Origin: Deltaproteobacteria bacterium | Lineage (GTDB): Bacteria > Desulfobacterota > GWC2-55-46 > UBA9637 | Direction of reading: 5' to 3' | DNA length: 64,000 nucleotides | NCBI GenBank assembly: GCA_016219285.1 | Contig: JACRNJ010000006.1 | Span: forward strand, 4,988 to 68,987 | Shown: positions 1 through 64,000 of the stretch, in pieces | How the letters are laid out: each line of letters begins with the position of its first letter | Position numbering within the stretch: the first letter of the stretch is position 1 | The notes under the pieces: generated by a model | What the model saw: the letters and a program-made list of their open reading frames with translations, nothing else | Databases searched by the model: none | What the model was told of the DNA's origin: nothing | Position numbers and translations under genes: made by a program

Positions 1-787
1 AAGGGCAAGGGCTGTCGGCATGTGGCAGTTCATGAAGTGGACAGGAAAAAAATATGGCCTTAAGGTAGACTCGTGGGTAGATGAACGGCGGGACCCTGAA
101 AAGGCCACAAGGGCTGCTGCCAGATATCTAAAAGACCTATACGGCCTATTTAACTCCTGGCATCTTGCGGCAGCAAGCTATAATGCAGGAGAAGGCCGCA
201 TTATGAGGGCTGTAAAAAAGCATAAAACCGACGATTTCTGGGTTGTGGCCAAATATAAAAAAACATTAAAGAGAGAAACAAGGGATTATATACCAAAATA
301 TATAGCCGCTCTGCTCATTGCCAAAGAACCGGCAAAATATGGCTTTACGGATATAGAATATCACTCGCAGCTAGATTATGAGAAGGTAAGCATCCCTGGG
401 GCAACAGATTTGGCGATTATTGCAAAGGCATGTGAATGCCTTATTGATGATATAAAAGAACTCAACCCTCAGCTTTTAAGATGGTTCACACCACCGACTG
501 ATTCGCAATACGAGATAAAACTGCCAAAGGAAAAATTAGCTGTGTTTCAGGAAAATTTTGTTATGATTCCGCCTCAACAGCGTCTCACTTTTTTAATACA
601 CAAAGTAAAAAAGGGAGAGACGCTTTCGCTTATAGCAAAAAAATATGGCACACAAATTGAACCCATTCTGTATCTAAATAAACTAAAAAATGCAAAAAAT
701 GTGAGCATAGGCGCTGAACTGCTAGTTCCTGTACGGCCTAAAAAAGTGGCTGCGCCGGAACTCGCTTCATCTAATCAAAGAGGTTAG
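1..787 (+). CDS. Membrane-bound lytic murein transglycosylase (MltD-like), C-terminal part with LysM domain; the 5' end lies outside the window
   Basis: The open frame runs from the window edge. The translation has lytic-transglycosylase core motifs (AAASYNAGEGRIMRA) and a C-terminal LysM-like segment (KVKKGETLSLIAKKYG...LLVP). Confidence 0.7.
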   Translation, partial: RARAVGMWQFMKWTGKKYGLKVDSWVDERRDPEKATRAAARYLKDLYGLFNSWHLAAASYNAGEGRIMRAVKKHKTDDFWVVAKYKKTLKRETRDYIPKYIAALLIAKEPAKYGFTDIEYHSQLDYEKVSIPGATDLAIIAKACECLIDDIKELNPQLLRWFTPPTDSQYEIKLPKEKLAVFQENFVMIPPQQRLTFLIHKVKKGETLSLIAKKYGTQIEPILYLNKLKNAKNVSIGAELLVPVRPKKVAAPELASSNQRG

Positions 788-877
788 TTGATTAGAGATT
801 GATTAAGGATTAAAAATTCTTCTCCGTTCTGCCAATCCTTCTATTCTAATTTGTTTCATCTGAGGTAAACATATTTC

Positions 878-2151
878 ATGATTTCCGTTGAAGCGGCATT
901 AGAAATAATCTTAAATGAAATAAAAACCCTTGGTATGGAAAGGGTAGATATTCTTTCAGCCCTCGGAAGGGTTCTTGGTGAGGATATATCTGCCGCCGTA
1001 GATAATCCGCCCTGGGATAATTCTGCAATGGACGGCTATGCTGTAAGGATGGCAGATACTAAAAAAGCGTCAAAAAACAAACCAGTAATCCTCAGTATAA
1101 TAGAGGACCTGCCGGCCGGTTATACGGCAAAGAAAAGTGTTAAAAAGGGAGAGGCGATAAGGATAATGACCGGAGCACCAATGCCAATAGGCGCTGATGC
1201 AGTGGTGATGGTGGAGGAGACAGAGAGGCAAGAGGCAAGAGGCAAGAGGTCAGAATATTTAAAGAGGCAAAGATTGGCGATAATATCCGAAGGGCCGGCG
1301 AGGATTTCAAAAGTGGCGATATTGTCTTAACAAAAGGCGCAACCATACGGCCTGCTGAAATCAGCATGCTTGCGGCAGTTGGCAAGCCTAATGTTTATGT
1401 GCATCAAAGGCCAAAGATCGCTGTGCTCGCAACAGGGGATGAGTTGGTAGAGATAGAGGAAAAGCCTGCCAACGGCAAAATAATAAATAGCAACAGCTAT
1501 GCCATATCTGCCCAGATAAAGGCATGCGGCGCTATACCTGTTCAGCTCGGTATTGCCAGAGATAATAAAAAAGACCTTGAGAAAAAACTTGAGTTTGGTC
1601 TGACGGCAGACTGCATTGTATCATCCGGCGGCGTTTCCGTAGGAGATTTTGATTTTGTAAAGGATGTTTTAAAGGGGATGGGCTCTGATCCCCGCTTGGG
1701 ACATGCGGGGACAGGGATGCGTTTCTGGAAAGTGGCGATGAAACCCGGTAAACCCCTCGCCTTCGGCGTTATTGCAAACAAACCTGCATTTGGCCTGCCG
1801 GGAAATCCCATATCGTCAATGGTTGCATTTGAACAGTTTGTAAGGCCAGCCATCTTAAAGATGACAGGAAAAAAAGATATTTTCAAGAGGGCATTTGAAG
1901 CGCTGCTCACCAAACCTATAAAGAAAAAATCAGGCAGGATGCACTTTGTAAGGGCGGCCATTGAACAAAAGAATGGACAATTTTATGCCACACCTCTGGA
2001 GGGTCAAGGCTCCGGTATGTTGAGAAGTATGGTAAAGGCCGATTGTCTCATTATACTTCCAGAAAACATCCAGGACATAGAAAAGGACTGTAAGGTAAAG
2101 GTTCAGCCTCTGGGTGAGAGCCTTTTGTATCAGGATAAGCCGGGATATTAA
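878..2151 (+). CDS. moeA: Molybdopterin molybdotransferase MoeA, interrupted by a frameshift inside an (AGGCAAG)3 heptanucleotide repeat; ORFs 878-1330 and 1366-2151 are the N- and C-terminal parts
   Basis: The N-terminal ORF has the MoeA N-domain (PPWDNSAMDGYAV...GADAVVMVEETE). The shifted frame continues with the conserved VRIFKEAKIGDNIRRAGEDFKSGDIVL...GGVSVGDFDFVKDVL region. A fourth repeat copy (+7 nt) would restore one continuous frame. Confidence 0.8.
1226..1246. repeat. Perfect heptanucleotide tandem repeat (AGGCAAG)x3 inside moeA
   Basis: Read directly from the sequence: aggcaag aggcaag aggcaag followed by agg. Confidence 0.95.
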
Positions 2152-2237
2152 AGTAGTTCACGCTGAAAATTGCCTGACCCATGACTCTGTCGTGGGTGCC
2201 CGCTGCGTTGCCTTCGTCGCTGCACTGCTCACATACC

Positions 2238-2328
2238 TGTAGTTTGCCATTTATGGGCATTTTTTAAAAGCGCCGATAAATCGGCACACTACAATCGCCT
2301 TGCATCTGGGCAATTTTTGAGCGTGCAC
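2238..2328 (+). repeat. Copy A of a multi-copy palindromic intergenic element (TGTAGTTTGCC-ATTTATGGGC...GCCGATAAATCGGC...ATTTTTGAGCGTG)
   Basis: The sequence is near-identical to segments at 63668-63840 and, inverted, 62064-62132. It contains the palindromes GCCCATTTATGGGC-like and GCCGATAAATCGGC. Confidence 0.7.
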
Positions 2329-2408
2329 TATATAAAGATGTGGTTCTTCAGTGACAACAAAGTAAAAAGATTTCGGATTGTAAATTATTCTTAAAATGGA
2401 GAGTAGGG

Positions 2409-3458
2409 ATGTTTAAGACCATAGAATGGCAAAACAACAACGTTATCATGATAGACCAGAGGCTTTTACCAAACGAGGAGGTCTACCGAACATATAAAGA
2501 TTTCCTTGATGTTGCAGAGGCTATTCGTGAGATGGTTGTGAGGGGCGCGCCGGCAATAGGCGTTGCGGCAGCAATGGGAGTTGCATTGGGCGCTCTTAAA
2601 ATAAATGCAAAAGACCGCAAGGGGTTTGTAAAAGAATTTGAAAAGATTTGCAAGATTATGGCCGGCACCCGCCCAACAGCAGTAAATCTGTTTTGGGCCA
2701 TTGAAAGGATGAAACGGGTTGTAAAAAAAAACCATAAACTCAGCGTGGATGAATTAAAACAAACACTTATTCAAGAGGCACAAAATATTCACGAACAAGA
2801 TATTGAAATAAACAAGGAGATGGGTAGACATGGCAGCAAGTTGATAAAAAACAAGGCTACTATTCTTACGCATTGCAATGCAGGCGCATTGGCAACCGCA
2901 GGATATGGCACAGCCCTCGGAGTAATAAGGGCGGCGGTTGAACAAGGGAAAAAGATAAAGGTCTTTGCGGATGAGACAAGGCCATTTTTGCAGGGTTCAA
3001 GGCTTACAGCGTGGGAACTTATGAAGAACGGCATAGATACAACTCTTATCACGGACAATATGGCAGGCTACATGATGAAGAAGGGGCTGATAGATGTTGT
3101 TATTGTAGGCGCTGACAGGATTGCCGCCAATGGAGATACTGCGAATAAGATAGGAACGTATTCAGTTGCAGTTCTGGCAAAGGAGCATAAAATCCCCTTT
3201 TATGTTGCAGCTCCCATATCCACTATAGATTTAAACATAAAACATGGAGATAAAATTCCGATTGAGGAAAGGAATATAAGAGAAGTAACGCATATAAAGG
3301 ATATTCCCATAGCCCCTAAGAATATAAAGGTAAAAAATCCTGCCTTTGATGTAACACCCAATAGACTGATAACAGCCATCATCACAGAAAGAGGCATTGC
3401 CAGAAAATCATTTGAAAAGAGTTTGAAAAGGATGGTCAAAGCTGACAAGATTTTCTAA
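2409..3458 (+). CDS. mtnA: Methylthioribose-1-phosphate isomerase (eIF-2B alpha/beta/delta-like family)
   Basis: 349 aa. The sequence has family motifs ([55 protein letters not shown]). Confidence 0.8.
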
Positions 3459-3472
3459 GAGAACGACCAAGC

Positions 3473-3745
3473 TCAGCCGCGCCTCTTTTGGGCGTCGGCT
3501 GGAGCGTCTTGTTGGGCATTTTTGATGTCCCAGATAATGGTGTCCGCACTAAAGTCTTGTTCACGCGGCCATGCAATTCCATGATGCGCAGGGCGAACCA
3601 TGCGGAAATATGACTCATTCACAAGCTCTCTGAATGCACCGCCTCCCAAGTAGGGCTTAACATCAAAGATACCGGAAATACCGCTACTCGTCAGAATTTC
3701 AATCTGATAATTTTCGAGAGGAATAGCTTTTATAATCTTATCCAT
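3473..3745 (-). CDS. DUF2442-family small protein
   Basis: 90 aa. It resembles DUF2442 proteins that pair with DUF4160, and it is directly adjacent to a DUF4160-like gene. Confidence 0.55.
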   Translation of the reverse strand: MDKIIKAIPLENYQIEILTSSGISGIFDVKPYLGGGAFRELVNESYFRMVRPAHHGIAWPREQDFSADTIIWDIKNAQQDAPADAQKRRG

Positions 3746-3753
3746 AAAACCTC

Positions 3754-4023
3754 CTATCGTAATGGCTCAATTTTAAAGACCGGCTCCCCCGAAACTGCCA
3801 ATCTCCAATCCGCCACTAAATCTTCCCGATGTATTTCAATCCATGCCTGCACTAACTTCATCTTAGCTGGCGGCAAACTGCCGCCAAGTATAGAACCATC
3901 CTCAATGGCAATGGTTGATTCGTATTCTCCGTATTCTGCATGGATATGCGGGCAGCTATGTTTTTTGTTGTCATAGAAATACATTAAGATCAGAATGCCG
4001 TAGAACATTGATATTGTAGGCAC
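3754..4023 (-). CDS. DUF4160-family small protein
   Basis: 89 aa with a CPHIHAEYGEYE motif typical of DUF4160. It forms a two-gene cassette with 3473-3745. Confidence 0.55.
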   Translation of the reverse strand: MPTISMFYGILILMYFYDNKKHSCPHIHAEYGEYESTIAIEDGSILGGSLPPAKMKLVQAWIEIHREDLVADWRLAVSGEPVFKIEPLR

Positions 4024-4731
4024 TATAGACTCCTTTATTTATTTGCCCGCCAAAACTCACCATCCGCCGTTTTTTAGCGCTCAGGCGCAGCGCCTTGTTG
4101 GGCAAATATTACAGCACATTTACTTTGACCACATTACGAAGTTGCGGCCCAGCAACTTCAAGCGCCAGTTTGATAATTTATGGGTGATTTGGCGGGTGGC
4201 AAAGCGCATAATCTACCCGGAGGCCATCAACAGAAAACTCAGGGTTTACGATTGAAGTATCAAATACTGGCCAGCCAAGTTCATGCAAAGCGGGTAAGTA
4301 ATAGAATGCCTTGAGATACGGCGGCTTCGGAGGTAAATCTGTCTTCACGTAGACCTTGCCGCATTTTGGCAATGTGATTTGAGATTTCCATTTTGCTTTC
4401 TTCCTTCTTTATGCCATTCTTTTTTATGTCGCAGCATCATTTTTGTTGATTTTAGGTCAAATAAATAAACCTGTCAAGATTAAAGACCGGCTGCCATCAA
4501 TTTAACCCCTTGAAAAATAATAAGAATAATTTTTATTTGTAAATTATGCAGCGTGCTATATAATGTGCGGATTAATTATGCTTGCGGTATTTAAGACGTT
4601 TCTGACTGAAAAAGAAAGAACACCCGAAAAGAACATCCCCTATTATATAAAATGGGTTTTGGATTGCATCAACAGCCTTGATTACACAGAGTTTTTCGGA
4701 CTGTTTAGGGGAACAGCCCTATAGGACATTT

Positions 4732-5988
4732 TTACTCCCTCACCTGCCCTTCTCCATAAATTATAAACTTCTGCGTTGTAAGCTCAAGAAGCCCCATAGG
4801 GCCGAAGGCGTGAATCTTTGTTGTGGATATGCCTATCTCCGCGCCGAGACCAAGTTGGAAGCCGTCGGAAAATCTTGTGGAGGCATTGACCAATACGGTG
4901 GATGAATTCACCTCTCTTAAAAACCTCTGGCTATTGGAATAATCCTTTGTGATTATAGACTCTGTATGCAGCGAGCCGTATTTTGCAATGTGCGCTATCG
5001 CCTCATCCATATCTTTTACAATCTTTACCGCCAGAATCAAATCCAGATATTCTGCTGACCAATCCTCTTCTGTGGCGGGCTTGGCAAAAAGCAATATCTT
5101 TCTTGTCTCAGCACATCCTCTAAGCTCAACATTTGCCTTCTGATATTTTTTGCCCATCTCTGGCAAGAACCTTTTTCCTATTTTTTTGTGAACCAGAAGT
5201 GTCTCCATTGCATTGCATACACCGGGTCTTTGAACCTTTGCATTGAAGCAAATCTTCTCCGCCATATCCACATCCGCAGATTCATCAACAAATATATGGC
5301 ATACTCCCTTATAGTGTTTGATGACAGGAATCTTTGAGTTGTCTACAACAAACCTTATAAGCCCTTCTCCGCCCCTTGGAATAATAAGGTCAATGTATTC
5401 CTCAAGTTTCAGCATCTCCAAAACCGCTTCTCTGTCAGTTGTCGGAACAACCTGAATTGCCGTGTCCGGAATACCTTTTTTTTTACACGCATCCTGCAGA
5501 ACCTTTGCAATGGCAAGGTTTGAATTTATTGCCTCTGAGCCGCCTCTTAAGATTACCGCATTGCCTGATTTCAGACAAAGCACTGCCGCATCGGCAGTAA
5601 CATTGGGTCTTGCCTCATAAATTATGCCGATGACGCCGAGAGGTATTCTCATCTTTCCGACAACAAGTCCGTTCGGCCTTTTCCACATTTTAGAAATCTC
5701 GCCAACAGGGTCGGGCAGGGCTGCAACCTCTCTTATGCCGTCAGACATATTCTTTACAACCTTGTCGCTTACGGTGAGCCTGTCTATCATGGCCTTCGAT
5801 AAGCCTTTGTCTTCCGCAGCTTCAAGGTCTTTTTTATTTGCCTTTTTTATTTTATCCGCACTTTTTAAAAGCTCCTCTGCCATTGTTAATAGTGCTTTGT
5901 TTTTGATATTGGTATTCAGGTTGGCAAGTTTTAAAGACGCCTCTTTAGCAGATTGGGTAATTCGCTGAATATCAGATTTTATAGACAT
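4732..5988 (-). CDS. proA: Gamma-glutamyl phosphate reductase
   Basis: 418 aa, aldehyde-dehydrogenase fold, ProA motifs ([18 protein letters not shown]...ILRGGSEA...STRFSDG). Confidence 0.9.
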
Positions 5989-6239
5989 AAAAACACCTCT
6001 GACCTTAAAAGATTTAAGTTGTAAGTTATAAGATTAAAGTTAGAAGAGTTTTTTACTTAAATCTTTTACCCTTAATCTTAAATCTTATTTTTATAATGAG
6101 CAAAGGTTATTGTAACAATATGTCTGTTATTGTCAATATATTCTCCTAATCCGCTATAGCGATAGCGGGATTTACAAACTAAAATTACTGAAAGATTATT
6201 CTTGAACCGATGACGGCTCTTCTTGTAGAATGAGATGCA

Positions 6240-6851
6240 TTGACAGTTTTGGAGGGAGATATGCCAAGAAAGGCGCAAATAATCAGAAAGACCAAAGAAA
6301 CAGATATAACCGTTTCATTGAATCTGGACGGTGAAGGGACGTATGATATTAAAACATCTATACCTTTCCTTGACCACATGTTGTCTCTCTTTGCCAAACA
6401 CGGGCTGTTTGATTTAAAGATAAAGGCAAAGGGCGATATTGAAATAGATTACCACCATACCATTGAGGATGTTGGAATATGCCTCGGTGATGCTTTGAAA
6501 AAGGCGCTTGGCAACAAGGCAGGCATCAAAAGATACGGCAACGTCATTGTGCCCATGGACGAGGCCATTGCATCAGCGGCAGTTGATATAAGCGAGAGGC
6601 CTTATCTGGTTTATAACGTTGCGCTGCCTAAAAAGAGCAAAATAAAAAACTTTGATACCGACCTTATAGAAGATTTTCTCCAAGCCCTTGTAAGCAGAAG
6701 CGGGCTTACCCTGCATGTTTCTGTGCCGTATGGAAGAAACATCCACCACATCATAGAAGCTATTTTCAAGGCAGTTGGCAGGGCATTGAGCGATGCTGTA
6801 AGCATAGACAGAAGAATAAAAGGGGTAATGTCAACGAAAGGAAAGCTGTGA
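6240..6851 (+). CDS. hisB: Imidazoleglycerol-phosphate dehydratase
   Basis: 203 aa with the conserved IGPD motifs ([31 protein letters not shown]). Confidence 0.9.
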
Positions 6852-6933
6852 AAAAACTGGCAATTGGCCATGGGCAATAGGCTACAGGATTTTCCTATCA
6901 CCTCTTGCCTCGTGCCTATCGCCTATCTTTATT

Positions 6934-7599
6934 ATGATTGCAATTATTGATTATGACATGGGAAATTTGAGGAGTGTGCAGAAGGGTTTTGAAAGGGCCG
7001 GACACCCGTGCATTATCACCCGAGACTCAAAAGAGATTTCCAATGCAAGCCATGTGGTGCTGCCTGGGGTTGGCGCCTTCAAGGATTGCATGGACAATCT
7101 CAAAAACTACGAACTTGTAGACCCCATACTTCTTGCCATTAAATCAGGCAAGCCCTTTTTGGGCATCTGTCTTGGACTTCAGCTCTTATTCTCAGAGAGT
7201 GAAGAGTTTGGAAGGCATGAGGGGCTTGATGTTATCAAGGGAAAGGTAAAAAAGTTTCAAGTTTCAAGTTTCAAGTTTCAAGAAAATGAAACCAAAACTA
7301 CTTCAACTTGCAACCTGCAACCTACAACTCTAAAGATTCCCCACATGGGCTGGAACGATATAAAGATAAAAAATAGACCGCCTGTATTGAAAGATATTCC
7401 AGACGGTTCTTATCTATATTTTGTTCATTCATATTATGTTGTGCCAAAGGATGACAGTGTTATAGCAACAACAACATCCTACGGAATAGACTTTGCAAGT
7501 AGCATATGCAAGGACAATATCTTTGCCTGCCAGTTTCACCCTGAAAAAAGCCAGAAGATTGGGCTGCAGATATTAAAAAATTTTGGTGCTATGAAATAA
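6934..7599 (+). CDS. hisH: Imidazole glycerol phosphate synthase glutamine amidotransferase subunit HisH, with a ~27-aa internal insertion encoded by heptamer tandem repeats
   Basis: Class I GATase motifs are present (GVGAF, GICLGLQLL, HMGWN, CQFHPEKS). The segment KKFQVSSFKFQENETKTTSTCNLQPTTL is an insertion between conserved blocks. Confidence 0.85.
   Translation: MIAIIDYDMGNLRSVQKGFERAGHPCIITRDSKEISNASHVVLPGVGAFKDCMDNLKNYELVDPILLAIKSGKPFLGICLGLQLLFSESEEFGRHEGLDVIKGKVKKFQVSSFKFQENETKTTSTCNLQPTTLKIPHMGWNDIKIKNRPPVLKDIPDGSYLYFVHSYYVVPKDDSVIATTTSYGIDFASSICKDNIFACQFHPEKSQKIGLQILKNFGAMK
7254..7330. repeat. Two blocks of heptanucleotide tandem repeats inside hisH: (GTTTCAA)x4 at 7254-7281 and (CAACYTR)x4 at 7304-7330
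   Basis: Read directly from the sequence: gtttcaagtttcaagtttcaagtttcaag ... caacttgcaacctgcaacctacaactc. Confidence 0.9.
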
Positions 7600-7685
7600 A
7601 AATACCGTGAGTCGTAAATGGTGAGTAGCGCGTGCTAAAAAGCACATTAACTGCTTACAACTTACGACTTACAACTTACGACAAA

Positions 7686-8414
7686 ATGTTAATCATTCCT
7701 GCTATAGACATAAAAAACGGCAAATGCGTCCGTCTCACACAGGGGAGGATGGATGCGGAGACGGTTTATTCTGAAAACCCTGTTGAAATTGCCAGAAAAT
7801 GGGAAGCGCAGGGCGCACGGCTTATACATCTGGTTGACCTTGACGGTGCAATTGAAGGAACACCAAAAAATCAGGAAATTATTAAGAAGATAGTTGGTTC
7901 TATAAAAACGCCGGTGGAGATTGGCGGCGGAATCAGGGACTTGCAGGTTGTCAGAGACTACCTTGAAACAAAAGGCATTCAAAGAATCATAATCGGAACC
8001 GTGGCACAGGAAAACCCCAGCTTTGTTGAAAAGGCATGCAAGATGTTCCCCGGAAGCATAGCAGTCGGCATAGATGCCATAAACGGCGCAGTTGCAACAC
8101 GCGGCTGGGTAAAGGTTACCCAGGAGAGGGCTGTTGACCTGGCAAAGAGGCTGGAGGGCCTCGGCGTATGCTGCATCATCTATACTGACATAGCAAGAGA
8201 CGGTATGCTTACAGGCCCTAATGTTAAAGCCACTAAGGAAATGGCGCATGCGGTAAATATCCCGGTGGTTGCATCCGGCGGCATGAGTTCTGTTAAAGAC
8301 ATAGAAAGCCTTAAGGGTGTAAAACTGGAGGGCATAATAATTGGCAAGGCCCTCTATACAGGGGCGATAAACTTAAGAGAGGTTATAGCCGTGGCAGAGG
8401 CGGTGCATCGTTAG
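7686..8414 (+). CDS. hisA: 1-(5-phosphoribosyl)-5-[(5-phosphoribosylamino)methylideneamino]imidazole-4-carboxamide isomerase
   Basis: The HisA/HisF TIM-barrel N-terminus (MLIIPAIDIKNGKCVRL) begins at the ATG at 7686. The track ORF's upstream extension (from 7632) overlaps an intergenic repeat and is unlikely to be translated. Confidence 0.85.
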   Translation: MLIIPAIDIKNGKCVRLTQGRMDAETVYSENPVEIARKWEAQGARLIHLVDLDGAIEGTPKNQEIIKKIVGSIKTPVEIGGGIRDLQVVRDYLETKGIQRIIIGTVAQENPSFVEKACKMFPGSIAVGIDAINGAVATRGWVKVTQERAVDLAKRLEGLGVCCIIYTDIARDGMLTGPNVKATKEMAHAVNIPVVASGGMSSVKDIESLKGVKLEGIIIGKALYTGAINLREVIAVAEAVHR

Positions 8415-8500
8415 TGTAATATGTCTTTTTAACATAGAAAAAAATGCAACCGCATTCTTTGCACAATCTATTTACGGCAAAAGAAAATATTTCAAACCCC

Positions 8501-9370
8501 TCAATTGCCGGACTTGCGGTCTTGCCTGCGAAGGACAAGACATACCCACTCCCCTTTGGCATAAATCTTGAATGGCTTTAGCCCCAGCTTTTCATAGATA
8601 ATCTCAACCTCTTTAACCCTTTCCTGTAGTATACCGGACAATATCAAAAATCCATTATCCATCATCCTTGCCTTAAGAAGGCCGGCAATCTTTATCAGTT
8701 CTTCGGCAATTATATTAGCAAAGATTACAGAAAACCGGTTTTTTACCTTTTCCAGCGGTTTTGCAGTTATCGCAACCTTTTTACCCACATGATTAAGCCT
8801 CACATTCGCCCTTGCAACCTTTAAGGCCTCCGGGTCTGTGTCCAGGCCAACCACCTTTTTTGCGCCAAGCTTTGCAGCGGTGATGGCAAGGATTCCTGAG
8901 CCTGTCCCCACATCAAGGACGCTATTCCCCTTGACCACATTGGAAAGTTTATCCGCCGCCTTGAGACACATCATGGTCGATGCATGAGAACCTGTTCCAA
9001 ATGCCATGCCCGGATCTATTTCTATAATTATGCTTCCCGCTCTTGATGCAATCTTTCTCCATGTTGGTTTTATCAATATCCTTCCGGAAATTTTTATTGG
9101 TTTAATGTGTTTTTTCCAGTTGCTGATCCAATCCATATTTTCAAAGAAGCTGCCAGTATATGTCCATGCAAGTTTTTTTAGTCTCTGTTTTAGCAATATC
9201 CTGTTTTTGTCAAGAGATAAATCCGCCGGAATATACGCCTTTATAATATTTTCACCATCCCCTTCCTCTTCCAATATACCGGGGCTTCCGATTTCTATCA
9301 GACAGGCAGCTACCGATTCTGCTGTCTTTGCAGGCCCTTTAGCCGTTATTTCAAACCATTGTTTCATCAT
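8501..9370 (-). CDS. prmA: Ribosomal protein L11 methyltransferase
   Basis: 289 aa with a class I SAM MTase motif (VLDVGTGSGILAI) and PrmA architecture. Confidence 0.85.
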   Translation of the reverse strand: MMKQWFEITAKGPAKTAESVAACLIEIGSPGILEEEGDGENIIKAYIPADLSLDKNRILLKQRLKKLAWTYTGSFFENMDWISNWKKHIKPIKISGRILIKPTWRKIASRAGSIIIEIDPGMAFGTGSHASTMMCLKAADKLSNVVKGNSVLDVGTGSGILAITAAKLGAKKVVGLDTDPEALKVARANVRLNHVGKKVAITAKPLEKVKNRFSVIFANIIAEELIKIAGLLKARMMDNGFLILSGILQERVKEVEIIYEKLGLKPFKIYAKGEWVCLVLRRQDRKSGN

Positions 9371-9487
9371 GCTCTTATCAATACCAGATGGCAGCGCAAA
9401 AAATCAAAACAATTCTCTTGACAATTTTTAACGGGTATCTTTTAATCTTTTTACCCGCAACAAACCTTTTCAAAAAAGGCTGCCGCT

Positions 9488-10735
9488 ATGACCAACAACA
9501 ATTCATTTCAAGGGGTTCTGGACAGGCTTGAAGCTGTCAACAAGCATTTGAATATTCCTCCGGCAATCCATAACAGGCTGAGTTCGCCACGACGTTCACT
9601 TATTGTATCTCTGCCGGTAAGGATGGACAATGGAGAGGTAAAATGTTTTGAAGGCTACAGGGTGCATTATAATACCGCCAGAGGCCCTGCAAAAGGCGGG
9701 ATAAGGTATCATCCAAATGTCACTTTAAACGAGATAACAACCCTCGCCGCGCTCATGACCTGGAAATGCGCTATCGTAGATTTACCATTCGGCGGCGCCA
9801 AGGGCGGTGTTGCCTGCGACACAACCAAGATGAGCCGCGACGAGATAAAAAGGATGACCCGCAGGTATACCCACGAAATCGCCATGTTTATAGGTCCTGA
9901 GTCTGACATACTTGCGCCTGATATGTACACAGACGAGCAGGTAATGGCATGGATAATGGACACCTACTCTACAATCAAGGGTTACTCTGTGCCGGGCGTT
10001 GTTACCGGAAAACCTGTGTGCCTAGGGGGTTCGTTGGGCAGAAAGACAGCCACATCTCATGGCCTTGTAACTGTCCTGCTGGAGGCTGTTAAACATCTTG
10101 GGCTTTCCTATAAAGACCTCGCGGTTTCAATCATCGGCTTTGGCAATGTTGGCGCAAATGCCGCAGATATACTTCATGAAAAAGGAATGCGCATAGTCGG
10201 CCTGGCAGATTCCAAGGCTGCTATTTACAATGCAAAAGGTTTGGATATCAAGGCTGTTAAAAAGTATAAGGCTGACAAAAAATCACTTGCCGGCTTCAAA
10301 GAGGCGGAACAAGTTTCTATAGATGAACTGGTTGGCCTCAAGTGCGATGTGCTTATCCCCGCTGCTGTAGAAAGCCAGATAAATTTAAAAAATGCAAAGA
10401 GTGTTCAGGCTAGAATAATTGCAGAAGGCGCCAATGCTCCAACAACCAGAGAAGCAGATGCAATACTCAATGATAAAGAGGTGTTTATACTGCCCGACAT
10501 CGTGGCAAATGCCGGAGGTGTTGTGGTTTCGTATTTTGAGTGGGTGCAGGATATTCAGAGATATTTCTGGCATGAAGATGAAATACAAAAAAGATTAGAA
10601 AGCATTATGGTTAAAGCCTTTAAACATGTTCTAACAGTATCTCAGGATAAAAAGGTTGACATGCGGACAGCCGCAATGATTCTGGGGGTTGGTCGCGTAG
10701 CTGAGGCCAGTGCGGTAAGAGGTTTGTATCCTTGA
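9488..10735 (+). CDS. gdhA: Glu/Leu/Phe/Val-family amino acid dehydrogenase (glutamate dehydrogenase-like)
   Basis: 415 aa, GGAKGG motif and Rossmann GFGNVG motif. Confidence 0.8.
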   Translation: MTNNNSFQGVLDRLEAVNKHLNIPPAIHNRLSSPRRSLIVSLPVRMDNGEVKCFEGYRVHYNTARGPAKGGIRYHPNVTLNEITTLAALMTWKCAIVDLPFGGAKGGVACDTTKMSRDEIKRMTRRYTHEIAMFIGPESDILAPDMYTDEQVMAWIMDTYSTIKGYSVPGVVTGKPVCLGGSLGRKTATSHGLVTVLLEAVKHLGLSYKDLAVSIIGFGNVGANAADILHEKGMRIVGLADSKAAIYNAKGLDIKAVKKYKADKKSLAGFKEAEQVSIDELVGLKCDVLIPAAVESQINLKNAKSVQARIIAEGANAPTTREADAILNDKEVFILPDIVANAGGVVVSYFEWVQDIQRYFWHEDEIQKRLESIMVKAFKHVLTVSQDKKVDMRTAAMILGVGRVAEASAVRGLYP

Positions 10736-10835
10736 TACAGTTGTCTTGAGTATCGTGTTATGGATTGTTAACTGCTTACTACCTAATCATTTACCACTGA
10801 CCCTAAAATACTTCTGTCAATACAAAGTGAAAATG

Positions 10836-12110
10836 TCATCCCCTTTGCAAAGTGAAAATGTCACTTTTCTGTTTTTGAACAGGGTATTTTTGCAGCAATC
10901 TTGTTATTGGTTCCGGTAAAGTATTTAACATCCTATCCGGTTTGGAAACTGTTTTCAGCTCTTTGACATTCAGATAGTACTCCTTATATTTGATATAGAC
11001 TGTAGAATCCAGTCTTACCTCTACAGTTACTTTAGCCTTTGCATAAGAATATCTTCTACCATCCGGAAGTATCTGGAATATACGGTTCTTAAAAGAAAGG
11101 GTATTGTCAGCCATTACCGTTCTTTCCTCCCTGACAGAAAAGACCGCATCCATATCTACATGATTTGGGAGTGGTCTATAGGCTGGGGCTGCCTCTTTAG
11201 GAGATATTGCAAACTTTGAATTATATTTAGGCAGGAATGTTTTATGGAGGTATTTATTGGCATCTTTGATATTTGATATGCCCATGACCCTCATCTCCTT
11301 AAGAAGCCTGTCCTGAAAGGTTTTAAAGAGCCTTTCTATGCGGCCTTTTGCCTGAGGGGAGTTTGCCAGAATAAGATTTATCCCTATCTCAGAGAGCGCC
11401 ATTTCAATCTGTGTAGGCTCGTAAATACCTGTTAGATTGACACTGTAAGAAGAGTGGCGGGTAGTCTTAAAATGGCTTGCCCTATCTACATAAAAGGCAG
11501 CAGGCAAGCCCTTGTTCAGGATAAGTTCCCTCATAACCTGCATATTGTTAACGGTAGAGTCGGAATCTACGAATAGGGCATATGGGACTTCACCTGTAGC
11601 ATCATCTATGGCAGCAATAAGGGAGGCAACAGGGGCTCTGCCAAAAAACCAGTCATGTTCAGATGTGTCCATCTGGATTAAGAGCCCTTCCCTCGGCATT
11701 CTATCCCTCCTGGCGCGGTGTTTGGGGCGCTTTCTTGATTTGGTTCTTAGATTTGCATTGAGAAGGAGTGTCCTTATAAACTCTCTGGACACAGAGATGC
11801 CATGTTCCTCTTCGAGGGTCTCTTTAAAGTGGGAGCAATTATAGTCCTTATATGTGTTGGAATAGAGGTTTAAGATGGTTTTCTTTACAGGGGCAAGAAT
11901 AGCGATGCAAGGGACATTCCCCTTATTCCCATGGACAACTCCCTTTATGCCGTCTCTCTTGACTTTCTTTCTAAGCCTTATTACTTGTCTTACAGAAAGG
12001 TTTAACAACCGGGCTGCCTCCTTATTCTTTAATTTACCATCTAACAAATCCTTAATAATAGAATGTTTTGTTATCTCTTTCTGACTCAAAGTGATTACCT
12101 CCTCCTTCAT
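10836..12110 (-). CDS. ISNCY-family transposase (N-terminal HTH, integrase/rve catalytic core)
   Basis: 424 aa. The N-terminus matches IS1202/ISNCY transposases (MKEEVITLSQKEITK...AARLLNLSVRQVIRLRKK). A DDE-type integrase core is implied by the family. Confidence 0.8.
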   Translation of the reverse strand: MKEEVITLSQKEITKHSIIKDLLDGKLKNKEAARLLNLSVRQVIRLRKKVKRDGIKGVVHGNKGNVPCIAILAPVKKTILNLYSNTYKDYNCSHFKETLEEEHGISVSREFIRTLLLNANLRTKSRKRPKHRARRDRMPREGLLIQMDTSEHDWFFGRAPVASLIAAIDDATGEVPYALFVDSDSTVNNMQVMRELILNKGLPAAFYVDRASHFKTTRHSSYSVNLTGIYEPTQIEMALSEIGINLILANSPQAKGRIERLFKTFQDRLLKEMRVMGISNIKDANKYLHKTFLPKYNSKFAISPKEAAPAYRPLPNHVDMDAVFSVREERTVMADNTLSFKNRIFQILPDGRRYSYAKAKVTVEVRLDSTVYIKYKEYYLNVKELKTVSKPDRMLNTLPEPITRLLQKYPVQKQKSDIFTLQRG

Positions 12111-12188
12111 ATATCCCTCATGGTTATTTGATTATTATTTGATTACCTCCTCCTTCATATATCCCTCATGGTTATTTGATTATTATTT
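12093..12188. repeat. Perfect 48-bp tandem duplication covering the transposase start codon and RBS
   Basis: gattacctcctccttcatatatccctcatggttatttgattattattt is repeated twice back to back. Its reverse complement contains aaggaggaggtaatc, which is the transposase RBS plus ATG. Confidence 0.9.
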
Positions 12189-12336
12189 GACCCAGGAAGG
12201 ATACCTTAAATCTTACGGAGGTGACATTATCACTTTGCAATAAAAGGTGACATTATCACTTTGCAACTACATAAGATAAAACAAGCCTTGACAAAAGCGT
12301 AATATTTTTTTAATATTATTTTTTAATATTTTAATA

Positions 12337-12412
12337 GGGCCCATAGCTCAGTTGGAAGAGCCACCGGCTCATAACCGGTCGGTCCCTGGTTCGAGTCCAG
12401 GTGGGCCCACCA
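12337..12412 (+). tRNA. tRNA-Met (anticodon CAT; elongator-type or tRNA-Ile2 lysidine type)
   Basis: 76-nt cloverleaf: acceptor gggccca/tgggccc, anticodon loop ctCATaa, T-loop ggttcgagtcc, 3' CCA encoded. Confidence 0.85.
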
Positions 12413-12434
12413 AAAATATATCTGGGGAATTTTT

Positions 12435-13154
12435 TTGGAAAACCAACTATTATTGCTTAAGAAGATTCAGGATATTGATATTCAAATAGGCTTAATAGAG
12501 CAGGAAACCAGGGATACAAATACTGATGTGGAAAGACTTTCTGCAGAGGTTAAGAAATATGAAGATGAGTTAAAGGCAATTAACGGCGAACTTGCCGAAA
12601 TAGAAAATACGAAACTATCATTAGAGGATGAGCTTGCCGAATGCGCGGAAAGGGTAAAGAAAAATGATGAGAGGCTGAAGAATATAAAAAACGATAAGGA
12701 ATTCAAAGCCGTTACAAAGGAGATAAATTCAGCTAAAAAAGGGAAACTGACAAAAGAAGGCGAAATTAATAAATTAAACGAAAAGATAAGCGAAAAACTG
12801 ACGGCTGTAAAAGAAAAAGAAGATAAATTAAATAATAAGAAGGCAGAGCTCAAAGCAAAGGAATCAAACATTGAAACAAATAATGAGAATTGGGAAAAGG
12901 TGATAAAAGAAAGGAAAGAGGAAAAAACGGAAATTACAAAAGATATTTCTCCTTCCATTTTGAAAAAATATGAAACAATAAGAGAAAAGAGGCAGGGTAT
13001 AGCTATTGTATCCGCAGCAGGCGGCACCTGCCATGGCTGCCATATGAATATACCTCCTCAGGCATATATACAGCTCCAAAAAGGTTCTTCAGACCTTATT
13101 TTTTGCCCCCACTGTCACCGTATACTCTATTGGAATTCAATAGCTACTGTATAG
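12435..13154 (+). CDS. C4-type zinc-ribbon coiled-coil protein (COG1579/DUF164-like)
   Basis: 239 aa with a long coiled-coil and a C-terminal CHGCHMNIP...CPHCHRIL zinc ribbon. Confidence 0.7.
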   Translation: MENQLLLLKKIQDIDIQIGLIEQETRDTNTDVERLSAEVKKYEDELKAINGELAEIENTKLSLEDELAECAERVKKNDERLKNIKNDKEFKAVTKEINSAKKGKLTKEGEINKLNEKISEKLTAVKEKEDKLNNKKAELKAKESNIETNNENWEKVIKERKEEKTEITKDISPSILKKYETIREKRQGIAIVSAAGGTCHGCHMNIPPQAYIQLQKGSSDLIFCPHCHRILYWNSIATV

Positions 13155-13205
13155 CAGCAAGAAAAAGGGCAGCCTGCTTAAAACATCCAGCGACATTAAC
13201 CTGCA

Positions 13206-13814
13206 TTGGAAAACGACCTCGCATATAGATTCCTCAAGAGATTAGCAGAGACTCTTGATATTTCCAAGACAATGAAAGATTTTCCGGAAATGAGGAGCCA
13301 GGATATACAACCTTTTCTTCTTAAGCTTGCGGATATTTTCAAGATAAGCGAATATACATCAGCAGATAGCCATTTGAGGGTTGATAGTAAAATGTTCAAT
13401 ATCTATGTAGATGGGGCATCAAGAGGAAATCCTGGTGATGCAGGGGTTGGAGTTGTTATAGCAACTGGGAGTGGCAAGGTATTGAAGGAAATAGAAAAAT
13501 ATCTTGGTAAGGCTACAAATAATGTGGCAGAATATCAAGCCCTCATTCTTGCGCTAAAAGAAGCAAAAGCACTTGGTGTGGAAGCAATTAACATATTTGC
13601 AGATTCAGAACTTATGGTTAAGCAGATAAAAGGCGAATACAAGGTGAAAAGCGCTGGCCTTTTGCCGCTTTATCGAGAGGCAAAAGCCTTATTGATAGAA
13701 TTCAGCAGATATGATATTATTCATATAAACAGAGAAAGGAATACAGAAGCAGATAGGCTTGCAAATCAGGCAATAGATGCAAAGATTCGTCCTGTTTTAA
13801 AAGGTGCTGGTTAA
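13206..13814 (+). CDS. RNase H-family protein (RNase HI-like); the first ~60 codons may be an N-terminal extension or untranslated, with alternative ATG starts at 13392 and 13419
   Basis: RNase H motifs VDGASRGNPGDAGVG...AEYQALILALK...ADSELMV...NTEADRLAN. The track ORF starts at a TTG. Confidence 0.7.
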   Translation: MENDLAYRFLKRLAETLDISKTMKDFPEMRSQDIQPFLLKLADIFKISEYTSADSHLRVDSKMFNIYVDGASRGNPGDAGVGVVIATGSGKVLKEIEKYLGKATNNVAEYQALILALKEAKALGVEAINIFADSELMVKQIKGEYKVKSAGLLPLYREAKALLIEFSRYDIIHINRERNTEADRLANQAIDAKIRPVLKGAG

Positions 13815-13848
13815 AAGTAATAATGGAAAATTAAATAATGACACTGTT

Positions 13849-14334
13849 GAAGAGGGATTCGCTGAAGTGAGACGAGATGGCCGCTGCCCCGGTGTTATAT
13901 CGGGATAGAGGAAAGTCCGGACTCCACAGGGCAGGGAGGTCGCTAACGGCGACCTGGATAATCCAAGGGAAAGGGCCACAGAAAATAAACCGCCCCGCGC
14001 CTTACGGTGCGAGTTATCAGTCAAAAGCCAAAAGCCATTAGTATTTTTTTTACTGGTGACTGATGGCTAATGACTCCTGACTCCGAGGCGTCAGCCTCGG
14101 TGGGTAAGGGTGAAACGGCGGGGTAAGAGCCCACCGCCCCGATGGCGACATCGGGGGCTTGGCAACCCCCTCTCGGAGCAAGACCAAATAGGAAGGCATT
14201 TAAGGACTGCCCGTCCGCGCCTTCGGGTTGGTTGCTTGAGGTGCTGAGCAATCAGCATCCCAGATGAATGGCCATCGTTCCAATGCAATATCGGAAAGAC
14301 AGAATCCGGCTTATTGTTTCACTTCAGCGAATAA
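13849..14334 (+). ncRNA. rnpB: RNase P RNA (bacterial type A)
   Basis: The P1 helix pairs gaagagggattcgctgaagtga with tcacttcagcgaat. Conserved GGAAAGTCCGGACTCCACAGGGCAGGG, AGGGTGAAACGGCGGGGTAAGAGCCCACC and ACAGAATCCGGCTTA blocks are present. The six-frame ORFs overlapping it are spurious. Confidence 0.85.
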
Positions 14335-14404
14335 TTTTTCAGTGTATCAATTTGGGAGAGCGATTATATACATTATGGCAGTAAAATGATATCTGTTTCA
14401 ACCA

Positions 14405-15298
14405 TTATCTAATTGCTAACTTCTTTAAGGATATGCTGCTTCCTAAAATGCCTAGGATAACCCCTGTGGCGATAAGCCCCGAAGTAAAGTAGATTGTAAA
14501 AACAGGCAGGTCAACAAATTGGGCAAATGCAGACGGCGTCTTTAACATCAAAAAATACCTACCCATATACAACAGGCCAATAGATATAACTGCACCTAAA
14601 AAGCCTTCCAGTATAGCTTCTATAAAAAAAGGTGCCTTTATAAATATATTGGTTGCCCCTATTAAACCTAATATCTCTATTTCTTCTCTTCTGGAATATA
14701 AAGTAAGCCTTATGGTGTTTGACACGATAAAAACTGTGGCGACAAGGAGAAAACTGCCTATGATTAAGGCAAAACCCTCTACAAATTTGATAAAAACAAA
14801 GAATCTCTCCACCCATTCCTGGCCATATTGGACATCCTCAATACCGCCAATCATCTTCAGTCTTGAGGTAAGCCCTTTGACACCTTGAGGGTTTCTGAAT
14901 AAACCTTTTACTCTAATCTCCAGCGATGCTGGAAACGGGTTTATACCCAACCCATCTAATATTCCTTTTTGCCCCTTCAACTCTTCTTTAAATATAGAAA
15001 ATGCCTTTTCCTTAGAAAGATATTCCGAATCCTCTACCTCAGGCATACCTGCTATTTCTTTCCTGATATTTAAAATAGTGTCTTGCGGCAAATCATCTTT
15101 CAGATAAGCTACAACCTGAATACGTTTGCCAATACTGCTTAGTATGTTGTTCAAATTTATAAAAAAACCCAGAAATAATCCGCATATGGCCAGAGATATC
15201 GCAATGGTTGCAATTGTTACAAGGGATGTCGCAAGATTACTCCTTATATTTTGGAACGATTCGGAAATGAAATGTGCAAACCATCTAAAGTAATTCAA
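14405..15298 (-). CDS. ftsX: Cell division ABC transporter permease FtsX
   Basis: 297 aa with FtsX topology and family similarity (MNYFRWFAHFISESFQNIRSNLATSL...). Confidence 0.85.
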   Translation of the reverse strand: MNYFRWFAHFISESFQNIRSNLATSLVTIATIAISLAICGLFLGFFINLNNILSSIGKRIQVVAYLKDDLPQDTILNIRKEIAGMPEVEDSEYLSKEKAFSIFKEELKGQKGILDGLGINPFPASLEIRVKGLFRNPQGVKGLTSRLKMIGGIEDVQYGQEWVERFFVFIKFVEGFALIIGSFLLVATVFIVSNTIRLTLYSRREEIEILGLIGATNIFIKAPFFIEAILEGFLGAVISIGLLYMGRYFLMLKTPSAFAQFVDLPVFTIYFTSGLIATGVILGILGSSISLKKLAIR

Positions 15299-15317
15299 GT
15301 TACATCCACTTTAAGCA

Positions 15318-15995
15318 TTAGTTTACTATCCTGCCTCTATCAAGAAGAATGGCCCGTTTGTTAAATCTGTCTATTATGGATTTATCATGGGTAGCAACAA
15401 CAACAGTTGTTCCCCTGAGGTTTATATCATTAAAAAGATTGATTATATCTACAGCCCTCTCAGGGTCAAGATTTCCTGTAGGTTCATCAGCAAGAAGAAT
15501 AGTTGGTTCCTTTGCCAATGCCCGCGCAATAGCCACCCTCTGCTGCTCTCCGCCTGAAAGCGTTAATGGCTTAAAATTTGCTTTATGCTGAAGCCCCAAA
15601 TAAGAGAGCACCTTAAGGATCTTTTTACTTATGTCGTTGTTGTCCATACCTGTAATTCTGAGAGCCAGGGCAATATTATCAAAAACTGTTTTGTTGTTTA
15701 AAAGCTTAAAATCCTGAAAAACAAAACCTATCTTTCTTCTAAAAAATGGGATATCTTTTTTCCTAAATCTTGATATATTTTTTCCGCCCATTATAATTTG
15801 CCCTTGTGTAGGTTTCTCCATATAGAACATAAGCCTTAATAGTGTTGACTTGCCAGCCCCGCTTGCCCCGGTTATAAAAACAAACTCCCCTTTATCAATC
15901 TTAAAGGTTACATCTGTTAATGCAGACATGCCGTCATAATTCTTATATACATGAAACATGTTTATCATATTCGGCCCAGACAATGTCCCCGCCAT
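15318..15995 (-). CDS. ftsE: Cell division ATP-binding protein FtsE; the true start is probably a few codons internal
   Basis: Walker [13 protein letters not shown] signature [15 protein letters not shown], Walker [13 protein letters not shown]. Confidence 0.85.
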
Positions 15996-16016
15996 TTATA
16001 TATAGCTTGGATGCTC

Positions 16017-17162
16017 CTAAAATAGTTTTTTTATTTTCTCCTCTGCAAATATCTGTGTAATTTTTTCTTGCTCTAGTCTGATATTATTTTGTCGCAAATG
16101 GTTGTAAAGCTTCACCTCTGATTCTGAAAGTCGTTGCAAAGTTTGATTTGTTGCCAGCCTTCCTTCTCCGCTTTTGAAATTTGTCAAAGTTTCTTCATCC
16201 ATCATTACAGCAATCGTGTTCGTGAAATATGTCCTGAACTGATTGAGAATTTGAAAGCCTTGCGCATCTAAATCTCCCCAGTAGTAAAACTGTTTACTCT
16301 TTAACCAGTCAATGTCTTTAAGGTAACTCACACTAAAACCGCCGCCGCTCCAAATTGCAATTGTTTTTGTCAAGCAGGGAAGGGTAAGAAAATTCATTAT
16401 ATTCTCCGCAACAAAGATGTTGTCGCAATGAGAATGGAAGTTGCTGAACTCAGAAAGTGTCAATGAAATGTCAGTTGCCGTTTTTATTGGAGAGAACCGG
16501 TTATCCAAAAATCTAATTCTGATTAACGGCTCTGCATATTTCAAATTGAATCGCTTTTCAAATTTTCTTTCGTTTTGATTTATACTGTCTGGAATCAAAA
16601 ATTCTAAAAGTGATTGAATGATACTTTCGTTTTCGGAAATGTATTTCGTATGGATGTCAATAGGCAATTGTCTGATGTATAAATCAGGTTTTGGATTTTC
16701 TAAGAAATACCTGCAAACTTTCAAGGTGTCAAACCATGTGTCGTGTTCAATCAACCTTATCGGGTTTGCTTTTATCCATTTGTGAAGCGCAGGCAATTCC
16801 TGAATTATCATTGAATGATTTTTCAAAAATATTCCATACCCTTGTTCCTTTCCCACAATCCGCAAGTAATCATCAATGCTTTCTACAATAATTTTTTCAG
16901 GAACCTGCTGCTTGCCGATTTTATCAAACTGTCTTTCTGCCAAAATTAATTTGTAACCAAGTTTTTTATTTTCTTTTGAATGGCTTTGCAATAAGCAAAC
17001 AGAATCTCTGTAGGCAGAAAGATTTTTTAAAATATCTTTTGAATTTATTTTTCCGATTCTATTTATCTCTTTGGGGAAATATGAAAGAGAATTAGATGCA
17101 GAAAGCAAAACATCTTTCCACCATCTTAAACACTGCCCTTGTATTTCCTTCGGAGTTATCAT
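16017..17162 (-). CDS. jetD: Wadjet system protein JetD (DUF3322 + DUF2220/Toprim-like)
   Basis: 381 aa. The C-terminal YWGDLDAQGFQILNQFR toprim-like motif is characteristic of JetD/MksG. It is the last gene of the four-gene jet operon. Confidence 0.7.
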   Translation of the reverse strand: MITPKEIQGQCLRWWKDVLLSASNSLSYFPKEINRIGKINSKDILKNLSAYRDSVCLLQSHSKENKKLGYKLILAERQFDKIGKQQVPEKIIVESIDDYLRIVGKEQGYGIFLKNHSMIIQELPALHKWIKANPIRLIEHDTWFDTLKVCRYFLENPKPDLYIRQLPIDIHTKYISENESIIQSLLEFLIPDSINQNERKFEKRFNLKYAEPLIRIRFLDNRFSPIKTATDISLTLSEFSNFHSHCDNIFVAENIMNFLTLPCLTKTIAIWSGGGFSVSYLKDIDWLKSKQFYYWGDLDAQGFQILNQFRTYFTNTIAVMMDEETLTNFKSGEGRLATNQTLQRLSESEVKLYNHLRQNNIRLEQEKITQIFAEEKIKKLF

Positions 17163-20100
17163 CAGTTCGTTTCCGTTATTTCAATCCTATTGATGAGCGC
17201 ATTGTGTAAATATTTTTGTTCTTTGTATTCCTCAACTGTCAGGTTCTGCAATTGGGAATTGTTCCCGTCTGTGTTGGATACATAATGAACAGAATTTATG
17301 TAATTCTCAATCACATGAATTTTTTGTAACGGAGTTACAATCAATAATTGCAAATTCAGTTTTTTGAAAAGTCCTAACCCGAATTGGGTGCTTTCGTCAT
17401 CACCCCTGCCAAATGCTTCATCAATAACTACAAAACGGAATGATTTGCTTCTCGGTTCTCCATAGGACAAACCAAACTGATACGCTAATGCAGAAGCTAA
17501 AATTGTGTATGCTAACTTTTCTTTCTGTCCGCCCGACTTTCCAGATGTGCCTGCGTAAAACTCCTTTTCTGAATCATCTTCCAAATATTTTTCGCTTGCA
17601 TTAAAGATGAACCAGTTTCTTACATCAGTAACTTTATTCGTCCATTCAATTTGTTTGCTGTCATTGCTGCTGAAACGGTCTAAAATATTTTTCACTTGTG
17701 TAAATCGGTCTTCCGTGTAGGCATCGCTTGTTCCCAAAATGTTGCTGTAACATTCTTTCAACTCTTGTCTGAACTGTTTTATTTCTTGGTCAGAGTTTCT
17801 ATCGTCCAATAATTTTATGTAAGTGCCTTTGTTGAATTCAATTTCTTTCAAGTGCTTATTTATTTCTTCAATTTTCTTTTTGATTGATTTGAAATGATTA
17901 TCCAACTTACTGTCAAAAGCAACAATATCGTTGATGGTATTTTCATTTAACATTTTTTTGAATCGCGCTTCATGTGTTGGCAAACCATCCTTAAGAATTT
18001 TATTCAGCTTATCTAAGTATTCTGCTCTGCTTTCAATTTCATCAGATAACTCCATTGAATCGGAAGGAAACTGATTTTTGTATTCCTTCATTTGCTTAAT
18101 GATTTTATCTCTAACACTGCTTTGTTTTTCAGTAACAGATTTTCTTTCCTCATTTTTTAATTTCAAAAAATTGTCTTCGGCCTTGTCAATGTTTTTAACA
18201 GTAAGTGAAGTGTCTTTAAGTTCTTCAGCAATTTTAGGGTAGAAGGATTCTCTTTCGTTTTGCAGCAGAGTTGCTGCTATTTGTTTGCATTCCTCAATTT
18301 CTTCCCTGTTCTCTTTTGTTTTTTCATCAAACTTTCCTTTATCTTCCAATCCTTGTGTTTGTTGCTTTTCTAATTCACCAATTTCATTCTGAACAATTTT
18401 TAATTGTTCTTGCAGCGTTTTTAAAATATCATTGCTGCTTTCTAAATTCTTTTTCTCCATCTCCAATTTAGAAATTTCCTTTGCTTCATCTTGCCAATTC
18501 AACTCATTCCAGTTGGTATAAGCAGTTACTAAATTGAGTTTGGTGTTTAAAGTTGTGTTCTTGCCGATTTCTGTTTTCAGTTTTCCTAATGCTTCATCAA
18601 TTTCCTTTTTCTCTTTTCGTAATTCATTCAAGTGTTTTTCAACTGCAAGTATTTTTTCCTTGTTCGTCCAACCTAAAACAAAATTTCTTCTATCCCATAA
18701 TTCCCTGCGGTCGTCCTTTGTGTGTCGTTGGCTTCCTGTCTTAAATTGTCCTTCTTTTGTAATTACATCACTCTGTCTTTGAAATTCTTCTAATGGAACA
18801 CATCTTAAATTGAATCGCCTTTGTAGTTCTGCCTGCAACCATTCTTCAAAAGGGGTGTCGGTTTTAATATCAATTTTATTAACGACTGAATCAGTGTCAA
18901 TATCATTTTGAAAATTATTCAGTTTGAAATTGTGAGACGCTTTAAAATATTCAAACCTCATTCCCCTGTTCTTATTATCTTTCAACTTCCGTGCATTAAC
19001 ATATTCACTTATCTGCCTGTAATGTTTTTCAGGAACTAACATACTAATGCCAAATCCTCGCAGCAATCTCTCTAAAGCGCCTTCCCAATCTTTTTCACTT
19101 TCATTTACTTTTAGCAATTCACCCGCAAAAGGAATTTCTTCTTCTTTAATTTCTAAATCGTTTGCTAACTGCTCACGGATGTTTAATATCTCCAAAGGAA
19201 TTTGATTTACTCTGTTTTTAAGAGACTCTAATTCTTTATTTTCCGATTCAATATTTTCATCAATCAAAGATATTTTACCAATTAATTTTCCGTGTTCTCC
19301 TAAAATTATTTGTTGTCTGTTTTCCAGCTCGCCGATTTTTTGCTTAGCTGATTTCAAATTTGAATAAAAAGTTTTCTCGGCATTTGCCGTTGGCAAACCA
19401 CAAACAGAAGTGAGTTCGGAATATAACTCATATTTTCCTTTTTTTGATTTCTTATCCTTTCCCCTCTGCTCAATTTCATAGGCAATTTGTTTTAACCTTG
19501 CCCCTCCATTGTTATCAATGTCCTGGCTGATTTGATTCTCTGCCTTTCTTTTTATTTTTAATCCTTCTTTTATTAGAGAAAGTTGGGTTGCGAGTTGATT
19601 TAATTTTCCTTCGCACAATTTTATTTCTTCTTGCAGCAAGTCAACTTTCTTTGAAGCAAACCAGCTCGGAATAGATTGAACAATATTATCAATCTCTTGA
19701 ATTAGCCTTTCAAAATTTCCGAAACTTTCACCCAATTCCACTAATGGTTTTAAAATATCCCTTTGCCTCCGCGCCTCTTGTACGGCTGCATATGCCTTAT
19801 TCAAATCATCAAAGCGTTTTTTGAGTTCATCAATTTGTGTTTTTATTTCAGTTCGCTCCAACATTTGCTCTCTAACAAATGCTGTCAGACTGCTGACTGA
19901 TTTCATTGAAACAGTTTGATAAAACAGGTCAATTGCTTTATCGGAATTCATTCCGAATAAATGACGAAACCTTTGACTGTATTGAGAAAAATTATCGTCA
20001 AACAATTCAATGAAAGAATGTGCTTTTAATTTCTTTCTTAACCCTCTGGCATCTTCAATGTCGGTGAAATATTCTTTTATCGTAAGCGGGCTGCTGCTGA

Positions 20101-20558
20101 TAATTAAAAGTTTTTGCGGTTTGTCATTTTCAATCCAAAACACTTGTCCTAAGGTGATGTTGGTATTGTATCCGATATTATTAAAGTTCGCCAAGATGAC
20201 TGTGAAAGTTGAATCAGTTGAGTTGGTATAACGAAGTGAAACGGCTTTGCCTTTCAAATCAAATTCATCCCTTTCAAATTTGTAATAACCTTTGATATTA
20301 AGAAATAAAATTACGCTCTTTCTTTTCTGCGTTTGCAGCTTTATTGAAATTGATAGTATGGTGTGGAACTATTAAGCAGGTAAGCGCATCAACAAGAGTG
20401 GATTTACCCGAACCAATAGAACCTGTGAGTAAGGAATTATTTCCGTTTGGCTCAATTCTCCAAATTTTGTCATGAAAAGTTCCCCAGTTTAGCAGCTCCA
20501 TATATTGCAAGCGGAAACCTATTTGTGAGTTATCTCTATTGAATTCAAGTTCTCTCAT
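17162..20558 (-). CDS. jetC: Wadjet SMC-like ATPase JetC, interrupted by a +1 frameshift; the 86-aa N-terminal Walker A fragment is 20298-20558 and the main body is 17162-20257
   Basis: The N-terminal fragment carries TGSIGSGKSTLVDAL. The body frame stays open upstream of its nominal start and reads ...KGYYKFERDEFDLKGKAVSLRY, contiguous with the fragment after a 1-nt slip in the T-run tttatttctt. The body is a long coiled-coil with C-terminal ABC signature and Walker B-like motifs. Confidence 0.75.
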
Positions 20559-21124
20559 TCGGCTGTTTGACTTGCATAATTTTTTAGTTTCTCCAATGAA
20601 TCTTTTACTACATCAGCATTTATAAACGCCTTTATGATTCGGTTGATTTCGTATTGCTCATCATCTGTTTTCATCTTGCGTAAAAAACCCTCATCAATCA
20701 CTCGTTTAATTGCCGCTTCAATTTGTTTTACTTGGTTTGCTTCGTTAGTTGATTCTTTGTAAAATGGTTTTATCATATTCAGAATTTCATCTCTGGTCAA
20801 AACCGCTTTTGTTGATTCGCCTTCGCTGTCGTTTTCTATCAAATGTTTCCTAAGCAGCAAACACAAAAGCGAAACATGAAAATTAAGCTGCCTTTTCTCA
20901 ATAAGTTTTGGTGTTTCATCTTCGCCGTCTTCGCTTACTCGTTGTTTCAAATAAGCATATCCTTCGGGTTTGTCAATAATTACATCAAGATAAATGTCGG
21001 TAAAATATTTCTTGATGTCAGATTCATACAATAAAAGTTCATCCCAAATTTTTTCATTGTGATTGTAAACGATGCCTTTCAGCAAGGCAATTAATATGTT
21101 TGTATACGGTTTGTTCATCGGCAA
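20555..21124 (-). CDS. jetB: Wadjet system protein JetB (DUF4194-like)
   Basis: 189 aa, acidic small protein. It sits between JetA and JetC with ATGA-type overlaps, which matches the size and operon position of JetB/MksE. Confidence 0.65.
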   Translation of the reverse strand: MPMNKPYTNILIALLKGIVYNHNEKIWDELLLYESDIKKYFTDIYLDVIIDKPEGYAYLKQRVSEDGEDETPKLIEKRQLNFHVSLLCLLLRKHLIENDSEGESTKAVLTRDEILNMIKPFYKESTNEANQVKQIEAAIKRVIDEGFLRKMKTDDEQYEINRIIKAFINADVVKDSLEKLKNYASQTAE

Positions 21125-22545
21125 AATATAATTTGAGGAATTTTTACTTTGAAGTTTTTATTTGTTTTTGAATTTTTGATGTCAATAAAATCATATGAAC
21201 TTTCATCAACTATATGTTTGTTCTTTTCCTTTGACGCAATTTCAAGATAAGCCACAACTTCTACAACGCCTTTTTGTATTTCAAACTCTCTCACAAATTC
21301 AGAAAAAGAAATTTGCGACTTGTGTTTCAAGGCGGTTTTTATTTTGTCTTTCAATTCTGCAATATCTATTTCAAATTGCTCAAATAGTAAATCATTGTTG
21401 CTTGTTGATTTTCCTTCTTCGGGATTGTTGTTTGCGAATTTTATTTTCTGCGGTGGATTGAAAAGAGGTCTGTCAACAATCAAGTTAATGTCTATCGTTT
21501 CGTCCAACTCTAACAAAGAAAGTTTGCTGAAATCCATTTCAGTATTTTCGCTGATAATTTTTAAGGCCTCGGTAATGTTGTCGTGAATACGTTTGTTGTC
21601 AAGAAAAGATTTATGCTCTAAATATTTTCGGAGTTGTTCCAATAATGAATTTGTTGTCTTGTTGGTTTTGTCTCCTGCATCAATCAAGTTGTTTCTGATG
21701 TTGTCAATGCTGAAATTTTCTTTTTGAAGTTGTTGAACCACCGGTATGCCCAACACCTCATCAATAAGTTTTTCAAATTCGTCTTGCTTGGATTGCGATA
21801 AAAGAAACTCCCAAAAGGCAATGAAACTTTTTCCCTGGTCTGTTTCTAATAAAAAATCCTGCTGCTGAAAAAGTTCTTCCAGCACCTTTCCTTTTGCCTG
21901 ACTTGTTGTAATAATTTTCTTTCTGAAATTTCTGTCTAAGTCACGGAAGTTTTGTTCTACTTGCCTGAAATCAGCCAATAAATATTTTGCTGTTTCTTCA
22001 ATGAGGAAATACTGCTCTTTAATTTGCCTGTCGTCAAGCAACTCCATTTTGCCGCGCTTAACATCTTCAATTTCCTGTTCAATGCCTTTCTTCTTTGTTT
22101 CCAATTCCTTAATCCTCGCTGCAAAATCTCTTTTTGTTTTGGAAGATAGCTCTTTTAGTTGTTCAAAAAGGTTTTTCAATCGTGATTCCGTTCCTACAAA
22201 TTCGGGTTTGTCTAAATCGTCAATCCACTTCAAAACGTTTTCAGCCGCAGGTGTTAATTCGTAAATCGGTTCGTCATTAGTGTAAAAATACTTTCGCAGG
22301 AACCCAGAGTTTGTCCAGTCAGTTAAATATTCCTTTGGCTGCCTTGAATATCTATTTTCACCTTGGTTGGTAATGTAAAGATGATCGGTTAAGAGCGATA
22401 TGAGGTCTTTCTCTGAAAAGGTGATAAGGTTACTCTGTTTGTATGACTTGAAAAGAAAACTAATAATCAACGGGGCATTGTCGGCAGTTATGAGTTTAAT
22501 TGTCGTATTGGCTTTGAGTAGTTGATATATTTTTTCAAAAGTCAT
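21115..22545 (-). CDS. jetA: Wadjet system protein JetA (DUF3375-like)
   Basis: 476 aa. It is the first gene of the operon, and its size and position match JetA/MksB. Confidence 0.7.
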   Translation of the reverse strand: MTFEKIYQLLKANTTIKLITADNAPLIISFLFKSYKQSNLITFSEKDLISLLTDHLYITNQGENRYSRQPKEYLTDWTNSGFLRKYFYTNDEPIYELTPAAENVLKWIDDLDKPEFVGTESRLKNLFEQLKELSSKTKRDFAARIKELETKKKGIEQEIEDVKRGKMELLDDRQIKEQYFLIEETAKYLLADFRQVEQNFRDLDRNFRKKIITTSQAKGKVLEELFQQQDFLLETDQGKSFIAFWEFLLSQSKQDEFEKLIDEVLGIPVVQQLQKENFSIDNIRNNLIDAGDKTNKTTNSLLEQLRKYLEHKSFLDNKRIHDNITEALKIISENTEMDFSKLSLLELDETIDINLIVDRPLFNPPQKIKFANNNPEEGKSTSNNDLLFEQFEIDIAELKDKIKTALKHKSQISFSEFVREFEIQKGVVEVVAYLEIASKEKNKHIVDESSYDFIDIKNSKTNKNFKVKIPQIIFCR

Positions 22546-22872
22546 TTTGTTTTACATATAGTAACAAATTTAGGAATAAATGTCCGCCTTTGTGCGTTGG
22601 GGCAAAAGCAAATGCGGCGCATACCAAAATCAAAATAATAAACTAATGAGCCTCTTTTGCTTTTGTAAAAACGGTAATCAAACGGCTTTGCCGAAATTGT
22701 TTTTGTCGTCTGTGTCCGCTTGTCAAATTTGATGTTTGCATTGTCGTCAAAAAATTATTTATATTATACTATCCGGCGCAAAACAAATAGTCCGATAAAC
22801 AATAGTTTGATAAACAAAAGCCCCTCTCCTCTCATTCCAAAATTTAAAATGAGAAAAGAAGGGCAACGAGTA

Positions 22873-22949
22873 TGGCGGGGCCGACGGGGCTCGAACCCGC
22901 AACTTCCGCCGTGACAGGGCGGTGCTCTAACCAATTGAACTACGGCCCC
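22873..22949 (-). tRNA. tRNA-Asp (GTC)
   Basis: The reverse complement gives GGGGCCGTAGTTCAATTGGTTAGAGCACCGCCCTGTCACGGCGG...TTCGAGCCCCGTCGGCCCCGCCA. The anticodon loop is CTGTCAC. Confidence 0.85.
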
Positions 22950-23058
22950 AGTTTGATCATGATACGGAGAAACAGAGCGGGGGAGAAGCGGAGCCTCTTT
23001 TTGTTGTATTGCTCCGATTCACCGATTCTCCATTTCACCGGTTCAATCACACTTTAAA

Positions 23059-23134
23059 TGGTAGGCGGAACAGGGATCGAACCTGCGACATCAGCCTTGT
23101 AAGGGCTGCGCTCTACCAACTGAGCTATCCGCCC
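23059..23134 (-). tRNA. tRNA-Val (TAC)
   Basis: The reverse complement gives GGGCGGATAGCTCAGTTGGTAGAGCGCAGCCCTTACAAGGCTG...GGTTCGATCCCTGTTCCGCCTACCA. The anticodon loop is CTTACAA. Confidence 0.85.
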
Positions 23135-23279
23135 GCAACCAAGTAAATAAAACAAACACATGAAATAGAAATCAGGAAAGAGGAAAACAAATTCCTAATT
23201 CCTGATTTCTAAATTGTTTAATGCCGGTTTAAATCTTAACTATATAGGATTGCACTTTTGCCTTACGTCATATTACACA

Positions 23280-23555
23280 TTACTTTTTTACTGCATCTTT
23301 CAAACCTTTTCCAGCTTTAAACTTTGGGACCTTTCTTGCGGGGATATTGATCTCTTTTCCAGTCTGCGGATTCCGTCCTTTTCTTGCTTTTCTTTTGGAA
23401 ACGGAAAATGTCCCGAAACCAACGAGGCTGACTGTCTCCAATTTTTTCAAAGATTTGGTCACAGCTGTCGTAAAGGCATTCAATGCCTTTTCAGCAGCAA
23501 CCTTGGTAATTTCAGCCGCTTCTGCGATTACATCAACAAGTTCGCCTTTTGTCAT
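23280..23555 (-). CDS. hup: DNA-binding protein HU
   Basis: 91 aa with the HU/IHF signature ([38 protein letters not shown]). Confidence 0.85.
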
Positions 23556-23723
23556 ACTTTATTCTCCTTCCTTAATGAATTAAATTCTAAATTCTGTAAA
23601 TGCTATAGCAACTTTCCTTAGCCCTGTCAAGCAAATTATACCATTACAAAATAGAAAGGTTAGCCTTTGGATAAACTTTCTTCCTGATTTTATCAAAGGT
23701 AAAATCAACTATCTTGTTAAGGG

Positions 23724-24281
23724 TTATACTTCCATTATTTCCTTTTCCTTATGTTTCAGAATATCATCAATTTTGATTATATATTTATCTGTTATTTCTT
23801 GGATCTGAGCTTGGGCCTTCTTTAAATCGTCTTGCGAAATCGCCTTGTCTTTTTCCAGTTTTTTTACTTCCTCATTGGCATCTCTTCTGTTATTTCTGAC
23901 AGCAACTTTACATTCTTCTGATGTCTTCTTTGCTATCTTGACTATATCTTTCCTCCGTTCCTCTGTAAGTTGTGGAATGGAAATACGGATAAGCTTTCCA
24001 TCATTGGTAGGAGTAAGCCCTAAATCCGAGCTCATGATGGCCTTCTCTATGCCTGACAGGACGCTTGCATCCCACGGTTGAATTGTAATAAGTCTGCTTT
24101 CTGGAACCGACATGCTGGCAAGCTGGTTTATCGGCGTAAGCGTTCCATAATAGTCAACCCTTACCCCTTCAAGAATGGAAAGGGATGCCCGCCCTGTCCT
24201 AAGCTTTGCAAGCTCGCGATGCAATACGTCAATTGCCTTCTCCATCTTATCTTTCATTTCTTTAAAAATAGCATCCATCAT
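23724..24281 (-). CDS. frr: Ribosome recycling factor
   Basis: Conserved RRF sequence ([19 protein letters not shown]...PWDAS...[23 protein letters not shown]). The likely start is the MMDAIF methionine; the track ORF extends further upstream. Confidence 0.85.
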
Positions 24282-24337
24282 ATTGCTGCCATTATTATGT
24301 AGTCTGTCCATCCCCAATTAAAACACTTGGGAACAAG

Positions 24338-24384
24338 TTTATGGGCGTATTTAGAAACAACGATGAATCGGCAAACTATAAAAT
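24338..24384 (+). repeat. Copy B (partial) of the palindromic intergenic element family
   Basis: tttatgggcgtatttagaaacaacgatgaatcggcaaactataaaa matches the core of the 2238 and 63668 copies. Confidence 0.6.
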
Positions 24385-25116
<732 letters not shown>

Positions 25117-25181
25117 TTACGATTTACAAATTACGATTTAACATTCCCAAATCGCAAATTTAAAATCGTAAATCTAAAATT

Positions 25182-25790
25182 TTAGTTCTTAACCGTTCCT
25201 TCCCCTACCTTAAATCTTGCAAACCGCCTGATTGACATATTCTCGCCTAGTTTTGCTATAGTGGCTGTCAAAAGTTCTTTGACCATCACATCAGGGTTTT
25301 TAACAAAGGATTGTTCCAATAAACAGGCTTCTTGAAAAAACTTTTCTATCTTGCCATCAACCATTTTTTCTATAACCTTTTCCGGTTTGCCCGAAAGAAG
25401 CGCCTGTGTTTTATATATAGCTCTTTCCTTGTCAATTACATCCTGAGGCACATCCTCTCTCTTCACATAGAGCGGGTTTAGGGCAGCTATATGCATTGCG
25501 ACATCTTTTGCAAGTGATTGAAATTCTTCTGTCTTTGCAACAAAATCTGTCTCGCAGTTTATCTCAACCATTACGCCGACCTTTCCGCCTGCATGTATAT
25601 AGAATCCCACCGTACCTTCTGATGTAGCCTTATCAGCCCTCTTTGCTGCAGATGCAAGACCTTTCTCCCTGAGATAAGTAATGGCTGCCTCAAAATCCAA
25701 CTTTGCTTCTGCAAGGGCCTTTTTACAGTCCATAATCCCTGCCCCTGTCTTTTCCCTTAAATCTCTGACCAGGTTTGCCGATATTTCCAT
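25182..25790 (-). CDS. tsf: Elongation factor Ts
   Basis: UBA-like N-terminus ([20 protein letters not shown]) and EF-Ts core. The likely start is MEISANLV. Confidence 0.85.
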
Positions 25791-25853
25791 AAAACCCCCA
25801 TTAAAGAAAATACAAATTTTGAATATCAAAACACAAAATTAAGAAATATTCCT

Positions 25854-26615
25854 TTAAGAAGCTGCTGCTTCAACCTGAGCGCTCACAACAGCGCTTTTTG
25901 CTTTATCAGTTGCTGCCTGAAGGTTTTCTTCACAAAGTTGTTTGCCTTCCAGACAGGCATCTGCAACAGACGAAACAAACAGCTGGATGGCCCTGATAGC
26001 ATCGTCATTTCCTGGAATAATATAGTCAACATTGTCGGGGCTGCAATTCGTATCAACAACTGCAACTACAGGGATTCCGAGTTTATTAGCCTCTTTTACG
26101 GCAATAGCCTCTTTCCTTACATCTATGATAAATATTGCGCCAGGCAACTTCTCCATATCCTTTATGCCCCTCATATATTTATCCAGTTTAATTCTCTCTC
26201 TTTCTATCAATAGCGCCTCTTTTTTTGTTATAGCCTCCATCTTGCCTTCTGTCTTCATGGCTTCCAGATCATTGAGCCTGAGTATGCCTTTTTTTACAGT
26301 AGAAAAATTTGTCAACATTCCTCCAAGCCATCTTTGATTGACATACAGCATTCCGCACCTTTTGGCCTCCTCCTCAATTGATGATTGAGATTGCTTTTTT
26401 GTGCCAATAAATAGTACTTTTTTACCGCTGGATGTAACCCCCTTGAGAAAATCGTATGCTGCCCTGAACATCTTCACGGTCTGCTGAAGGTCTACAATGT
26501 AGATGCCGTTCCTTGCTCCAAAGATATATGGTTTCATCTTTGGATCCCACCTCTTTGTCTGGTGTCCAAAATGCACGCCAGCCTCTAAAAGCTGCTTCAT
26601 TGTTAAATAAGCCAT
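25854..26615 (-). CDS. rpsB: 30S ribosomal protein S2
   Basis: The sequence [27 protein letters not shown]... is preceded by an aaggagg RBS. The track ORF extends upstream in frame. Confidence 0.9.
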
Positions 26616-26855
26616 ACTGCCTCCTTTTTGGTTTTTTTCCCTCCACCATTTTCCTTTTGCCACAGAGTCCCTCTCGGAGACACCGCTATAGCAATCCAAT
26701 GGTGTGCGAATTTATTGTGAAGCGTTATTTTTTAGCATAATATTTTTTTATTTGCAAGCTGAAAAAATATCCCAAAAATAAACATTGATTTTGGGGTAAA
26801 CTGGCAAGTCCTTGACAGACGTTTCACCTGTCAAGGGCAAGTTGTCTACCATACA

Positions 26856-26959
26856 ACACACCCCTTTAGTCCCCTCTCGAGAGGGGATTTAGGGGTGTGT
26901 TCTTTGCGACGAGCCGTAACCCATCCCTTCCCCTCCTTGGAGGGGACTAATGGGTGGGT
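26856..26959. repeat. Two adjacent GC-rich nested palindromes (hairpins)
   Basis: acacacccctttagtCCCCTCTCGAGAGGGGatttaggggtgtgt at 26856-26900. acccatcccttCCCCTCCTTGGAGGGGActaatgggtgggt at 26919-26959. They lie downstream of the minus-strand glycan operon and upstream of rpsB. Confidence 0.6.
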
Positions 26960-27167
26960 TGTGAGGAGAAAAAATGCGCCGAATAATCTTTGACGAAAAG
27001 ACATCTTACGGATGCGTTACACATGCCCAAGCATTATTATAGCCAACTTATAAGAAAAAGAAGGAATTAAGGACAACCAACCCTATAGAGAGAGACAATT
27101 CAGAGAGGTAAGGAGAATAATAAGGCCAATGAGCTGCTTTCAGAACAAAAACCACATCCTATCTCCT

Positions 27168-28328
27168 TTAGGGCAAGGTTTTACGCCATATCATATCAAC
27201 TTTTTCAATCATGCGCTTAAGGTCAAAACTCTCTCTTACAAATCTTCTCCCTGCTTCACCTACCGCAATCCTCATATCCCTGCTTTTTAATAAGAGGCTG
27301 ATGTTTTGTGAAAACTCCTCCGCCGTATCTGCAACAAGGATATCTCGTCCAGGAACGGCCTCTATCCCTTCATTGCCGATGGATGTAGTAACTACAGGGA
27401 GGGAGTGCGCCATGGCCTCTATATTCTTCGCTATGATGCCGCCGCCTCTGAGAATAGGGGAGACAAATATCGTAGCCTTCTGATAGTATGGCGCTATATC
27501 ATCTACATATCCTGTAACAACAATATTCCTGTCATAAGACGACAGATCTTTAATATGCTGAGGGGGATTATTTCCCACCACATAAAATTGAATACCCGGC
27601 ATCCCCTGTTTTACCCGAGGAAGGATATTTTTAAAAAAATAGATTACGGCTTCCTGATTGACATCCCTGTGCATTGCTCCGGCAAAGAGTATGATGTTTT
27701 CTTCTCCGGCACAATGGGGTGGATATTCGGAAGTTTCAACCGCATGTGGTATTACATGAATATTCAGATTAGGGTTAAACGAGAGAAGGATATTTTTATC
27801 CATGCGAGAGCGTGTAAATATCGTGTCAAATTTACCGGCTATGGAGAGTTCTATGCTTTTGCTTATACGCCACCGCAGCCAGTTGATAGTTTTTTGCAAC
27901 ACCCCTTGAGAAGCGCGATACTGTCTTTCAGCAGGCTTTGATATTACATCATGGGCATCCAGGATCATCCTTGCCTTTTTATGCCTCTTTATGAATAATC
28001 CTGCTTCCGTGTGTTCCACCTGCACGATATCAAAATTTCTTTTCCGTATGATTCGGTTTGCCCTGATGGCAAGATTAAGGTAAGAGGCAATAATAAAAAA
28101 AACCCGCAGAGGGTTATCAGCATCCGGGGTCTTAAACTTATAGAGTTCAACCTCTTTACAAAAACCCCCCATTTCCTGAACAAAACCTATCTCGTGCGGC
28201 TCTATTCTGGAAAAAAGATATATCTCATGTTGTGCGTACAATCCCTTTATTATTTCATAAACAGTTTTTCCGCCTGCATGGGGAACCCCAACATAAGGGA
28301 AAAACGGGGTAACAATCAAAACCTTCAC
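27168..28328 (-). CDS. Glycosyltransferase, GT4 (GT-B, family 1-like)
   Basis: 386 aa with GT4 features (MKVLIVTPFFPYVGVPHAGG; C-terminal E-x7-E-like region). Confidence 0.75.
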   Translation of the reverse strand: MKVLIVTPFFPYVGVPHAGGKTVYEIIKGLYAQHEIYLFSRIEPHEIGFVQEMGGFCKEVELYKFKTPDADNPLRVFFIIASYLNLAIRANRIIRKRNFDIVQVEHTEAGLFIKRHKKARMILDAHDVISKPAERQYRASQGVLQKTINWLRWRISKSIELSIAGKFDTIFTRSRMDKNILLSFNPNLNIHVIPHAVETSEYPPHCAGEENIILFAGAMHRDVNQEAVIYFFKNILPRVKQGMPGIQFYVVGNNPPQHIKDLSSYDRNIVVTGYVDDIAPYYQKATIFVSPILRGGGIIAKNIEAMAHSLPVVTTSIGNEGIEAVPGRDILVADTAEEFSQNISLLLKSRDMRIAVGEAGRRFVRESFDLKRMIEKVDMIWRKTLP

Positions 28329-29441
28329 CTACAGCAACCCCTTTACCGCGTTGAATACCATCTCTGCAGTTATCTGTTCCATACAGCTCGGACTAATATC
28401 ACAGGTCTGCTTATAGCAGCATAAGCAGTTGATATCCGCATAAATCTTCCTGCCTCGGCCATACAGGTCTATCTCTGCATGAGATGTCGGGCCGAATAGC
28501 GCCACAACCTTTTTCCTGAGCGCCGTCACTGCATGCAATGCCAGAGTATCGCCGGTAACAAATATATCGGCAAGGTCAACCAGTGAAAAGAACTCTCTGA
28601 TTGTATTTTCACAACCCGTATCAATGAGTGGCCCGCCGTGTTTTTTCTTTAATCTTGCATTTCGCTCTTTTTCCTCCGGGCCGCCGTAAAGCAGTATTCT
28701 GGAGTTTGGAATATTTTTATTCATCAGTTCAATAAGCCTGGAAAATCCCTCCTCTGTCCACTGTTTCTTTTCCCATCTTCTTCCTGCCCCCGTATTCAAA
28801 CCTATCCTCATCTCACCAGACTGAAGAGCGTTTTTTCTTGCAAACTCTTGGGCAAATCTTTTTTCTTTGTCGCTGAGATTCAGTATTATTTCGCGGTTTT
28901 TGGTTTTCAATCCCAGTATGGCAAATACTATTTCCTGGTAGGTTCTGGTATTGGCCTTTTTCATATCATCAAATAAACCCATCTCAAACCATCTTGCCGC
29001 TTCCTTATTCAGAGGATAAACGTATCCCCTTGCATCATAGCCAAAGCCGATTCTTGACCTTGCTTTAGCGCTCTCCGCAATAATTGCGCTTTTCGGGTCC
29101 GCGTCAGGATTTATCACAATATCGTAGCTCTCACTTTGAACCCTTAAGAAAGATTCGGCAGAATAGTCAAGCACGCAATCTACCAGGTCATTATTTTCAA
29201 ACAGGGGAACTGATTCTTTTCGGGTAAACCAGAGGATGTATGAGTCGGGATGTTGTTCCTTGAGTCCGTGCAGTATAGAGGTTGTTCGAAGGACATCTCC
29301 GACAGCATCAAGCTTTATAATAAGGATTCTCTTTTTCACCCTTTGATAAAAACGACATCCCTTGCAGTGAACCCATTTTTCTTTATGCGGCTTGCAGGGA
29401 ATGTTGCCCTTAAAGTATCTGCAATCCTTGTGTATTATCAT
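28329..29441 (-). CDS. Glycosyltransferase family 9 (heptosyltransferase-like) with a Cys-rich N-terminal extension
   Basis: 370 aa with GT9 motifs (ILIIKLDAVGDVLRTT...GDTLALHAVTAL). The N-terminal ~35 aa contain CxnC...CxxC. Confidence 0.7.
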   Translation of the reverse strand: MIIHKDCRYFKGNIPCKPHKEKWVHCKGCRFYQRVKKRILIIKLDAVGDVLRTTSILHGLKEQHPDSYILWFTRKESVPLFENNDLVDCVLDYSAESFLRVQSESYDIVINPDADPKSAIIAESAKARSRIGFGYDARGYVYPLNKEAARWFEMGLFDDMKKANTRTYQEIVFAILGLKTKNREIILNLSDKEKRFAQEFARKNALQSGEMRIGLNTGAGRRWEKKQWTEEGFSRLIELMNKNIPNSRILLYGGPEEKERNARLKKKHGGPLIDTGCENTIREFFSLVDLADIFVTGDTLALHAVTALRKKVVALFGPTSHAEIDLYGRGRKIYADINCLCCYKQTCDISPSCMEQITAEMVFNAVKGLL

Positions 29442-30988
29442 TGGTATCCCTGCGTCAGTTTTTTATAAACAAAACCTATAAAAGGATTTTTCCGGAAGAT
29501 ACCTGTAATGCCCTTTAAACATGCATATGCAGCCCTATACAATAACTTCTTCGCTGCACAAGGGGAGCGGCCTGTGATGAAAAAATCATCTTTCGCCAGG
29601 TGCTTGAGCCTTCCTGTCAGGAGATGTCCAATCCAGAGTTTAAACAGTGTCTTCTTTATGCCAAAATCAATGCCTGATGCAAGAATGTTTTTAAAGAAAT
29701 ACATGGGTCTTGAATAATAAAAAGATTCCATTTGGCTTGCCAGCACAACCAGATCCTTTTCCGGCACCGCGGAAATAGATATAGGATAAGCCCCGAAGTC
29801 TCTGTAACTGTTGAACCTCTCCCAATCGTATTTAATATTTTCTGGCACATACTGATATATAGGACTCCCTGGAAGAGGGGAACAAATAAAAACTGGAGCA
29901 AAGGTCGGATTCACTTCACACATAAGGTTATAGGTGTCTCTTATAGTAGCAACTGTGTCCAGTCTGTGATTAATCATGTTAAAGGCATAGGTCATAATAC
30001 CTGCTCTCTTTGCAAGGTCAAAGGTATTCTTTATTTCCTCATTAGTCATCTTCCTGCTTATATCTTCTCGCACTTTAGCATTTCCTGACTCCAATCCAAA
30101 TGCGATAATATAACAACCACTCTCTTGCATGGCAGAGAGAAGTTCATAATCAACAGTACCTACTTTGCCTAAGCATCGCCAGGGAAATCTTAAACCCCTC
30201 TTTTTAAACTCTTCAAACAGTTCGTAAAGCCATGCCCGCTTAGCCGTAAAAAGCTCATCATGAAACATGACCTCATCATAGCCAAATCTCTCAAACATAT
30301 ATTTGATCTCATCCACCACATTCTTTGGACTTCTCCTCCTGAAGACAGAGCCGTAAACAGCCTTATTGCAATAGGCGCAGCTGAAAGGACAGCCCCGTGA
30401 CGCCGTCAGATTCAATATTTTTTTGCCGACCTCTATCCCTTCTGATGGATATGTGTACTTTTCTATGAGATCGTTGGCAGGAAAAGGTAGAATATCCAGA
30501 TTCTCTATATAAGGTCTCGACCCTGTATGGACAATAGTCCCGTTATTCCGGTAGTAGATGCCCTGAACTTGATCCAGATTCGATCCCTTTTCAATAGCCT
30601 TGATAAGCTCAATAATGGTTACATCCCCTTCTCCGCATACGAGAACATCTGCCTCTGGACAGTCCAACATTGTCCTTTCCGGCAAGGCTGTAGCATGATG
30701 CCCTCCAACTATAATTTTAATATGGGGAAATTCTTCCTTAAGACCTTTTATATACTGCAAGGTTTGAGGTAGACCAAAGGTATAAAGGCTGAAACCGACA
30801 ACATCCGGGGAAAAGTTTTTCATATAATCAATTGAAGGATAGTTAAGTTTATTCTCCTTCGCCCCCTGATCATAGATATCCACCTCATAATTTGCTTTTC
30901 TTAATGAGGCGGCAAGGTAAAGGATGCCAAGAGGCGGGTTCTGATTAAAGTCTATGCCATTGGATTGATTGATAAGGAGTATCTTCAT
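29438..30988 (-). CDS. B12-binding (class B) radical SAM protein
   Basis: N-terminal cobalamin-binding domain followed by a radical SAM core (SRGCPFSCAYC). Confidence 0.8.
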   Translation of the reverse strand: MKILLINQSNGIDFNQNPPLGILYLAASLRKANYEVDIYDQGAKENKLNYPSIDYMKNFSPDVVGFSLYTFGLPQTLQYIKGLKEEFPHIKIIVGGHHATALPERTMLDCPEADVLVCGEGDVTIIELIKAIEKGSNLDQVQGIYYRNNGTIVHTGSRPYIENLDILPFPANDLIEKYTYPSEGIEVGKKILNLTASRGCPFSCAYCNKAVYGSVFRRRSPKNVVDEIKYMFERFGYDEVMFHDELFTAKRAWLYELFEEFKKRGLRFPWRCLGKVGTVDYELLSAMQESGCYIIAFGLESGNAKVREDISRKMTNEEIKNTFDLAKRAGIMTYAFNMINHRLDTVATIRDTYNLMCEVNPTFAPVFICSPLPGSPIYQYVPENIKYDWERFNSYRDFGAYPISISAVPEKDLVVLASQMESFYYSRPMYFFKNILASGIDFGIKKTLFKLWIGHLLTGRLKHLAKDDFFITGRSPCAAKKLLYRAAYACLKGITGIFRKNPFIGFVYKKLTQGYQ

Positions 30989-31095
30989 TTTACAGATCTT
31001 CCCTTTCTAAATTTTACACCAATCTTTTCTGGCAACCCCATAAGAACCTTCTCGGAATTCCAAAGCAGCCATATTTTTTCATTAAGCCATAGCAT

Positions 31096-32826
31096 TTAAT
31101 TTTTGGGAACAAGTTCATAACAATGGTTTAGTTTCTCTATTTTTTCTTTGGTCTCCGACTCTTTTTCTATGGACTCTTTATAATACGGTATCGCCTTCCC
31201 GTATTCACCGATATGATAATAATAATCGGCAATCAATTCACTGTGATTTAAGAGTCTCGGATAAGGATATACACAGGGTATTTTAAGCCTCTGTACCTCC
31301 GACACAAACCTCTCAAACCGTTCCAGCCTTTTCAAGTAATTGTTTTTGCCATCGCTGGATTCCCAGTAGGAAGCGCCTTTTGAGATATCTATCCTGTAAT
31401 TTTCTGGCTCCGCATATGCAGCAGTCCCCGGATGTATAAGACAGAATGCGGAACTCGGGTTTATGGCATATATATATTTTGCGTTACGTCTTATGAAGTT
31501 GATGTTTTCTTCCGCATCATCATCGGTTTCACCAGGCAGGCCAAACATAAAATTCAAGCCGCACCCGACCCCTGCCCTGTAAGAATCCCTTACAAGTCTG
31601 TCTATATCGGATGCTGCGGTAAAAATCTTTCCCACCTTTTTTAAAAGCGGTTTGGAAGTTGATTCAAGCCCATAGGCCAGGGACACACACCCGGCTTTCT
31701 TAAACTTTACCAGAAGCTCATAGGTCATTTCTTTTCTGACCACCGCCTGCCCGCCCCAGAACACATTCAGCCTGTCTCTTATAATATTGTCGCAGAGACG
31801 TTCGATCTCAGTAATATTGCCGTTAATGAGGCTGTCATGAAACTCAAAGTACGAAATATGCGGGTGCTTTTCAATCTGATAACGCATCTCGTCATACAGG
31901 GAATTTCCGCTACGAAAGCGATATCCACCCCAGAACGCTCGCTCATTACAAAAAACGCATTTATTTATACAGCCGCGGCACGATTCTATGGGACATTTAA
32001 AAGGCTCTCTGTATCTGAAAAAATTAAAATCGGTAAAGTCCGGAAATGGTAAGGTATCCAAATTCTTTATGAATGCCCTCGGCGCCACAGGAACTATAGC
32101 ATTGCCACATTTAAACGTAGCGCCCTTACATTCTACAATATCTTTTCCATCATTGACGAGTTTGACAATCTCAAGAAACGTTTCCTCGCCCTCGCCTTCC
32201 ACGACGAAATCAATACTATCGTTTTCTTTGATAATGCTTCTGCCGGTTATCCGCCCGCTTGCGCCGGCGCCCCCAAAAACCACGGTAAGAGCCGGGTTTC
32301 TCTTTTTTATCTCCCTCGCCATATAGGCGCTCATCCGATAGGAGCTGTCAAAAATAGTAAACCCGATTATACGCGCCCCGCTATTGGCTATAAGTTCTAT
32401 ATATTGTTCCAGCGCCTCTTTATTGTCGTTGATAAACGCATCCAGTGTCGAAGGGTTGTCCCAAAACCAGAATACATTATTAGACCACCCGTCGGGGTAT
32501 TGGTGTTTGTTTTTGTTATACATCTCCACATTAATATCAACCGGCATTACCTTTATACCATTTGCCCTTAGAAATGCCGTAAGGCAGGCTATTGCAAGCG
32601 GCGGGGTATCAACACCCCAGCCGGGGGCCTGCACCAGCACCACATGAGGGCTTTTGTATCTAATGGAGGAAAGATGTTTAAGATAATCGCCGGCAGGCCT
32701 TTTATAAAGAAGGCGCGTAACAACAGCTCTTACCGGCACCATCCAGCGCCTTAAAAAAGGAAATACCCCTGCAACCCAAAGTCCGGTGGTAATAACAATC
32801 CTCGCTATGTAATCAAGTAACTTCAT
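31096..32826 (-). CDS. B12-binding radical SAM protein with an N-terminal hydrophobic segment and a TPR-like C-terminus
   Basis: 576 aa with a B12-binding-like domain and a Cys cluster (CPIESCRGCINKCVFCNE). Confidence 0.7.
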   Translation of the reverse strand: MKLLDYIARIVITTGLWVAGVFPFLRRWMVPVRAVVTRLLYKRPAGDYLKHLSSIRYKSPHVVLVQAPGWGVDTPPLAIACLTAFLRANGIKVMPVDINVEMYNKNKHQYPDGWSNNVFWFWDNPSTLDAFINDNKEALEQYIELIANSGARIIGFTIFDSSYRMSAYMAREIKKRNPALTVVFGGAGASGRITGRSIIKENDSIDFVVEGEGEETFLEIVKLVNDGKDIVECKGATFKCGNAIVPVAPRAFIKNLDTLPFPDFTDFNFFRYREPFKCPIESCRGCINKCVFCNERAFWGGYRFRSGNSLYDEMRYQIEKHPHISYFEFHDSLINGNITEIERLCDNIIRDRLNVFWGGQAVVRKEMTYELLVKFKKAGCVSLAYGLESTSKPLLKKVGKIFTAASDIDRLVRDSYRAGVGCGLNFMFGLPGETDDDAEENINFIRRNAKYIYAINPSSAFCLIHPGTAAYAEPENYRIDISKGASYWESSDGKNNYLKRLERFERFVSEVQRLKIPCVYPYPRLLNHSELIADYYYHIGEYGKAIPYYKESIEKESETKEKIEKLNHCYELVPKN

Positions 32827-33947
32827 TGTTTTTTTAAAGACTTTAATATCCTCTTTGCCCTCAAGTTCGCATCAAGCAACTTAAAATTACAGTTCAACAA
32901 TTTACATGCCTTCCGGCAATCCCTTATCAGTTCCCTCTGTATCTTCGCTTTATCAGAGCTCCATATACTCTCGGGCACATCATCCTTTATGCTGCCTATT
33001 GGCTCCATGATTGAACATATTCTCACATTGCCAAACGGGTCTAAGAAAAAATTCTTCGGGCCTATATTACAGGGAAGATTTACAAATTCCGAATCATTGT
33101 GGTTTTTAAGATACACCGATATAAGGCTTAAATGTTTAAAAGAGTTATTGATAGGGTAACCCTTTTCCTTCATAGATATAATCTCATCAAATATGCCGGT
33201 TATATCAAGTGTTTCCCTGCCTGGTTTTTTATATAATTTGCCTTCAGGAAATTCTTTATGTCCGCCGGTCGCATCAAATACCGGAAATGTCCCTGCCTCC
33301 ATGAGCGGCTGAAAATTAATCCCATCAAGCCCCTCTGATACAACAAATTCCACTATCTTTGGAAGTTCTCTGATGTTTTCTTCCATGATAGTAGCACTTA
33401 TAGTAAGCCTCATCTTGCCCCTTTTGCGTAAATTCGTTATTGCCCGCATAACATCATCAAAACTTGCCTCACTGCCTCTGGTGGCATTGTGGACGTTGGG
33501 GTTCAAGCTATTAAGCGAAAGGCTCAGCGAATCGAGACCTGATGAAATTATCTTCTTCGCAAATATTTCGTCTATCAACGAGCCATTTGACACAGCGGAA
33601 GTGATTATGCCATGCGCTGATGCAAACCTTACGATGTCAACAAATCCATCCTTTAAAAAAGGCTCTCCACCTCCAAATGAAAGACTAAAAGTCCCGAGCC
33701 ATTTTTTTAGTTTTACTATAACGGCATTCCACTCATCCACGGTCAGCTCGTTTTCATCAGGCGCAGATGTCCACCTGAAACATGTTGGGCATTTGAGGTT
33801 GCATCTATAGGTTATCTCGCAGAGTATATCCACAGGTTTTAAAGGCGAGCGATTGGGTCTATGAGCGCCAAGCAAATCGTCAAATGTATACTTTACGAGG
33901 TATTTAAGCCCCAATGCTATTCTTTGCCTTGCCCTGCTGTTATACAT
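32823..33947 (-). CDS. Radical SAM protein with a SPASM-like C-terminal Cys cluster
   Basis: CEITYRCNLKCPTCF (CxxxCxxC) near the N-terminus and C-terminal Cys motifs (CSIMEP...CRKACKLLNC). Confidence 0.7.
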   Translation of the reverse strand: MYNSRARQRIALGLKYLVKYTFDDLLGAHRPNRSPLKPVDILCEITYRCNLKCPTCFRWTSAPDENELTVDEWNAVIVKLKKWLGTFSLSFGGGEPFLKDGFVDIVRFASAHGIITSAVSNGSLIDEIFAKKIISSGLDSLSLSLNSLNPNVHNATRGSEASFDDVMRAITNLRKRGKMRLTISATIMEENIRELPKIVEFVVSEGLDGINFQPLMEAGTFPVFDATGGHKEFPEGKLYKKPGRETLDITGIFDEIISMKEKGYPINNSFKHLSLISVYLKNHNDSEFVNLPCNIGPKNFFLDPFGNVRICSIMEPIGSIKDDVPESIWSSDKAKIQRELIRDCRKACKLLNCNFKLLDANLRAKRILKSLKKQ

Positions 33948-34033
33948 ATTACCCCTTACCTTTGTCCCGTCAACTCTCTATAAAAAAAATATGAATCTTT
34001 TTAAGCCTATTATTTTATTGAGAGAGCGCTGTG

Positions 34034-35116
34034 TTATTTATTATTGTTGTAAAATAACTTTTTGATATATTTAGGCGATAGTTTGTATTGTTTATGAAGA
34101 AGTTTTTTTGTATGAAAGACTTTGATTCGCTTCCGGATTTCAAAAAGGGTCGAGGCCGCCCATTTGCAAAAAACAGAATATTCTCCCAACCTTGCAATAA
34201 ATAATAATATTGAAAGCAGAGAAGATGAACCGAATTCTTGCCTGTAAAGCATAGCAGCTTCAACAGCTTTTACCGGTTCTTTTTTAAACAAACGTTCTCC
34301 CATATAACCCAATAAGTATCTTTTCATATTAGTCTCCCACGCATGATAAATACGTTTGTTTGTTTCTTCAGATAAATCTTTATCTCTTATAAAATATTCC
34401 ATGACAATCCTCCAACCGCACAACACATCATTATATAAATTCATATTTGTTGAATAAGAGTTGGGATGAAATACGAACACACCGCAAGGTTTTTTAAATA
34501 TATAAAAAGGATATGATTTAGCAATTTGCATTTCAAAATGAGCATCTAAATGTGCTTTGACATCATAGTTTGGCGTCCACATTTTTAAAACCTTGCTTCT
34601 GAACAATATAGTAGTCCATGTAGGATGGCCTTTCTCCCACATATATAAAAGTCCTTCAGGCGGATAAATTATTCCGTCTTGCCAATCTGTTAAAGTCAAG
34701 GCAATTATCTCAGCGTTTTCATTGGCAACAATTGTTGAGCCTGCGCAAAAGACAGCCTCAGGGTAATTTTCCATGTTAGTCATGGCATCCTCATAAAAAT
34801 TTGGCAGAAGGAAATCGTCGTCAGAAAGTATTGAAAAGAAAGGGGTTTGAACCTGTGACATCCCATACTCCAAATTAGCCAATCCGCCGATATTTTCAGA
34901 ATGGCAAAAATACTTGACTCTGTTATCCTGCTTTGCCAGGCTTAATACAACTTCTTTCGTTCCGTCGCCTGAGGCATTATCGTAAACACATGCATGGAGA
35001 TATGGATGGGTTTGGTTTAATACGCTCAGGATGGCGCGTCTAAGCATTTTGGGCCTTTGGTACGTAGTAATAATCGTAGTTATCTGCGGCAGGTTAGCTT
35101 CCATGATTTTCTTCAT
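34034..35116 (-). CDS. Glycosyltransferase family 2
   Basis: GT-A motifs (ITTIITTYQRPKMLRRAILSVLNQT...YDNASGDGT...SDDD). The start is taken at MKKIMEANLP; the track ORF extends upstream in frame into the flippase gene. Confidence 0.75.
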   Translation of the reverse strand: MKKIMEANLPQITTIITTYQRPKMLRRAILSVLNQTHPYLHACVYDNASGDGTKEVVLSLAKQDNRVKYFCHSENIGGLANLEYGMSQVQTPFFSILSDDDFLLPNFYEDAMTNMENYPEAVFCAGSTIVANENAEIIALTLTDWQDGIIYPPEGLLYMWEKGHPTWTTILFRSKVLKMWTPNYDVKAHLDAHFEMQIAKSYPFYIFKKPCGVFVFHPNSYSTNMNLYNDVLCGWRIVMEYFIRDKDLSEETNKRIYHAWETNMKRYLLGYMGERLFKKEPVKAVEAAMLYRQEFGSSSLLSILLFIARLGEYSVFCKWAASTLFEIRKRIKVFHTKKLLHKQYKLSPKYIKKLFYNNNK

Positions 35117-36621
35117 TTGGATACGGCTCTGTATATATGAATCTGCCTGATAATGGATTTGCGCAACCCAGGGGCAGCGAAGGCGGCGACTCCTATTGTG
35201 ATAAGACCAGCCGCAATGAGATAGAGCAGTTTCGACGGCATGGAAACTACTTCTGGTTGCAAATACCAAAAGACCCAGACGATAAGAACCGCTGCAGAGA
35301 GCGGTAGGCCGAGGTCCGTGCCATACCAGCGCCATTTTTCACCGGGCAGCAAACGGCGGTGTATGAAGTGCATGCCGATAATTACGTAACCAACATTCAG
35401 CGCAACCCATATCCATGCCGCCCCGATGGCTCCGTAGCGCGGGGTTACCCAAAGGATGGCCGGCACCACCACAGCAACCGCCACAATATTCATCCACACG
35501 GAAAAACCGGTCCAACCGTATGCAAGTATGAGCATGTAAGGAATGTGCGTTAAATCGTTGAGCATGGCGCCTAATGCCAGCAAAACCAATAATGGAGCAA
35601 CATTATCCGAAAGCCCCGCGTTGCCTGTCCATAAAACAAGCAGGTTTTTCCCGAAAAACATCATCATGAACGCGGCCGGCGCCACGAACGCGCTGATAAG
35701 CTGCGCGCCCTGATGGTAGGCGCTGATAAGAGCCGACGTATCTCCCCGTGTAACCAACTCGGTAAAGCGGGGATAATATGCTTGCGTAATCGGGCTGGTT
35801 ATTTGGTACAGCGCACCGGCCACAGTCCATGCGAGCATGTAATAGCCGAACATCTCCAAAGTTAACAGACGGGAAAGTATCACCTTATCTATCTGCGTCA
35901 ACAACAACGCCAACAAGGTCGTTGCCATCATCCCGCTTGCGAATCGCCAAACGCTTCGCAGTTGAAACAATGAAAACTTGGCCGAATGTTCCGAAGGCGG
36001 CAAGCGCCGATACACGGCAAAGACGAAAACTGTAACAGTGACAACCGATGCGGAGCACTGCCAGAGAAAAAACGCCTTAATAGTCGGCGATATCCACACC
36101 AATACAATAACCGCCCCTGCCCAGCGCAAAGTGGCGAGTCCGGACACGGCGACATTTAACAATACTTGTTTTTGCAAACCCGCTATCGCGCCATGGTAGA
36201 GACTTTCGACGAAACGCAGAGCGACTACGAATCCCATGATTGATATTGCCTCTGCGACCGTTTCAACGGGCAGTTTTCCCGAGCGTAACCAGTTAGCACC
36301 GAGCCATGTTGACAGGAGCCAAACTCCAACCCCGATCAAAATAGCGATTGCGAAGCAGATCACTTCCAGACTGCGCAGCAAATCACGTATGGATTTATCC
36401 GTATGAGCACCCGCCGTATAGCGCGCCATCTCCCGGTTGAGCGTCGGCGTCATGCCCATATCCAGAAGCGCAAGCCATGCCTGTAACATGATAAACACGC
36501 CTATCAGCCCATACGCCTCCATGCCCAGATATTTGATGTAAACGGGCGCAAACGCAATCCCCATCAGGGCTGTCCAGCCATGACCAAGATAGTTGGCGAA
36601 AATGTTTTTCTTTAGCGACAT
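35113..36621 (-). CDS. wzx: Polysaccharide/O-antigen flippase Wzx (PST/MOP family, multi-pass membrane)
   Basis: 502 aa, highly hydrophobic, with the PST-family N-terminus MSLKKNIFANYLGHGWTAL. This is the most GC-rich gene in the cluster. Confidence 0.75.
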   Translation of the reverse strand: MSLKKNIFANYLGHGWTALMGIAFAPVYIKYLGMEAYGLIGVFIMLQAWLALLDMGMTPTLNREMARYTAGAHTDKSIRDLLRSLEVICFAIAILIGVGVWLLSTWLGANWLRSGKLPVETVAEAISIMGFVVALRFVESLYHGAIAGLQKQVLLNVAVSGLATLRWAGAVIVLVWISPTIKAFFLWQCSASVVTVTVFVFAVYRRLPPSEHSAKFSLFQLRSVWRFASGMMATTLLALLLTQIDKVILSRLLTLEMFGYYMLAWTVAGALYQITSPITQAYYPRFTELVTRGDTSALISAYHQGAQLISAFVAPAAFMMMFFGKNLLVLWTGNAGLSDNVAPLLVLLALGAMLNDLTHIPYMLILAYGWTGFSVWMNIVAVAVVVPAILWVTPRYGAIGAAWIWVALNVGYVIIGMHFIHRRLLPGEKWRWYGTDLGLPLSAAVLIVWVFWYLQPEVVSMPSKLLYLIAAGLITIGVAAFAAPGLRKSIIRQIHIYRAVSK

Positions 36622-36626
36622 TCAAA
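36550..36626. repeat. Direct repeat copy 1 (~76 bp): the 5' end of wzx including its start codon
   Basis: It is near-identical (3-4 mismatches) to 37515-37591. Confidence 0.85.
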
Positions 36627-37064
36627 TTTCCTGCAATATCTCTTGATGTTCCCAGCAATTTCAAAGAGTTTTCCCGTCCATAATAGAACTTCTTCAAATT
36701 TCTTCACATAGTCTTCTTCAAGATACTCGTGAACCAGCTCATTTCTCAAGTCTTTCATCGCCCTCAACAAATCAACACTCTCAACAATGCCTTTCTTTTC
36801 AGCACGATTTGCCACATCGAGCGTTGTGCCTGGTTCTTCAAGCTCAACAAAATCAATATTTCTCAAGACCTTCATTACAATCATATCAACCGCCCTGCCG
36901 AATCTGCCGCACAAAGTCTCAAATGCCTCAAGCTCGGCCTCGTCATAATTTCCCTTTATCCCAATTATTCTGCATTTCTGGTAAGACCTTTTCAGCCAAG
37001 CTAACGACTGATCCAAATCTCGTAAACTTTTGATGAGGATTTCAAGATAATCTTTTTGTGTCAT
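36612..37064 (-). CDS. HEPN-domain protein (HI0074-like nucleotidyltransferase substrate-binding protein), putative toxin
   Basis: 150 aa with an Rx4H HEPN motif (LRNELVHEY). Its stop overlaps the wzx start, and it is paired with the upstream MNT gene. Confidence 0.7.
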   Translation of the reverse strand: MTQKDYLEILIKSLRDLDQSLAWLKRSYQKCRIIGIKGNYDEAELEAFETLCGRFGRAVDMIVMKVLRNIDFVELEEPGTTLDVANRAEKKGIVESVDLLRAMKDLRNELVHEYLEEDYVKKFEEVLLWTGKLFEIAGNIKRYCRKFECR

Positions 37065-37378
37065 AACTTTACTCCTGTCTGAATGGCCATTTTCAGAAAA
37101 GGAGAATCTATTCCCTCTCTTACAATGATATCTATCTTTTGTTCACCTAATGCCTTATACATGTTTATCTTTATAAATCGCCTCTGAATCGGTAATATCC
37201 TCTTGGAAATTACGAGGATATCCAAATCGCCTCCCTTTTTATTCAAATCCGCCCTTGAGCCGAAAATATAGATTCCGGCATCCTTGTCATATTCATATAC
37301 AGCGTCCTTTATCTTTTTAATCTCGTCTGGTTTTAACCTGACAACCTGTGGCGATATGGAAGTATTATTTCCCATCAC
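37061..37378 (-). CDS. Minimal nucleotidyltransferase (MNT, pol-beta superfamily), putative antitoxin
   Basis: GSRAD...GGDLDILV motif. It has a 4-nt overlap with the HEPN gene. Confidence 0.75.
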   Translation of the reverse strand: MMGNNTSISPQVVRLKPDEIKKIKDAVYEYDKDAGIYIFGSRADLNKKGGDLDILVISKRILPIQRRFIKINMYKALGEQKIDIIVREGIDSPFLKMAIQTGVKL

Positions 37379-37514
37379 TTAATTCCTTAATCAAACGACT
37401 GGCAGGCCGATTCCTAATTTCTTTTCCCATAAAGTTGTCCCCTTCATCCCTTCTTTGCCTCTATCAGCATATACTTCCCCATATAAATATTATCGTAAAA
37501 CATAATAAGGGAAT

Positions 37515-37591
37515 AAACGCAATCCCCATCAGGGCTGTCCAGCCCTGACCAAGATAGTTCGCGAAGATGTTTTTCTTTAGCGACATTCAAA
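37515..37591. repeat. Direct repeat copy 2 (~76 bp): a duplicated wzx 5' end encoding only a truncated 40-aa peptide
   Basis: aaacgcaatccccatcagggctgtccagccctgaccaagatagttcgcgaagatgtttttctttagcgacattcaaa. The minus strand reads MSLKKNIFANYLGQGWTALMGIAFIP... then a stop. Confidence 0.85.
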
Positions 37592-37610
37592 AATCCAAGG
37601 GGCGCGCCTC

Positions 37611-38408
37611 TTAGCGAACCCGTTTCAAATACCCGTCCGAGGCCGCGGTTATGAGGAGTTTATGCTCCATTACCTTATCAATCTCAAATTCGGGATGAGT
37701 TTTCAGGTACTCCCACACCGCCGTCTTCGGATTATTTCCTTTGCCCCACGGCCGGTTGGCGCAAAAACCCTCGGGCAAGTCTTCAATGCCCGTATCCCAT
37801 ACAACGCAATAGCTTCCCACGGACGTCAACGGCGCGTAAGCTTTCAACTCGGCCAAGACATGGTTGTGCGTGTGGTCCGAATCTAAAGAGACGAGGATTT
37901 TCTTGTAACTTTTTGCCATTGTCTTCACCCGCTCAATAACGTCCGGAGCAACGGAAGAGCCTTCTATCATCTCGATAAGATGCGCCATCGGATGCGCTTC
38001 AATCGCCTCGCGATTGTGCGGCCGAATCTCGATGTCAAGACCAAGCACCCGCTTTTTCGACGCCTTGGGGTCAAGGGTTTTGCCGGCCTGAACCGCCTCG
38101 CAATAATCCAACAACGCCAACATGGAAGCGCTCATGATTAAAGAACCGCCGTGCGCTATTCCTGTTTCAATTACCAAATCAGGCTTAATATTCCATATTA
38201 ATTCCTGCATGGCATAAATATCTTGAGGAACCTGCATTACCGGGCGGCCAAGCCATGAGAAATTATGCGCGTAATTATACGGAATAATTCCCTTTATCCA
38301 TAGCTGAGTTAATGCATATAAATCCTTATCCTGTCCCATTTGCTCGATATTAGATGCAACTTCTTGCATAAACTTCCTGTCGGCTTCATTCATATACAAC
38401 TCCTCCAA
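37611..38408 (-). CDS. Class I SAM-dependent methyltransferase, cephalosporin-hydroxylase (CmcI)/rhamnosyl O-methyltransferase-like
   Basis: 265 aa. The IETGIAHGGS motif and overall similarity match the CmcI family (PF04989-like). The gene is GC-rich. Confidence 0.6.
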   Translation of the reverse strand: MEELYMNEADRKFMQEVASNIEQMGQDKDLYALTQLWIKGIIPYNYAHNFSWLGRPVMQVPQDIYAMQELIWNIKPDLVIETGIAHGGSLIMSASMLALLDYCEAVQAGKTLDPKASKKRVLGLDIEIRPHNREAIEAHPMAHLIEMIEGSSVAPDVIERVKTMAKSYKKILVSLDSDHTHNHVLAELKAYAPLTSVGSYCVVWDTGIEDLPEGFCANRPWGKGNNPKTAVWEYLKTHPEFEIDKVMEHKLLITAASDGYLKRVR

Positions 38409-38543
38409 AATTTTTATATATTTTCACATGCTTACAACAAGCTTAAGGCGATTGAAATATAAAGAGCCAATTGTTTTTATAGCACTTGCTCCTCTCGTTT
38501 GCGTTTTATGTAATTAACAAAAACCTAAACTCACTCACATTTT

Positions 38544-40166
38544 TCACACAGGATTCAGATTGAAATATTCAGCATATTCTTTCCAAACAATATCTCTTTT
38601 TATTAGTTCATTAAATTTATCCTTATTGAGCTTTATTAGTTCAGGATTCTCATTCATAGCTTCTTGTGCCCTCGCGAGATAATAATACGCAAAAGCATGA
38701 TTTGCGTATCTTCTTATAACGTCTTGAAAACTTTTTGCAGCTATCTGATAATCACCAATTTTCATTCTGTAGTTATTTACAAAGTTAACATCTAAATTCA
38801 TCAAGTATGTCTTCCTTGCAACATCCTCTGCCGTATACTCTGGTGTGTTTATAGCGTCCATCTCACCAATCCTTAGATTTTTTATATATCCTTTCTCTAT
38901 ACATATTCTATATAATTCACTACCCCTAGATGGCGTGGCAATACTAAATCCAGCCCAATCAAGTTCAACATCCTTGATGAACCTTATTGTTTCTTTCCTG
39001 TGTTCATCTCTTTCTCCAGGCATACCAGACACAAAATAGCCTTGAATCCAGAACCCATATTTTCTAAGACTTTGAACAACCGGTCTTACCATTTCAAGCC
39101 TTAATGGTTTTTTTATAATATCATAAAGCACATATGGCGAACCGGATTCAATGGCAAGACATACTGTATGCATCCCTGCCTTTTCCATTAATTCGGTCAT
39201 CTCTTCATCAACAAACGCGACTGTCAGACCATTTGGACACTCAATTCTAAGATTAAATTTAGCCAGTTCTCTGAACAATTGCTTTGCTCTATTTTTGTTT
39301 AAGAGTAGTTGGTCATCGTAAAACGTTAAAATATTCATGCCGTAATTCGACACAAGAAACTCAACATGCTCTATAATTTTTTCCACACTGGCATAACGCA
39401 TGCTTTTGTCGTCATCGGAAGAACGCATACAGAAGGTGCATTTAAAAGGGCAGCCGCGAGATGAAACTAGAAAAAACTGCTTTGGGTTTTCTATCTCGCC
39501 GGCAAATGGCGAAAAAGACTCTTGCATTGTCGAGTATTCGGAAATATTGACGAGGCTGTAATCAATATTTATCACTTCGTCTAAGTTATTAAGTAGTGAT
39601 CTCTCGGGAGTCTTTCCTGCCTTAATAGATTTTTTAGTAACCCAAGACCGGTCATTTTCTAAAAATTCCGGCATGTTTTCACTGTTAATCAATCTTAAAA
39701 ACGGAAGCTCGCCTTCACCAAAACAGATGCCGTCTATATTATCCTGCTCTTCAATTATAACCCTATACGACGGTGTTGTAACGGCCCCGCCTAATACGAT
39801 AATGGCATCGCGATTATACTCTTTTATCGCGTTGGTGATATCACTGACATATTTATAAGAATCATCGAACATCAGTGATAGCCCCACGATATCCGGCTTG
39901 CACTTCAACAACTTTTGATTTATAGTATCAAGATAACTTTCCTCGTCATTATCGTTGCAGTCGAATATTTTTATCTCTACTTTATCTTTGCCGTGCACTT
40001 TTAAATAAGTAGAGAGAGAAAGAACACCGTACGGAAAAGCTTTAAAACTTCTTATTTTGGAATGTTTTGCTTCCACATTTTTTACTAAATATGGCAGTAC
40101 AATTATTAAGATATTCAGACATTTAGTATTCATTTTAATCGCCTTCATATTTTTTGAAGTTTTCAC
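38544..40166 (-). CDS. B12-binding radical SAM protein
   Basis: 540 aa with an N-terminal B12-binding-like domain and SSRGCPFKCTFC. Confidence 0.8.
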   Translation of the reverse strand: MKTSKNMKAIKMNTKCLNILIIVLPYLVKNVEAKHSKIRSFKAFPYGVLSLSTYLKVHGKDKVEIKIFDCNDNDEESYLDTINQKLLKCKPDIVGLSLMFDDSYKYVSDITNAIKEYNRDAIIVLGGAVTTPSYRVIIEEQDNIDGICFGEGELPFLRLINSENMPEFLENDRSWVTKKSIKAGKTPERSLLNNLDEVINIDYSLVNISEYSTMQESFSPFAGEIENPKQFFLVSSRGCPFKCTFCMRSSDDDKSMRYASVEKIIEHVEFLVSNYGMNILTFYDDQLLLNKNRAKQLFRELAKFNLRIECPNGLTVAFVDEEMTELMEKAGMHTVCLAIESGSPYVLYDIIKKPLRLEMVRPVVQSLRKYGFWIQGYFVSGMPGERDEHRKETIRFIKDVELDWAGFSIATPSRGSELYRICIEKGYIKNLRIGEMDAINTPEYTAEDVARKTYLMNLDVNFVNNYRMKIGDYQIAAKSFQDVIRRYANHAFAYYYLARAQEAMNENPELIKLNKDKFNELIKRDIVWKEYAEYFNLNPV

Positions 40167-41773
40167 TCCTTATTCGAGGAGCATCTGTCTTTTAGGAAAT
40201 CTTTTATTTCTGTCACATTATGGCTTTTCTGAAATGATGAGATGGAAATCAACGGCATATCACTGCCAAACTTACCTTTTACATAACGTTCAACTATTTT
40301 GTAATCCGAACCTAAAAAGGAGTATGTTACGCTCCAGAATGGAATCCTGCCGATCTTGACATTATACCCAGGCAATGAGATAGTTTTATCATCCAACTGA
40401 AAACCGGCCTCAATATCCATATTAATATACCCTAAACAATTCTTCCAACTATAAGCGGATAATTTCTTCATTAGAGTTATAAAGTAATAATGCCGAGTTG
40501 TTCCCACCAATACCCATGGATGCAAATCAATTATTCTCATTCTCTCAAATAAAACCTCGTCACGCCCCACCGCTTGATTTATTTTCTCCATATATTGATT
40601 AGCCAATTCATAATCCACTTTGTTTAATCTTAGTTGTACATCTGTAGTACCTCCAATCTCAGGTTTAAACCAGTCGAATCTATCGCGAGCAAACGATTCC
40701 GGAAGATACCCGTTGTCAAAACAGTAATCATATAATTCAGTGCCGGGATAAGGAGAATAAAAAAAACAATTCACGCTATCCGGTTTCGCCTTCTCCACAA
40801 ACTCTAATGTCTGTTTGTAATCGTCTTCATCCTGCGTGGGAATTCCAAACATCAGATTAATAACACAATTTAAACCAAACTCATGACACACCTGCACGGC
40901 CCTGTAAGAATCTTCTACGGTTTGCTTTTTGTTCATAAACTTCAAAAGCTTAGGAGAGGCTGTTTCTATGCCGAAATTTATTGTTTCTACACCCAATTTA
41001 ACAAGTTCGGCCGCAACATCGGCGTTAAAAGAACTCGCTCTGCCTGTAACCTGACTGCTAAATACTATGCTTTTCCCGGATTGCTCGATAGTTTTCCGGA
41101 ATCGTTCTAATTTTTTTGAATCACTGGCAAACAGGTCGTCTAAAAAATGGAAACTCCGTACTCCATATTTATCGTGCAATTCCAGTACATATTCTATAAG
41201 GCTGTCAAAGGGAAAAGATAGAAACTTTTTGCTTCCGGAATGGCAAAAAGTACATTTATACGGGCATCCCATGGCGGTCAATACACTGGCCATTTCCGTT
41301 ACTTTCATTCTTTCAATCTGGCTTTCGGAATGGAAGTGCCGGTTATATAAATGTTTATTCGGGTGTTGTTTGCCGCATATAATCTCTCCATTAAGATTCT
41401 TATATTCATCAAGAATGTTTTCCAATACCCCCATCCCGTCACCCACGACGACTGCGTCAAAAAAACCGGTCTGAATAATTTCATCCGGCATTAAAGTCGG
41501 GTGAATACCGCCGGCTATAATTTTTGCGCTTACCGTATCCCTTATAGCTCCGGCTAAAGACAAAGCCTGATTCCTCTCCCAAGATTTAAATGAAAACCCA
41601 AGTAAATCAGGTTTGTATCGCTCGACAAACAGTTTAAGCTGAGAACCATCTCTGTCTTGCGGTGAAGCAAAGCAGATATCAACTTCCCATCCGTGTTCGC
41701 GAGCAAGAGAACATAACATCGAGGCAGCGAGAGAGGAATTTTCTGTAAATATTACCATTAATAATTTCTTCAT
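40163..41773 (-). CDS. B12-binding radical SAM protein
   Basis: 536 aa with an N-terminal B12-binding-like domain and AMGCPYKCTFC. It overlaps the previous radical SAM gene by 4 nt. Confidence 0.8.
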   Translation of the reverse strand: MKKLLMVIFTENSSLAASMLCSLAREHGWEVDICFASPQDRDGSQLKLFVERYKPDLLGFSFKSWERNQALSLAGAIRDTVSAKIIAGGIHPTLMPDEIIQTGFFDAVVVGDGMGVLENILDEYKNLNGEIICGKQHPNKHLYNRHFHSESQIERMKVTEMASVLTAMGCPYKCTFCHSGSKKFLSFPFDSLIEYVLELHDKYGVRSFHFLDDLFASDSKKLERFRKTIEQSGKSIVFSSQVTGRASSFNADVAAELVKLGVETINFGIETASPKLLKFMNKKQTVEDSYRAVQVCHEFGLNCVINLMFGIPTQDEDDYKQTLEFVEKAKPDSVNCFFYSPYPGTELYDYCFDNGYLPESFARDRFDWFKPEIGGTTDVQLRLNKVDYELANQYMEKINQAVGRDEVLFERMRIIDLHPWVLVGTTRHYYFITLMKKLSAYSWKNCLGYINMDIEAGFQLDDKTISLPGYNVKIGRIPFWSVTYSFLGSDYKIVERYVKGKFGSDMPLISISSFQKSHNVTEIKDFLKDRCSSNKE

Positions 41774-41874
41774 ATAACTACCCCTTAATTTCTGATTTTA
41801 GATCATGAACACGCAAGAATTGAATACTAACTTCTCGAAAATACACTCCTATCATTGCAATGTCCCGCCGTAAT

Positions 41875-43071
41875 TTACAGATTAATTCTTTCTCTCGGAA
41901 TCGCATATATAACAGCGCCGGTTCCAAGCCAACTATGCACTCGAAAATAGTAAATGTAGTTATCAAGATGAGACATTATTTCATCGGGAAGTTTCCACAA
42001 TCCGTCCCTATTATGATACGCGGTTACCGTAAGTATCGGACGATTTGTCATAATTGTCTCCAATCCCCCGCTAATAGCGCTACGCTCCCAACCTTCAATG
42101 TGAATCTTGATGAATGTTGCGGGAATCGACATATCATCAAGGGCTTTAACGTTAACATCTGTTTGCCCTAATTCACTGAATTGAGACGCATATCCTAATC
42201 CGCGATAAAAAGGTTTATGATTCTCCATGGATCCAACAGCGCACTCCAGCAAATGGATTTTTCCTTTTTCCCCTGGCATGTTTTTCTCCAAACAATTACG
42301 AAGCTTACTGAAATTTTCACCGTCAGGTTCGATAGCATAAATTTCTTTAAACTTGTTTTTCACTGCCTCCATGAATAGAATAATTACTTCTCCATGATGC
42401 GCGCCAATATCAACGAACACTTCATTGTCGCGTAATGCCCGCAACACTTGCGGTATGAAATATCGATCAGATGTCGTTACCGGCGCATCATCGAAGAACC
42501 ATTCTTCTCGCAAACTATGCCACGCAATAAACTGTAAATGATGGGCGCGAGAAATGTCATCTTCCCACCGGGATAAAACCGATTCAATGCCGCAGATATC
42601 TCCTTCGCTCAGTGTGCCAGAGTACCATCCATTGCTTAAAGGGTGGAGGCCACGATAAGCCTCGGCAATATCATAGAACGGCACCACGTCACGCCAACCT
42701 TGCTCCCTTAAAGGCGTAGTCACCTGGGAAAAAGGTACTAGTGCAACGCAAATAGCCAGTAGTGAAGATTCCCTTATATGAAGAGGTACATCTTGAATGC
42801 CGAAAATATCGACTCCCGCCCAGAAGGGATCTTTTCTATACAAATCAGGATATTTATCCACCACACATAAAAACGGGATGCAAAGCCGCTCAAGATATTC
42901 CTTAGCCAGTTTTCCAAAATTACTAGCGCCATACAATACCAGTGGCTTATCTACCTTACGCGCCGTAAAGAGAACCGGCCTCTTTGCGATAACGCGCAAC
43001 AACCGGCACGCCGTCTTTAGGTCAGGGGCTTTCTCGTATTTCACCGGAGCAATTGTATATTCTTCGCCCAT
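41875..43071 (-). CDS. FkbM-family methyltransferase
   Basis: 398 aa with an FkbM domain (VFVDIGAHHGEVIILF...EPDGENFSKL). Confidence 0.7.
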   Translation of the reverse strand: MGEEYTIAPVKYEKAPDLKTACRLLRVIAKRPVLFTARKVDKPLVLYGASNFGKLAKEYLERLCIPFLCVVDKYPDLYRKDPFWAGVDIFGIQDVPLHIRESSLLAICVALVPFSQVTTPLREQGWRDVVPFYDIAEAYRGLHPLSNGWYSGTLSEGDICGIESVLSRWEDDISRAHHLQFIAWHSLREEWFFDDAPVTTSDRYFIPQVLRALRDNEVFVDIGAHHGEVIILFMEAVKNKFKEIYAIEPDGENFSKLRNCLEKNMPGEKGKIHLLECAVGSMENHKPFYRGLGYASQFSELGQTDVNVKALDDMSIPATFIKIHIEGWERSAISGGLETIMTNRPILTVTAYHNRDGLWKLPDEIMSHLDNYIYYFRVHSWLGTGAVIYAIPRERINL

Positions 43072-44330
43072 AATCTCAGTTTCAAATTATCCGGAAAATG
43101 CCCGCTGAAATGAAACACCGTTCCTTTGCTTTTTTCAAACATCCCGTAACCAAGACGCTTGCCCTTATCCAGGTTGATACTGCCGTCTTCGGCAAAAATA
43201 GTTTTATCGCGTTGGCAGGAGAGAAACCACTCAGCCGGATCGGCGCCGAAAATTTCCGAAAAAACAATCTTTCTTTTTTCCATGGACATTACTGATTGAT
43301 AGTGCCCGTTGAGCGCGGCTTCCATCTTTTCCGCGGAAAATCTTTCTCTAACCGATTCGGATGCCTGTCTTCCCATCTTTTGCCTGTCCGCGGGGTTTTC
43401 GGATAACCACTTAATCGCCTCCGCGAATTCATCGGGCGAGCGGACAATTAATCCTGTCTTGCGGTCATCTACAATCCTGCGCTCCGCCGGATTACCCAGC
43501 ACGACTGGCACAATCCCCATGGCCATCGCTTCAAGGAGCGCGTTTTCGGTCGTCCCGTAGTGTTCCGGATTCAGAAGATACGCAAGCACGTTAATCGAGG
43601 CAAGCTCGGAAACTATATCCGTCGCGTACCCTCTGAAATCCAGCATTCCCGTCCTGCCTAAACTATCGCATTGTTGGTTCAGAATATCTTGATTCGCCGC
43701 ATCCCCGATCATTTTGACTCTGAACCCGGGTATATCCACCGCTGTCAAATAATCAACATAATCCGGATGAAGTTTTGCAAAATTCAGACTGCCGATATAC
43801 CCCGCTGAAATTTCTTTATTTGGTTTTTCAACAGGTTCGGGCAACCCGGAAAATCCTCCGCTACTAAATACTACGTCTAACCTGTCTCCGAGTTCGGGCA
43901 TCAAGCCTATTACCTCCTTGCTTTCAAACGAACAGGGGGACGTGAATAAAAATCTGTGCGAAGCCGACATCAACCCTTGAGGTATTATCGGGTTATGTAT
44001 TCCGGAAACATGGCTCCACGTAAGAAGCCGGATAGGCGGAATGGCCAAGGTGCAGAGCTGTTTAATCGTTTCCGGATGGTTCCACCACTCCAACTGAACG
44101 ATGTCCGAATCTCTTAATAATTTCTCCGTGCCATCCTTGCCCGGCCGTACAATTACCTCGCCTCCGCATTCGCGAATCCTGTCTACGAATTGCCCCTTTT
44201 CTGGTTCTTCCAGACAAACGATAAGGTGCCGCGCTCCTGAGCCCGATACGCTCGCCCGGGCAACGAGCCCGCTCAAAGCCTTGCCGACTCCGCCTCCGAC
44301 GTGAGCGGTTATATGGAGTACCTTAATCAA
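43041..44330 (-). CDS. Glycosyltransferase, GT4-like (GT-B)
   Basis: 429 aa. The C-terminal GT-B donor-binding region (EAMAMGIVPVVLGN...TGLIV) supports the call. Confidence 0.7.
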   Translation of the reverse strand: MIKVLHITAHVGGGVGKALSGLVARASVSGSGARHLIVCLEEPEKGQFVDRIRECGGEVIVRPGKDGTEKLLRDSDIVQLEWWNHPETIKQLCTLAIPPIRLLTWSHVSGIHNPIIPQGLMSASHRFLFTSPCSFESKEVIGLMPELGDRLDVVFSSGGFSGLPEPVEKPNKEISAGYIGSLNFAKLHPDYVDYLTAVDIPGFRVKMIGDAANQDILNQQCDSLGRTGMLDFRGYATDIVSELASINVLAYLLNPEHYGTTENALLEAMAMGIVPVVLGNPAERRIVDDRKTGLIVRSPDEFAEAIKWLSENPADRQKMGRQASESVRERFSAEKMEAALNGHYQSVMSMEKRKIVFSEIFGADPAEWFLSCQRDKTIFAEDGSINLDKGKRLGYGMFEKSKGTVFHFSGHFPDNLKLRLWAKNIQLLR

Positions 44331-45352
44331 CGTTGCTCCCTGCGGGAAACAATCAGCTTCTCAAAAAGTCTGTCCGCATATTGATCAATATCATCCGGTT
44401 GCCCGTGCGACATCTGCCCGCAATTGCCGCAAACCGGATGGGTTTTTCGTTTTTTCATCAAGAACATTTTCTGATATTCTTTTAATCTTTGCCCCATCCA
44501 AATATCTTTCACGCTTTCGGTTTTAACGTCCCCGATGATAAGTTTCCTGGACCAATCAAGAAAGCAGGCGCTTGCCGAACCGTCCGAATTGATTGAAAAA
44601 GAGTAGAAAACATAAGGACAGACCTGTACTTCTTTAATCTTTTGCCCGTAAATACCGAACTCTTTGTTTACTTCAACCCCCTTAATCTCAAATTCCGGCC
44701 AGCAGGACATTACATGTTCAATATAGACGCCGTCCGCGATATCGCCGAATATCTCATAAAACCTCTCTTTGTCTTCCTCTGTCAAGATATCCCCGTTTAC
44801 CTTTACGATAATTTCACATTGTTTTTTATTCTCGTAAAGATGTCGAATATTTTCAACAAGCTTTTCAAAATCTATTCTGCTCTTACAAAATTCCCAATAT
44901 TGCTTTGCGTCAATACCCTCGATAGAGATATTGATCCTGTCAAGGCCGGCCTCGACGAGCTCCATGTTTTTTCGGGGGGTCAATAAGACGGCATTGGTTG
45001 TCGTATCTATTCTTTCGGCGCATCTTTTCTCTTTCGCATACCTGATCATGTCGGCCAGTCCGGAGTTAAGAAGCGGCTCGCCATCTTTGTAAAGCCGTAA
45101 AACCTTAATAGGTTTTTCAAACTCGCAGATATCATCAATAATCTTTTTATAGAGTTCAAAACTCATTATTCCGTGGTTTCTCCCGGGCGTTTTTTTTATG
45201 AGCTCTTTATTGCCGGTCGGGCAGAATTTGCACTGAAAATTACAAATATCCGCAGGGTCTACGTTGATTATGAATGGAACACTTAGCGGAATAACAGTTT
45301 CCAGTTTTGTTCTATTTTCAAGATCAATACGTGGCTTTATTTTCGCTTTCAT
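44327..45352 (-). CDS. Radical SAM protein with SPASM/twitch-like C-terminal Cys motifs
   Basis: ICNFQCKFCPTGN (CxxxCxxC) plus C-terminal Cys motifs (CPYVF...ACFLDW...CGNCGQ). Confidence 0.7.
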   Translation of the reverse strand: MKAKIKPRIDLENRTKLETVIPLSVPFIINVDPADICNFQCKFCPTGNKELIKKTPGRNHGIMSFELYKKIIDDICEFEKPIKVLRLYKDGEPLLNSGLADMIRYAKEKRCAERIDTTTNAVLLTPRKNMELVEAGLDRINISIEGIDAKQYWEFCKSRIDFEKLVENIRHLYENKKQCEIIVKVNGDILTEEDKERFYEIFGDIADGVYIEHVMSCWPEFEIKGVEVNKEFGIYGQKIKEVQVCPYVFYSFSINSDGSASACFLDWSRKLIIGDVKTESVKDIWMGQRLKEYQKMFLMKKRKTHPVCGNCGQMSHGQPDDIDQYADRLFEKLIVSRREQR

Positions 45353-46285
45353 TTACCTTTCCTTGTGTTTTTTCCACCAATCTATAGTCCGTTCCAATCC
45401 TTGATCCAAGTCATAGCTTGGCATCCAACCTACTTCGCCGGTTAAACGTTCCACATCTGCAACTAACAATTTTGGCTCATTTATAGAAGAAGGATTGTCT
45501 CCAAACCGCACCAATTCTCTTTTATTCAATTTGTCAGCAATTGTATTAACAACGTCTTTCAGAGTTATTGGGTTACCTGAAGCAATATTAACCGGACCCG
45601 TAACACCGCTCTCTAAAAGAGACACGAATGCGGAGGCCACATCCTGAACATGGAGAAAGTCACGAATCAGATTGCCGTGTAAACAATGTGCAACCTGGTT
45701 TTTCAACAAAGAACAAATAATAGATGCTACTAACTTCTCGGGATATTCATAAGGGCCATACACAAAAAACACCCTTCCCCACGCGTAACTAAGGCCTATT
45801 TGATTTGCAAACTGTCTTGTCATTTCATGCAGACTGTTTTTACATGTGCCATAAAGGGTAGACGGCCGAAGGGGCGTAACTTTCTCGGAGCAATATCCGT
45901 ATGACCAATCATATTCGGCGGAAGTGCCCGCAATCACGGCGCGACGGCCGCCGTGTTCAACAAAATTCGCCATAACTTCCAAACTTGCCTGAACCCACCT
46001 AAAATTTTCAATAGACATCCAATACTTTCCCGGCACAGCGTACCAGGCAAAGTGAAGAAGATGCGTTGGTTTTATCTTGGCAAACAGTTGCTTCTGCTCC
46101 AAAGGATTCAAAAGGTCGCACCGGTGCCAGAACAAATTTTCCTTTCGAGCAAAGACCGGCTCTTTGGCATGGGAAACAGCATGAACTTCATACCCCATGT
46201 CTATGAGAAATGGAATTGCATGTCTTCCTATGAAACCGGACGCGCCGGTTAATAAAACTTTTTTGCCACTAAAGTAGTTGCTCAT
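45353..46285 (-). CDS. NAD(P)-dependent sugar epimerase/reductase (SDR family)
   Basis: TGASGFIGRH Rossmann motif and YxxxK-containing SDR core. Confidence 0.7.
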   Translation of the reverse strand: MSNYFSGKKVLLTGASGFIGRHAIPFLIDMGYEVHAVSHAKEPVFARKENLFWHRCDLLNPLEQKQLFAKIKPTHLLHFAWYAVPGKYWMSIENFRWVQASLEVMANFVEHGGRRAVIAGTSAEYDWSYGYCSEKVTPLRPSTLYGTCKNSLHEMTRQFANQIGLSYAWGRVFFVYGPYEYPEKLVASIICSLLKNQVAHCLHGNLIRDFLHVQDVASAFVSLLESGVTGPVNIASGNPITLKDVVNTIADKLNKRELVRFGDNPSSINEPKLLVADVERLTGEVGWMPSYDLDQGLERTIDWWKKHKER

Positions 46286-46311
46286 ATAATCCTGTAACGT
46301 CTCGTAAAATA

Positions 46312-47538
46312 TTACAGCACCTGCACGTCAGGCACTGCAATGACGAACTTGCCTCCCCACTCTCTTATGAAAGACATCTGCTCCATTACCTCTTCTTTAA
46401 TATTCCATGGAAGGATAAAGACATATTCGGGTTTGGTCTGTCTTATTTTATCAGGATGCTCAATGGGTATCCTGCTCCCTGGCAGAAAGAGACCCTGTTT
46501 TGCAGGATTTCTATCCACTACATATGGAATCAAATCGCATTTCACACCGGCAAAATTTAGCAAAGTGTTGCCTTTCGCTGCCGCACCATAACCTATAACT
46601 TGCTTACCGGAACTCCATGCCTGGATAAGAAACACAAGAAAGTCGTTTTTAATTTGGTTGGCTTTTGTCTGGAACACTTGATAGTAATCTGCTGAACTTA
46701 TACCGGCATCTGCTTCATCAAATAACACCCCTGCTACACGGTTGTGTATCGGATTCTTACCCGTAGCCTTTCGCTGTGCATATACACGAAGACTGCCGCC
46801 GTGGGTCGGAATTTCCTCGACATCAAAGACCTCAATACCATTAGCCCTTAAAATACTGTCAACAGCAGTAAGGGACAAATAGGAATAATGCTCGTGGTAG
46901 ATGGTGTCAAACTGGCTCTCTGCAACCATCCGCAAGAGATGCGGGAATTCAAAGGTTGCTACCCCGCGCGGTTTGAGCAGACGGGCGAAGCCCGAAACAA
47001 AGCCGTTGATATCCGGCACATGGGCAAGGACATTGTTTGCAATAATCAAGTCTGCCTGCCTGCCATCCTTCGCAAGACGTTCTGCGAGAGAAACACCAAA
47101 GAACTCCTCAATGATGTATATTCCTTTGGCTCTTGCCGCAACCGCAGTGCTTGCCGTCGGCTCAACACCGTAACAGGGGATGCCGCGTTCTTTGACATAT
47201 TGGAGCAGGTATCCGTCATTGGCAGCGATTTCAACCACCATGCTGTTTCGATTAAGATTGAAGCGTTCCGCTATCTTGGCAACATATTCTTTCGCATGCG
47301 CGAGCCATGTTGTTGAATAAGAGCTGAAATACGCATAGTCGGGGGCAAAAAGCTCTTCAGCGCCTGCATAATCCTCTGTTTGCGCAAGCCAGCAGTTGGT
47401 GCAGACAAGCACGCGCAAAGGGAACCATTTTTCCAGCGCCTTAAGTTGTTCTAGGGAAAGATATGCGTTTGAAGGCGGGGCAGTTCCAAGGTCTATGAAT
47501 CGCAGAGTTAACTCTGCTTTGCAGTGACGGCACTTCAT
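46312..47538 (-). CDS. NDP-hexose C-methyltransferase (TylCIII/EvaC-like; zinc-ribbon + Methyltransf_13/14)
   Basis: N-terminal CRHCKAELTL...C zinc-binding motif, a class I MTase core, and a C-terminal C-methyltransferase domain. Confidence 0.7.
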   Translation of the reverse strand: MKCRHCKAELTLRFIDLGTAPPSNAYLSLEQLKALEKWFPLRVLVCTNCWLAQTEDYAGAEELFAPDYAYFSSYSTTWLAHAKEYVAKIAERFNLNRNSMVVEIAANDGYLLQYVKERGIPCYGVEPTASTAVAARAKGIYIIEEFFGVSLAERLAKDGRQADLIIANNVLAHVPDINGFVSGFARLLKPRGVATFEFPHLLRMVAESQFDTIYHEHYSYLSLTAVDSILRANGIEVFDVEEIPTHGGSLRVYAQRKATGKNPIHNRVAGVLFDEADAGISSADYYQVFQTKANQIKNDFLVFLIQAWSSGKQVIGYGAAAKGNTLLNFAGVKCDLIPYVVDRNPAKQGLFLPGSRIPIEHPDKIRQTKPEYVFILPWNIKEEVMEQMSFIREWGGKFVIAVPDVQVL

Positions 47539-48104
47539 ACCGTTACCCCGTTGAATTGCATGTCAATAAAAGGATGGGCGCGGTCCCTGTCGGAAAGTTC
47601 AGTTATGGGAAGAGGCCATGCTATCCCGACACGCGGGTCTTGCACATTGAGAGCGCCTTCAGCGCTTGGGACATATCGCTCCGTATGCAGATAGAGCAGT
47701 TCGCAATCATCCGTCATGGTTTGAAAGCCGTGCGCAAATCCTTCGGGGATCAACAGACTTTTCCGATTTTCCGCGGAAAGTATTTCGGCATGCCATTTGA
47801 GAAAAGTAGGCGAATTTTTCCTGATGTCAACGGCGACATCATACGCTTCGCCCCGGATACAGGACACGACTTTTGTTTCCGAATGCGGGGGATATTGAAA
47901 ATGCAGGCCTCGCACCACCCCCTTTTTTGTCGTGAGGGTATGATTTATTTGCGCTATTGGTTTTTGCATGCCAAACTTTTTATATTCATCGGCGCAGTAA
48001 AACCTCGCGAAAAACCCCCTGACATCTCTTATCGGCTTACGTTGTACGACAACGAGGCCTTGCAAGCGTGTTAGTGTGCAATCAAAACGAGACGCCTTTG
48101 TCAT
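47535..48104 (-). CDS. NDP-4-keto-6-deoxyhexose 3,5-epimerase (RmlC-like cupin)
   Basis: 189 aa with the RmlC motifs (RGLHFQ...IRGEAYDVAVDIR...PEGFAHGF). Confidence 0.75.
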   Translation of the reverse strand: MTKASRFDCTLTRLQGLVVVQRKPIRDVRGFFARFYCADEYKKFGMQKPIAQINHTLTTKKGVVRGLHFQYPPHSETKVVSCIRGEAYDVAVDIRKNSPTFLKWHAEILSAENRKSLLIPEGFAHGFQTMTDDCELLYLHTERYVPSAEGALNVQDPRVGIAWPLPITELSDRDRAHPFIDMQFNGVTV

Positions 48105-49159
48105 ACGCTCTCCTCGTATGATTCAATTTGCTTAAGCGAGAATCGATGCATGTCGTCGGTTTTTCCATACCATGCCTTGTACCATGAAATCGTTTCCTTA
48201 ACAGCCCTGTCAATCGGCCAACTGGGGCGCCAGTCGAGATTGGTTCGCGCTTTAGTGATGTCAAGCCGCAGTATTCCTGCTTCGTGCAGCTTGTCCGATT
48301 TCTCTTGCGATACAACGGCGCCGCCGCCCCAGTAATCCGCCGCCTTTTGCGCTATTTCTCCTACCGTGGCATCGCCCGCCGCATCAGGGCCGAAATTCCA
48401 CGAATCTGAAAACGCTGCCGCCTCTGAGCCGAGCAGTTTTTCCGCAAGCAAAATGTAACCGCGTAAAGGTTCCAGCACATGCTGCCAGGGGCGTATCGCG
48501 TGCGGATACCGCAGTTCAACCTGCCGTTTTCCCGTAAAAGCGCGAATGCAATCGGGCAGCAATCTGTCCTCTGCCCAATCGCCGCCTCCGATGACATTGC
48601 CGGCGCGGGCAGACGCAACGGCAACATTGGCATCGGAAAAAAAACTGCTGCGGTAGGAAGCGGTTACAATTTCCGCGCACGCCTTGCTGGCGCTATAAGG
48701 GTCGTACCCGCCAAGCGCTTCGGTTTCACGGTAAGGATATACCCATCCTTTGTTTTCATAGCATTTGTCCGTAGTGACAACAACAACGGCGCGCACGCTT
48801 CGGGTGTTTCTCGCGGCTTCAAGAAGATTTACCGTGCCAAGTATATTCGTGTTTAATGTCTCAACCGGTTTTTTGTATGAAGGCCGAACAAGAGACTGCG
48901 CAGCAAGATGAAACACAATTTCAGGCCGTGCGTCGGCAAATGCGGCAGACAAGTCATCGAGATTTGTTACGTTTCCTTTTACGGTTCTTACAACCTTTTC
49001 AAGTCCGCACACTTCGAATAGGCTTGGTTTGGTGGGAGGCTCAAGCGAATATCCCGTAACATCAGCGCCCAAGCGCTTTAACCACATACTAAGCCATCCT
49101 CCCTTGAAACCGGTATGGCCTGTGATAAATACTTTTTTCCCTTTGAAGAAATCGTGCAT
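48101..49159 (-). CDS. rfbG: CDP-glucose 4,6-dehydratase
   Basis: 352 aa with the characteristic N-terminus (FKGKKVFITGHTGFKGGWLSMWL) and SDR core. Confidence 0.8.
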   Translation of the reverse strand: MHDFFKGKKVFITGHTGFKGGWLSMWLKRLGADVTGYSLEPPTKPSLFEVCGLEKVVRTVKGNVTNLDDLSAAFADARPEIVFHLAAQSLVRPSYKKPVETLNTNILGTVNLLEAARNTRSVRAVVVVTTDKCYENKGWVYPYRETEALGGYDPYSASKACAEIVTASYRSSFFSDANVAVASARAGNVIGGGDWAEDRLLPDCIRAFTGKRQVELRYPHAIRPWQHVLEPLRGYILLAEKLLGSEAAAFSDSWNFGPDAAGDATVGEIAQKAADYWGGGAVVSQEKSDKLHEAGILRLDITKARTNLDWRPSWPIDRAVKETISWYKAWYGKTDDMHRFSLKQIESYEESV

Positions 49160-49181
49160 ATGCTTAATTCACCTTATCCGC

Positions 49182-49958
49182 CTACCAGACCTTCCATTTT
49201 GCGGAGTTATTGTTCCACACATTGTTTAAGTAGTCCGTATCTCTGATTGTATCCATACACGCCCAAAACCCATTGTGTTTATAGACCATCAACTGCCCTT
49301 CTTCGGCAATCTTCTCAAGAGGGCCTATTTCAAGATCGCAAGAATCGTCTACTGTAAAGTAATCGAAAATCTCTCTGTTAAAGACAAAAAAACCGCCATT
49401 GACAAATCCTCTTCCGGTCTCCGGCTTTTCTTTCAACGTTTTGACGCGATTATCATCTATATTAAGTTCTCCAAAGCGCGACGCGGGGTTTATTCCTGTT
49501 AAGGTCGCAATCTTACCGTGTTTTTTATGAAAATCCAAAAGGTCGTTTATGTTGACATCGCAAAGCCCGTCTCCATAAGTAACCATAAAAATGTCTCCGT
49601 CAATATATGGCTCAAGTTTTTTAAGTCTTGCACCCTTAAGGGTCCTCTCTCCCGTGTCCACCATTGTAATTTGCCAGCCAGCCTCTTCGTGGCATTCATG
49701 TATGCGGAGTTCTCTCGGGTGACCCAGTTTGATACTAACAGCGCTATTCATAAGTTCGTAATGATAAAAATAATCTTTTATCATTTCTCCTTTGTATCCC
49801 AAGGCTAAGACAAAGTCATTATAGCCGTAATGCTCGTAACTTTTCATGATATGCCAAAGTATGGGCCGATGACCGATATGAACCATGGGCTTTGGACGGA
49901 ATTCCGTTTCTTCACGAAGACGAGCCCCTAATCCGCCGCAGAGAATAACTATTTTCAT
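49182..49958 (-). CDS. rfbF: Glucose-1-phosphate cytidylyltransferase
   Basis: 258 aa; the sequence MKIVILCGGLGARLREETEFRPKPMVHIGHRPILWHIM is a near-canonical RfbF start. Confidence 0.85.
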   Translation of the reverse strand: MKIVILCGGLGARLREETEFRPKPMVHIGHRPILWHIMKSYEHYGYNDFVLALGYKGEMIKDYFYHYELMNSAVSIKLGHPRELRIHECHEEAGWQITMVDTGERTLKGARLKKLEPYIDGDIFMVTYGDGLCDVNINDLLDFHKKHGKIATLTGINPASRFGELNIDDNRVKTLKEKPETGRGFVNGGFFVFNREIFDYFTVDDSCDLEIGPLEKIAEEGQLMVYKHNGFWACMDTIRDTDYLNNVWNNNSAKWKVW

Positions 49959-50347
49959 ATCACCCCTCCTTAATTTTCACTTCGTCAGGCATTCTCTGAA
50001 GAACAAAATTCATAACGACTTCTGCCAACTTGATCGCTTCCTCAACATCGGATGGATCCGGTTCCAACACATATAAGCCATTGCTGGATATCATGGATTT
50101 TAGCTTCATTCATAAAGCACCTTGCTTTTTTAAGGACGACCGTTGCCAATGATGCCGCCACATTTTTACTCCTCTCAACCTCATCGTGTATCTGCACAAT
50201 AACATCCACTGGCGTTCCTATACCGCGAAGACACCTATGTATCTGTCTGGCATGGCGATAAGAAGGCTCTTTGGAATGAGGCGCTATGATAAACAGATCA
50301 ATGTCGCTTGATTTCATAGGCTCACCACAGTCATGGGAGCCAGGGGG
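49959..50347 (-). pseudogene. Degraded minimal nucleotidyltransferase (MNT) gene: an in-frame stop immediately upstream of the conserved GS...DIDLFII core and a frameshifted C-terminus
   Basis: The upstream in-frame sequence reads *PPGSHDCGEPMKSSDIDLFII, with the stop cutting the family N-terminus. The C-terminal segment EAIKLAEVVMNFVLQRMPDE is encoded in another frame downstream of the ORF stop. Confidence 0.5.
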
Positions 50348-50434
50348 CTACGGCCTCAGTTATACGTTTTGTGATTTAGTTGAGTATTTGAGGTGCTATT
50401 TGTTTCATAAGCTTTTAATCTTAAACCAGTATTT

Positions 50435-51448
50435 TCATGCCAATTTAAAATATTTTTTATACCACTCCACAAACTTCTTAATCCCTTCCTCAATCGACGT
50501 GGCCGGTTTAAATCCCACATCATTTATCAAATCATCCACATCAGCATAAGTGGCAGGGACATCTCCTGGCTGTATGGGCAGCAGGTTTTTCTCTGCCTTT
50601 TTACCTATGGCATCCTCCAGAACCTCTATAAACCTCATAAGTTCAACCGGGTTGTTGTTGCCTATATTGTATAATTTATATGGCGCATAGCTTGTGGCCG
50701 AATCAGGATTATCTCCGCTCCAGGCTGGATTGGGCTTGGGTATTTTATCCATTACCCTGACCACCCCTTCTATAATATCATCTATGTAAGTAAAATCCCT
50801 TTTCATCTTTCCGTAATTGAATACATCTATTGTCTTTCCTTGCAATATGGCCTTTGTGAAGAGAAATAACGCCATGTCAGGCCTGCCCCAGGGTCCGTAA
50901 ACTGTAAAAAATCTTAGGCCTGTGCATGGGATATTGTAGAGGCTTGCGTATGTATGCGCCATAAGCTCATTTGCCTTTTTTGTGGCAGCATAAAGAGATA
51001 CAGGATGGTCGACATTGTGATGAACGGAAAATGGCATGTTTGTATTAGCCCCGTAAACAGAGCTTGATGAGGCAAAGACAAGGTGTTTGACTTTATTATG
51101 TCTGCATCCTTCGAGGATATTTAAGAATCCGTTTATATTGCTCTCAATGTAGGCATAAGGATTTATCAGAGAATATCTCACCCCTGCCTGCGCTGCCAGA
51201 TTAACCGCTGCATCAAAAGATTCTTCGGAAAAAAGGGAGGCTATGGATTTTCTATCTGCTATATCCATTTTGATGAATTTAAAATTCTTCATCCCATCAA
51301 TCTGTTTTAACCTGTCTTTTTTGAGATTGACATCATAGTAATCATTGAGGTTGTCAATCCCGAATACTTTATCTCCGCGATTAAGCAGTCTTTTGCAGAG
51401 GTGAAAACCTATAAAACCTGCCGCGCCGGTAACTAGTATCTTTTTCAT
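50435..51448 (-). CDS. NAD-dependent nucleotide-sugar epimerase (UDP-glucuronate 4-epimerase / Cap1J-like)
   Basis: 337 aa, extended SDR ([10 protein letters not shown]...YxxxK), paired with the upstream nucleotide-sugar dehydrogenase. Confidence 0.8.
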
Positions 51449-52779
51449 GCCCTATATACCTTTCTGCTGTTTATTTTATTTTTTCTGAATGCATTTCTTG
51501 TGTCCAGGATGCACTGAGCGTGTCTTTCTATGAAGGCATAGTCATACGATGTGTGGTCTGTTGCCAGAAGCGCCATATCGGCGCCTTTCAATGCCTCTTC
51601 GGTAAGTTCGACGGATTTCATATTTATATCAGGATAGTGGCGATGTCCCTCGCATACAGGGACACAGGGGTCATTGTATGAAACATACGCTCCAAGTTTT
51701 TTCAAAAGCTGGATGATTTTTAACGAGGGCGACTCTCTCTGGTCGTCCACATCTTTTTTATAAGCTACCCCCAGAACAATTATCTTGGCGCCTTTTAGAG
51801 ATTTTCCCATTTCATTTAAGAGCCGCCCTGCCTTTTCTACAACATAATAGGGCATGGAGGTGTTTATCTCTCCTGCAAGCTCAATAAATCTGGTGGAAAA
51901 GTCGTATTCTCGGGCCTTCCATGTGAGATAAAATGGGTCTATGGGGATACAGTGTCCGCCAAGGCCGGGGCCTGGATAGAATGCCTCAAAGCCAAAAGGT
52001 TTTGTCTTGGCAGCTTCTATTACCTCCCATATATCAATTCCCATTTTGTCAAAAAGTATCTTGAGCTCATTAACAAGGGCTATATTTACCGCCCTGTAGA
52101 TATTTTCAAGCAATTTTGCAGCCTCTGCAGCCTTTGTGGAAGATACAGGCACTGTCTTCACAACTACGCAGTCGTATAGCGCTTTGGCAGCTTTGAGACA
52201 ATTCCCGGTATAACCGCCAACAACCTTTGGAATCGTATGCGTTGTAAAATCTTTTCTGACAGGGTCTTCTCTCTCAGGCGAAAAGGCCAGGTAAAAATCC
52301 TCTCCTGCCTTTAATCCTGTCTCTTCCAGTATCATCTTCATGTCTTGGTCTGTTGTGCCTGGATAAGTGGTGGATTCAAGAACAACTAGCTGCCATTTAC
52401 GGAGATATTTTGCAATAGTTCTGGTTGTATCAAACACATAGGATAAATCAGGCTCTCTATGCTCATTGAGCGGCGTGGGAACACAGATGATTATGCAATC
52501 CATATCTTTAAGATTAGAAAAAATTGTTGTTGCATTGAATCTCCCATCTTTAATAAAGTCTTTTATACTTTCAGATGGAATATGTTTTATATAGCTTTCG
52601 CCGTTATTAAGCATAGCCACTTTTTGCTGGTCAATGTCGAAACCTGTGACATTAAAACCAGCCCTGTGAAATTCTTTGATAAGCGGAAGGCCCACATAAC
52701 CAAGACCTATAATGCCAACAGTTGCATTTTTGTCTTTAACTTTTTTTAATAAGAACTCAACAGCATTTTCTTTATTCAT
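51445..52779 (-). CDS. Nucleotide-sugar dehydrogenase (UDP-glucose/GDP-mannose dehydrogenase family)
   Basis: [12 protein letters not shown] Rossmann motif and a catalytic Cys region (GGHCIPID). The likely start is MNKENAVEF. Confidence 0.8.
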
Positions 52780-52795
52780 GTTGCCTCCTTGTGAA

Positions 52796-53410
52796 TTATA
52801 CCTTGCCTCTTGACAGTATCTTTTCAAACAGCACCCCTGCCTCTACCAGTTTGATATACAATTCTTCCTCTTTTGAAAAACTCGTGATAATTACACGGTC
52901 ATAGTCTATGATGTTTAAATCTTCTATAGGTCTGATACTTTGGCCTAAAAAACTTTTGCTTTCGTTTTCAGTATCCACCACTGCAATAAGTTCTATCTCA
53001 AACTCCTGCAGTGTAATATAGGCAATCTCCGCCACCTCATCAGAGCCGCAAAACACAACTCTTTTAATATTATCTTTACGCAGATTATAAAATAATTTTT
53101 GAAAATCGTGCCCTGCAACTCTGTAAAGGCTTGTAAAGTTTTGCAGGTGGTGGTAGGTCATACGGGTTTTTTCTATAAAACCCTGTGGGGTAAGGTAATA
53201 CTTATATCGCTTTTTGGGTATGGCGGCTACGGTTATATAGCCCTTTGAGGCAAGATTTTTGATGTATGAATTGATAAGCCCCAGCGCAATACCCAACCTC
53301 TTGCTTAAATCCCGCTGAGTTATTTCATTATTTCTTGATATTTCGTCTAAAAGAAGAAGGGAGTGATAATCATCAGACGACTGTGTGGTACGGCTGTCTT
53401 TGATGTTCAT
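52796..53410 (-). CDS. Putative transcriptional regulator (winged-helix N-terminus plus Rossmann/CoA-binding-like C-terminus; Rex-like architecture)
   Basis: An N-terminal wHTH-like segment (ITQRDLSKRLGIALGLINSYIKNLASKGYI) and a C-terminal nucleotide-binding-like segment (VVFCGSDEVAEIAYI). It lies at the head of the glycan locus. Confidence 0.45.
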   Translation of the reverse strand: MNIKDSRTTQSSDDYHSLLLLDEISRNNEITQRDLSKRLGIALGLINSYIKNLASKGYITVAAIPKKRYKYYLTPQGFIEKTRMTYHHLQNFTSLYRVAGHDFQKLFYNLRKDNIKRVVFCGSDEVAEIAYITLQEFEIELIAVVDTENESKSFLGQSIRPIEDLNIIDYDRVIITSFSKEEELYIKLVEAGVLFEKILSRGKV

Positions 53411-53620
53411 ATAGTGAACACTAACACAACCAGGCAAACCATGTCAAGAAGTTTGTTCATAATATGAACAATATGTTTTGGTAAATGACAAGCTCGCTAT
53501 TTTACGGTGTGACATTATGGTTGATGTATTCTTCAAAATGTGCTAACAAGTTTTACGGTTTAAGAAATCTAAATATCAACACTGATATAAATTTTAACCT
53601 TTTTACGAATAGGAGATATT

Positions 53621-55012
53621 ATGCAACTCATCAAAGATTTTGACCCATTCAAGATCCTCAAGACGGCTCTGAAGAGAGGCGGTGACTTTGCAGATATATA
53701 TATGGAGGAGACTGTTAACACATCCATAATCTGTGAAGAGAATAGGATTGAGAAGGTAATATCGGGAAGAGACAGGGGGTTAGGATTAAGGGTTATCTTT
53801 GATTTCAAGACAGCTTATGCCTATACAAATGATACAACCGAGAACGGGCTTCTGGAATTGGCAGATATAGTGAGTAAGGCGGTAAAAGAGGGCAGGACAA
53901 AAAAGGATGTATTTCTTGTTAAGAAAGATATTACCCAAGGTTTTTTAATAAAAACCCCGCCTTCCAGTGTCGACCTGTTAAAAAAGGTAGAGCTGGTTAA
54001 AAACGGAAATTCCTTTGCAAGAGGTTTTGACAAAAGGATTGCCCAGGTAAAGGTGGTCTATGGCGACGGATTCAGGAAAATGGCTGTTGTAAATTCTCTT
54101 GGCCAGTGGATTGAGGAAAACAGGACAGGTATTTTATTTTTAGTTCAGGCGGTTGCAAGACAAGGAGATGTTGTGCAGACAGGTTATGAGCCAATAGGCG
54201 GCGTTATGGGTTTGGAGATATTTGAGCAAAACCCTCCTGAAAAGATTGCCGAGACAGCAGCAAAAAGGGCCATACTTATGCTAAAGGCACGCAAGGCATC
54301 CGGAGGTAAGATGCCTGTTGTTTTGTCCAGCGAGGCTGGCGGCACCATGATTCACGAGGCAATAGGCCATGGGCTTGAGGCAGACCTGGCTCAGCAGGGC
54401 CTTTCAGTATATTCAGGGAAGATTGGTGAAGAGATTGCGTCACCGCTTATAACCGTTATAGACGACGCAACTATTCCGTACAAGAGAGGCTCGTTTTTCT
54501 TTGATGATGAGGGAAGCCCAGGCCAAAAAACAATCCTTGTAGAAAACGGGATTTTAAAAAACTATATGTACGACCGTCTTACGGCAATGAAGGATAATAC
54601 GGTATCCACTGGAAATGGCAGACGAGAATCTTACCACCACAGGCCTATCCCGCGGATGACAAATACCATGATTGCCGCCGGCAAATCAAATCCTCATGAA
54701 ATTGTCAAATCCCTTGAAAAAGGGCTTTTTGTAAAAAAGATGGGCGGTGGGCAGGTAAATACCGTGAACGGTGATTTTGTGTTTGAGGTTACAGAAGGTT
54801 ATTTAATAGAAAAAGGTAAAATAGGGGAGATTGTAAGGGGCGCAACGCTTACAGGCAATGGCCCTCAAGTTTTGAAAAATATAGATATGCTCGGCTCTGA
54901 TATTGGTTTTGGAATAGGCACGTGCGGAAAGGATGCCCAGGGAGTGCCTGTTTCAGATGCCCAGCCGACATTACGGATACCTGAAATAGTGGTTGGGGGA
55001 GAGGTGCGATAA
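53621..55012 (+). CDS. tldD: TldD/PmbA-family metalloprotease
   Basis: 463 aa with TldD family similarity (GGDFADIYMEE...HEAIGHGLEAD...). Confidence 0.85.
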   Translation: MQLIKDFDPFKILKTALKRGGDFADIYMEETVNTSIICEENRIEKVISGRDRGLGLRVIFDFKTAYAYTNDTTENGLLELADIVSKAVKEGRTKKDVFLVKKDITQGFLIKTPPSSVDLLKKVELVKNGNSFARGFDKRIAQVKVVYGDGFRKMAVVNSLGQWIEENRTGILFLVQAVARQGDVVQTGYEPIGGVMGLEIFEQNPPEKIAETAAKRAILMLKARKASGGKMPVVLSSEAGGTMIHEAIGHGLEADLAQQGLSVYSGKIGEEIASPLITVIDDATIPYKRGSFFFDDEGSPGQKTILVENGILKNYMYDRLTAMKDNTVSTGNGRRESYHHRPIPRMTNTMIAAGKSNPHEIVKSLEKGLFVKKMGGGQVNTVNGDFVFEVTEGYLIEKGKIGEIVRGATLTGNGPQVLKNIDMLGSDIGFGIGTCGKDAQGVPVSDAQPTLRIPEIVVGGEVR

Positions 55013-55030
55013 TGAGCGTGTTGTTTTTAT

Positions 55031-55055
55031 AGTAGTTGCCAATTTATGGGCGCTC
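55031..55055 (+). repeat. Copy E (partial) of the palindromic intergenic element family, followed by a hairpin
   Basis: tagttgccaatttatgggcgc matches the 5' part of the 2238 copy. An adjacent hairpin ggagcgc/gcgctcc lies at 55051-55076. Confidence 0.45.
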
Positions 55056-55110
55056 CGATGTTTTGTTAGGAGCGCTTGTCAAAAAATGCAACTGTATTTT
55101 TTGGGTTAAT

Positions 55111-55509
55111 TTATTCAACAGCAAGAGTGGTTTGTTCAATAATGACTTCGTATTTGTATTGGCCTCCAAATTCCCTGTTTATGGCCATTACGCCGGTTGC
55201 AACGACTGTATCACCTACCTTTGCATTCTGATTTGTAGTGATTGTAATATCGTTAGTGCCTTGTTTGCCGCTGCCGTCCTGCAGATGAATCCAGTTTCTC
55301 CCCATTATGCCGCCGTTGAATTTTACAACCTTGCCGCGAACAACAACCTTTTTGCCGTTTAGTTTGTCTTTCTTGGCATACAGCTCTTCAACTGCTTGTA
55401 CGCCTTTCACCTTTTTAGCTGCGCCTTTTTCAGCAGCTTGCGAAGTATTATTCCAGCCAATAATCAAAATGGCAAGAAGCGCTGCGGTAATGCCTGCGTA
55501 AAATTTCAT
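55111..55509 (-). CDS. Hypothetical secreted protein (signal peptide; possible OB-fold/BOF-like)
   Basis: 132 aa with an N-terminal signal peptide (MKFYAGITAALLAILIIGWNNTSQA). No confident family assignment. Confidence 0.5.
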   Translation of the reverse strand: MKFYAGITAALLAILIIGWNNTSQAAEKGAAKKVKGVQAVEELYAKKDKLNGKKVVVRGKVVKFNGGIMGRNWIHLQDGSGKQGTNDITITTNQNAKVGDTVVATGVMAINREFGGQYKYEVIIEQTTLAVE

Positions 55510-55699
55510 TGAGTTCTCCTCCTTGTTTTTATGCAGCGTAGCGTAACATGTATCAGTCAGCCAAGCAATATATTTTTTTGAGAAGGAATGTCAGATGGTG
55601 TCAGACTTACTTATTGATATTTGTTTACTCTCATTTAATGAACTGAAAATAAAGGACATTGATTTTTGGGATATTTCTCATTTGCTATTTTCTGTCTCT

Positions 55700-56185
55700 T
55701 TATAATGTTTTCAATACAGCCTCTAATTCCGCAGCGTGCATCTTTTCCTCGTCGGCAAGCTCTGTATACATTGCAGCGCCTTCTTTGGTAGAGGCCTTTT
55801 TAGCCATGCCTTTAAAGTATTCTGATGCATATCTCTCTGTGTGGATGGCCAGTATCACAGCCTTTTTTATGCTGTCTATAGCGCGAACAAGTTTTTCTAT
55901 GTTTATCTCTTCAGTAAATATTTTAGGGTCTGCGGTTCTTGAAATATAATCCTCAATGGCAAGCTCCTCATCTGTAATCTGCTCCCCAAAACCTGCTTCA
56001 GGGTAATATTTCTTTTCCAATATCTTCATATGTCTTTTCTCTTCTTGTGCAAGGTTTTTAAATACAGTCTTTATTGTTTTATCCTCTATCCTATCTGCAA
56101 GTATAGAATAAAATGCAAACCCATTTTTTTCTATTAAAGAGGCTATCTCCACAGCCTCCTTCTCTTCAAGGTGTTCAAAAGTCAT
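55700..56185 (-). CDS. Ferritin-like/rubrerythrin-like diiron protein
   Basis: Paired ExxH motifs (EEKRHM, EEKMHAAE). The start is taken at MTFEHLEEKE, which is preceded by a ggaggt RBS. Confidence 0.6.
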   Translation of the reverse strand: MTFEHLEEKEAVEIASLIEKNGFAFYSILADRIEDKTIKTVFKNLAQEEKRHMKILEKKYYPEAGFGEQITDEELAIEDYISRTADPKIFTEEINIEKLVRAIDSIKKAVILAIHTERYASEYFKGMAKKASTKEGAAMYTELADEEKMHAAELEAVLKTL

Positions 56186-56347
56186 AGTAACCTCCGGTTC
56201 ATATTCTGCTATAAATTTAGCAGAGATGGACTTAAGTGGCAAGACAAATAAATCATTGAATAGGTTGTTAAATAGTGGTAGAAATGTTTGAAATAGGGTT
56301 AATATCAAGGCTTAGGTTGAGCCTGAAATAATTTAAGGAGGTTTTGC

Positions 56348-57118
56348 ATGGGATTGCTGAATAATAAAAAGGGGATTATTTTCGGCGTTGCCAATGAAAA
56401 GAGCATTGCATGGGCCATTGCACAGGCGCTGCATAAGGAAGGGGCAGAGCTCGCATTCACCTATGTTGGCGATGCGCTCAAAGAAAGGGTTATGCCTCTC
56501 GCACAAAGTGTGGGTTCGAAACTTATTCTGCCATGCGATGTTGCAAAGGATGGAGAAATAGATGCTGTGTTTAACAAAGTAAAAGAGGTGTGGGGCGGAT
56601 TGGATATTTTGGTTCATTCCGTTGCATTTGCAAACAAAGAAGAGTTGAAAGGGCTTTATGCTGATACTTCAAGGGAAGGATTCCGGCTGGCAATGGATGT
56701 AAGCGCCTACTCACTGGTTGCTTTAGCAAAACGGGCATATCCGTTAATGGAAGACAGAAATGGAAGCATCATAACCTTGACCTATTACGGCAGTGAAAAG
56801 GTTATACCAAACTATAATGTCATGGGTGTTGCAAAGGCAGCGCTTGAAGCAAGCGTCAAATATCTTGCGGCAGATCTGGGACAGAAAGGGATTAAGGTTA
56901 ATGCCATTTCTGCAGGGCCGATAAGGACACTGGCGGCTATGGGCATAGCAGGCTTTAGAGATATACTCGCCGTTGTGGAAAAAAAGGCGCCCTTGAAAAG
57001 AAATGTTACAACAGATGATGTGGCAAAGACAGCCATCTACCTTTGCAGCGACCTTTCCAGCGGGGTTACAGGCGAGATTATATATGTGGACGCCGGATAT
57101 AATATTGTGGGGCTGTAA
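56348..57118 (+). CDS. fabI: Enoyl-[acyl-carrier-protein] reductase (NADH)
   Basis: 256 aa; the sequence [25 protein letters not shown]...YxxxxxxK-containing SDR core is typical of FabI. Confidence 0.9.
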
Positions 57119-57161
57119 GCAATGCGCTAAAAACCGCTGAAGATTATAAAGAAAGACAGTT

Positions 57162-59393
57162 ATGCCACAAAAACCCTTAAATATTTCCGACAAACAATCC
57201 CTTCTCCAATTCATGCGGGACAAGGCATACAGGCCGCTGTCGTTTAAAGAACTAACCCGCCGAATGCAGGTTCCTAAGGAACAAAGAGACATTTTTAAAA
57301 AACTGCTGAGAGATTTGATTAAGGACGGTCATATTGTAAAGATTAGAGGCGAGCGGTATGGCGTTCCGGCAAAGATGAATCTCACTGTTGGCGAGCTTTC
57401 GTGCCATCCCAATGGCTTTGGCTTTGTTGCGCCTGAAGCCGGCGGAGAGGATATATTTATCAATCCCAGAAATATGAAAGGCGCCATGCACAGGGACAAG
57501 GTTGTGGCAAGGGTTGAAGGCCGCAGCAAAGGCAATGGCAAGAGAGAGGGAAGGATTATAAGAGTCCTTGAACGGGCGCATAAAACCATAGTTGGGAGGT
57601 TTGAGAAGAGCAAGGAAGTTGGGATTGTTATCCCGTCTGATGAAAGGGTTCTGCAGGAGATTATAATCCCTTTGAAAGACATAAACACGATTCAACCTGT
57701 CCTGAAAGGTTTTAATTCAGGAACCGCGCCTGCAAGCAGGCACGAACTTATTCGCGCTATGGAAGGTAAGATTGTTGAGGCAGAGATAACAAGGTGGCCT
57801 GAGGAAAATATTGCCCCTGCCGGAAGGATTATTGGAATTATTGGAGAGCCTGATGACACTGAGGTAGAGATTGAGGTTATCGTAAAAAAATACGGCCTGC
57901 CGCACCGGTTCCCTCATCATGTAATTGCTGAGGCAAAGGGAACGCCGCAGGAGGTTGCGGAGCAGGATATTGCCGGGAGGGTGGATTTACGAAAAAGGAC
58001 TACGGTTACGATTGACGGTGAGACAGCAAAGGATTTTGATGATGCGGTTTCCATAGAAAGAACAAGCAGAGGGTATAAATTGTGGGTATCTATTGCAGAT
58101 GTAGCTCATTATGTGAAAAAGGGAAGTATCTTGGATGAGGAGGCATATAAAAGAGGGACAAGCGTATATTTTCCGGACCGGTGCATCCCCATGCTGCCGG
58201 AGGCTTTGAGCAACGGCATCTGTAGTTTAAACCCAAATGTTGACCGGCTCACCCTTACGGCAGAGATGGATTTTGACCACCACGGCAATATTCTACACAG
58301 TAAATTTTACGAGAGCGTTATCAACAGTTGCGAGAGGCTGACTTATACAAATGTGAAAAACATTCTTGATTCAAAATTAAAGATTCAAGATTCAAAAATA
58401 GAGGCAGACCTTTTATTAATGCAGGAGCTTTGCCTAAAACTCAGGCAAAGACGGGCAGAACTTGGCAGCATTGACTTTGACCTTCCTGAGCCGCAGATTA
58501 TTATTGATATAGAAGGAAGGGTTGAGGATATTGTAAAATCTGAGAGAAATATTGCCCACCAAATAATAGAAGAATTTATGCTTGCGGCAAACCAATCAGC
58601 AGCAGCCTATATTGCCAGATTAAAACTCCCCTTTTTATACAGGATACATGAAAAACCGGATGAAGAGAGCATAAATGAGTTCAAGGAGTTTATCCAAAAC
58701 TTTGGATATCATCTCAAAGGGAAAAAACTAAGTTCTAAGGTTCTTCAGGATTTATTATCGGAGGCAGCAGGCAAACCTGAAGAAAAACTAATCAATCACA
58801 TACTCCTCCGTTCCATGAAACAGGCAAGATATTCTGAAAAAAACATCGGCCACTTTGGACTTGCCTTTGAATATTACACCCACTTTACATCTCCCATCCG
58901 CAGATACCCGGACCTCATAGTGCACAGAATTTTAAAAACAATGATAAAAACAAGATATTCTGAAAAAGATAAAGCATATTGGGAAAAAAACCTGCCTGAA
59001 ATTGCAGCCCACACATCTCAAAGAGAGAGAAATGCCATGGGGGCTGAAAGGGAGATAGTTGATTTGAAAAAGACCCAGTTTATGAAAGATAAAATCGGCG
59101 AGGTGTATAACGGCATTATATCAGGTGTTACCAGTTTTGGCCTCTTTGCAGAGCTTGAGGAATATTTTGTAGAAGGGCTGGCGCATGTTACGAATATGAA
59201 AGACGACTATTATATGTTTATGGAAAAAGAGCATTCCCTTATTGGGGAACATACCAACAAGAGATACCGAATAGGGGATAAGGTAAAGGTAAAAATAGAA
59301 AATGTAAATATTGAGCGGCGGCAGATAGATTTGGCGCTGGAAGGGCAGATTAAAACAGGCAAAAGGCACGAGGCAGGAGGCTATAGAAAATGA
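57162..59393 (+). CDS. rnr: Ribonuclease R
   Basis: 743 aa with N-terminal HTH/cold-shock domains, an RNB catalytic domain (DFDDAVS...) and a C-terminal S1 domain. Confidence 0.9.
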   Translation: MPQKPLNISDKQSLLQFMRDKAYRPLSFKELTRRMQVPKEQRDIFKKLLRDLIKDGHIVKIRGERYGVPAKMNLTVGELSCHPNGFGFVAPEAGGEDIFINPRNMKGAMHRDKVVARVEGRSKGNGKREGRIIRVLERAHKTIVGRFEKSKEVGIVIPSDERVLQEIIIPLKDINTIQPVLKGFNSGTAPASRHELIRAMEGKIVEAEITRWPEENIAPAGRIIGIIGEPDDTEVEIEVIVKKYGLPHRFPHHVIAEAKGTPQEVAEQDIAGRVDLRKRTTVTIDGETAKDFDDAVSIERTSRGYKLWVSIADVAHYVKKGSILDEEAYKRGTSVYFPDRCIPMLPEALSNGICSLNPNVDRLTLTAEMDFDHHGNILHSKFYESVINSCERLTYTNVKNILDSKLKIQDSKIEADLLLMQELCLKLRQRRAELGSIDFDLPEPQIIIDIEGRVEDIVKSERNIAHQIIEEFMLAANQSAAAYIARLKLPFLYRIHEKPDEESINEFKEFIQNFGYHLKGKKLSSKVLQDLLSEAAGKPEEKLINHILLRSMKQARYSEKNIGHFGLAFEYYTHFTSPIRRYPDLIVHRILKTMIKTRYSEKDKAYWEKNLPEIAAHTSQRERNAMGAEREIVDLKKTQFMKDKIGEVYNGIISGVTSFGLFAELEEYFVEGLAHVTNMKDDYYMFMEKEHSLIGEHTNKRYRIGDKVKVKIENVNIERRQIDLALEGQIKTGKRHEAGGYRK

Positions 59394-61075
59394 CCTTCTT
59401 ACGAATCCATCTCACATATAAGAATATCCAGCGGCTCCGCCAGATTATTACCATACTAATCAAGCATGGATTTTACCCAATCATAGAGAGTATACATCTG
59501 ACAAAACTCATATCTCTCCCTAAAAGGCTCGCAGGGAAAAAAGCAACTGCAGCGCAGGATGCCTTATCCCTTGCTGTCAGAACAAGGCTTGCCTTTGAAG
59601 AACTAGGCCCGACATTCATCAAATTTGGCCAGATACTATCCACAAGACCTGACTTACTGTCTGAAGAATTTATAAGAGAATTTCTAAAACTGCAGGATGA
59701 AGTCCCGCCATTCCCTTTTCAGGACATTATCAAAGTAATAGAGCAGGAATTCAAGAGACCCGCAAAAGAGTTGTTTAAGGAGATAGAAGAAAAACCTGTT
59801 GCCGCTGCGTCCATTGCGCAGGTTCACAAGGCAGTTACCATGGATGGGAAAGATGTGGTGATAAAAGTACAGCGCCCGGATATAGAGGCAATAATAGATA
59901 ACGATATATCCATCCTGCAATACCTTGCAAAACTCATTGTAAAATACATGCCTGAGAGCAGGTCATACGACCCTGTGGGCATGGTGGAGGAATTTGCCCT
60001 GACCATAAAAAAGGAGATGGATTTTACCCTGGAGGCAAGCTATACGGAAAGATTTAAGAAAAATCATTCTGACGACCCAAGGGTTTTTATTCCAGGGATT
60101 TACTGGGAACTGACCGGTAAAAGAGCCCTTACCATGGAAAGGATAGATGGGATAAAGATAGACAATATAGAAAAACTCAAAGCAGCCGGTATAGATACAG
60201 AAAAAATAAGCCATATCGTGGCAGAGGTTTTGTTCAGGCAGGTTTTTGAATTCGGGGTTTTTCATGGAGACCTTCACTCAGGAAATATATTTGTTGCAGG
60301 GCCTGAACAGATTGTATTTGTTGATTTTGGGATTGTCGGAAGGATAGACAAAGAGATGCAGGAAAATCTGGCAGATATCTTTGTCGGCCTTGTAAGCGAA
60401 GACTACGAGCTTCTTACACGAGTTTATTTGCGGATGGGCATACTGCCTGAGGATATAGACGAGGTGTCGTTTAAAAGGGAATATCAGGACATGCTCTTTT
60501 CTTATTTTGGAAAGCCTTTTAAAAGGACAAGTGTTGGTGAACTGTTCATGGACTACCTAAGGCTTGCCCGAAGACATAAGATAAAAATGCCGAGAGAGCT
60601 TCTGCTTCTGGACAAATGCATACTTGAATTAGAGGGGCTGGGAAGGCTTTTGCATCCTGATGTGAATGTCCTTGTAGAAAGCCAGCAGTTTGCCAGGAAG
60701 CTTATAGCAAAGCGCTTCGGTCCGGAAACCGTGGCAAAGGGCGCCATTGATACCGTAAGAGAATACCAGACATTTATCCATTCCTTTCCGCATCAGATGA
60801 GCCAGATATTAAAAAAGATGATGAGCGATAAATTTACCATAGACTTTGTGCACAAGGGGCTTGAAGACCTGATGGGAGAAATGGACAGGTCGTCTAACAG
60901 ACTTACATTCGGCGTAATTGTGGCTGCCCTTATTATCGGCTCCTCTCTGGTGCTGGCCTTTGGCAGCGGACCAAAATTATTCGGATTTCCGTTTCTGGGG
61001 ATACTGGGCTTTGCAGTAGCAGGTATACTTGGATTGTGGCTGGCGTTTTTGATACTGAGGTCTGGGAAGTTTTGA
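59390..61075 (+). CDS. ubiB: UbiB/ABC1-family atypical kinase
   Basis: 561 aa with ABC1 motifs (AAASIAQVHKA...HGDLHSGNI...) and C-terminal transmembrane helices. Confidence 0.85.
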   Translation: MTFLRIHLTYKNIQRLRQIITILIKHGFYPIIESIHLTKLISLPKRLAGKKATAAQDALSLAVRTRLAFEELGPTFIKFGQILSTRPDLLSEEFIREFLKLQDEVPPFPFQDIIKVIEQEFKRPAKELFKEIEEKPVAAASIAQVHKAVTMDGKDVVIKVQRPDIEAIIDNDISILQYLAKLIVKYMPESRSYDPVGMVEEFALTIKKEMDFTLEASYTERFKKNHSDDPRVFIPGIYWELTGKRALTMERIDGIKIDNIEKLKAAGIDTEKISHIVAEVLFRQVFEFGVFHGDLHSGNIFVAGPEQIVFVDFGIVGRIDKEMQENLADIFVGLVSEDYELLTRVYLRMGILPEDIDEVSFKREYQDMLFSYFGKPFKRTSVGELFMDYLRLARRHKIKMPRELLLLDKCILELEGLGRLLHPDVNVLVESQQFARKLIAKRFGPETVAKGAIDTVREYQTFIHSFPHQMSQILKKMMSDKFTIDFVHKGLEDLMGEMDRSSNRLTFGVIVAALIIGSSLVLAFGSGPKLFGFPFLGILGFAVAGILGLWLAFLILRSGKF

Positions 61076-61185
61076 AGAGCATATGCAACGCAATCCCCTG
61101 ATAAAAACCTTCTTTGTGACGATGGGATGGTTGTAATTGTTGCATTTTCCATATAATACCTTCTGTAAAAAGAAAGGAGATTATT

Positions 61186-62037
61186 TTGTTTGAGATAGCA
61201 GAAAAAAAACAGCTTTCACATACAGTCGCCCTTTTCAAGATAAAGGCGCCGATGATTGCAAAAAAAAGGAAGGCAGGTCAGTTTATCATAATCCGCCTGA
61301 ATGAGCATGGCGAAAGAATACCGCTTACCATTGTGGATTCTGACAACTCAGAAGGCACAATCACCATAATATCTCAGGAGGTTGGAAAAACCACTTCCAT
61401 GCTCGGCGCCCTTGGGAAAGGCGACACCATCATGGATGTTGTAGGCCCTTTGGGCAAGGCGACACACATAGAGAACTTCGGCACAGCTGTTTGTGTTGGA
61501 GGGGGCATAGGCATCGCCCCTGTCTATCCCATTGCAAAGGCGCTGAAGGCTGCCGGCAATAAGGTTATCTCAATAATAGGCGCAAGAACAAAAGAGCTTT
61601 TAATCCTTGAACATGAAATGCGAAAGACAAGCGATGAACTGATTGTAACAACAGACGACGGCAGTTACGGCCATCACGGATTTGTGACTCAGATACTTCA
61701 AAAGCTGATAGATGAACAGACGAAGATTGGTCTGGTGGTCGGCATAGGTCCGGTGCCCATGATGAGGGCGGTGTGCAATGTGACGCGGCCTTATAAAATT
61801 CATACAGTTGTAAGTTTAAATCCTATAATGGTGGACGGGACAGGCATGTGCGGCTCATGCAGGGTAACCATAGGCGGAAAGAATAAATTTGTCTGTGTTG
61901 ACGGACCTGAATTTGACGGCCACGAAGTTGATTTTGATGAACTAATAAGGAGAAACAGAAGCTATCTCAAAGAGGAAAAGATAGCCATGGAAGAGGCCAC
62001 TTATCATGAAGGCACAAGGTGTTATGAGAGGAGATAA
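61186..62037 (+). CDS. FAD/NAD-binding oxidoreductase subunit with a [2Fe-2S] C-terminus (NfnA/SudB/PyrK-like)
   Basis: 283 aa with a ferredoxin-reductase-like fold and C-terminal CGSCRV...C. It is paired with the GltD-like gene downstream. Confidence 0.75.
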   Translation: MFEIAEKKQLSHTVALFKIKAPMIAKKRKAGQFIIIRLNEHGERIPLTIVDSDNSEGTITIISQEVGKTTSMLGALGKGDTIMDVVGPLGKATHIENFGTAVCVGGGIGIAPVYPIAKALKAAGNKVISIIGARTKELLILEHEMRKTSDELIVTTDDGSYGHHGFVTQILQKLIDEQTKIGLVVGIGPVPMMRAVCNVTRPYKIHTVVSLNPIMVDGTGMCGSCRVTIGGKNKFVCVDGPEFDGHEVDFDELIRRNRSYLKEEKIAMEEATYHEGTRCYERR

Positions 62038-62063
62038 CATGACTATAGGCAGCGACATAAATT

Positions 62064-62132
62064 TGTAGTCTGCCGATTTATCGGCGATTTTAAAATACGC
62101 CCATGGGGCACCAAACAGAAGGTTGGGTCGGG
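62064..62132 (-). repeat. Copy C (inverted orientation) of the palindromic intergenic element family
   Basis: tgtagtctgccgatttatcggcgattttaaaatacgcccatggggc...gggcaaactacag is the reverse complement of the 63668 copy. Confidence 0.65.
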
Positions 62133-62244
62133 CAAACTACAGCTACTTATTTTTGTCGTTCATTATATGCAGATTACAATGGCAGATTAAGGCAAAAATA
62201 ATAGCTTAACTCTGTGTAATCGTTTATAAAAAGGAGTTGGATTA

Positions 62245-63663
62245 ATGGACCCAAAAGAAATAAAAGAACGGATGAAAATACCCAGACAGGCAATGTCCGA
62301 ACAGGACCCAAAGGAGCGGGTAAAAAATTTCTATGAAGTGCCGCAAGGCTATACCCCTGAACTGGCAATGCAAGAGGCAAAAAGGTGCATTCAATGCAAA
62401 AACCCGTTGTGTGTTGGCGGATGTCCTGTAAATATAGATATACCGTGGTTTGTAAGGCTTATTGCGGAAGGCAAGTTTGTTGATGCTGCAAAAAAGCTCA
62501 AAGAAACCAATGCCCTTCCGGCAGTTTGCGGCAGGGTCTGCCCTCAGGAAGACCAGTGCGAAAAGGTGTGCCTGGTAGGTAAAAAAGGACAGCCTGTATC
62601 CATCGGAAGATTAGAGAGGTTTGCGGCAGACTATGAAAGGGAACATGCGGAGGTTACTATCCCCAATATACCAAAATGGACAGGCAAAAAAGTGGCTGTG
62701 GTCGGCGCAGGACCTGCAGGCCTGACTGTGGCAGGCGATTTGGTAAAAAGGGGGCACAAGGTTACTATATTTGAGGCGCTTCATGTTGCAGGCGGTGTTT
62801 TGATGTACGGCATCCCGGAGTTCAGGCTGCCTAAGAAGATAGTTGAGTCAGAGGTTGAGTATGTAAAAAAGATGGGTGTTGAGATTGTCTGCAATGCTGT
62901 TATCGGCAAACTTGAGACCATAGATGAGCTTCTATTAAATGGTTATAATGCAGTATTTATTGGCACAGGCGCTGGTCTACCTGTGTTTATGAACATCCCC
63001 GGAGAGAATCTTATAGGCGTATATTCTGCCAACGAGTATCTTACAAGATTAAACCTGATGCGCGCATACCAATTCCCTGAATATGATACACCTGTTTTGC
63101 GTGGTAAAAAGGTGGCTGTTGTCGGCGGCGGCAACACGGCAATGGATGCTGCGCGGACAGCGCTGCGGCTTTGCCCTGAAGAGGTAACGATTATCTACCG
63201 CCGTTCCAGAGAAGAGATGCCTGCGAGGATTGAGGAGGTTCATCATGGTGAAGAAGAAGGCTTGAAGTTTATGCTCCTTACCAATCCTACAAGATTTATC
63301 GGCGATGATGAAGCAAGGCTCAAGAAGGTTGAATGTATAAAAATGGAGCTCGGAGAACCTGATGAATCAGGCAGAAGAAGGCCGGTTCCTGTAAAGGGCT
63401 CTGAATTTCAGATAGATGTGGATGTGGCAATCGTTGCCATCGGCAACGGCGCAAATCCGCTTATTCCGCAGACAAGCCCTGACATAAAAGTTAACAAATG
63501 GGGCAATATTACAGTGAATCAGGATACAGGAAGAACCAGTAAAAAAGGCGTGTTCTCTGGCGGCGATATTGTGAGGGGCGGCGCAACTGTTATCCTCGCA
63601 ATGGGCGACGGCAGGAAGGCGGCGGATTCTATACATGAGTATTTGGCAACAGGGGTGTGGTAA
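62245..63663 (+). CDS. Glutamate synthase small-subunit-like NAD(P)H oxidoreductase (GltD/NfnB/SudA family)
   Basis: 472 aa with N-terminal 4Fe-4S Cys clusters (CIQCKNPLCVGGCP; CGRVCPQEDQCEKVC) and FAD/NAD Rossmann motifs (VAVVGAGPAGL, VAVVGGGNTAMD). Confidence 0.8.
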   Translation: MDPKEIKERMKIPRQAMSEQDPKERVKNFYEVPQGYTPELAMQEAKRCIQCKNPLCVGGCPVNIDIPWFVRLIAEGKFVDAAKKLKETNALPAVCGRVCPQEDQCEKVCLVGKKGQPVSIGRLERFAADYEREHAEVTIPNIPKWTGKKVAVVGAGPAGLTVAGDLVKRGHKVTIFEALHVAGGVLMYGIPEFRLPKKIVESEVEYVKKMGVEIVCNAVIGKLETIDELLLNGYNAVFIGTGAGLPVFMNIPGENLIGVYSANEYLTRLNLMRAYQFPEYDTPVLRGKKVAVVGGGNTAMDAARTALRLCPEEVTIIYRRSREEMPARIEEVHHGEEEGLKFMLLTNPTRFIGDDEARLKKVECIKMELGEPDESGRRRPVPVKGSEFQIDVDVAIVAIGNGANPLIPQTSPDIKVNKWGNITVNQDTGRTSKKGVFSGGDIVRGGATVILAMGDGRKAADSIHEYLATGVW

Positions 63664-63667
63664 AGTA

Positions 63668-63840
63668 GATTGCCCATTTATGGGCGTATTTAAAAACGCT
63701 GATAAATCGGCAAACTACAGCGCCTTGCCCTTGACAAACTATCTCCTTTGCCAAAGGCAAAAGAGTTTTGTGTTTTGCTTCGGCAAAACACATAATTTGT
63801 AAAGGGCTTGCATCTTGGAAATTTTTGAGCGTGAACTGCA
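63668..63840 (+). repeat. Copy D of the palindromic intergenic element family, with a ~75-bp internal insertion
   Basis: tgcccatttatgggcgtatttaaaaacgctgataaatcggcaaactacagcgccttgcc ... gcttgcatcttggaaatttttgagcgtgaact matches 2238-2328 across both ends. Confidence 0.7.
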
Positions 63841-64000
63841 CCTTGCCCAGCCAGCTTTTCTTTGTCCCCTGATAGAAACTTTCAGGGGCAGGCTTTGGCT
63901 CAAACATTACGTTTGTATAAAAATATAAAACGGTAATCTACGGACTCATCTTGTTATACTGCTCCCTTGTCTTATCCAGCAAAAGCGCCATGCTAATTTC

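Follow-up and report, generated by a model that had tools for sequence, protein, structure and literature searches.

The moeA gene in the 64,000-nt stretch of DNA analysed here (the window) is split at 1226-1248 between reading frames 2 and 1, within a perfect heptanucleotide tract, and does not form a single uninterrupted ORF. The best explanation, to which we assign a probability of roughly 0.6, is a real and recent slipped-strand loss of one unit that left moeA as a null allele, at a mutational hotspot specific to the clade. We infer both the slippage mechanism and the reality of the allele, as opposed to a product of assembly. The enzyme encoded by moeA, molybdopterin molybdotransferase, loads the molybdenum cofactor with its metal, molybdenum or tungsten.

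The moeA of this clade, which consists of uncultured Deltaproteobacteria/Thermodesulfobacteriota from groundwater, carries a short heptanucleotide array within the codons for a surface β-hairpin loop, and its functional AGGCAAG-type state comprises four units encoding RQEARGKRQE. In the proposed course of events, one 7-nt unit would have been lost in the sequenced population, most probably by slipped-strand mispairing in replication. Such a loss shifts the frame after codon 124 and ends translation 26 codons later, so that the predicted product is a 150-aa fragment in which domains I/II are incomplete and both the MoCF-binding domain and domain IV are missing. Judged from its sequence, the three-unit allele is probably null or near-null, with loss of function. 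Reversal may be possible in principle, by gain of one unit or loss of two. The hotspot itself was presumably created by the genome-wide abundance of heptamer repeats in the clade, and the hit on moeA would be incidental rather than the action of a dedicated ON/OFF switch.

The two parts of moeA, the tract that separates them and the other features discussed below are listed in Table 1. The 5′ ORF matches positions 1-116 of the 160 positions of the Pfam MoeA_N model (E=1e-38), and after the array it continues as an out-of-frame tail of 26 codons that starts at S125. The 3′ frame, read from 1225 to 2148, matches MoeA_N 114-160 followed by MoCF_biosynth and MoeA_C, and is conserved from a valine at 1249 (VRIFKEAKIGDNIRRAGEDF...). 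As the last conserved residues of the first frame (GADAVVMVEETE) end at 1225 and the first of the second frame (VRIFKEAKIGDNIRR) resume at 1249, the frame shift must fall inside the repeat. A first-pass annotation, made from the sequence alone, had placed the N-domain in one frame and its conserved continuation in the other, and the Pfam matches on both frames agree. Once the frame is repaired, the 419-aa MoeA covers MoeA_N 1-160 of 160 (E=3.9e-53), MoCF_biosynth 1-143 of 144 and MoeA_C 2-72 of 72, in the domain order that defines the MoeA family. The repaired protein thus has the full three-Pfam architecture of MoeA and the gephyrin E-domain. Unlike these, the gene described here is frameshifted, encodes a clade-specific expanded hairpin loop and contains a 27-nt palindromic insertion in the MoCF domain.

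Table 1 Features of the window, with positions counted from its first nucleotide.
Feature	Position	Strand	Description
moeA 5′ part	878-1330	+	150 codons; codons 1-116 authentic MoeA, through ...GADAVVMVEETE; TAA 1328-1330
moeA 3′ part	1198-2151	+	-1 frame relative to the 5′ part; open from 1198; stop 2149-2151
Period-7 tract	1224-1249	+	AG + (AGGCAAG)x3 (1226-1246) + AGG; perfect; frame-change site in moeA
Slippery heptamer T_TTA_AAG	1258-1264	+	X_XXY_YYZ; zero frame of the broken 5′ part (codons TTA AAG)
In-frame palindromic stretch GATCCCCGCTTGGGACATGCGGGGACAGGG	1687-1716	+	Encodes DPRLGHAGTG; most relatives have a single E
AGGCA-core array	6893-6925		
hisH array	7252-7282		(AAGTTTC)4.4; 31 nt; perfect; in frame; identical to that of L088
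AGGCA-core array	59355-59381		

The palindromic stretch amounts to a net insertion of 27 nt in the MoCF domain, and its presence is patchy among close orthologues. In the AlphaFold model of the orthologue P0002 the region of this insertion (residues 273-280) has pLDDT values below 50. No further copy of the insert occurs in the window, and a repeat search of 2100-2420 detected no inverted repeat. The window contains no moeA paralogue, and no Moco or molybdoenzyme genes are present among the window ORFs scanned.

Tandem Repeats Finder (TRF) describes the moeA tract as period 7 with 3.7 copies, 100% matches and a score of 52. Mononucleotide shuffles yield 0.035 perfect period-7 tracts of 2.5 or more copies per window; the real sequence has two, here and in hisH. 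The unit lies inside the ORF and its 7 nt are not a multiple of three, so that the number of units sets the frame, as it does in a contingency locus; with 3 full units and 26 nt, the tract falls short of the long perfect tracts of such loci. When moeA was rebuilt in silico with n units, a single ORF resulted at n=1 and at n=4, of 419 and 426 aa respectively; the arithmetic gives another, of 433 aa, at n=7, while the gene is out of frame at n=0, 2, 3, 5 and 6. The claim of the first-pass annotation that (AGGCAAG)3 at 1224-1249 frameshifts moeA is therefore confirmed by the sequence, TRF, the translations and the split of the Pfam match. Its further claim, that a fourth AGGCAAG copy would restore the full-length gene, is borne out by the rebuilt 426-aa ORF and by the existence of four-unit orthologues. 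Restoration of the frame by deletion of two units (n=1) had been overlooked.

A homology search with the repaired protein returned several thousand MoeA homologues, the nearest being MAG proteins labelled Deltaproteobacteria or Thermodesulfobacteriota, and the repaired MoeA is 90% identical to annotated MoeA/Glp proteins. Proteins at 81-83% identity (P0002-P0004, P0006 and others) read ETERQEARGKRQEVKVF at the array. Five sister-species contigs from different samples (L001, L003, L004, L006 and L007) carry four units with identical flanks and intact genes. At the array their DNA reads ACAGAG, the units AGGCAAG, AGGCAAG, AGGTAAG and AGGCAAG, and then AGGTAAAAG; the third unit differs by a synonymous C-to-T change, and the four units encode ETERQEARGKRQEV. 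Since these orthologues carry four units, the window corresponds to the four-unit state minus one unit. Orthologues had been proposed earlier as a check on the repeat, and at 81-83% identity they do contain it, as four units with a literal fourth AGGCAAG.

Two of the five contigs, L006 and L007, came from a pattern scan of JGI metagenome DNA. They were the only contigs matched, and both belong to the sister species and have four units. Because the scan ignored reading frame and allowed a gap of 0-30 nt between the flanks, they form an unbiased, if tiny, sample. Relatives found in a scan of GTDB genomes were at most 80% identical among the matches listed. At least 15 distinct intact proteins have loops of the RQEARGKRQE type. 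The 120 best full-length homologues are single-frame proteins without exception (120/120); the two-frame organisation is not conserved.

The loop itself is peculiar to the clade. In outgroup MoeA proteins about four residues lie between the TE motif and the V-x-I-F strand (e.g. TEKDGELVRIF), compared with 10-20 loop residues of many different sequences in the clade of the window. At the DNA level the clade loops are period-7 arrays with differing units, among them AGTCAGN (L005), GGGCAAG (L008) and AAGTCAG (L090); the arrays of relatives have four units and are often interrupted. In the P0002 model (mean pLDDT 84.7), residues 117-126 form the tip of a β-hairpin in MoeA domain II with pLDDT of ~77-82, comprising a strand at 115-118, a loop at 119-125 and a second strand at 126-129. 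Given this position in the model, changes in loop length should be tolerated there. A further protein, P0247 (…RQEVKGKTQNL; encoded on a 773-nt contig), diverges after the array.

Heptamer arrays are not confined to moeA. TRF found 12 period-7 arrays in the window versus 1.07 in shuffles, an approximately 11-fold enrichment, and other periods are far less enriched. Their density is 40.6 per 100 kb in the loci of close relatives, or 24 without the nine moeA arrays by which the loci had been selected, and 7.6 per 100 kb in distant loci. From the window and the close-clade loci, period-7 arrays are over-represented genome-wide in the manner of short tandemly repeated repetitive (STRR) families. 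In the window they are mostly intergenic (proA-hisB, hisH-hisA, around the HU gene and pyrH-tsf). Within coding sequence, two arrays lie in frame inside hisH and one inside a 748-aa ORF; in the clade, the length of the HisH loop that precedes the PHMGWN motif is itself hypervariable (3 to ~36 residues). Unit sequences differ between the loci of the window (AGGCAAG, AAGTTTC, CTTACRA, TTACGAT and others), with a recurrent AGGCA core. AGGCAAG-like dimers account for 8 extra near-match sites versus 0.6 expected, and the GGGCAAG unit in the moeA of L008 has its reverse complement in L088, as a CTTGCCC x6.3 array.

Dispersed heptanucleotide families have been described as GGGNATC in Xanthomonas and Nostoc (PMC4692102), as the TAACTGA direct repeats of the Beggiatoaceae (PMC4679880) and as the cyanobacterial STRR. 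The arrays reported here resemble them in their lineage-specific excess, in their size of ~2-6 units with four frequent, and in their mostly intergenic placement near gene ends. They differ in having no single dominant unit and in not being G4-forming. In addition, several of them are in frame in loops of housekeeping enzymes (MoeA and HisH); in the described families, copies within coding sequence are under-represented.

Selection on moeA was assessed against the closest relative, L002 (GCA_016214995.1), which shares 90% protein identity and the same gene order. In moeA, dN/dS is 0.119 over the N-part and 0.064 over the C-part; the neighbouring genes have values of 0.106 (mtnA), 0.110 (proA) and 0.235 (the SLT/LysM gene). 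Neither half of moeA has another stop or indel. With both halves otherwise intact and under purifying selection, the frameshift either arose very recently, as measured against species divergence, or is not real.

The latter would be the case if the organism had four units and an intact moeA, one unit having been dropped in de Bruijn assembly, bubble resolution or polishing, which we consider unlikely. An otherwise perfect gene under purifying selection is what would be expected of one that is truly intact, the three-unit state of the window's species is represented by a single consensus sequence, and skipping the 7-node cycle formed by a 33-nt four-unit tract at k of ~21 would give exactly a 26-nt tract. 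A tract of 26-33 nt is, however, shorter than any modern read and than a large final-round k. With iterative-k assemblers, true collapse is not expected for a tract shorter than the reads and the final k values. In hisH, a perfect array that is longer (31 nt) came through assembly in frame, and the array of another species, L088, is identical to it. Furthermore, none of 30 other ORFs checked in the window is broken; they align with their Pfam models over practically the whole length, and there are no Ns in the window. Thus, the assembly is not generally indel-prone.

Exact look-ups of the moeA fragments, mtnA and hisH in a contig index gave no second sequence of the window's species. The moeA fragments are also absent from the protein collection. 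A cluster look-up traced the neighbouring genes to a single NCBI MAG record, where mtnA (MBI5326845.1) and hisH (MBI5326850.1) lie on an 85,918-nt contig. The same record holds no protein for either moeA fragment, which is consistent with the depositor's pipeline having also called a frameshifted pseudogene.

Further evidence against an assembly error comes from an independent contig of another project, in which the homologous array has lost two units, a change beyond a single loop-skip. No protein with the same out-of-frame tail turned up when the 150-aa frameshifted fragment was used as query; the search did reveal P0246, an N-terminal MoeA fragment of 125 aa whose end falls within the same loop. 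P0246 is encoded on L089, a 3.7-kb contig (ENA ERZ27254842), and both halves of the L089 moeA are 100% identical to the intact 417-aa proteins P0033 and P0037. Alignment of L089 with the contig of P0033 (L090, ENA ERZ27254873) over 589 nt shows 1 mismatch (99.8% flank identity) and one 14-nt gap: L090 reads GAT(AAGTCAG)4AGG and is in frame, and L089 reads GAT(AAGTCAG)2AGG and is frameshifted at the same loop. The sister species with AAGTCAG units is therefore represented by counts of 4 (L090, ON) and 2 (L089, OFF), and the sister species with AGGCAAG units by 4 in 5/5 contigs. A 29-nt tract should pass the 7-node cycle of a k=21 graph once, so that a loop-skip would remove 7 nt and not 14. On this reasoning, one skipped loop in a de Bruijn graph of small k would not account for two missing units, and the two-unit allele of L089 is most simply taken as real. 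The difference between L089 and L090 shows that slippage of unit number at the MoeA loop recurs in the clade and can yield frameshifted alleles.

The recurrence of out-of-frame alleles also bears on whether the array is an evolved contingency locus, maintained as a stochastic and reversible ON/OFF switch of Moco biosynthesis that would generate mixed populations with respect to molybdo- and tungsto-enzymes. Two lineages whose units differ each have an OFF allele at this loop, in a gene that is otherwise intact; the array is perfect and its unit length is not a multiple of three. Perfect four-unit arrays with lineage-specific units (AGGCAAG, AAGTCAG and GGGCAAG) suggest ongoing contraction, expansion and homogenisation. 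Switching by heptanucleotide simple sequence repeats (SSRs) within ORFs is known in Haemophilus influenzae, where AATTTTG in hmw1A and AACAACC in the HI1369 homologue form arrays of 8-14 units (PMC2651432). The moeA locus is like the H. influenzae genes in that 7-nt units are repeated in tandem within the ORF, that gain or loss of units alters the frame and cuts the product short, and that differing unit numbers coexist among close relatives (here L089 and L090).

The likeness does not extend to the size and setting of the array. Only 3-4 units are present here, compared with mostly 6-38 in the H. influenzae heptanucleotide SSRs proposed to be phase-variable (PMC2651432). The array is placed mid-gene (codon 117) in a cytoplasmic housekeeping enzyme rather than in a surface or uptake protein, and the host is a free-living groundwater bacterium. 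The four units, and the stabilising C-to-T interruption within them, are common to all five sister-species contigs. Heptamer arrays occur genome-wide and are mostly intergenic, so their presence needs no selection for switching. The sequences compared include no reversion and give no positive evidence for an evolved switch, and a literature search on moeA phase variation returned nothing relevant. On balance, an evolved switch at moeA is improbable. A broader version, in which the heptamer arrays in the MoeA and HisH surface loops of the clade are genuine contingency loci, would have frequent unit gain and loss stochastically switching Moco-dependent metabolism off and on inside populations, with repeated frame-restoring contraction and re-expansion driving the rapid remodelling and homogenisation of the loops; it is quite improbable. 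The first-pass annotation had offered a choice between a switch and an assembly error. Its structural claim stands, but the two-way choice was incomplete, as recent incidental slippage at a short SSR hotspot is the simplest reading.

A full-length product might instead be made from the three-unit allele by recoding, in which a -1 slip on U_UUA_AAG (1258-1264) would yield MoeA with an altered loop (...RQEARGKRSEYLK-EAKIGDNIRR...). The site resembles those of dnaX-type frameshifting: where the two open frames overlap (1198-1327) there is a zero-frame slippery heptamer, X_XXY_YYZ, with a Shine-Dalgarno-like AGAGG motif 8 nt upstream. In E. coli, motifs of the X_XXA_AAG form rank among the more slippery. 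Unlike dnaX-type sites, it has no downstream stimulator: the fold of 1258-1345 has an energy of -14.6 kcal/mol with z = +0.79, and 160 of 200 shuffles are as good. Nor is there conservation, and the unit deletion relative to the orthologues explains the change of frame. The intact orthologues all read the bases of the slippery site in another frame, as IFKE codons; the motif is thus a by-product of these codons, and nothing is conserved for recoding. The product would also lose the conserved V-R/K-I/V-F strand, with SEYL replacing VRIF. Recoding is therefore highly improbable as the source of full-length MoeA, and could at most represent low-level leakiness of a mutant allele. Programmed -1 frameshifting was rejected, with neither structure nor conservation in its support. 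Internal restart was likewise rejected; the first start codon of the 3′ frame is the ATG at 1366, which has no Shine-Dalgarno sequence and would omit residues 118-163 (~46 conserved residues).

Slipped-strand loss of one AGGCAAG unit is a mechanism of a known kind. Its setting is a core metabolic enzyme of a free-living groundwater bacterium, and out-of-frame alleles recur there, in two lineages. Since moeA is frameshifted and probably non-functional, predictions of molybdo- and tungsto-enzymes for this MAG need caution. More broadly, the locus is an example of lineage-specific heptamer repeats that colonise the loops of housekeeping enzymes. Such colonisation makes the loops hypervariable and creates recurrent frameshift hotspots. 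If unit numbers proved to be mixed at the read level, the locus would be a tractable system in which to follow how, in an environmental bacterium, an SSR causes a core pathway to be lost and regained. Should the contingency reading be true, SSR phase variation would extend from the surface genes of host-associated bacteria to the central metabolism of environmental ones.

The length of the moeA loop array differs within a sister species: two near-identical contigs, taken from two samples of a single ENA series, carry (AAGTCAG)2 (ENA ERZ27254842, 3349-3363) versus (AAGTCAG)4 (ENA ERZ27254873, 411-439), and the two-unit allele is frameshifted. The MoCF domain of the window moeA contains a palindromic in-frame insertion, GATCCCCGCTTGGGACATGCGGGGACAGGG, with a net length of 27 nt, which codes for DPRLGHAGTG where E otherwise stands. 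Its distribution among close MoeA orthologues is patchy, as it is present in the window and in P0002, P0003, P0020 and P0048 and missing from P0001, P0004 and P0006. The inserted segment is predicted to be disordered (pLDDT <50). No second copy of the palindromic insert was found within the window.

The spacer between moeA and mtnA holds a dispersed element, partial copies of whose core recur in the window and which is also present 3' of moeA in two sister-species loci (L003, L004) and in L005, a relative whose moeA array has another unit. In the closest relative (GCA_016214995.1) the spacer is 96 nt long and unrelated.

The window also includes a complete four-gene Wadjet/Mks-like cluster and a large polysaccharide-biosynthesis locus. 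In addition to glycosyltransferases and to dTDP-sugar and UDP-glucose dehydrogenase genes, this locus contains at least four B12-binding radical SAM proteins and two more of the radical SAM group, one of which carries a SPASM domain. A perfect direct repeat with a 48-nt unit (2.1 copies) lies upstream of, or overlaps, the 5' end of an ORF with weak HTH matches.

Coordinates of features in the window
Feature	Position	Strand	Remarks
moeA MoCF insertion	1687-1716
moeA-mtnA spacer	2152-2408		257 nt
Spacer element core	~2239-2329
Spacer element core, partial copies	62063-62104, 63665-63728, 63807-63837
Intergenic period-7 arrays, related units	6015-6046, 7654-7682, 23190-23212, 23581-23595, 25117-25180
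pyrH-tsf arrays	25117-25140, 25149-25180
Array GATAGGC GATAGGC ACGAGGC AAGAGGT	6893-6925	-	between hisB and hisH
hisH	6934-7599	+	hosts two in-frame period-7 arrays
(AAGTTTC)x4.4 array	7252-7282		perfect
ACTTGCA/ACCTGCA array	7300-7329		imperfect
Array ACAGGCA AAAGGCA CGAGGCA GGAGGCT	59355-59381	+	codes C-terminal tail of 748-aa ORF
48-nt repeat	12092-12190
ORF, weak HTH matches	10836-12131	-
Wadjet/Mks-like cluster	16017-22551	-	DUF3375 (JetA-like); DUF4194/MksE (JetB-like); 1068-aa SbcC/Rad50-like ATPase (JetC-like); DUF3322 + JetD_C (JetD)
Polysaccharide-biosynthesis locus	27168-52842	-

The two adjoining hisH arrays code for ...KKFQVSSFKFQENETKTTSTCNLQPTTLK, which precedes PHMGWN, in a loop whose length among relatives varies between 3 and about 36 residues. 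Every base of the (AAGTTTC) array is the same in L088, a locus of another species (GCA_016200645.1; HisH identity 86%), and the hisH-hisA array is located within an insertion that L088 is without. The intergenic arrays are built of the units TAAGTTG/TTGTAAG, CTTACAA/CTTACGA and TTACGAT. Because the two arrays of the pyrH-tsf interval are mutual reverse complements, the pair could fold as a joint hairpin. An AGGCA core is common to the moeA unit, the hisB-hisH array and the array in the 748-aa ORF. Read as its reverse complement, an intergenic (CTTGCCC)x6.3 array in L088 (7446-7489) consists of GGGCAAG, which is also the unit of the moeA loop array in another relative (L008), a match which suggests that unit families are common to different loci and genomes.

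Follow-up and report, generated by a model that had tools for sequence, protein, structure and literature searches.

To our knowledge, the biology of REPs and REPINs has been drawn almost wholly from Enterobacteria, Pseudomonas and Stenotrophomonas. The REPINs and RAYTs of Pseudomonas and Enterobacteria have been described in detail (Bertels and Rainey, 2011, PMC3116915; Bertels et al., 2017, PMC5581495), and GTAG REPs were surveyed by Di Nocera, De Gregorio and Rocco (2013, PMC3733652), whose article deals with head-to-head heterodimers, TY loops, REPtrons and the siting of REPs between unidirectional or convergent genes. Cleavage of single-stranded REPs by TnpA-REP is GTAG-dependent (Corneloup et al., 2021, PMC8266576). 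REPMb, from the REPtron Mb (group 3) of Marinomonas sp. MWYL1, is a 10-nt perfect palindrome with a 4-nt TTTA loop, located 2 bases from GTAG; its cleavage requires the loop bases T12, T13 and A15 and a perfect stem, and GTAG guides the choice of the cleavage site (PMC8266576).

The window analysed here, a stretch of 64,000 nt from a genome labelled Deltaproteobacteria bacterium (assembly GCA_016219285.1, contig JACRNJ010000006.1, positions 4,988 to 68,987), contains a repeated intergenic element that is very likely an inverted pair of GTAG-tagged REP hairpins, i.e. REPIN-like mobile DNA thought to be spread by a RAYT. The first-pass annotation had offered three options, a REP/MITE-like element, a family of terminators or a structured RNA. 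The first is best supported, by the tagged inverted anatomy of the doublets, by covariation within each arm, by the link between the REP and a RAYT clade whose genes it flanks in other genomes, and by the presence or absence of the copies among relatives, all of which were observed directly. The family adds one more case to a class of small mobile DNA already known from bacteria, and is not a new kind of system.

The core unit is 21 nt long, GTAG-NN-T-GCC[G/C]AT-TT-AT[C/G]GGC, and occurs as an inverted doublet. In each REP, a 3-nt linker joins GTAG to a hairpin that is short and perfect, GCCGA-TTTA-TCGGC, and that can also be read as a 6-bp stem closed by TT; in the doublet the GTAG ends point outward, with a spacer of ~12 nt between the two REPs. 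One arm is always of the G type (GCCGAT..ATCGGC), while its partner varies by lineage, being GCCCAT..ATGGGC in the source genome and GCCTGAT, GCCCAAT, GCTCAAT or GCCCGAT elsewhere. GTAG and CTAC are invariant across all 46 aligned doublets, and so is the TTTA centre. The first reading of the sequence was exact for both short palindromes and for the TGTAG/CTACA arms at the outer ends; the recurrence of the element also stood, but its size of ~90 bp did not, the core unit being a 54-nt doublet.

As in the REPINs (PMC3116915, PMC5581495), two inverted REPs and a short spacer make up the proposed replicating unit, which is non-autonomous. With the GTAG superfamily (PMC3733652), the family has in common a terminal GTAG by a 6-9 bp stem, very short loops of the TY type (here TT or TC), pairs with outward GTAG whose partners have different stems (heterodimers), unidirectional or convergent siting, occasional long self-complementary loops, and REPtrons. 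The GCCGAT/ATCGGC stem with its lineage-specific partners was not found in that survey's text and accessible supplements, and may equal one of its 24 families. The exact REP strings were not found discussed as repeats in the literature searched, nor in the accessible supplements of PMC3733652 and PMC8266576. The format matches that of REPMb, in a comparison of published descriptions and not of stem sequences (PMC8266576): here GCCGA-TTTA-TCGGC stands 3 bases from GTAG, the linker being one base longer. In common with the E. coli BIMEs (y/z REP mosaics), non-identical REP types alternate in inverted orientation. However, the REPs of E. coli are 29-37 nt long, imperfect palindromes with an essential bulge, whereas those described here are short and perfect; unlike in the BIMEs, no motif for a host protein (e.g. 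IHF) was identified between the REPs.

The recurrent intergenic family is real and far above chance, several of the coordinates and the consensus first given for it needing to be mended. A half-site pattern, GTAGTTTGCCNATTTATNGGC with <=3 mismatches, gave 4 matches in the window, whereas shuffled sequence would lead one to expect 0.06. A covariance model was built on 46 doublets, 44 from other genomes and two from the window (2239-2292 and 63665-63718), whose scores are partly circular because both trained the model; its scan of the window gave four significant sites. A loose detector ("GTAG plus any hairpin") gave 23 matches in the window vs ~45 in shuffled sequence and, being unspecific, was kept out of all counts. 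In total, the window holds three intact copies of 54-76 nt, one decayed copy and one doubtful half-site, i.e. 4-5 copies per 64 kb, all five intergenic and four of them doublets. The copies and two neighbouring genes are the following:

2239-2292, no strand: REP doublet copy 1 (sequence, pattern match, covariance model 62.8 bits, partly circular, DNA fold z = -5.3)
2239-2258, + strand: C-type arm of copy 1, GTAGTTTGCC-ATTTATGGGC, with a 1-nt deletion
between the two arms of copy 1: spacer ATTTTTTAAAAGC
2272-2292, - strand: G-type arm of copy 1, GTAGTGTGCCGATTTATCGGC (sequence)
2409-3458: MtnA gene
24299-24379, no strand: REP doublet copy 2, decayed, lying between pyrH and frr (sequence; covariance model 32 bits, E about 2e-7; flanking genes by Pfam)
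in copy 2: left arm GTAGTCTGTCC...TTTATGGGC, whose hairpin loop carries a 27-nt module, ATCCCCAATTAAAACACTTGGGAACAAG
in copy 2: right arm CGATGAATCGGCAAACTAT, with a degenerate CTAC tag
55032-55051, + strand: possible solitary decayed REP, copy 3, GTAGTTGCCAATTTATGGGC (weak: doublet model 9 bits, E 3.6)
62065-62140, no strand: REP doublet copy 4 (sequence; covariance model 52.6 bits)
62065-62085, + strand: G-type arm of copy 4, GTAGTCTGCCGATTTATCGGC
in copy 4: spacer GATTTTAAAATAC, and C-type arm with its loop swapped for a 25-nt module, GGGGCACCAAACAGAAGGTTGGGTC
62245-63663: GltD gene
63665-63718, no strand: REP doublet copy 5 (sequence, pattern matches, covariance model 66.6 bits, partly circular, DNA fold z = -4.8)
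63665-63685, + strand: C-type arm of copy 5, GTAGATTGCCCATTTATGGGC
63698-63718, - strand: G-type arm of copy 5, GTAGTTTGCCGATTTATCAGC

Both tags are present in three of the doublets; in copy 2 the GTAG is there and its counterpart has degenerated to CTAT. The covariance model moved this copy from 24338-24384, where it had first been placed, to the position listed. Copy 3, formerly given as 55031-55055, is at most a single decayed REP. It lies downstream of a PmbA/TldD-like gene, and the GC-rich hairpin that comes after it is unrelated; an 11-mer, ATTTATGGGCG, is common to copies 2, 3 and 5. The inverted copy formerly placed at 62064-62132 is real, but spans 62065-62140, with the loop module in one of its arms. 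Elsewhere this module was found only within REP doublets, in loci L018, L061, L064 (twice) and L077, and the sub-family that it defines has at least three different flank contexts. Copy 5 starts 1 nt past the gltD stop codon.

The hairpins of the REPs covary. Of the 137 exact matches in other genomes, 136 have complementary bases (G..C or C..G) at the fourth pair of the stem, about half being expected by chance. On the 46 aligned doublets, a model of two local hairpins leaves 94% of the cells paired. The partner arm, which was unused in selecting the sequences, is 98.5% paired, with both-sided changes at four of its six pairs. The covariation score observed was reached by none of 500 shuffles. 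Arm-to-arm pairing amounts to 81.8% only, columns 11-47 and 18-40 being mostly unpaired. The compensatory changes keep each arm's own hairpin, and not the pairing between the arms. A covariance model with a check for compensatory changes had been proposed in the first-pass annotation, which had also considered that the copies might be restricted to the window and devoid of covariation; the changes are compensated inside each arm, and copies occur elsewhere. It should be noted that, at minimum free energy, the DNA of a complete doublet folds into the long hairpin that pairs arm with arm (about -14 kcal/mol, z about -5), and therefore thermodynamics alone gives no preference for local hairpins. 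In favouring separately folded arms over one long hairpin, the covariation found here differs from what is described for REPINs (PMC3116915).

The tail of the first consensus, GCCTTGCATCTGGGCAATTTTTGAGCGTG, is not part of the doublet; it is the right end of a separate carrier of ~175 bp bounded by TIRs, within which the doublet is nested. The carriers in the window, and a miniature element nested in one of them, are:

2155-2329, + strand: type-A carrier repeat, ~175 bp, which holds copy 1 (alignments with L021, L046, L085, L082 and L048; TIR scan)
2156-2174 and 2310-2328: TIRs of this carrier, GTTCACGCTGAAAATTGCC and GCAATTTTTGAGCGTGCAC
62043-62168, + strand: type-B carrier repeat, ~125 bp, around copy 4 (alignment to relatives)
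63719-63837, + strand: right half of a type-A carrier, joined to copy 5, AGCGCCTTG ... CTTGCATCTTGGAAATTTTTGAGCGTGAACT (repeat family D14, TIR scan, BLAST)
63728-63806, + strand: 79-nt MITE nested within the copy 5 carrier (sequence; fold z = -6.1)

The complete type-A carrier begins 4 nt past the stop codon of a MoeA-like gene, and has an internal 9-bp hairpin (ACCCATGAC/GTCGTGGGT). The right half at copy 5 has its TIR at 63818-63836 and is split by the nested element. The latter had been reported as a 75-bp insertion; the insertion is real, but it measures 79 nt and is a MITE. It is bounded by 15-bp TIRs (CCCTTGACAAACTAT / ATAATTTGTAAAGGG), contains two hairpins and is flanked by a 4-bp direct repeat, CTTG, at 63724-63727 and 63807-63810, so that it shows both TIRs and a target-site duplication. 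The arms of the REP doublets are themselves inverted repeats, but no direct repeats are present in the sequence around any window copy, and the doublets do not qualify as MITEs in this sense. The type-B carrier has imperfect TIRs (CTATAGGCAGCGA left, TCGTTCATTATAT right; consensus of the relatives CTATAGTSARCGA), and its identity is 96% to L064 and 90% to L077 and L061 over 117-125 nt, and 78% to L016 and L101. A carrier fragment in L204 was considered as the orthologue of copy 5 and rejected, the alignment putting the two on opposite sides of a conserved block.

Because doublets of this lineage lie inside larger carriers bounded by TIRs, part of their spread may have been as passengers; since the carriers of copies 1, 4 and 5 have their own TIRs and are conserved whole, the proximate mover could be another transposase. 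Taken to its full extent, this would mean that the doublets are inert and that the moving units are the type-A (~175 bp, TIR AGTTCACGCT[G/C]AAAAATGCCC) and type-B (~125 bp) carriers, mobilized in trans by a DDE-type transposase like ordinary MITEs, a reading that we consider unlikely. It accounts for the conservation of whole carriers, both of the type-B carrier in the relatives mentioned above and of the window region 2151-2338, which is 74-85% identical to L021, L046, L085 and L082, and for their clear TIRs. Moreover, three of the four window doublets are within carriers or carrier halves, and type-A carriers without a doublet are known (L047 6895-7040 and L085 about 1040-1200). However, no target-site duplication is visible at the carrier ends in the alignments, and no carrier transposase was identified. 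In addition, doublets of the same sub-family occur free of carriers (copy 2 in the window; L052, L056, L038, L093 and L013), and the variety of flanks around the loop module of copy 4 points in the same direction. Inert passengers would also leave unexplained the covariation of the hairpins and the linkage between REP and RAYT across phyla.

As the first-pass annotation had stated, all five copies are next to convergent or co-directional gene ends only. REP composites are found in the window at both ends of gltD. In L189-L193, whose GltD is 93% identical, the genes abut at the junctions that hold REPs in the window, with neither spacer nor REP; in L194-L201 and L204 (GltD cluster >=90% identical) the spacers are present, and contain no REP doublet. 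The type-B carrier is likewise missing from the corresponding junction in L189 and L194. As the copies are missing at the matching junctions of close relatives, insertion is favoured; absence from orthologous sites in relatives is also a feature of REPINs (PMC3116915, PMC5581495).

A position downstream of genes, co-directional or convergent, has been reported for transcribed REPs (PMC3733652), and would suit a host-selected RNA or transcript-end structure (one that stabilises mRNA 3' ends, terminates transcription in both directions or works as a small RNA), with a copy number arising from function and not from mobility. The spacer of the "Deltaproteobacteria" sub-family, a conserved T/A-rich palindrome (TTTTAAAA) which sets a short T run after either hairpin, agrees with this idea, and hairpin covariation fits RNA equally well. 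Nevertheless, such an origin appears improbable. A search of Rfam 15 gave no match at gathering thresholds, and none at E<=1 on 2050-2450 and 61900-64000, so that a known RNA family is unsupported. A terminator scan was blank over 1900-2600, which includes copy 1, and within 61800-64000 the sole call inside a REP was a weak 5-bp stem (63672-63685, - strand, in copy 5); save for this call, the REP hairpins are without the T run that a terminator requires. The position of the G-type arm relative to the flanking genes is evenly split: of the four doublets, two have it first and two have it second. Finally, the close relatives that are missing the copies have overlapping or abutting genes at the matching junctions, and REP units flank a transposase gene on both sides, inverted. 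A family of terminators or of structured RNAs is therefore disfavoured as the explanation of the repeats, while a secondary, exapted RNA role for the doublets may exist.

The REPIN-like reading draws on a small HUH/Y1 transposase (~127-150 aa), both gene ends of which are flanked by the REP unit in several other genomes; a HUH tyrosine transposase gene with REP flanks is another feature in common with REPINs (PMC3116915, PMC5581495). At L012 6317-6730, a 137-aa protein with the HUH motif and a catalytic tyrosine is encoded, with GTAGTCTGCCGATTTATCGGC on one side of the gene and the reverse complement of GTAGTCTGCCGATTTATCGGC on the other. In the alignment of the RAYT clade (A1), H65-x-H67 and Y103/Y104 are invariant or nearly so. 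The L012 protein matches Pfam Y1_Tnp (PF01797) with 29.8 bits, above the cut-off of 23; among the NCBIfam models, it scores 67.4 bits with REP_Tyr_transpos, which falls short of the curated cut-off for that model (NF047646, 80 bits), vs 17.9 bits with IS200. REP_Tyr_transpos matches all 20 clade members, which no other family does, and the IS200 model 18 of them, weakly, with a best E across the clade of 3.2e-22 vs 4e-10. The best PDB match, and the closest solved structure by sequence, is 4ER8, the TnpA-REP of E. coli, at 1.4e-13 vs 4.6e-5 for ISDra2 TnpA; 2XM3, 2XMA and 2FYX match at 4.6e-5 or weaker. As judged from these comparisons, the clade is closer to TnpA-REP than to IS200/IS605 transposases. 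Compared with REPIN-associated RAYTs it is shorter and divergent.

Proximity between this clade and the REP unit is pronounced. Among metagenomic homologues with >=45% identity, 13 of 14 lie no more than 200 nt from a GTAG hairpin of this type, vs 6 of 61 among those with <39% identity, the background rate of such units being 13 in 214 kb. The REPtron arrangement (a RAYT with inverted flanking REPs) was found at L012, L034 and L120, as well as at 12 further metagenome loci, L202 and L203. A RAYT and dispersed doublets are present in one and the same genome in JBBRWU (L012; doublets L007, L036, L078 and L102) and in JAPLJI (L202; doublet L067), and in CAZNYG (L034) a truncated RAYT with REP flanks has a doublet beside it. 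The RAYT protein clusters are almost all on one or few contigs.

Other genes were considered as the cognate transposase and rejected. The RAYTs of L008 and L052 score above the NF047646 cut-off (about 89-90 bits), and the REPs on either side of that of L008 are of another type, GTAGGCGCCGGCTTCAGCCGCGCGC. L052 holds a true RAYT (89.9 bits), but with a different palindrome at the visible 3' end of the gene, the block stopping short of its 5' end. In L204, the Y1 gene 1.1 kb downstream of a gltD orthologue has end hairpins of its own and is an IS200 TnpA of the classical type.

In IS200/IS605 elements, the left and right ends are dissimilar. That the doublets are non-autonomous IS200/IS605-type derivatives (palindrome-associated transposable elements), and not REPs of a domesticated RAYT, is very improbable: the enzyme does belong to the same Y1/HUH superfamily, most of the clade weakly matches the IS200 model, and related genomes hold IS200-type elements (L204), but REP_Tyr_transpos far outscores IS200, 4ER8 outscores both ISDra2 and IS608-type transposases, the conserved GTAG and the identical hairpins at both gene ends are REPtron features, and protein clusters confined to one or few contigs are unlike a multi-copy insertion sequence.

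If the doublets are REPIN-like mobile DNA, each REP on single-stranded DNA would fold into its own hairpin; the RAYT/TnpA-REP (a HUH tyrosine transposase) would recognise the hairpin and GTAG, cut beside it and rejoin the strands, in this way copying or moving the doublet to other intergenic sites. The RAYT would be supplied in trans by a gene that has a G-type REP on each side. By homology with the described systems, the source genome probably has or once had such a RAYT, and the cleavage chemistry would be of the same kind. An hmmsearch with the family profile, covering the 64-kb window and the blocks sampled from the closest "Deltaproteobacteria" genomes, gave no RAYT gene; mobilisation in the source genome is therefore something that we infer.

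At least 108 DNA blocks, belonging to about 50 metagenome-assembled genomes, contain the 21-nt REP unit. The labels of these genomes include "Deltaproteobacteria", Doudnabacteria, Saccharibacteria, Elusimicrobia and Zixibacteria and are fallible, L064 being marked "Ignavibacteriae" yet bearing a repeat 95.7% identical to that of the window. Related genomes have several REP matches each among the matches listed. The partner hairpin and CTAC are present within 130 nt in 71 of the 137 exact matches elsewhere, with a spacer mostly of 9-13 nt. These hosts are uncultivated groundwater and sediment lineages, including the candidate phyla radiation (CPR), in contrast to the cultured Proteobacteria, Cyanobacteria and Planctomycetes of PMC3733652. 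Also, nearly the same REP occurs here in genomes labelled as many phyla, whereas the REPIN-RAYT systems of groups 2 and 3 were described as lineage-specific, with vertical inheritance (PMC5581495).

It is conceivable, if on balance doubtful, that one REP/RAYT lineage passed repeatedly from phylum to phylum in bacteria that co-occur in groundwater and sediment, the CPR with its tiny genomes among them, that the constant-arm rule reflects a functional asymmetry, and that the loop modules (CTTGTCCC...GGGAT) are a second sequence layer inside the REP hairpins. If true, transfer across phyla would contradict the prevailing view of REPIN-RAYT systems as lineage-bound and vertically inherited. The lineage would consist of a RAYT of ~127-150 aa and a nearly invariant "master" REP, GTAG-N3-GCCGA-TTTA-TCGGC. 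As for the asymmetry, either one arm alone would be the substrate of the enzyme, or perfect palindromes would be selected against. Regarding possible vectors, the REP pattern and the RAYT protein family were both unmatched in viral contigs, and in plasmids there was no DNA match, the protein matches all being of <=31% identity.

For the annotation of the source genome, these results mean that its structured intergenic repeats are explained as mobile DNA, and need not be regulators, small RNAs or terminators. They also provide a well-defined REP family and a matched, unusually small RAYT clade in uncultivated lineages such as Doudnabacteria and Saccharibacteria, and with them a natural test of how RAYT specificity tracks REP sequence and of whether inheritance is solely vertical. 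In the intergenic spaces here, miniature elements of three kinds are stacked one inside another. The innermost of these, the 79-nt MITE, has a second copy at L064 1810-1891, flanked by CAAG, and two copies in L204, one of which occupies the same site of the carrier but is oriented the other way.

The repeat family first noted in the window is genuine; its copies are GTAG REPs arranged in REPIN-like heterodimers, and belong to a REPtron system, i.e. a gene for a REP-associated tyrosine transposase (RAYT) with its flanking REPs. This is a known kind of system; the REP family itself appears to be undescribed, and a literature search found no paper in which the REP strings are discussed as repeats. 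The repeating unit is a 21-nt module (GTAG, a three-base linker and the hairpin GCC[G/C]AT-TT-AT[C/G]GGC) and not the ~90-bp element of the first-pass annotation, the tail of whose consensus belongs to the right end of a separate repeat. The modules are paired with their GTAG ends outward across a gap of about 12 nt, which is TTTTAAAA-like in the lineage of the window. A GTAG tetranucleotide beside a short palindrome is the signature of REPs, whose inverted pairs have been named REPINs (Bertels and Rainey, PMC3116915) or head-to-head dimers (Di Nocera et al., PMC3733652).

Copies of the repeat in the window, with the basis of each assignment and the neighbouring genes
2239-2292: copy 1, intact doublet, GTAGTTTGCC-ATTTATGGGC / spacer / GCCGATAAATCGGCACACTAC (sequence read); between a MoeA-like gene and mtnA
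24299-24379: copy 2, decayed doublet (covariance model, 32 bits, E about 2e-7); between pyrH and frr
55032-55051: copy 3, at most a single eroded half-site (covariance model, 9 bits, E 3.6); PmbA/TldD gene upstream
62065-62140: copy 4, orientation opposite to copy 1, one hairpin with 25 additional bases (sequence read); between a ferredoxin-reductase-like gene and gltD
63665-63718: copy 5, intact doublet (sequence read); gltD (protein MBI5326900.1) upstream

Five copies had been claimed. Three are clean (copies 1, 4 and 5, 54-76 nt long), and copy 2 is real, if decayed and longer than first noted, while copy 3 can be retained as a lone half-site at most. The clean copies score 53-67 bits with the covariance model, a partly circular result for copies 1 and 5, which were included with 44 doublets from other genomes in the 46 used to build it. 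The half-site pattern, with up to three mismatches, matches the window four times against 0.06 expected, and repeat finding retrieves the element as families D1, I1 and I5. All copies are intergenic and, as originally stated, none lies between divergent genes, as checked at all sites.

In copy 2, the 2-nt REP loop is replaced (24310-24337) by a self-complementary module of 20-30 nt with a conserved base (...ATAAA-C[TC]TGT[CT]CCC-(N)-GGGGAT...). Modules of this kind were also seen in loci of several lineages (L006 320, L054 2931, L096 4259, L116 1522, L202 2959), once in a REP directly adjoining a RAYT gene. The sub-family to which copy 4 belongs is marked by a loop module of another sequence, GGGGCACCCAACAGAAGGTTGGGTC.

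The 46 compact doublets were aligned with the G-type arm (GCCGAT..ATCGGC) placed first. A model of two local hairpins plus an outer GTAG/CTAC stem leaves 94% of the cells paired, against 81.8% for arm-to-arm pairing, in which the arm-distinguishing positions are unpaired in 33/46 and 39/46 sequences. The partner arm, which lay outside the search pattern, is 98.5% paired, with both-side changes in four of its six pairs and stem variants such as CCCAT/ATGGG, CCTGAT/ATCAGG, CCCAAT/ATTGGG and CTCAAT/ATTGAG; the observed covariation was reached by none of the shuffles. Compensatory changes are therefore present, within the arms rather than between them, and each REP is maintained as a separate hairpin. 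Energetically, the fold of the whole doublet favours a long hairpin (about -14 kcal/mol, z about -5). With few exceptions, the doublets are heterodimers in which a constant G-type arm is combined with a partner specific to the lineage, and heterodimers are the rule in many GTAG families (Di Nocera et al., PMC3733652).

The family is not restricted to the window: when 185,579 species-representative genomes were scanned once for GTAGNNTGCCSATTTATSRGC, at least 108 eight-kb blocks from at least about 50 metagenome-assembled genomes (MAGs) matched. Those among the matches listed include eight 'Deltaproteobacteria' MAGs (from Rifle and NC_groundwater), nine of Doudnabacteria and ten of Saccharibacteria, besides others labelled Elusimicrobia, Syntrophaceae, Zixibacteria, Planctomycetia, Omnitrophota, Ignavibacteria and more. 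Chance matches of the order of a hundred would be expected in 596 Gb on a uniform-composition estimate, but the matches are not explained by chance, because the bases at the two degenerate S positions complement each other in 136 of the 137 listed, a partner hairpin followed by CTAC lies within 130 nt (usually at 9-13 nt) in 71 of them, and the GTAG linker depends on lineage (Doudnabacteria/Saccharibacteria group, CG-T; 'Deltaproteobacteria' group, TT-T or TC-T). The linker difference also speaks for repeats that reside in those genomes and against cross-contamination. A few singletons (Chthoniobacterales, Oleiphilus, Hymenobacter) look like chance matches; the first two lack either complementarity or a partner arm. 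One contig labelled Ignavibacteriae (L064, JACREY010000004.1, GC 36%) carries repeats 92-96% identical to the type-B carrier (see below) and to a palindromic motif of the window, with genes showing no similarity to those of the window; it is either a contig in the wrong bin, a low-GC island or a case of recent repeat transfer.

A candidate for the enzyme was provided by a Doudnabacteria locus (L012), where a 137-aa ORF lies between GTAGTCTGCCGATTTATCGGC and its reverse complement, with more doublets adjoining. The ORF passes Pfam Y1_Tnp, and of the NCBIfam families 'REP-associated tyrosine transposase' fits it best, with 67.4 bits, below the cut-off of 80 bits and far above the 17.9 bits of the IS200 model. 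A database search retrieved 204 relatives, mostly of 137 aa, several of them named RayT by JGI. In an alignment of 20 sequences, the HUH motif and YY(E)H are invariant or almost so; REP_Tyr_transpos is matched by all 20, and IS200 also by 18, the best IS200 match being weaker than the best one to REP_Tyr_transpos. Among solved structures, E. coli TnpA-REP comes nearest (4ER8, E 1.4e-13; ISDra2 TnpA, 4.6e-5).

Eighty metagenomic loci encoding relatives of this protein were then considered. At 45% identity or more, a GTAG hairpin with an ATTTAT centre lies within 200 nt of the gene in 13 of 14 loci, usually on both sides, and L120 has an exact window-type REP by its RAYT gene. At 39-42% identity, four of five loci (L123, L125, L126, L127) have a different GTAG REP, GCAGGGCTTGCCCTGC, and the fifth (L119) has one of ATTTAT type; this type occurs in only six of 61 more distant loci, over a background of 13 units in 214 kb. 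The same REPs flank a truncated RAYT in an Elusimicrobiales MAG (L034), and one 'Proteobacteria' MAG has a RAYT gene with flanking REPs (L202) and a dispersed doublet on another contig (L067). There is thus good support for an association between the window-type REP and this RAYT clade. Of the first-pass proposals, a REP/MITE-like element is the one that the evidence favours.

Neither the window nor the sampled blocks of its closest relatives contain a RAYT gene, so that mobilisation of the doublets by a RAYT in this genome is inferred from homology and published biochemistry. TnpA-REP cuts single-stranded REPs beside the hairpin, at CT or CA, in a GTAG-dependent manner; with short group 3 REPs, the stem must also be perfect and particular loop bases are required (PMC8266576). 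Among characterised REPs, Marinomonas REPMb, with a 5-bp stem, a TTTA loop and GTAG 2 bases away, comes closest in format to GCCGA-TTTA-TCGGC (PMC8266576). The Y1 genes of L008, L052 and L204 were rejected as the cognate enzyme, as they belong to other systems. In L204 (JACRML010000032.1, 4937-6031), the gltD orthologue is followed downstream by a toxin-antitoxin pair (PhdYeFM/ParE) and by a TnpA gene of classical IS200 type, which has CCCTGCGCTCTTGGCGCAGGG hairpins on its flanks and is unrelated to the window REP family.

Only the breadth across MAG labels of many phyla, the compact RAYT clade and the constant-arm/variable-arm rule are mildly surprising. That some RAYT groups are not strongly tied to host taxonomy, and that in the long term horizontal transfer may prevail, has been noted before (Bertels et al., PMC5581495). 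The REP pattern and the RAYT family are both absent from the viral contig collection and have no close match in plasmids, so these searches yielded no vector for spread from host to host. No paper linking RAYTs to candidate phyla radiation bacteria was found in the literature search.

The doublets are nested in larger repeats, which raises a real rival as to the proximate mechanism: in this genome they may have travelled as cargo. Copy 1 lies in a type-A carrier (2155-2329, ~175 bp) bounded by terminal inverted repeats of 19-21 bp, AGTTCACGCT[G/C]AAAAATGCCC; a hairpin inside it shows compensatory changes of its own. The carrier is shared with L021, L046, L085, L082 and L048, and two copies elsewhere have no doublet. 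Copy 4 lies in a type-B carrier (62043-62168, ~125 bp) with CTATAG-type inverted ends, 96% identical to L064 and 90% to L077 and L061. Across genomes (L021, L046, L085, L082, L047, L016, L101, L064, L077, L061), the carriers are 74-96% identical; neither a transposase nor a target duplication was identified for either type. Against carriage as cargo, bare doublets of the same sub-family occur in the window (copy 2) and in relatives, and the loop-module sub-family of copy 4 occurs in at least three different contexts.

Adjoining copy 5 is the right half of a type-A carrier, itself split by what had been taken for a 75-bp insertion within the element, and is instead a separate 79-nt MITE (63728-63806). 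This MITE ends in inverted repeats of 15 bp (CCCTTGACAAAYTAT), has two hairpins in its interior and is flanked by a 4-bp target duplication (CTTG/CAAG). Further copies lie in L064 (one, 1810-1891, 84% identical) and in L204 (two, about 4520-4600 and about 4745-4825), where one copy occupies the same CTTG of the type-A carrier as in the window (GCCTTG^CATCTG), in opposite orientation.

The junctions at gltD give evidence that the repeats were inserted: the window has ~125 extra bases upstream of the gene (62043-62168) and ~180 downstream (63665-63845). In metagenomic contigs L189-L193 (GltD 93% identical), the stop of the upstream gene overlaps the gltD start and the convergent downstream gene ends 1 nt past gltD, with no spacer and no REP at these junctions. 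The GWC2_42_51/GWB2_42_7 group (L194-L201, GltD cluster at least 90% identical) has spacers of ~120 and ~370 nt, partly alignable to the window, and no REP in 21 kb; L204 (NC_groundwater_1906), which has the family elsewhere, has no doublet at gltD. The spacer upstream of gltD conserved in relatives (window 62169-62230, L194 9905-9990, L204 2895-2990) is ancestral; its GATTACA / TGTAATC repeats (GCAGATTACA...CTGTGTAATCG) may be an operator.

Two further proposals fared worse than the REP reading. A small structured RNA is disfavoured by the lack of any Rfam match to the doublets and by their mixed orientation relative to flanking genes, and a family of terminators by a terminator scan that flagged a single weak 5-bp stem among the REPs.

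Other repeats and features were observed in the window. The A/T-rich palindromic motif CAAAAAATGCA-NN-TGCATTTTTTG has three approximate copies (8440-8459, 55082-55101, 56109-56128; 0.29 expected, three reached in 1/100 shuffles) and near-identical ones in related genomes (L064 about 1620-1650, L016 about 5043-5075); it may be a further small repeat or a site bound by a protein. The minus-strand gene 10836-12110 has its start region and ribosome-binding site within a perfect 48-bp tandem duplication (12092-12190, 2.1 copies), shortly after which come two copies of a 22-nt direct repeat, AGGTGACATTATCACTTTGCAA (12219-12267), with an inverted copy at the opposite end of the gene (10845-10868). 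Class A bacterial RNase P RNA lies at 13864-14329 (315 bits), spanning 466 nt against 367 model positions and therefore containing insertions, and three tRNA genes at 12337-12409, 22876-22949 and 23062-23134. Runs of the heptamers AGAGGCA / GGCAAGA and related inverted copies (1224-1249, 6859-6932, 54358-54381, 59349-59390; families D9, I2, I9, I19) occupy intergenic or gene-end positions. Finally, two 82-nt direct repeats, 94% identical and 965 nt apart (36550-36631 and 37515-37596), may be the ends of paralogous genes.

What the first reader, a model, noticed from the sequence alone, without database searches (positions are those of the whole stretch)
16017..22545. Complete four-gene Wadjet (jetABCD) anti-plasmid operon
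Four co-directional genes have sizes, order and motifs matching JetA (476 aa), JetB (189 aa), JetC (SMC-like ATPase, ~1117 aa, N-terminal Walker A GSIGSGKST) and JetD (381 aa, toprim-like YWGDLDAQGF). Wadjet is an established SMC-family system that restricts circular plasmid DNA. Here it sits 21 bp upstream of ftsE, with translationally coupled overlaps between the jet genes.
Basis: partly seen in the sequence, partly recalled or inferred. Interest (0 to 1): 0.6.

Follow-up and report, generated by a model that had tools for sequence, protein, structure and literature searches.

The report
Wadjet anti-plasmid operon with broken jetC
This is an ordinary type I Wadjet (jetABCD) anti-plasmid operon that came in by horizontal transfer, but its motor gene jetC is broken by a single extra base, so the system is probably switched off rather than "complete".

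Summary
The four-gene Wadjet call is right in kind but wrong in one important detail. On the minus strand of 16017-22545 lie jetA (476 aa), jetB (187/189 aa), jetC and jetD (381 aa). All match type I Wadjet profiles end to end (E 1e-67 to 0) and the solved JetA/B/C/D structures by sequence. Overlapping start and stop codons link the genes, and ftsE starts 21 nt after jetD. However, jetC is not one ~1117-aa gene. It is two ORFs in different frames (86 aa + 1031 aa). One extra A (TAT→TAAT, window 20298-20300) turns an invariant Tyr codon into TAA and shifts the frame. Deleting it restores a 1131-aa JetC, the same length as the closest intact homologue (86% identity). The same lesion is in assemblies of two separate sequencing runs. 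None of about 140 relatives examined shares it; one long-read genome has a break of its own close by. dN/dS of 0.04-0.12 and the lack of other lesions show it is recent. All four subunits and the JetC ATPase are needed for plasmid cleavage, so the system is most likely inactive as encoded. The 6.6-kb cassette (GC 0.34 against 0.42-0.43 in the flanks) groups with Bacteroidota relatives but sits in a Deltaproteobacteria MAG chromosome. It is a known kind of system and of low interest.

The parts
22546..22614 (-). Leader upstream of jetA that travels with the cassette. It contains TAAATTTG (22565-22572), has no Shine-Dalgarno sequence, and is the likely promoter region.
   Evidence: DNA similarity to relatives L027, L002 and L006 starts at about 22614. 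A TAnnTTTG motif sits at the same distance from the jetA ATG in most Bacteroidota relatives. Promoter function is inferred.
21115..22545 (-). jetA: kleisin-like subunit, 476 aa, intact
   Evidence: Pfam DUF3375 1.2e-111, profile positions 2-474 of 474. PADLOC JetA1 1.7e-146. PDB JetA 8q72_E 4e-20.
20555..21124 (-). jetB: MukE/MksE-like KITE subunit, intact. It is 189 aa from the TTG at 21124, or 187 aa from the ATG at 21118, which overlaps the jetA stop as ATGA.
   Evidence: Pfam DUF4194 1.6e-40 and MksE 2.3e-17. PADLOC JetB1 1.1e-66. PDB JetB 8as8_C 4e-6. Junction shown.
20298..20558 (-). jetC 5' fragment: 86 codons plus a TAA stop. It holds the Walker A motif GSIGSGKST (20397-20423).
   Evidence: Pfam AAA_29 1.2e-24. 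PADLOC JetC1 model PDLC00512, positions 5-87 of 1123, 1e-41. NCBI annotates it as a separate 86-aa 'AAA family ATPase', MBI5326861.1.
20298..20300 (-). Frameshift lesion. One extra A (20298 or 20299) turns the Tyr codon TAT into TAA-T, giving a stop and a shift to the +1 frame.
   Evidence: The window reads tcttAatatc. The nearest DNA relative L026/L029 reads tctt-atatc, and seven other relatives have TAY at this site. Tyr in [ST]YI[KR]G is invariant in more than 20 homologues. Deleting one A gives an open 1131-aa frame.
17162..20297 (-). jetC 3' part in the +1 frame. The ORF listing reports it as 1031 aa from the TTG at 20257. It covers the coiled coil, the hinge and the C-terminal head, with signature SGGQKEK (17516-17536) and Walker B VVIDEAF (17411-17431).
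   Evidence: PADLOC JetC1 model PDLC00512, positions 107-1118, E=0, 1064 bits. Pfam SbcC_Walker_B 9.5e-22. The repaired protein aligns to PDB JetC 8as8_A over residues 14-1112 at 1e-58.
16017..17162 (-). jetD: CAP-like N-domain plus Toprim nuclease, 381 aa, intact. Toprim Glu is E253 in FVAEN (16401-16415); the DxD is D297/D299 in YWGDLDAQGF (16254-16283).
   Evidence: Pfam DUF3322 9.3e-31 and JetD_C 2.2e-41. PADLOC JetD1 1.6e-124. PDB MksG 8b7f 2.8e-17 and JetD(E248A) 8q72_M. In that alignment the query Glu falls on the mutated residue 248 and GDLD falls on GDMD.
22820..22864 (-). Intrinsic terminator after tRNA-Asp (22873-22949). It marks the upstream limit of the jet transcription unit.
   Evidence: 20-bp stem followed by TTTTGTTT. 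tRNA-Asp and tRNA-Val were found.
15318..15995 (-). ftsE (followed by ftsX at 14405-15298), 21 nt downstream of jetD with no terminator between. This is the host gene flanking the cassette.
   Evidence: TIGR02673 FtsE 3e-87 and FtsX 8.7e-75. No terminator-like site lies between jetD and ftsE.

Best explanation
The locus is a horizontally acquired, minimal type I Wadjet cassette. It consists of jetA-jetB-jetC-jetD plus about 70 nt of leader and spans window ~16007-22614 on the minus strand. It is inserted in the chromosome of a MAG that NCBI labels 'Deltaproteobacteria bacterium', between the tRNA-Val/tRNA-Asp genes and ftsEX.

In an intact system, JetA (kleisin), JetB (KITE) and JetC (SMC ATPase) form a loop-extruding motor. 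This motor recognises small circular DNA, and the JetD Toprim nuclease then cleaves it. The large chromosome is spared.

In this copy, a single-base insertion (an extra A at 20298/20299) creates a TAA stop after codon 86 of jetC and shifts the frame. The cell can make at most an 86-aa P-loop stub. It might also make a headless C-terminal fragment that lacks Walker A and the invariant YI[KR]G segment. Restriction needs all four subunits and JetC ATP hydrolysis, so the system is most likely inactive in this population.

The lesion is recent. Every other codon of the operon is intact and still carries the signature of purifying selection.

Shown: family membership, the frameshift, its presence in several assemblies, and its absence from relatives. 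Inferred: loss of function, the donor lineage, and promoter use.
For: Family and type:
- Full-length Pfam and PADLOC type I hits for all four products.
- Sequence matches to the solved JetA, JetB, JetC, JetD and MksG chains.
- Catalytic motifs are present: JetC Walker A, signature and Walker B; JetD E253, D297 and D299, which align with E. coli JetD E248, D290 and D292 (residues from 10.1101/2022.10.04.510915).

The frameshift:
- jetC is two ORFs in different frames.
- The nucleotide alignment shows one extra A relative to eight relatives.
- Repair gives 1131 aa, the same length as the best intact homologue P0006 (86% identity). The other 118 proteins listed in that search are single chains of 1090-1141 aa.
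- The locus of P0006 has an intact 476/189/1131/388-aa operon.

The lesion is real in the DNA:
- The identical split gene occurs in Logan assemblies of two different runs, SRR12113394 and SRR12113393. Both are 100% identical to the window.
- NCBI annotates the two pieces as separate proteins.
- The sequence context TTAATAT is not a homopolymer run.

The lesion is recent:
- dN/dS against L027 is 0.057 (jetA), 0.088 (jetB), 0.076 (jetC) and 0.095 (jetD). All four jetC segments fall between 0.04 and 0.12, and there is no second lesion.

Loss of function:
- All four subunits and JetC ATP hydrolysis are required for cleavage.

Horizontal transfer:
- Cassette GC is 0.343, against 0.42 and 0.43 in the flanks.
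- Similarity to relatives stops at the cassette edges.
- 19 of 23 species-representative genomes that carry relatives are Bacteroidota.
- A TAnnTTTG motif upstream of jetA is shared with those relatives.
- The flanks are housekeeping genes: rpsB, tsf, pyrH, frr, tRNAs, ftsEX and RNase P RNA.
Against: - I could not inspect raw reads. A minority intact allele in the population, or a systematic error shared by runs from one study, cannot be strictly excluded.
- Both Logan runs probably sample the same site and clone, so they are independent libraries but not independent populations.
- Loss of function is inferred from what is known about other Wadjet systems and was not measured here.
- A TTG at 20257, preceded by AGGGA 10 nt upstream, could in principle allow translation of a C-terminal fragment.
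- The host label 'Deltaproteobacteria' is the submitter's or NCBI's. I did not re-derive it.
Confidence: 0.78

Rival explanations
1. The operon is intact and active. The extra A would then be a sequencing or assembly artefact, or a variant that happened to win in the consensus, and the organism makes a normal 1131-aa JetC.
For: - The source is a metagenome-assembled genome, and such assemblies do carry some indel errors.
- Nothing else in the operon is damaged, and selection signatures are those of a working system.
- Two relatives from long-read assemblies (L026, L020) show broken jet genes that are evidently errors. An Illumina contig of the L026 lineage is intact.
Against: - The same extra base is present in three assemblies drawn from at least two separate read sets, at 100% identity.
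- The site is not a homopolymer.
- Neighbouring genes in the window are not fragmented, unlike those in L026.
- No intact allele at 90% identity or more exists in the 15-billion-protein collection.
Confidence: 0.13
2. The break is functional. Either a programmed +1 ribosomal frameshift at UCU-UAA-U makes full-length JetC, or the 86-aa and ~1031-aa pieces are translated separately and assemble into a split SMC head.
For: - The downstream frame is the +1 frame and a stop codon sits at the shift site, which is the geometry of prfB-type recoding.
- A TTG with a weak AGGGA upstream exists at 20257.
- Downstream codons show purifying selection.
Against: - None of the roughly 140 relatives examined (about 20 loci and 119 proteins) shares this shift; L020's nearby break looks like a long-read error. 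It is therefore not a conserved recoding signal.
- UCU to CUU is not a slippery re-pairing, UAA-U is a strong stop context, and no Shine-Dalgarno-like stimulator lies 3 nt upstream (sequence; the rules come from established knowledge of prfB).
- A restart at 20257 would drop residues 87-100, including the invariant YI[KR]G.
- The selection signal is equally explained by a very recent lesion.
Confidence: 0.04
3. It is not a defence system but an MksBEF-type chromosome condensin, or a Lamassu-type SMC-like system.
For: JetB also matches Pfam MksE. The JetC fragment gives a weak LmuB hit at 2.5e-6.
Against: - A JetD/MksG nuclease gene with an intact Toprim motif is fused into the operon. That is the feature separating Wadjet/MksBEFG from MksBEF condensins (PMC10586767).
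- JetC1 scores E=0 against 2.5e-6 for LmuB.
- The low GC and patchy phylogenetic spread fit a mobile defence cassette.
Confidence: 0.02

Closest known systems
E. coli GF4-3 JetABCD (type I Wadjet; PDB 8AS8, 8BFN, 8Q72)
   Same: - Same four subunits in the same order.
- The repaired JetC aligns over residues 14-1112 at 1e-58. JetA matches at 4e-20, JetB at 4e-6 and JetD at 5e-6.
- JetD E253/D297/D299 correspond to E248/D290/D292, and the JetC Walker B Glu (E1047 in repaired numbering) corresponds to E1022.
   Different: - The sequences are only distantly related; the JetD match in particular is weak.
- jetC is frameshifted here.
- The cassette belongs to a Bacteroidota-centred subfamily, whose best PADLOC models are PDLC00457, 00487, 00512 and 00522.
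Corynebacterium glutamicum MksBEFG (MksG structure, PDB 8B7F)
   Same: MksG is the best PDB match to JetD here (2.8e-17 over residues 83-380), with ENxxxF and YWGDLDxxGF conserved. The operon follows the same logic: an SMC complex plus a Toprim nuclease as the executing part (PMC10123090).
   Different: It comes from a different phylum and the sequences are divergent. The motor subunit here is truncated.
Pseudomonas aeruginosa PA14 JetABCD (PDB 8DK1-3, 7TIL)
   Same: It is type I. JetC matches at 1.7e-54, JetA at 2.4e-18, JetB at 2.6e-5 and JetD at 3e-5.
   Different: The N-terminal IFDR motif of JetB reported for that system (PMC10586767) is not seen in the JetB N-terminus here, MPMNKPYTNILIALL. 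jetC is frameshifted here.
Naturally or spontaneously inactivated Wadjet: M. smegmatis mc2155 EptABCD null, and C. cellulovorans jetABCD deletion
   Same: These are precedents for Wadjet loss by mutation, after which the host becomes permissive to plasmids (PMC10586767; PMC12287153). This locus looks like an environmental example of the same kind of loss.
   Different: Those cases were selected or noticed in the laboratory and have a measured phenotype. Here only the genotype is known, from a metagenome.
Closest intact relative: Hainich groundwater metagenome contig (L027/L028; JetC P0006)
   Same: It shares 82% nucleotide identity over the whole cassette. The genes have the same lengths apart from jetD (476/189/1131/388 aa there; JetD is 381 aa here) and the same overlaps, and the leader carries the same TAAATTTG.
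   Different: Its jetC is uninterrupted, and its flanks are different: two small ORFs upstream and no ftsE downstream.

Membership tests
Wadjet type I (JetABCD / MksBEFG / EptABCD) | JetA: DUF3375 kleisin-like subunit, full length | tested here: met
   PF11855 1.2e-111 covering positions 2-474 of 474. PADLOC JetA1 1.7e-146 covering 1-478 of 480. PDB JetA 4e-20.
Wadjet type I (JetABCD / MksBEFG / EptABCD) | JetB: DUF4194 / MksE-like KITE subunit | tested here: met
   PF13835 1.6e-40, PF21980 2.3e-17, PADLOC JetB1 1.1e-66, PDB JetB 4e-6.
Wadjet type I (JetABCD / MksBEFG / EptABCD) | JetC: SMC-like ABC ATPase sequence with Walker A, signature motif, Walker B, long coiled coil and hinge | tested here: met
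   The two fragments together cover PADLOC JetC1 profile positions 5-87 and 107-1118 (E 1e-41 and 0). GSIGSGKST, SGGQKEK and VVIDEAF are present.
Wadjet type I (JetABCD / MksBEFG / EptABCD) | JetC encoded as one uninterrupted reading frame, so that a functional motor subunit can be made | tested here: not met
   A TAA stop follows codon 86 and the remainder lies in the +1 frame. The cause is one extra A relative to eight relatives. The other 118 proteins listed in the homologue search are single chains of 1090-1141 aa.
Wadjet type I (JetABCD / MksBEFG / EptABCD) | JetD: N-terminal DUF3322 (CAP-like) domain plus C-terminal Toprim domain with a conserved Glu and DxD | tested here: met
   PF11795 9.3e-31, PF09983 2.2e-41, PADLOC JetD1 1.6e-124. 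E253 aligns to residue 248 of JetD(E248A), and D297/D299 align to the DxD.
Wadjet type I (JetABCD / MksBEFG / EptABCD) | Single co-directional operon in the order jetA-jetB-jetC-jetD | tested here: met
   The order was confirmed on the minus strand, with ATGA, ATGA and TGATG overlaps.
Wadjet type I (JetABCD / MksBEFG / EptABCD) | Type I rather than type II or III by sequence | tested here: met
   The best hits for all four proteins are JetX1 models. JetC2 scores 1.1e-9, JetD2 6.9e-9 and JetD3 9.5e-7.
Wadjet type I (JetABCD / MksBEFG / EptABCD) | ATP-dependent restriction and cleavage of small circular plasmids | not testable with these tools
   This needs a transformation or plasmid-loss assay comparing the native and the repaired operon. 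It is predicted to be negative for the native sequence.
MksBEF condensin (no nuclease) | Three-gene mksB/E/F operon without an MksG/JetD gene | tested here: not met
   A jetD gene overlaps the jetC stop codon and carries intact Toprim motifs.
Lamassu (LmuB SMC-like) | Short (~650 aa) LmuB with LmuA effector and LmuC partner genes | tested here: not met
   There is only a marginal LmuB hit (2.5e-6) against E=0 for JetC1. The partner genes are JetA, JetB and JetD.

The most novel reading that the evidence does not exclude
The frameshift is an adaptive loss, or a recently fixed 'off' state. A Bacteroidota-type Wadjet cassette jumped phylum into a deltaproteobacterial chromosome and landed directly upstream of ftsEX, so it now forms the 5' part of that transcription unit. 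It was then knocked out in jetC under selection to tolerate a useful small plasmid. That would make it a natural counterpart of the M. smegmatis mc2155 and C. cellulovorans laboratory cases. The dead cassette would be kept only because ftsEX expression now depends on it.
Probability: 0.1. Interest if true: 0.35.

Novelty: new member of a known kind. Interest (0 to 1): 0.15.

Why it matters
There are two practical points.

First, automated defence-system callers (PADLOC and DefenseFinder logic) and a careful human reader would both score this locus as a complete Wadjet system. Both JetC pieces hit the JetC profile, and NCBI annotates them as two ordinary proteins rather than a pseudogene. Counts of 'complete' systems in MAG surveys can therefore include dead copies like this one.

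Second, if the lesion is real, it is an environmental example of recent Wadjet inactivation. That fits the view that defence systems are gained and lost quickly, and that losing Wadjet opens a cell to small plasmids.

Nothing here changes what is known about how Wadjet works.

Tried and rejected
- **Programmed frameshift or split JetC.** Rejected. None of the roughly 140 relatives shares this break (L020's nearby break looks like a long-read error), there is no slippery site or stimulator, and a restart would lose the invariant YI[KR]G.
- **An intact allele of the same strain.** The 90% clusters of both fragments contain no full-length member. The homologue search found nothing between 100% (the fragment itself) and 86% identity. 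One metagenome scan used a pattern that allowed 0 or 1 base at the site. It found only the intact allele of a different lineage (about 80% nucleotide identity), L029.
- **Independent jetC breaks in relative L026 as a sign of recurrent inactivation.** Rejected. Every gene on that contig is fragmented, which points to long-read errors, and the Illumina contig of the same lineage is intact.
- **tRNA-targeted island.** I found no integrase, no direct repeat of the tRNA-Asp 3' end, no flanking inverted or direct repeats, and no tRNA next to the cassette in 16 of 17 relatives.
- **Empty-site search.** Exact FtsE look-ups with two alternative starts were not on record.
- **Plasmid-borne close relatives.** PLSDB holds only matches below 30% identity, on ~2-Mb Ralstonia megaplasmids and on some actinobacterial plasmids.
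- **Panas et al. 2014 (PMC4169951).** This paper on the M. smegmatis ept mutation is not held. I cite the review instead.
Full report
**What is at the coordinates**

ORF listing shows a tight run of minus-strand ORFs between 16017 and 22545:
- 21115-22545 (476 aa)
- 20555-21124 (189 aa from TTG; 187 aa from the ATG at 21118)
- 20298-20558 (86 aa)
- 17162-20257 (1031 aa from an internal TTG)
- 16017-17162 (381 aa)

ftsE and ftsX are confirmed by NCBIfam (3e-87 and 8.7e-75).

**Family assignment**

Pfam gives the following:
- JetA: DUF3375, 1.2e-111.
- JetB: DUF4194 and MksE.
- JetC pieces: AAA_29 on the 86-aa piece and SbcC_Walker_B on the 1031-aa piece.
- JetD: DUF3322 plus JetD_C.

PADLOC models give JetA1 1.7e-146, JetB1 1.1e-66, JetC1 E=0 and JetD1 1.6e-124, each over essentially the whole profile. 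Type II and III models score only 1e-6 to 1e-9, so the locus is type I Wadjet.

By sequence, the products also match the solved chains of JetA (4e-20), JetB (4e-6), JetC (1e-58 over residues 14-1112 of the repaired protein), and MksG and JetD (2.8e-17 and 5e-6).

In the alignment to JetD(E248A), the Glu of FVAEN (E253) falls on the mutated position and GDLD falls on GDMD. These are the Mg-binding E248/D290/D292 of E. coli JetD (10.1101/2022.10.04.510915). JetC has the signature SGGQKEK and Walker B VVIDEAF.

'JetC ~1117 aa' is 86 + 1031, the sum of two ORFs that lie in different frames. The first ends in TAA at 20298-20300, and the second is in the +1 frame. The PADLOC JetC1 profile is covered at positions 5-87 by the stub and 107-1118 by the rest, with the gap exactly at the break.

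A nucleotide alignment of the junction shows the window reading tcttAatatc. The nearest DNA relative reads tctt-atatc, and seven more distant relatives have a TAY Tyr codon at the site. That Tyr belongs to an invariant [ST]YI[KR]G motif in more than 20 homologues.

Deleting one A gives an open 1131-aa frame. That is exactly the length of the closest intact homologue, P0006, at 86% identity. The other 118 proteins listed in that search are single chains of 1090-1141 aa. The P0006 locus, from Hainich groundwater, carries an intact 476/189/1131/388-aa operon.

**Is the lesion real?**

The window comes from an NCBI MAG labelled 'Deltaproteobacteria bacterium' (HZB80_ locus tags). There the two pieces are annotated as separate proteins: an 86-aa 'AAA family ATPase' and a 1031-aa 'hypothetical protein'.

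The same split gene is present in Logan assemblies of two separate runs, SRR12113394 and SRR12113393. Both are 100% identical to the window. The site is not a homopolymer, and neighbouring genes in the window are not fragmented. I therefore take the extra A to be real in the DNA, at roughly 85% confidence, pending read pile-ups.

No intact allele of this lineage was found. The 90% clusters hold none. The homologue list jumps from the fragment itself to 86% identity. A metagenome scan allowing 0 or 1 base at the site returned only the intact allele of another lineage.

Broken jet genes in two relatives, L026 and L020, look like long-read errors and not biology. All genes on L026 are fragmented, and an Illumina contig of the same lineage is intact.

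**Age and consequence**

Against the L027 relative, dN/dS is 0.057 (jetA), 0.088 (jetB), 0.076 (jetC, with all four segments between 0.04 and 0.12) and 0.095 (jetD). There is no second lesion. The break is therefore recent.

[quoted passage not shown] An 86-aa stub cannot substitute for JetC. Nor can it do so together with a fragment lacking Walker A and residues 87-100. I conclude that the system is most likely inactive as encoded.

Programmed +1 frameshifting is unlikely. UCU to CUU is not a slippery re-pairing, UAA-U is a strong stop, there is no upstream stimulator, and none of the roughly 140 relatives examined shares this shift; L020's nearby break looks like a long-read error.

There are precedents for Wadjet loss that makes a host permissive to plasmids: the M. 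smegmatis mc2155 Ept null (PMC10586767) and the spontaneous jetABCD deletion in C. cellulovorans (PMC12287153).

**Origin and context**

The cassette has GC 0.343, against 0.42 and 0.43 on either side. DNA similarity to relatives runs only from about 22614 to about 16007. That covers the four genes plus a ~70-nt leader, with no integrase and no flanking repeats.

Among species-representative genomes, the nearest JetC proteins (52-68% identity) are in Bacteroidota in 19 of 23 cases. There are single hits in Nitrospirae and Endomicrobium MAGs.

The leader carries TAAATTTG about 24 nt before the jetA ATG and has no Shine-Dalgarno sequence. Most Bacteroidota relatives have TAnnTTTG at the same place. 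From my own knowledge, this is the Bacteroidota -7 promoter element, so a Bacteroidota-type origin is plausible but inferred.

The flanks are chromosomal housekeeping genes: rpsB-tsf-pyrH-frr, tRNA-Val, tRNA-Asp with a strong terminator, then the cassette, then ftsEX and RNase P RNA. No terminator separates jetD from ftsE. ftsEX may therefore be read through from the cassette or from a promoter inside jetD; this was not tested. Relatives are not next to tRNAs, and no close copies are on PLSDB plasmids.

**Verdict**

This is a genuine type I Wadjet cassette, a known kind of system, horizontally acquired and carrying a recent one-base frameshift in its motor gene.

The specialist interest is low. 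The main value is a caution that profile-based calls, and NCBI's own annotation, hide the pseudogene. There is also a small chance that this is a natural case of adaptive Wadjet loss.

Noticed in passing
window 22565-22572 (minus strand), within the leader 22546-22614: TAAATTTG lies about 24 nt upstream of the jetA ATG, with no Shine-Dalgarno sequence. The same TAnnTTTG motif occurs at the same distance in most Bacteroidota relatives. It looks like a Bacteroidota-type -7 promoter element carried into a non-Bacteroidota host.
   Followed up: partly
window 15996-16016 and 16081-16108: Cassette homology ends about 10 nt after the jetD stop, only ~12 nt from the ftsE ATG, and there is no terminator between. 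ftsEX may depend on read-through from the cassette or on a promoter-like site inside the jetD 3' end (TTTACA-16-TAATAT). A second ATG at 15968 fits position 1 of the FtsE profile better.
   Followed up: no
window 10836-12110 (minus strand) and 12337-12412: An ISNCY-family transposase (6.6e-114) sits next to a tRNA-Met gene, about 4 kb from the Wadjet cassette.
   Followed up: no
window 13864-14329 (plus strand): A bacterial RNase P class A RNA (315 bits) lies directly downstream of ftsX on the opposite strand.
   Followed up: no
window 27168-41773 (minus strand): A polysaccharide-type cluster contains four B12-binding radical SAM genes, a further radical SAM gene without a B12 domain hit, several glycosyltransferases, a flippase-like gene and a CmcI-type methyltransferase. 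ORFs 34034-35335 and 35113-36621 overlap by 223 nt, and GC jumps from 0.357 to 0.511 at about 35 kb.
   Followed up: no
L026 8258-9500 (ENA ERZ1286166 contig_4127): In this ~80%-identical relative, about 1.2 kb is inserted between jetA and jetB, with an HTH_21 (IS3-like) fragment. All genes on the contig are fragmented, which is probably long-read error.
   Followed up: partly
L029 1-45 (Hainich H41 contig): The contig starts inside jetC, but its first ~45 nt do not match the jetC N-terminus of its own lineage. This suggests an insertion or rearrangement boundary near codon 17 in that population.
   Followed up: no
one search hit list: Many contigs carrying close JetC homologues are only 6-8 kb long, about the size of the cassette. 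The cassette may often assemble on its own because its flanks vary between strains.
   Followed up: no
L020 2553-3151 (Microflora Danica MAG, Chitinophagaceae): jetC is also broken near codons 85-90 in this relative. This is probably a long-read indel error and not a shared lesion.
   Followed up: no

Follow-up and report, generated by a model that had tools for sequence, protein, structure and literature searches.

Does a run of genes that combines glycosyltransferases with six radical SAM (rSAM) enzymes form a genuine surface-glycan gene cluster, and what would the rSAM enzymes do there? The open reading frames (ORFs) of the 64,000-nt window, that is, the whole stretch of DNA analysed, were searched with Pfam and NCBIfam/TIGRFAM profiles, and scores are given as bits against the family cut-off. 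On the minus strand, where all features described below lie, 23 co-directional ORFs occupy positions 27168-53437; the initial annotation was right about the shared direction but counted 22 genes. Besides the six rSAM proteins, four with a B12 domain and two with an auxiliary-cluster domain by Pfam, the locus encodes four glycosyltransferases (GTs), a Wzx flippase, a CDP-6-deoxy-3-C-methylhexose branch, an NDP-sugar dehydrogenase/epimerase pair and the methyltransferases CmcI and FkbM. Pfam/NCBIfam annotation of all locus ORFs confirmed the earlier picture of a radical-SAM-rich glycan locus, and the genes then listed were all recovered; an MNT/HepT-like pair and a MarR_EPS-like regulator had been missing from that list. 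The CxxxCxxC motif was present in all six rSAM proteins. They make up 6 of the 23 locus ORFs, compared with 0 of the 33 other annotated ORFs of the window (Fisher p=0.003), and the binomial probability of at least 6 in 23 is 9e-8 to 5e-5, assuming that 1-3% of genes encode rSAM proteins. The GC content per gene ranged from 0.36 to 0.52 in a composition scan, so the composition of the locus is mosaic. We found that it contains a module A (27168-33947) and a module B (37611-49958), and that the region is a genuine surface-glycan gene cluster, with six rSAM enzymes, of an uncultured deltaproteobacterial MAG.

The nucleotide-sugar genes of module B suggest what kind of sugar is involved. RfbF, a glucose-1-phosphate cytidylyltransferase (49182..49958; TIGR02623, 328 bits vs 300), and RfbG, a CDP-glucose 4,6-dehydratase (48101..49159; TIGR02622, 495 bits vs 278), both exceeded their family thresholds and make CDP-glucose and CDP-4-keto-6-deoxyglucose, respectively. 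An RmlC-like 3,5- (or 5-) epimerase (47535..48104; PF00908, 205 bits; TIGR01221, 171 vs 156) is predicted to act on the 4-keto-6-deoxy intermediate. It is accompanied by a TylCIII-type NDP-hexose C-methyltransferase (46312..47538; PF08421, 76 bits, and PF08484, 209 bits), composed of a Zn-ribbon, a class I methyltransferase and a C-terminal domain, and by an SDR (45353..46285; PF01370, 134 bits), the presumed 4-ketoreductase of the branch. These three enzymes are positioned to yield a CDP-6-deoxy-3-C-methyl-hexose. [quoted passage not shown] The locus shares with these pathways the logic of cytidylyltransferase, CDP-glucose 4,6-dehydratase, SAM C-methyltransferase and C4-reductase, and adds an RmlC-type epimerase, a twitch rSAM enzyme, up to two B12-domain rSAM enzymes and two O-methyltransferases; because of these additions, the final sugar should differ from theirs.

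The twitch enzyme (44327..45352; PF04055 and PF13186; SPASM, 49.8 bits vs 21.5) is the best conserved of the rSAM proteins and the hyper-conserved core of module B. It had been described, together with the protein at 32823..33947, as one of two SPASM-type rSAM enzymes. Both do carry auxiliary-cluster domains, but the 44327 protein is a twitch enzyme, because it has only four C-terminal cysteines in the spacing of BtrN, the 2-deoxy-scyllo-inosamine dehydrogenase of butirosin synthesis, and the other scored 19.9 for SPASM, just under the cut-off of 21.5. An ungapped alignment pairs Cys245/263/308/311 with BtrN Cys(169)/187/232/235, and the pattern C-x17-C-x44-C-x2-C is identical; the ligands of the BtrN cluster are those that Goldman and colleagues are said to have described in 2013. 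Cys111, Cys179 and Cys217 are invariant as well. BtrN was the best PDB match both by sequence and by fold (Foldseek, 4m7t, E 9e-11, with a moderate model of pLDDT 64.6), although the two are only 17-18% identical and the locus protein is about 70 residues longer. A single auxiliary cluster is likewise shared with the twitch sugar epimerase HygY. Both BtrN and HygY remove hydrogen at a carbinol carbon, on either a sugar or a cyclitol, and with NeoN they are precedents for rSAM enzymes that act as sugar epimerases or dehydrogenases (PMC10991966). By analogy with these characterised relatives, whose reactions on sugars are oxidations or epimerisations and not methylations, the twitch enzyme would abstract hydrogen at an unactivated carbinol carbon of the CDP-6-deoxy-3-C-methyl-hexose, followed by epimerisation or oxidation. 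BtrN and HygY belong to aminoglycoside clusters, whereas the twitch enzyme is found in primary cell-surface glycan loci, and its substrate, unlike theirs, is presumed to be a CDP-sugar. That substrate is uncertain because RfbF or RfbG was not recognisable within 10 kb in about one third of the cassette loci.

The conservation of the cassette is uneven. Among 2946 homologues of the twitch enzyme, the best 120 were 72-94% identical to it; over 80 genome loci it was 56-82% identical, while its neighbours reached only 25-75%. The most constant of them is GT4b, a 429-aa GT4-family glycosyltransferase (43041..44330; PF00534/PF13692), a homologue of which is present in 67 of the 80 loci and in all 40 that extend 8 kb or more to either side. 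In the same 40 loci, RmlC, RfbF and RfbG were found in 32, 26 and 23, respectively. GT4b is a dedicated partner of the twitch enzyme and, as its putative obligate partner, would transfer the resulting sugar. Across the 80 loci, the SDR was directly upstream of the twitch gene in 30, an FkbM homologue was present in 42 (here 41875..43071; TIGR01444, 54.8 bits vs 37.7) and a homologue of the CmcI/rhamnosyl O-methyltransferase-like protein, at 37-75% identity, in 27 (here 37611..38408; PF04989, 317 bits). FkbM and CmcI would account for O-methylation.

The cassette was detected in at least 199 species of many bacterial phyla and of archaea, including Dehalococcoidales, Planctomycetota, Bacteroidota, CPR, Spirochaetia, Cyanobacteria, Pelagibacterales, Methanoperedenaceae and Promethearchaeota. 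Module B, which makes up half of the locus, is a cassette that moves horizontally, and MNT/HepT elements flank it here. At its downstream edge, an MNT nucleotidyltransferase (37061-37378; PF01909, 34 bits vs 21) and a HepT-like protein (36612-37064; HepT, 21.3 bits, under 23.5) form a type VII toxin-antitoxin pair, and a homologous MNT/HepT-like pair adjoins the cassette in another locus (L011). A 91-aa MNT-like ORF (50042..50317; PF01909, 17.3 bits, under the cut-off of 21) falls in a 477-bp gap at the upstream edge; it may possibly be the remnant of a second, degraded MNT-type gene, as its profile score faintly suggests.

The initial annotation considered the chemistry non-standard and perhaps undescribed. 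Our literature search found no paper on such rSAM chemistry in surface glycans and no biochemical study of these rSAM families, but the arrangement is not unique, since many related cassette loci contain two to four rSAM genes and the Brachyspira hyodysenteriae WA1 glycan plasmid pBHWA1 (NC_012226.1) contains seven. One of these, BHWA1_02678, is the orthologue of the twitch enzyme (65.7% identity). The core order rfbF ... rfbC-SDR-(GT)-twitch rSAM is the same in both multi-rSAM glycan loci, with identities of 40% for RmlC, 32% for the SDR, 27% for GT4b and 46% for RfbF. They differ in that the Brachyspira genes are plasmid-borne, with five tandem twitch paralogues, no B12-domain rSAM and no TylCIII-type C-methyltransferase, in a sub-cluster without RfbG. 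The presence of the four-gene block rSAM-GT-SDR-rfbC (BHWA1_02678-02681) correlates with virulence (PMC4267127).

In all four B12-domain rSAM proteins, PF02310 (B12-binding) and PF04055 (Radical_SAM) were above cut-off, and the B12 domain has G-phi-S/T...GG motifs and no DxHxxG. Two belong to module B. B12_3 (38544..40166; PF02310 57.6, PF04055 77.7), whose start is placed about 11 codons later by gene callers, is an accessory member of the cassette: about 14 cassette loci contain an orthologue (34-61% identity), and in an unbiased metagenome scan with B12_3, GT4b was present in 18 of 25 loci and the twitch gene in 15 of 25. The B12_4 family (40163..41773; PF02310 55.5, PF04055 81.9) is rare, with about 20 full-length clusters at 50% identity. 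A 90% relative lies within the same sub-cassette in locus L093, where B12_4 travels with FkbM, B12_3 and CmcI at 84-90% identity, and another, at 43% identity, comes from a sugar locus with NeuB, DegT and GT2 (L176).

The other two belong to module A, which combines an rSAM, two B12-domain rSAMs, a Cys-rich GT9 and a GT4, and is also seen in Nitrospirota and other MAGs. Orthologues of B12_1 (29438..30988; PF02310 82.5, PF04055 67.8), at 63-80% identity, were beside GT9/GT4 genes in every case. B12_2 (31096..32826; PF02310 53.6, PF04055 50.7) has an N-terminal TM-like helix (residues 7-25) and a TPR-like C-terminus; its orthologues are 48-60% identical, one of them (59%) inside a glycan locus with three B12-domain rSAMs (L094). 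The partial-SPASM/twitch rSAM (32823..33947; PF04055 91.5), with five cysteines in its C-terminal domain, has a 51% orthologue that adjoins a B12_1 orthologue in Nitrospirae (L004), and together with B12_1 it is syntenic with GT9/GT4 in three unrelated MAGs. The GT9-family enzyme (28329..29441; PF01075, 84.5 bits) has Cys motifs conserved at both termini in a motif alignment, and its orthologues (54% identity) adjoin B12_1 orthologues. Homologues (37-47% identity) of GT4a (27168..28328; PF13692/PF00534/PF13439), the last gene of the locus, adjoin orthologues of B12_1 and B12_2.

From their domain class, C-methylation by the B12-domain enzymes is plausible. The class B methylases GenK, GenD1, Fms7 and MoeK5, to which they are likened by the shared B12-binding domain and rSAM core, target sugar carbons of glycosides, and the substrate of MoeK5 is a lipid-linked saccharide (PMC9204698; see also PMC4340712 and PMC4039129). 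Those enzymes serve antibiotic pathways, in contrast to the cell-surface setting here, and the class B NCBIfam families all scored far under cut-off. It is also conceivable, though rather unlikely in our judgement, that the B12-domain enzymes act on the glycan as non-methylases: they could dehydrate or deoxygenate a sugar as AprD4 does, contract a ring as HpnJ or OxsB do, or form C-C bonds. Enzymes of this class have diverse functions (PMC9204698). The AF2 model of B12_1 (pLDDT 92.9) was closest to AprD4, the non-methylating rSAM 1,2-diol dehydratase of apramycin C3'-deoxygenation, solved with bound paromamine (TM 0.67/0.75, E 4e-23), followed by the class B methylases and related folds MgmA, TsrM, OxsB and TokK. 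AprD4 was also the best PDB sequence match of B12_1, B12_3 and B12_4, and HpnJ was among the top NCBIfam matches of B12_1, B12_2 and B12_3. A sugar-ring substrate would be common to AprD4 and B12_1, but the two are just 18-19% identical, sequence matches of the locus rSAM proteins to solved structures were weak, and the AprD4 and HpnJ matches fell far under the family thresholds. AprD4 requires the reductase AprD3, whereas no AprD3 equivalent adjoins B12_1 in module A; relatives of B12_1 instead adjoin, or are fused to, class I methyltransferases. The B12-binding domain present above cut-off in all four also speaks against this alternative.

Could the rSAM genes be passengers from an unrelated pathway, such as RiPP maturation or lipid or cofactor synthesis, inserted among sugar genes? 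Their best NCBIfam matches include RiPP methylases (TIGR03975 for B12_2, ApyD for B12_1), BchE and a lipid B12-rSAM, and in one locus (L095) a B12_2 orthologue and an rSAM occur without glycosyltransferases. These matches were, however, all far under cut-offs: none of the six proteins reached a curated NCBIfam cut-off, and none could be assigned to a curated family of lipid, cofactor or RiPP enzymes. Only short gaps separate the genes, with no convincing precursor-peptide ORF found in them, and the locus lacks lipid and tetrapyrrole genes. The search for syntenic loci, which the initial annotation had proposed as a check on its link between rSAM and glycan genes, recovered relatives (37-90% identity) amid sugar genes in other genomes for all six families, and in different phyla they keep their place next to GTs and sugar-nucleotide genes. 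That link therefore held, and an origin as passengers is highly improbable.

The remaining genes bear on the final form of the glycan. A nucleotide-sugar dehydrogenase (51445..52827; three UDPG_MGDP_dh domains; TIGR03026, 433 bits vs 190) resembles UDP-ManNAc, UDP-GlcNAc and UDP-Glc 6-dehydrogenases, with scores below every equivalog cut-off. Its partner, an NAD-dependent SDR epimerase (50435..51448; PF01370, 196 bits; TviC and GalE models under cut-offs), is probably a uronate or HexNAcA 4-epimerase. A Wzx/MOP-family flippase (35113..36621; PF01943/PF13440) has 11 TM-like segments in a hydropathy scan, and a GT2 (34034..35116; PF00535, 83.5 bits) is called in a 360-aa form in public assemblies (L001). 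Despite the flippase, the 64-kb window yielded neither an initiating transferase nor a Wzy, a chain-length regulator or a ligase. The product may be a short glycan carried by a protein such as an S-layer protein, pilin or flagellin, or by a lipooligosaccharide or glycolipid, instead of a polymerised O-antigen, capsule or EPS, and we entertain this tentatively as a real possibility. Lipid A-core is the typical target of GT9 family members, one of which is encoded here. The cassette adjoins an STT3/AglB-type oligosaccharyltransferase in two loci (L009/L013) and is present in archaea, and a role in LOS synthesis or glycosylation has been discussed for the Brachyspira block (PMC4267127). On the other side, other parts of the genome may supply the absent genes, and GT4a resembles PEP-CTERM/EPS-associated GTs, although under cut-off (TIGR03087, 163 bits vs 317). 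The MarR-type winged-helix regulator at the locus head (52796..53437; PF13412/PF12802; start codon uncertain) is MarR_EPS-like, with TIGR04176 at 62.6 bits, under the cut-off of 88.

Considering all of this, we think it probable that this mosaic surface-glycan locus, with its mobile module B, uses the six rSAM proteins as glycan-pathway enzymes on nucleotide-sugar or lipid-linked sugar intermediates. B12_3 and B12_4 would provide lineage-variable tailoring, most likely methylcobalamin-dependent C-methylation, and module A, with its partial-SPASM rSAM, B12_2, B12_1, Cys-rich GT9 and GT4a, would build and tailor another portion of the same glycan. The dehydrogenase/epimerase pair would supply a UDP-uronic-acid-type sugar, and Wzx would flip the finished lipid-linked unit. 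Module B is a biochemically uncharacterised cassette, and its core also occurs on a plasmid linked to virulence in the spirochaete of swine dysentery.

The minus-strand ORFs between 27168 and 53437 form one unbroken run in the ORF listing, with rpsB-tsf-pyrH-frr (23724-26699) on its downstream side and a divergently oriented TldD/PmbA gene (53621-55012) on its upstream side; the window lies within an 85.9-kb contig of a Deltaproteobacteria bacterium MAG (proteins MBI5326866-MBI5326897). An initial annotation had described a glycan locus here and proposed HMM annotation as a check. A search with Pfam and NCBIfam HMMs confirmed the locus and recovered every gene class that had been named. We found 23 ORFs, not 22 genes; missing from the earlier list were a HepT-like/MNT pair (36612-37378) and a MarR_EPS-like regulator (52796-53437). 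The pair passed the cut-off for PF01909 (34 bits vs. 21) and stayed below those for HepT (21.3; cut-off 23.5) and MntA (23.9; cut-off 60). The Pfam and NCBIfam matches included glycosyltransferases of the types GT4, GT9, GT2, and GT4, CmcI-like and FkbM methyltransferases, a nucleotide-sugar dehydrogenase (TIGR03026, above cut-off) paired with an SDR epimerase, and a MOP/Wzx flippase (PF01943 and PF13440, 11 TM-like segments). Across all ORFs of at least 100-120 aa in the 64 kb, we detected no initiating phosphoglycosyltransferase, Wzy, chain-length regulator, ligase, or oligosaccharyltransferase, so the product could be either polymeric or a short glycan carried by LOS or protein; the genes for polymerisation and transfer may be located elsewhere in the genome. 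No cobalamin or SAM riboswitch was detected in the locus with Rfam.

The CDP-6-deoxyhexose branch was also upheld. RfbF (TIGR02623, 328 vs. 300) and RfbG (TIGR02622, 495 vs. 278) exceeded their equivalog cut-offs, the RmlC-type epimerase was above its cut-off, an SDR was present, and the TylCIII-type C-methyltransferase matched PF08421 (Methyltransf_13 Zn-ribbon, 76 bits) and PF08484 (Methyltransf_14, C-terminal, 209 bits). CDP-cillose and CDP-cereose are 3-C-methyl-6-deoxyhexoses made by a four-gene operon. CDP-vinelose (6-deoxy-3-C-methyl-2-O-methyl-L-talose) also fits the set of RfbF, RfbG, epimerase, C-methyltransferase, SDR, and O-methyltransferase genes found here. Both CDP-cillose and CDP-cereose are recorded among the known CDP-linked pathways (PMC7725333).

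Several features were observed elsewhere in the window. A complete Wadjet (JetABCD) anti-plasmid system of low GC (~0.34) occupies 16017-22545 on the minus strand, comprising DUF3375/JetA, DUF4194-MksE/JetB, an SbcC-like JetC (1031 aa), and JetD; because it adjoins tRNA-Asp and tRNA-Val (tRNAs at 22873-23134), this stretch looks like an inserted defence island. MoeA is divided between two adjacent plus-strand ORFs, 878-1330 (MoeA_N) and 1366-2151 (MoCF_biosynth and MoeA_C), and either a frameshift, a misassembly, or a gene that is truly split could account for this. Amid housekeeping genes, 10836-14329 holds an HTH-only ORF of 424 aa, possibly a transposase, together with tRNA-Met (12337-12412), an RNase H/RVT_3 protein (13206-13814), and RNase P RNA (13864-14329).

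The claimed richness in radical SAM (rSAM) enzymes is real and well beyond chance: six of the 23 locus ORFs encode them, against none of the 33 other annotated ORFs of the window. All six have CxxxCxxC and exceed 29.5 bits for PF04055. Four of them, B12_1 (29438-30988), B12_2 (31096-32826), B12_3 (38544-40166), and B12_4 (40163-41773), carry B12-binding and Radical_SAM domains as annotated, with PF02310 scores of 82.5, 53.6, 57.6, and 55.5 bits (cut-off 32.1), and are class B by this domain architecture. The other two had been called SPASM-type. Both do have a Cys-rich C-terminal domain, but neither has the seven-Cys SPASM motif with its two auxiliary [4Fe-4S] clusters: 44327-45352 has four Cys in this domain and 32823-33947 has five, and the Pfam SPASM domain exceeded its cut-off for the former only.

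It might be supposed that these genes are passengers from an unrelated pathway. This is very unlikely, because none of the six proteins reached the cut-off of any curated NCBIfam family for lipid, cofactor, RiPP, or antibiotic synthesis; the class B families compared included HpnJ, BchE, PhpK/Sden_1168, HpnR, RiPP C-methylases, BzaD, and AprD4, and the best scores were 182 (cut-off 750) for ApyD, 171 (cut-off 481) for BchE, 168 (cut-off 578) for HpnJ, 143 (cut-off 282) for TIGR03975, and 142 (cut-off 575) for Sden_1168. A RiPP pathway was also considered and rejected, the intergenic gaps being short and holding no convincing precursor ORF. Affinity to non-glycan families together with a lack of sugar-gene synteny had been named as evidence against the glycan assignment; examined family by family, the rSAM genes kept their sugar-gene neighbourhoods. 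Orthologues of B12_1 (63-80% identity) lie among sugar genes in three unrelated MAGs, next to GT4, GT9, GT2, MurJ/Wzx-type flippases, and methyltransferases. A Nitrospirae MAG has the order rSAM - B12_1 - GT9 - GT4, as in the window, with an orthologue (51%) of the partial-SPASM rSAM (32823-33947) in the matching position. Orthologues of B12_2 share 48-60% identity; one belongs to a glycan locus with three B12-rSAMs, GT4, GT2, DegT, FkbM, and ManC, in which a homologue of the first GT4 (27168-28328) directly follows it, and another is paired solely with an rSAM/SPASM gene, without glycosyltransferases. The B12_4 family is small (about 20 full-length clusters at 50% identity); a 90% relative sits within the same sub-cassette, FkbM-B12_4-B12_3-CmcI, and a 43% relative in a NeuB/CMP-sugar/DegT/GT2 locus. 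Judged by these neighbourhoods, the six rSAM enzymes belong to the glycan pathway. The earlier interpretation as a whole was thus partly supported: we read the locus as one of the Wzx type for glycan synthesis, in which a CDP-C-methyl-sugar branch of a known kind is combined with uncharacterised radical tailoring. The GT9 (28329-29441) and its orthologues beside B12_1 orthologues in two other loci (L005 7533-8642 and L006 11580-12710) share two Cys motifs: the N-terminal DCRYF..PC.PHK..VHC..C, with four Cys, and the C-terminal CLCCY..TCD..P.CM; L006 also encodes another GT9, which is without the N-terminal motif. These proteins may form a metal- or Fe-S-binding subfamily tied to the rSAM module.

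As a proxy for a phylogeny, the four class B proteins were compared with known enzymes through their NCBIfam HMM scores and PDB matches. With only 22-28% identity among themselves, they are unlike recent duplicates; all four have the B12 Rossmann signature G-phi-S/T...GG and none has DxHxxG. Class B methylases acting on sugars or lipid-linked saccharides include GenK, GntE, GenD1, Fms7, and MoeK5, and Fom3, MoeK5, and HpnJ group together, while SD1168 is without known function (PMC9204698). Top matches of B12_1 and B12_3 below threshold in NCBIfam include HpnJ and Sden_1168. The initial annotation expected C-methylation, which stays a predicted and unproven activity. Class I methyltransferase domains are fused to B12_1 relatives, and such methyltransferases are adjacent to B12_1 orthologues, so the evidence leans toward methyl-transfer chemistry. 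A non-methylating radical reaction on a sugar is nevertheless a live rival, considering that the best fold match of the B12_1 model (pLDDT 92.9) was AprD4, a sugar 1,2-diol dehydratase with paromamine bound in its structure and not a methylase, followed by MgmA, TsrM, OxsB, TokK, and CysS. The PDB sequence matches of B12_2, B12_3, and B12_4 were weak and similar in kind. Some architectures in this group deserve mention. B12_2 has an N-terminal TM-like helix (residues 7-25) and a TPR-like C-terminus; fusions among the homologous proteins P0311, P0319, P0044, and P0049 join B12_2 relatives to a SPASM rSAM (about 960 aa) or B12_1 relatives to a class I methyltransferase (about 740 aa); and distant B12_4 relatives (P0403, P0405, P0421, P0437, and P0450) reach 2,000-7,548 aa, with three or four rSAM-like stretches.

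The enzyme at 44327-45352 resembles BtrN, the twitch rSAM of the butirosin pathway. Its residues 258-323 align gap-free to BtrN 182-247, Cys on Cys (HMMER), and by the alignment offset its Cys245 falls on BtrN Cys169. We take the aligned BtrN residues to be auxiliary-cluster ligands (Goldman et al. 2013). In the C-terminal domain, Cys 245, 263, 308, and 311 are invariant in 25 family members. BtrN was the best PDB match by sequence and the top Foldseek match of a moderate AF2 model (pLDDT 64.6, pTM 0.71), followed by anSME, MoaA, DesII, viperin, and BlsE. By its BtrN-type Cys spacing and its modelled BtrN-like fold, the protein is a member of the BtrN-like twitch subfamily. BtrN acts as a sugar/cyclitol dehydrogenase; HygY, a twitch rSAM, is an epimerase whose dehydrogenase activity is latent; and NeoN is an rSAM sugar epimerase using a Cys as H-donor (PMC10991966). 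Three more Cys (111, 179, and 217) are invariant in the twitch family, and by analogy with NeoN one of them could be the H-donor. Based on fold, Cys pattern, and gene context, we infer a sugar carbinol dehydrogenase/epimerase; this key enzyme is probably an epimerase or a dehydrogenase. It would abstract H at an unactivated carbinol carbon of a CDP-6-deoxyhexose, and epimerisation or oxidation of the sugar would follow.

The twitch gene forms the core of a cassette (37611-49958, RfbF to CmcI) together with a GT4 (GT4b, 43041-44330). The twitch protein had 2946 homologues at E<1e-10, the best 120 of which were 72-94% identical over their full length and came from many phyla, and when a single genome was scanned by pattern for each GTDB species, at least 199 cassette loci were detected. 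The hosts included Dehalococcoidales, Planctomycetota, Ignavibacteria, Bacteroidota, Geobacteraceae, several CPR lineages, Spirochaetia, Lachnospiraceae, Gastranaerophilales, Prochlorococcus, Pelagibacterales, Campylobacterota, Methanoperedenaceae, and Promethearchaeota. When all window proteins were compared with 80 retained loci by tblastn, the recurrent order was RfbF-RfbG-RmlC-(C-MT)-SDR-twitch-(FkbM)-(B12_3)-GT4b-(CmcI). Forty of these loci extended for 8 kb or more to either side; among them, GT4b always accompanied the twitch gene (40/40), followed by RmlC (32/40), RfbF (26/40), SDR (25/40), RfbG and FkbM (23/40 each), CmcI (15/40), the C-methyltransferase (14/40), and B12_3 (8/40). Identity to the window proteins was 56-82% for twitch but typically 25-65% for its neighbours, which suggests an invariant twitch substrate and variable glycosyltransferase acceptors. 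For an unbiased test of B12_3, a metagenome scan was seeded with its orthologues alone (loci of at least 9 kb, at least 35% identity). GT4b was present in 18 of the 25 loci obtained, twitch in 15, FkbM in 14, RfbF in 13, and CmcI in 12, which makes B12_3 a genuine accessory gene of the cassette. A Methanoperedenaceae MAG encodes twitch, GT4b, FkbM, and CmcI proteins that were 70-77% identical, indicating inter-domain transfer. The cassette is flanked by the MNT/HepT pair and a weak MNT-like remnant (50042-50317), and its per-gene GC ranges from 0.36 to 0.52. Searches with the twitch gene gave no match in 5,426 genomes of E. coli and none that was real in phages, and therefore there is no tie to a known O-antigen structure.

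Individual loci differed in detail. In one (L093), compared with window 37611-45352, FkbM-B12_4-B12_3-CmcI was 84-90% identical and the neighbouring twitch and GT4b 71-76%, indicating recombination inside the cassette. RfbG was unrecognisable within 10 kb in about 40% of full cassette loci. In a Wallbacteria MAG (L011), a pair homologous to HepT/MNT (783-1504, 38-48% identity) adjoins the cassette, and the twitch rSAM directly follows rfbF (9201-11011). One Dehalococcoidales contig was retrieved three times, from ENA, JGI, and a GTDB genome (L009, L010, and L013; 1-823 and 3630-15726); an archaeal origin of L009/L010 was not upheld, the same contig being binned as Dehalococcoidales in L013. 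Here the cassette lies directly downstream of a PemK toxin and an STT3/AglB-type oligosaccharyltransferase, the latter hinting at use in N-linked protein glycosylation.

A tblastn search of plasmids located a twitch orthologue (65.7% identity) on the 36-kb pBHWA1 of Brachyspira hyodysenteriae WA1, which encodes seven rSAM proteins, five of them tandem twitch paralogues. Beside these are a GT4b homologue, an SDR, rfbC, another rSAM, and rfbF. A role of this block in LOS synthesis or glycosylation has been proposed (La et al., PMC4267127); judged by its genes, the block corresponds to the core of our cassette. In the sub-cluster at 18925-20832 of the plasmid, an rSAM gene separates rfbF from rfbC, and a CDP-glucose 4,6-dehydratase is lacking. 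A full-text literature search turned up no study in which class B or twitch rSAM enzymes take part in making cell-surface glycans. The chemistry appears undescribed, as the initial annotation had suggested, but glycan loci with multiple rSAM genes are recurrent and this one is not unique. Taken together, the twitch enzyme and its obligate GT4 might represent an undescribed radical epimerisation or oxidation of a CDP-6-deoxyhexose, giving a monosaccharide absent from current glycan alphabets; the cassette would have spread horizontally through many bacterial phyla and into archaea, dedicated class B rSAMs would add C-methylation at unactivated carbons, and the same system would underlie the virulence-associated B. 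hyodysenteriae plasmid block. We advance this joint reading tentatively, as a possible rather than a probable account.

To our knowledge, sugars are established targets of rSAM chemistry in antibiotics (gentamicin, butirosin, hygromycin, apramycin, and moenomycin) and not in ordinary cell-surface glycans. The locus and its relatives suggest that radical sugar chemistry is widespread in the surface glycans of anaerobes, CPR bacteria, marine oligotrophs, and archaea, and with the B12-domain enzymes the reach of class B rSAM chemistry would come to include primary glycans. Of the leads given here, the twitch rSAM/GT4 pair is the most valuable. Conservation of the twitch enzyme across genome loci points to a single defined substrate, and the enzyme is therefore well suited to reconstitution. 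Its orthologue lies in a four-gene plasmid block that serves as a virulence marker of swine dysentery; solving the twitch reaction would account for a pathogen phenotype and enlarge the repertoire of known sugars by one.
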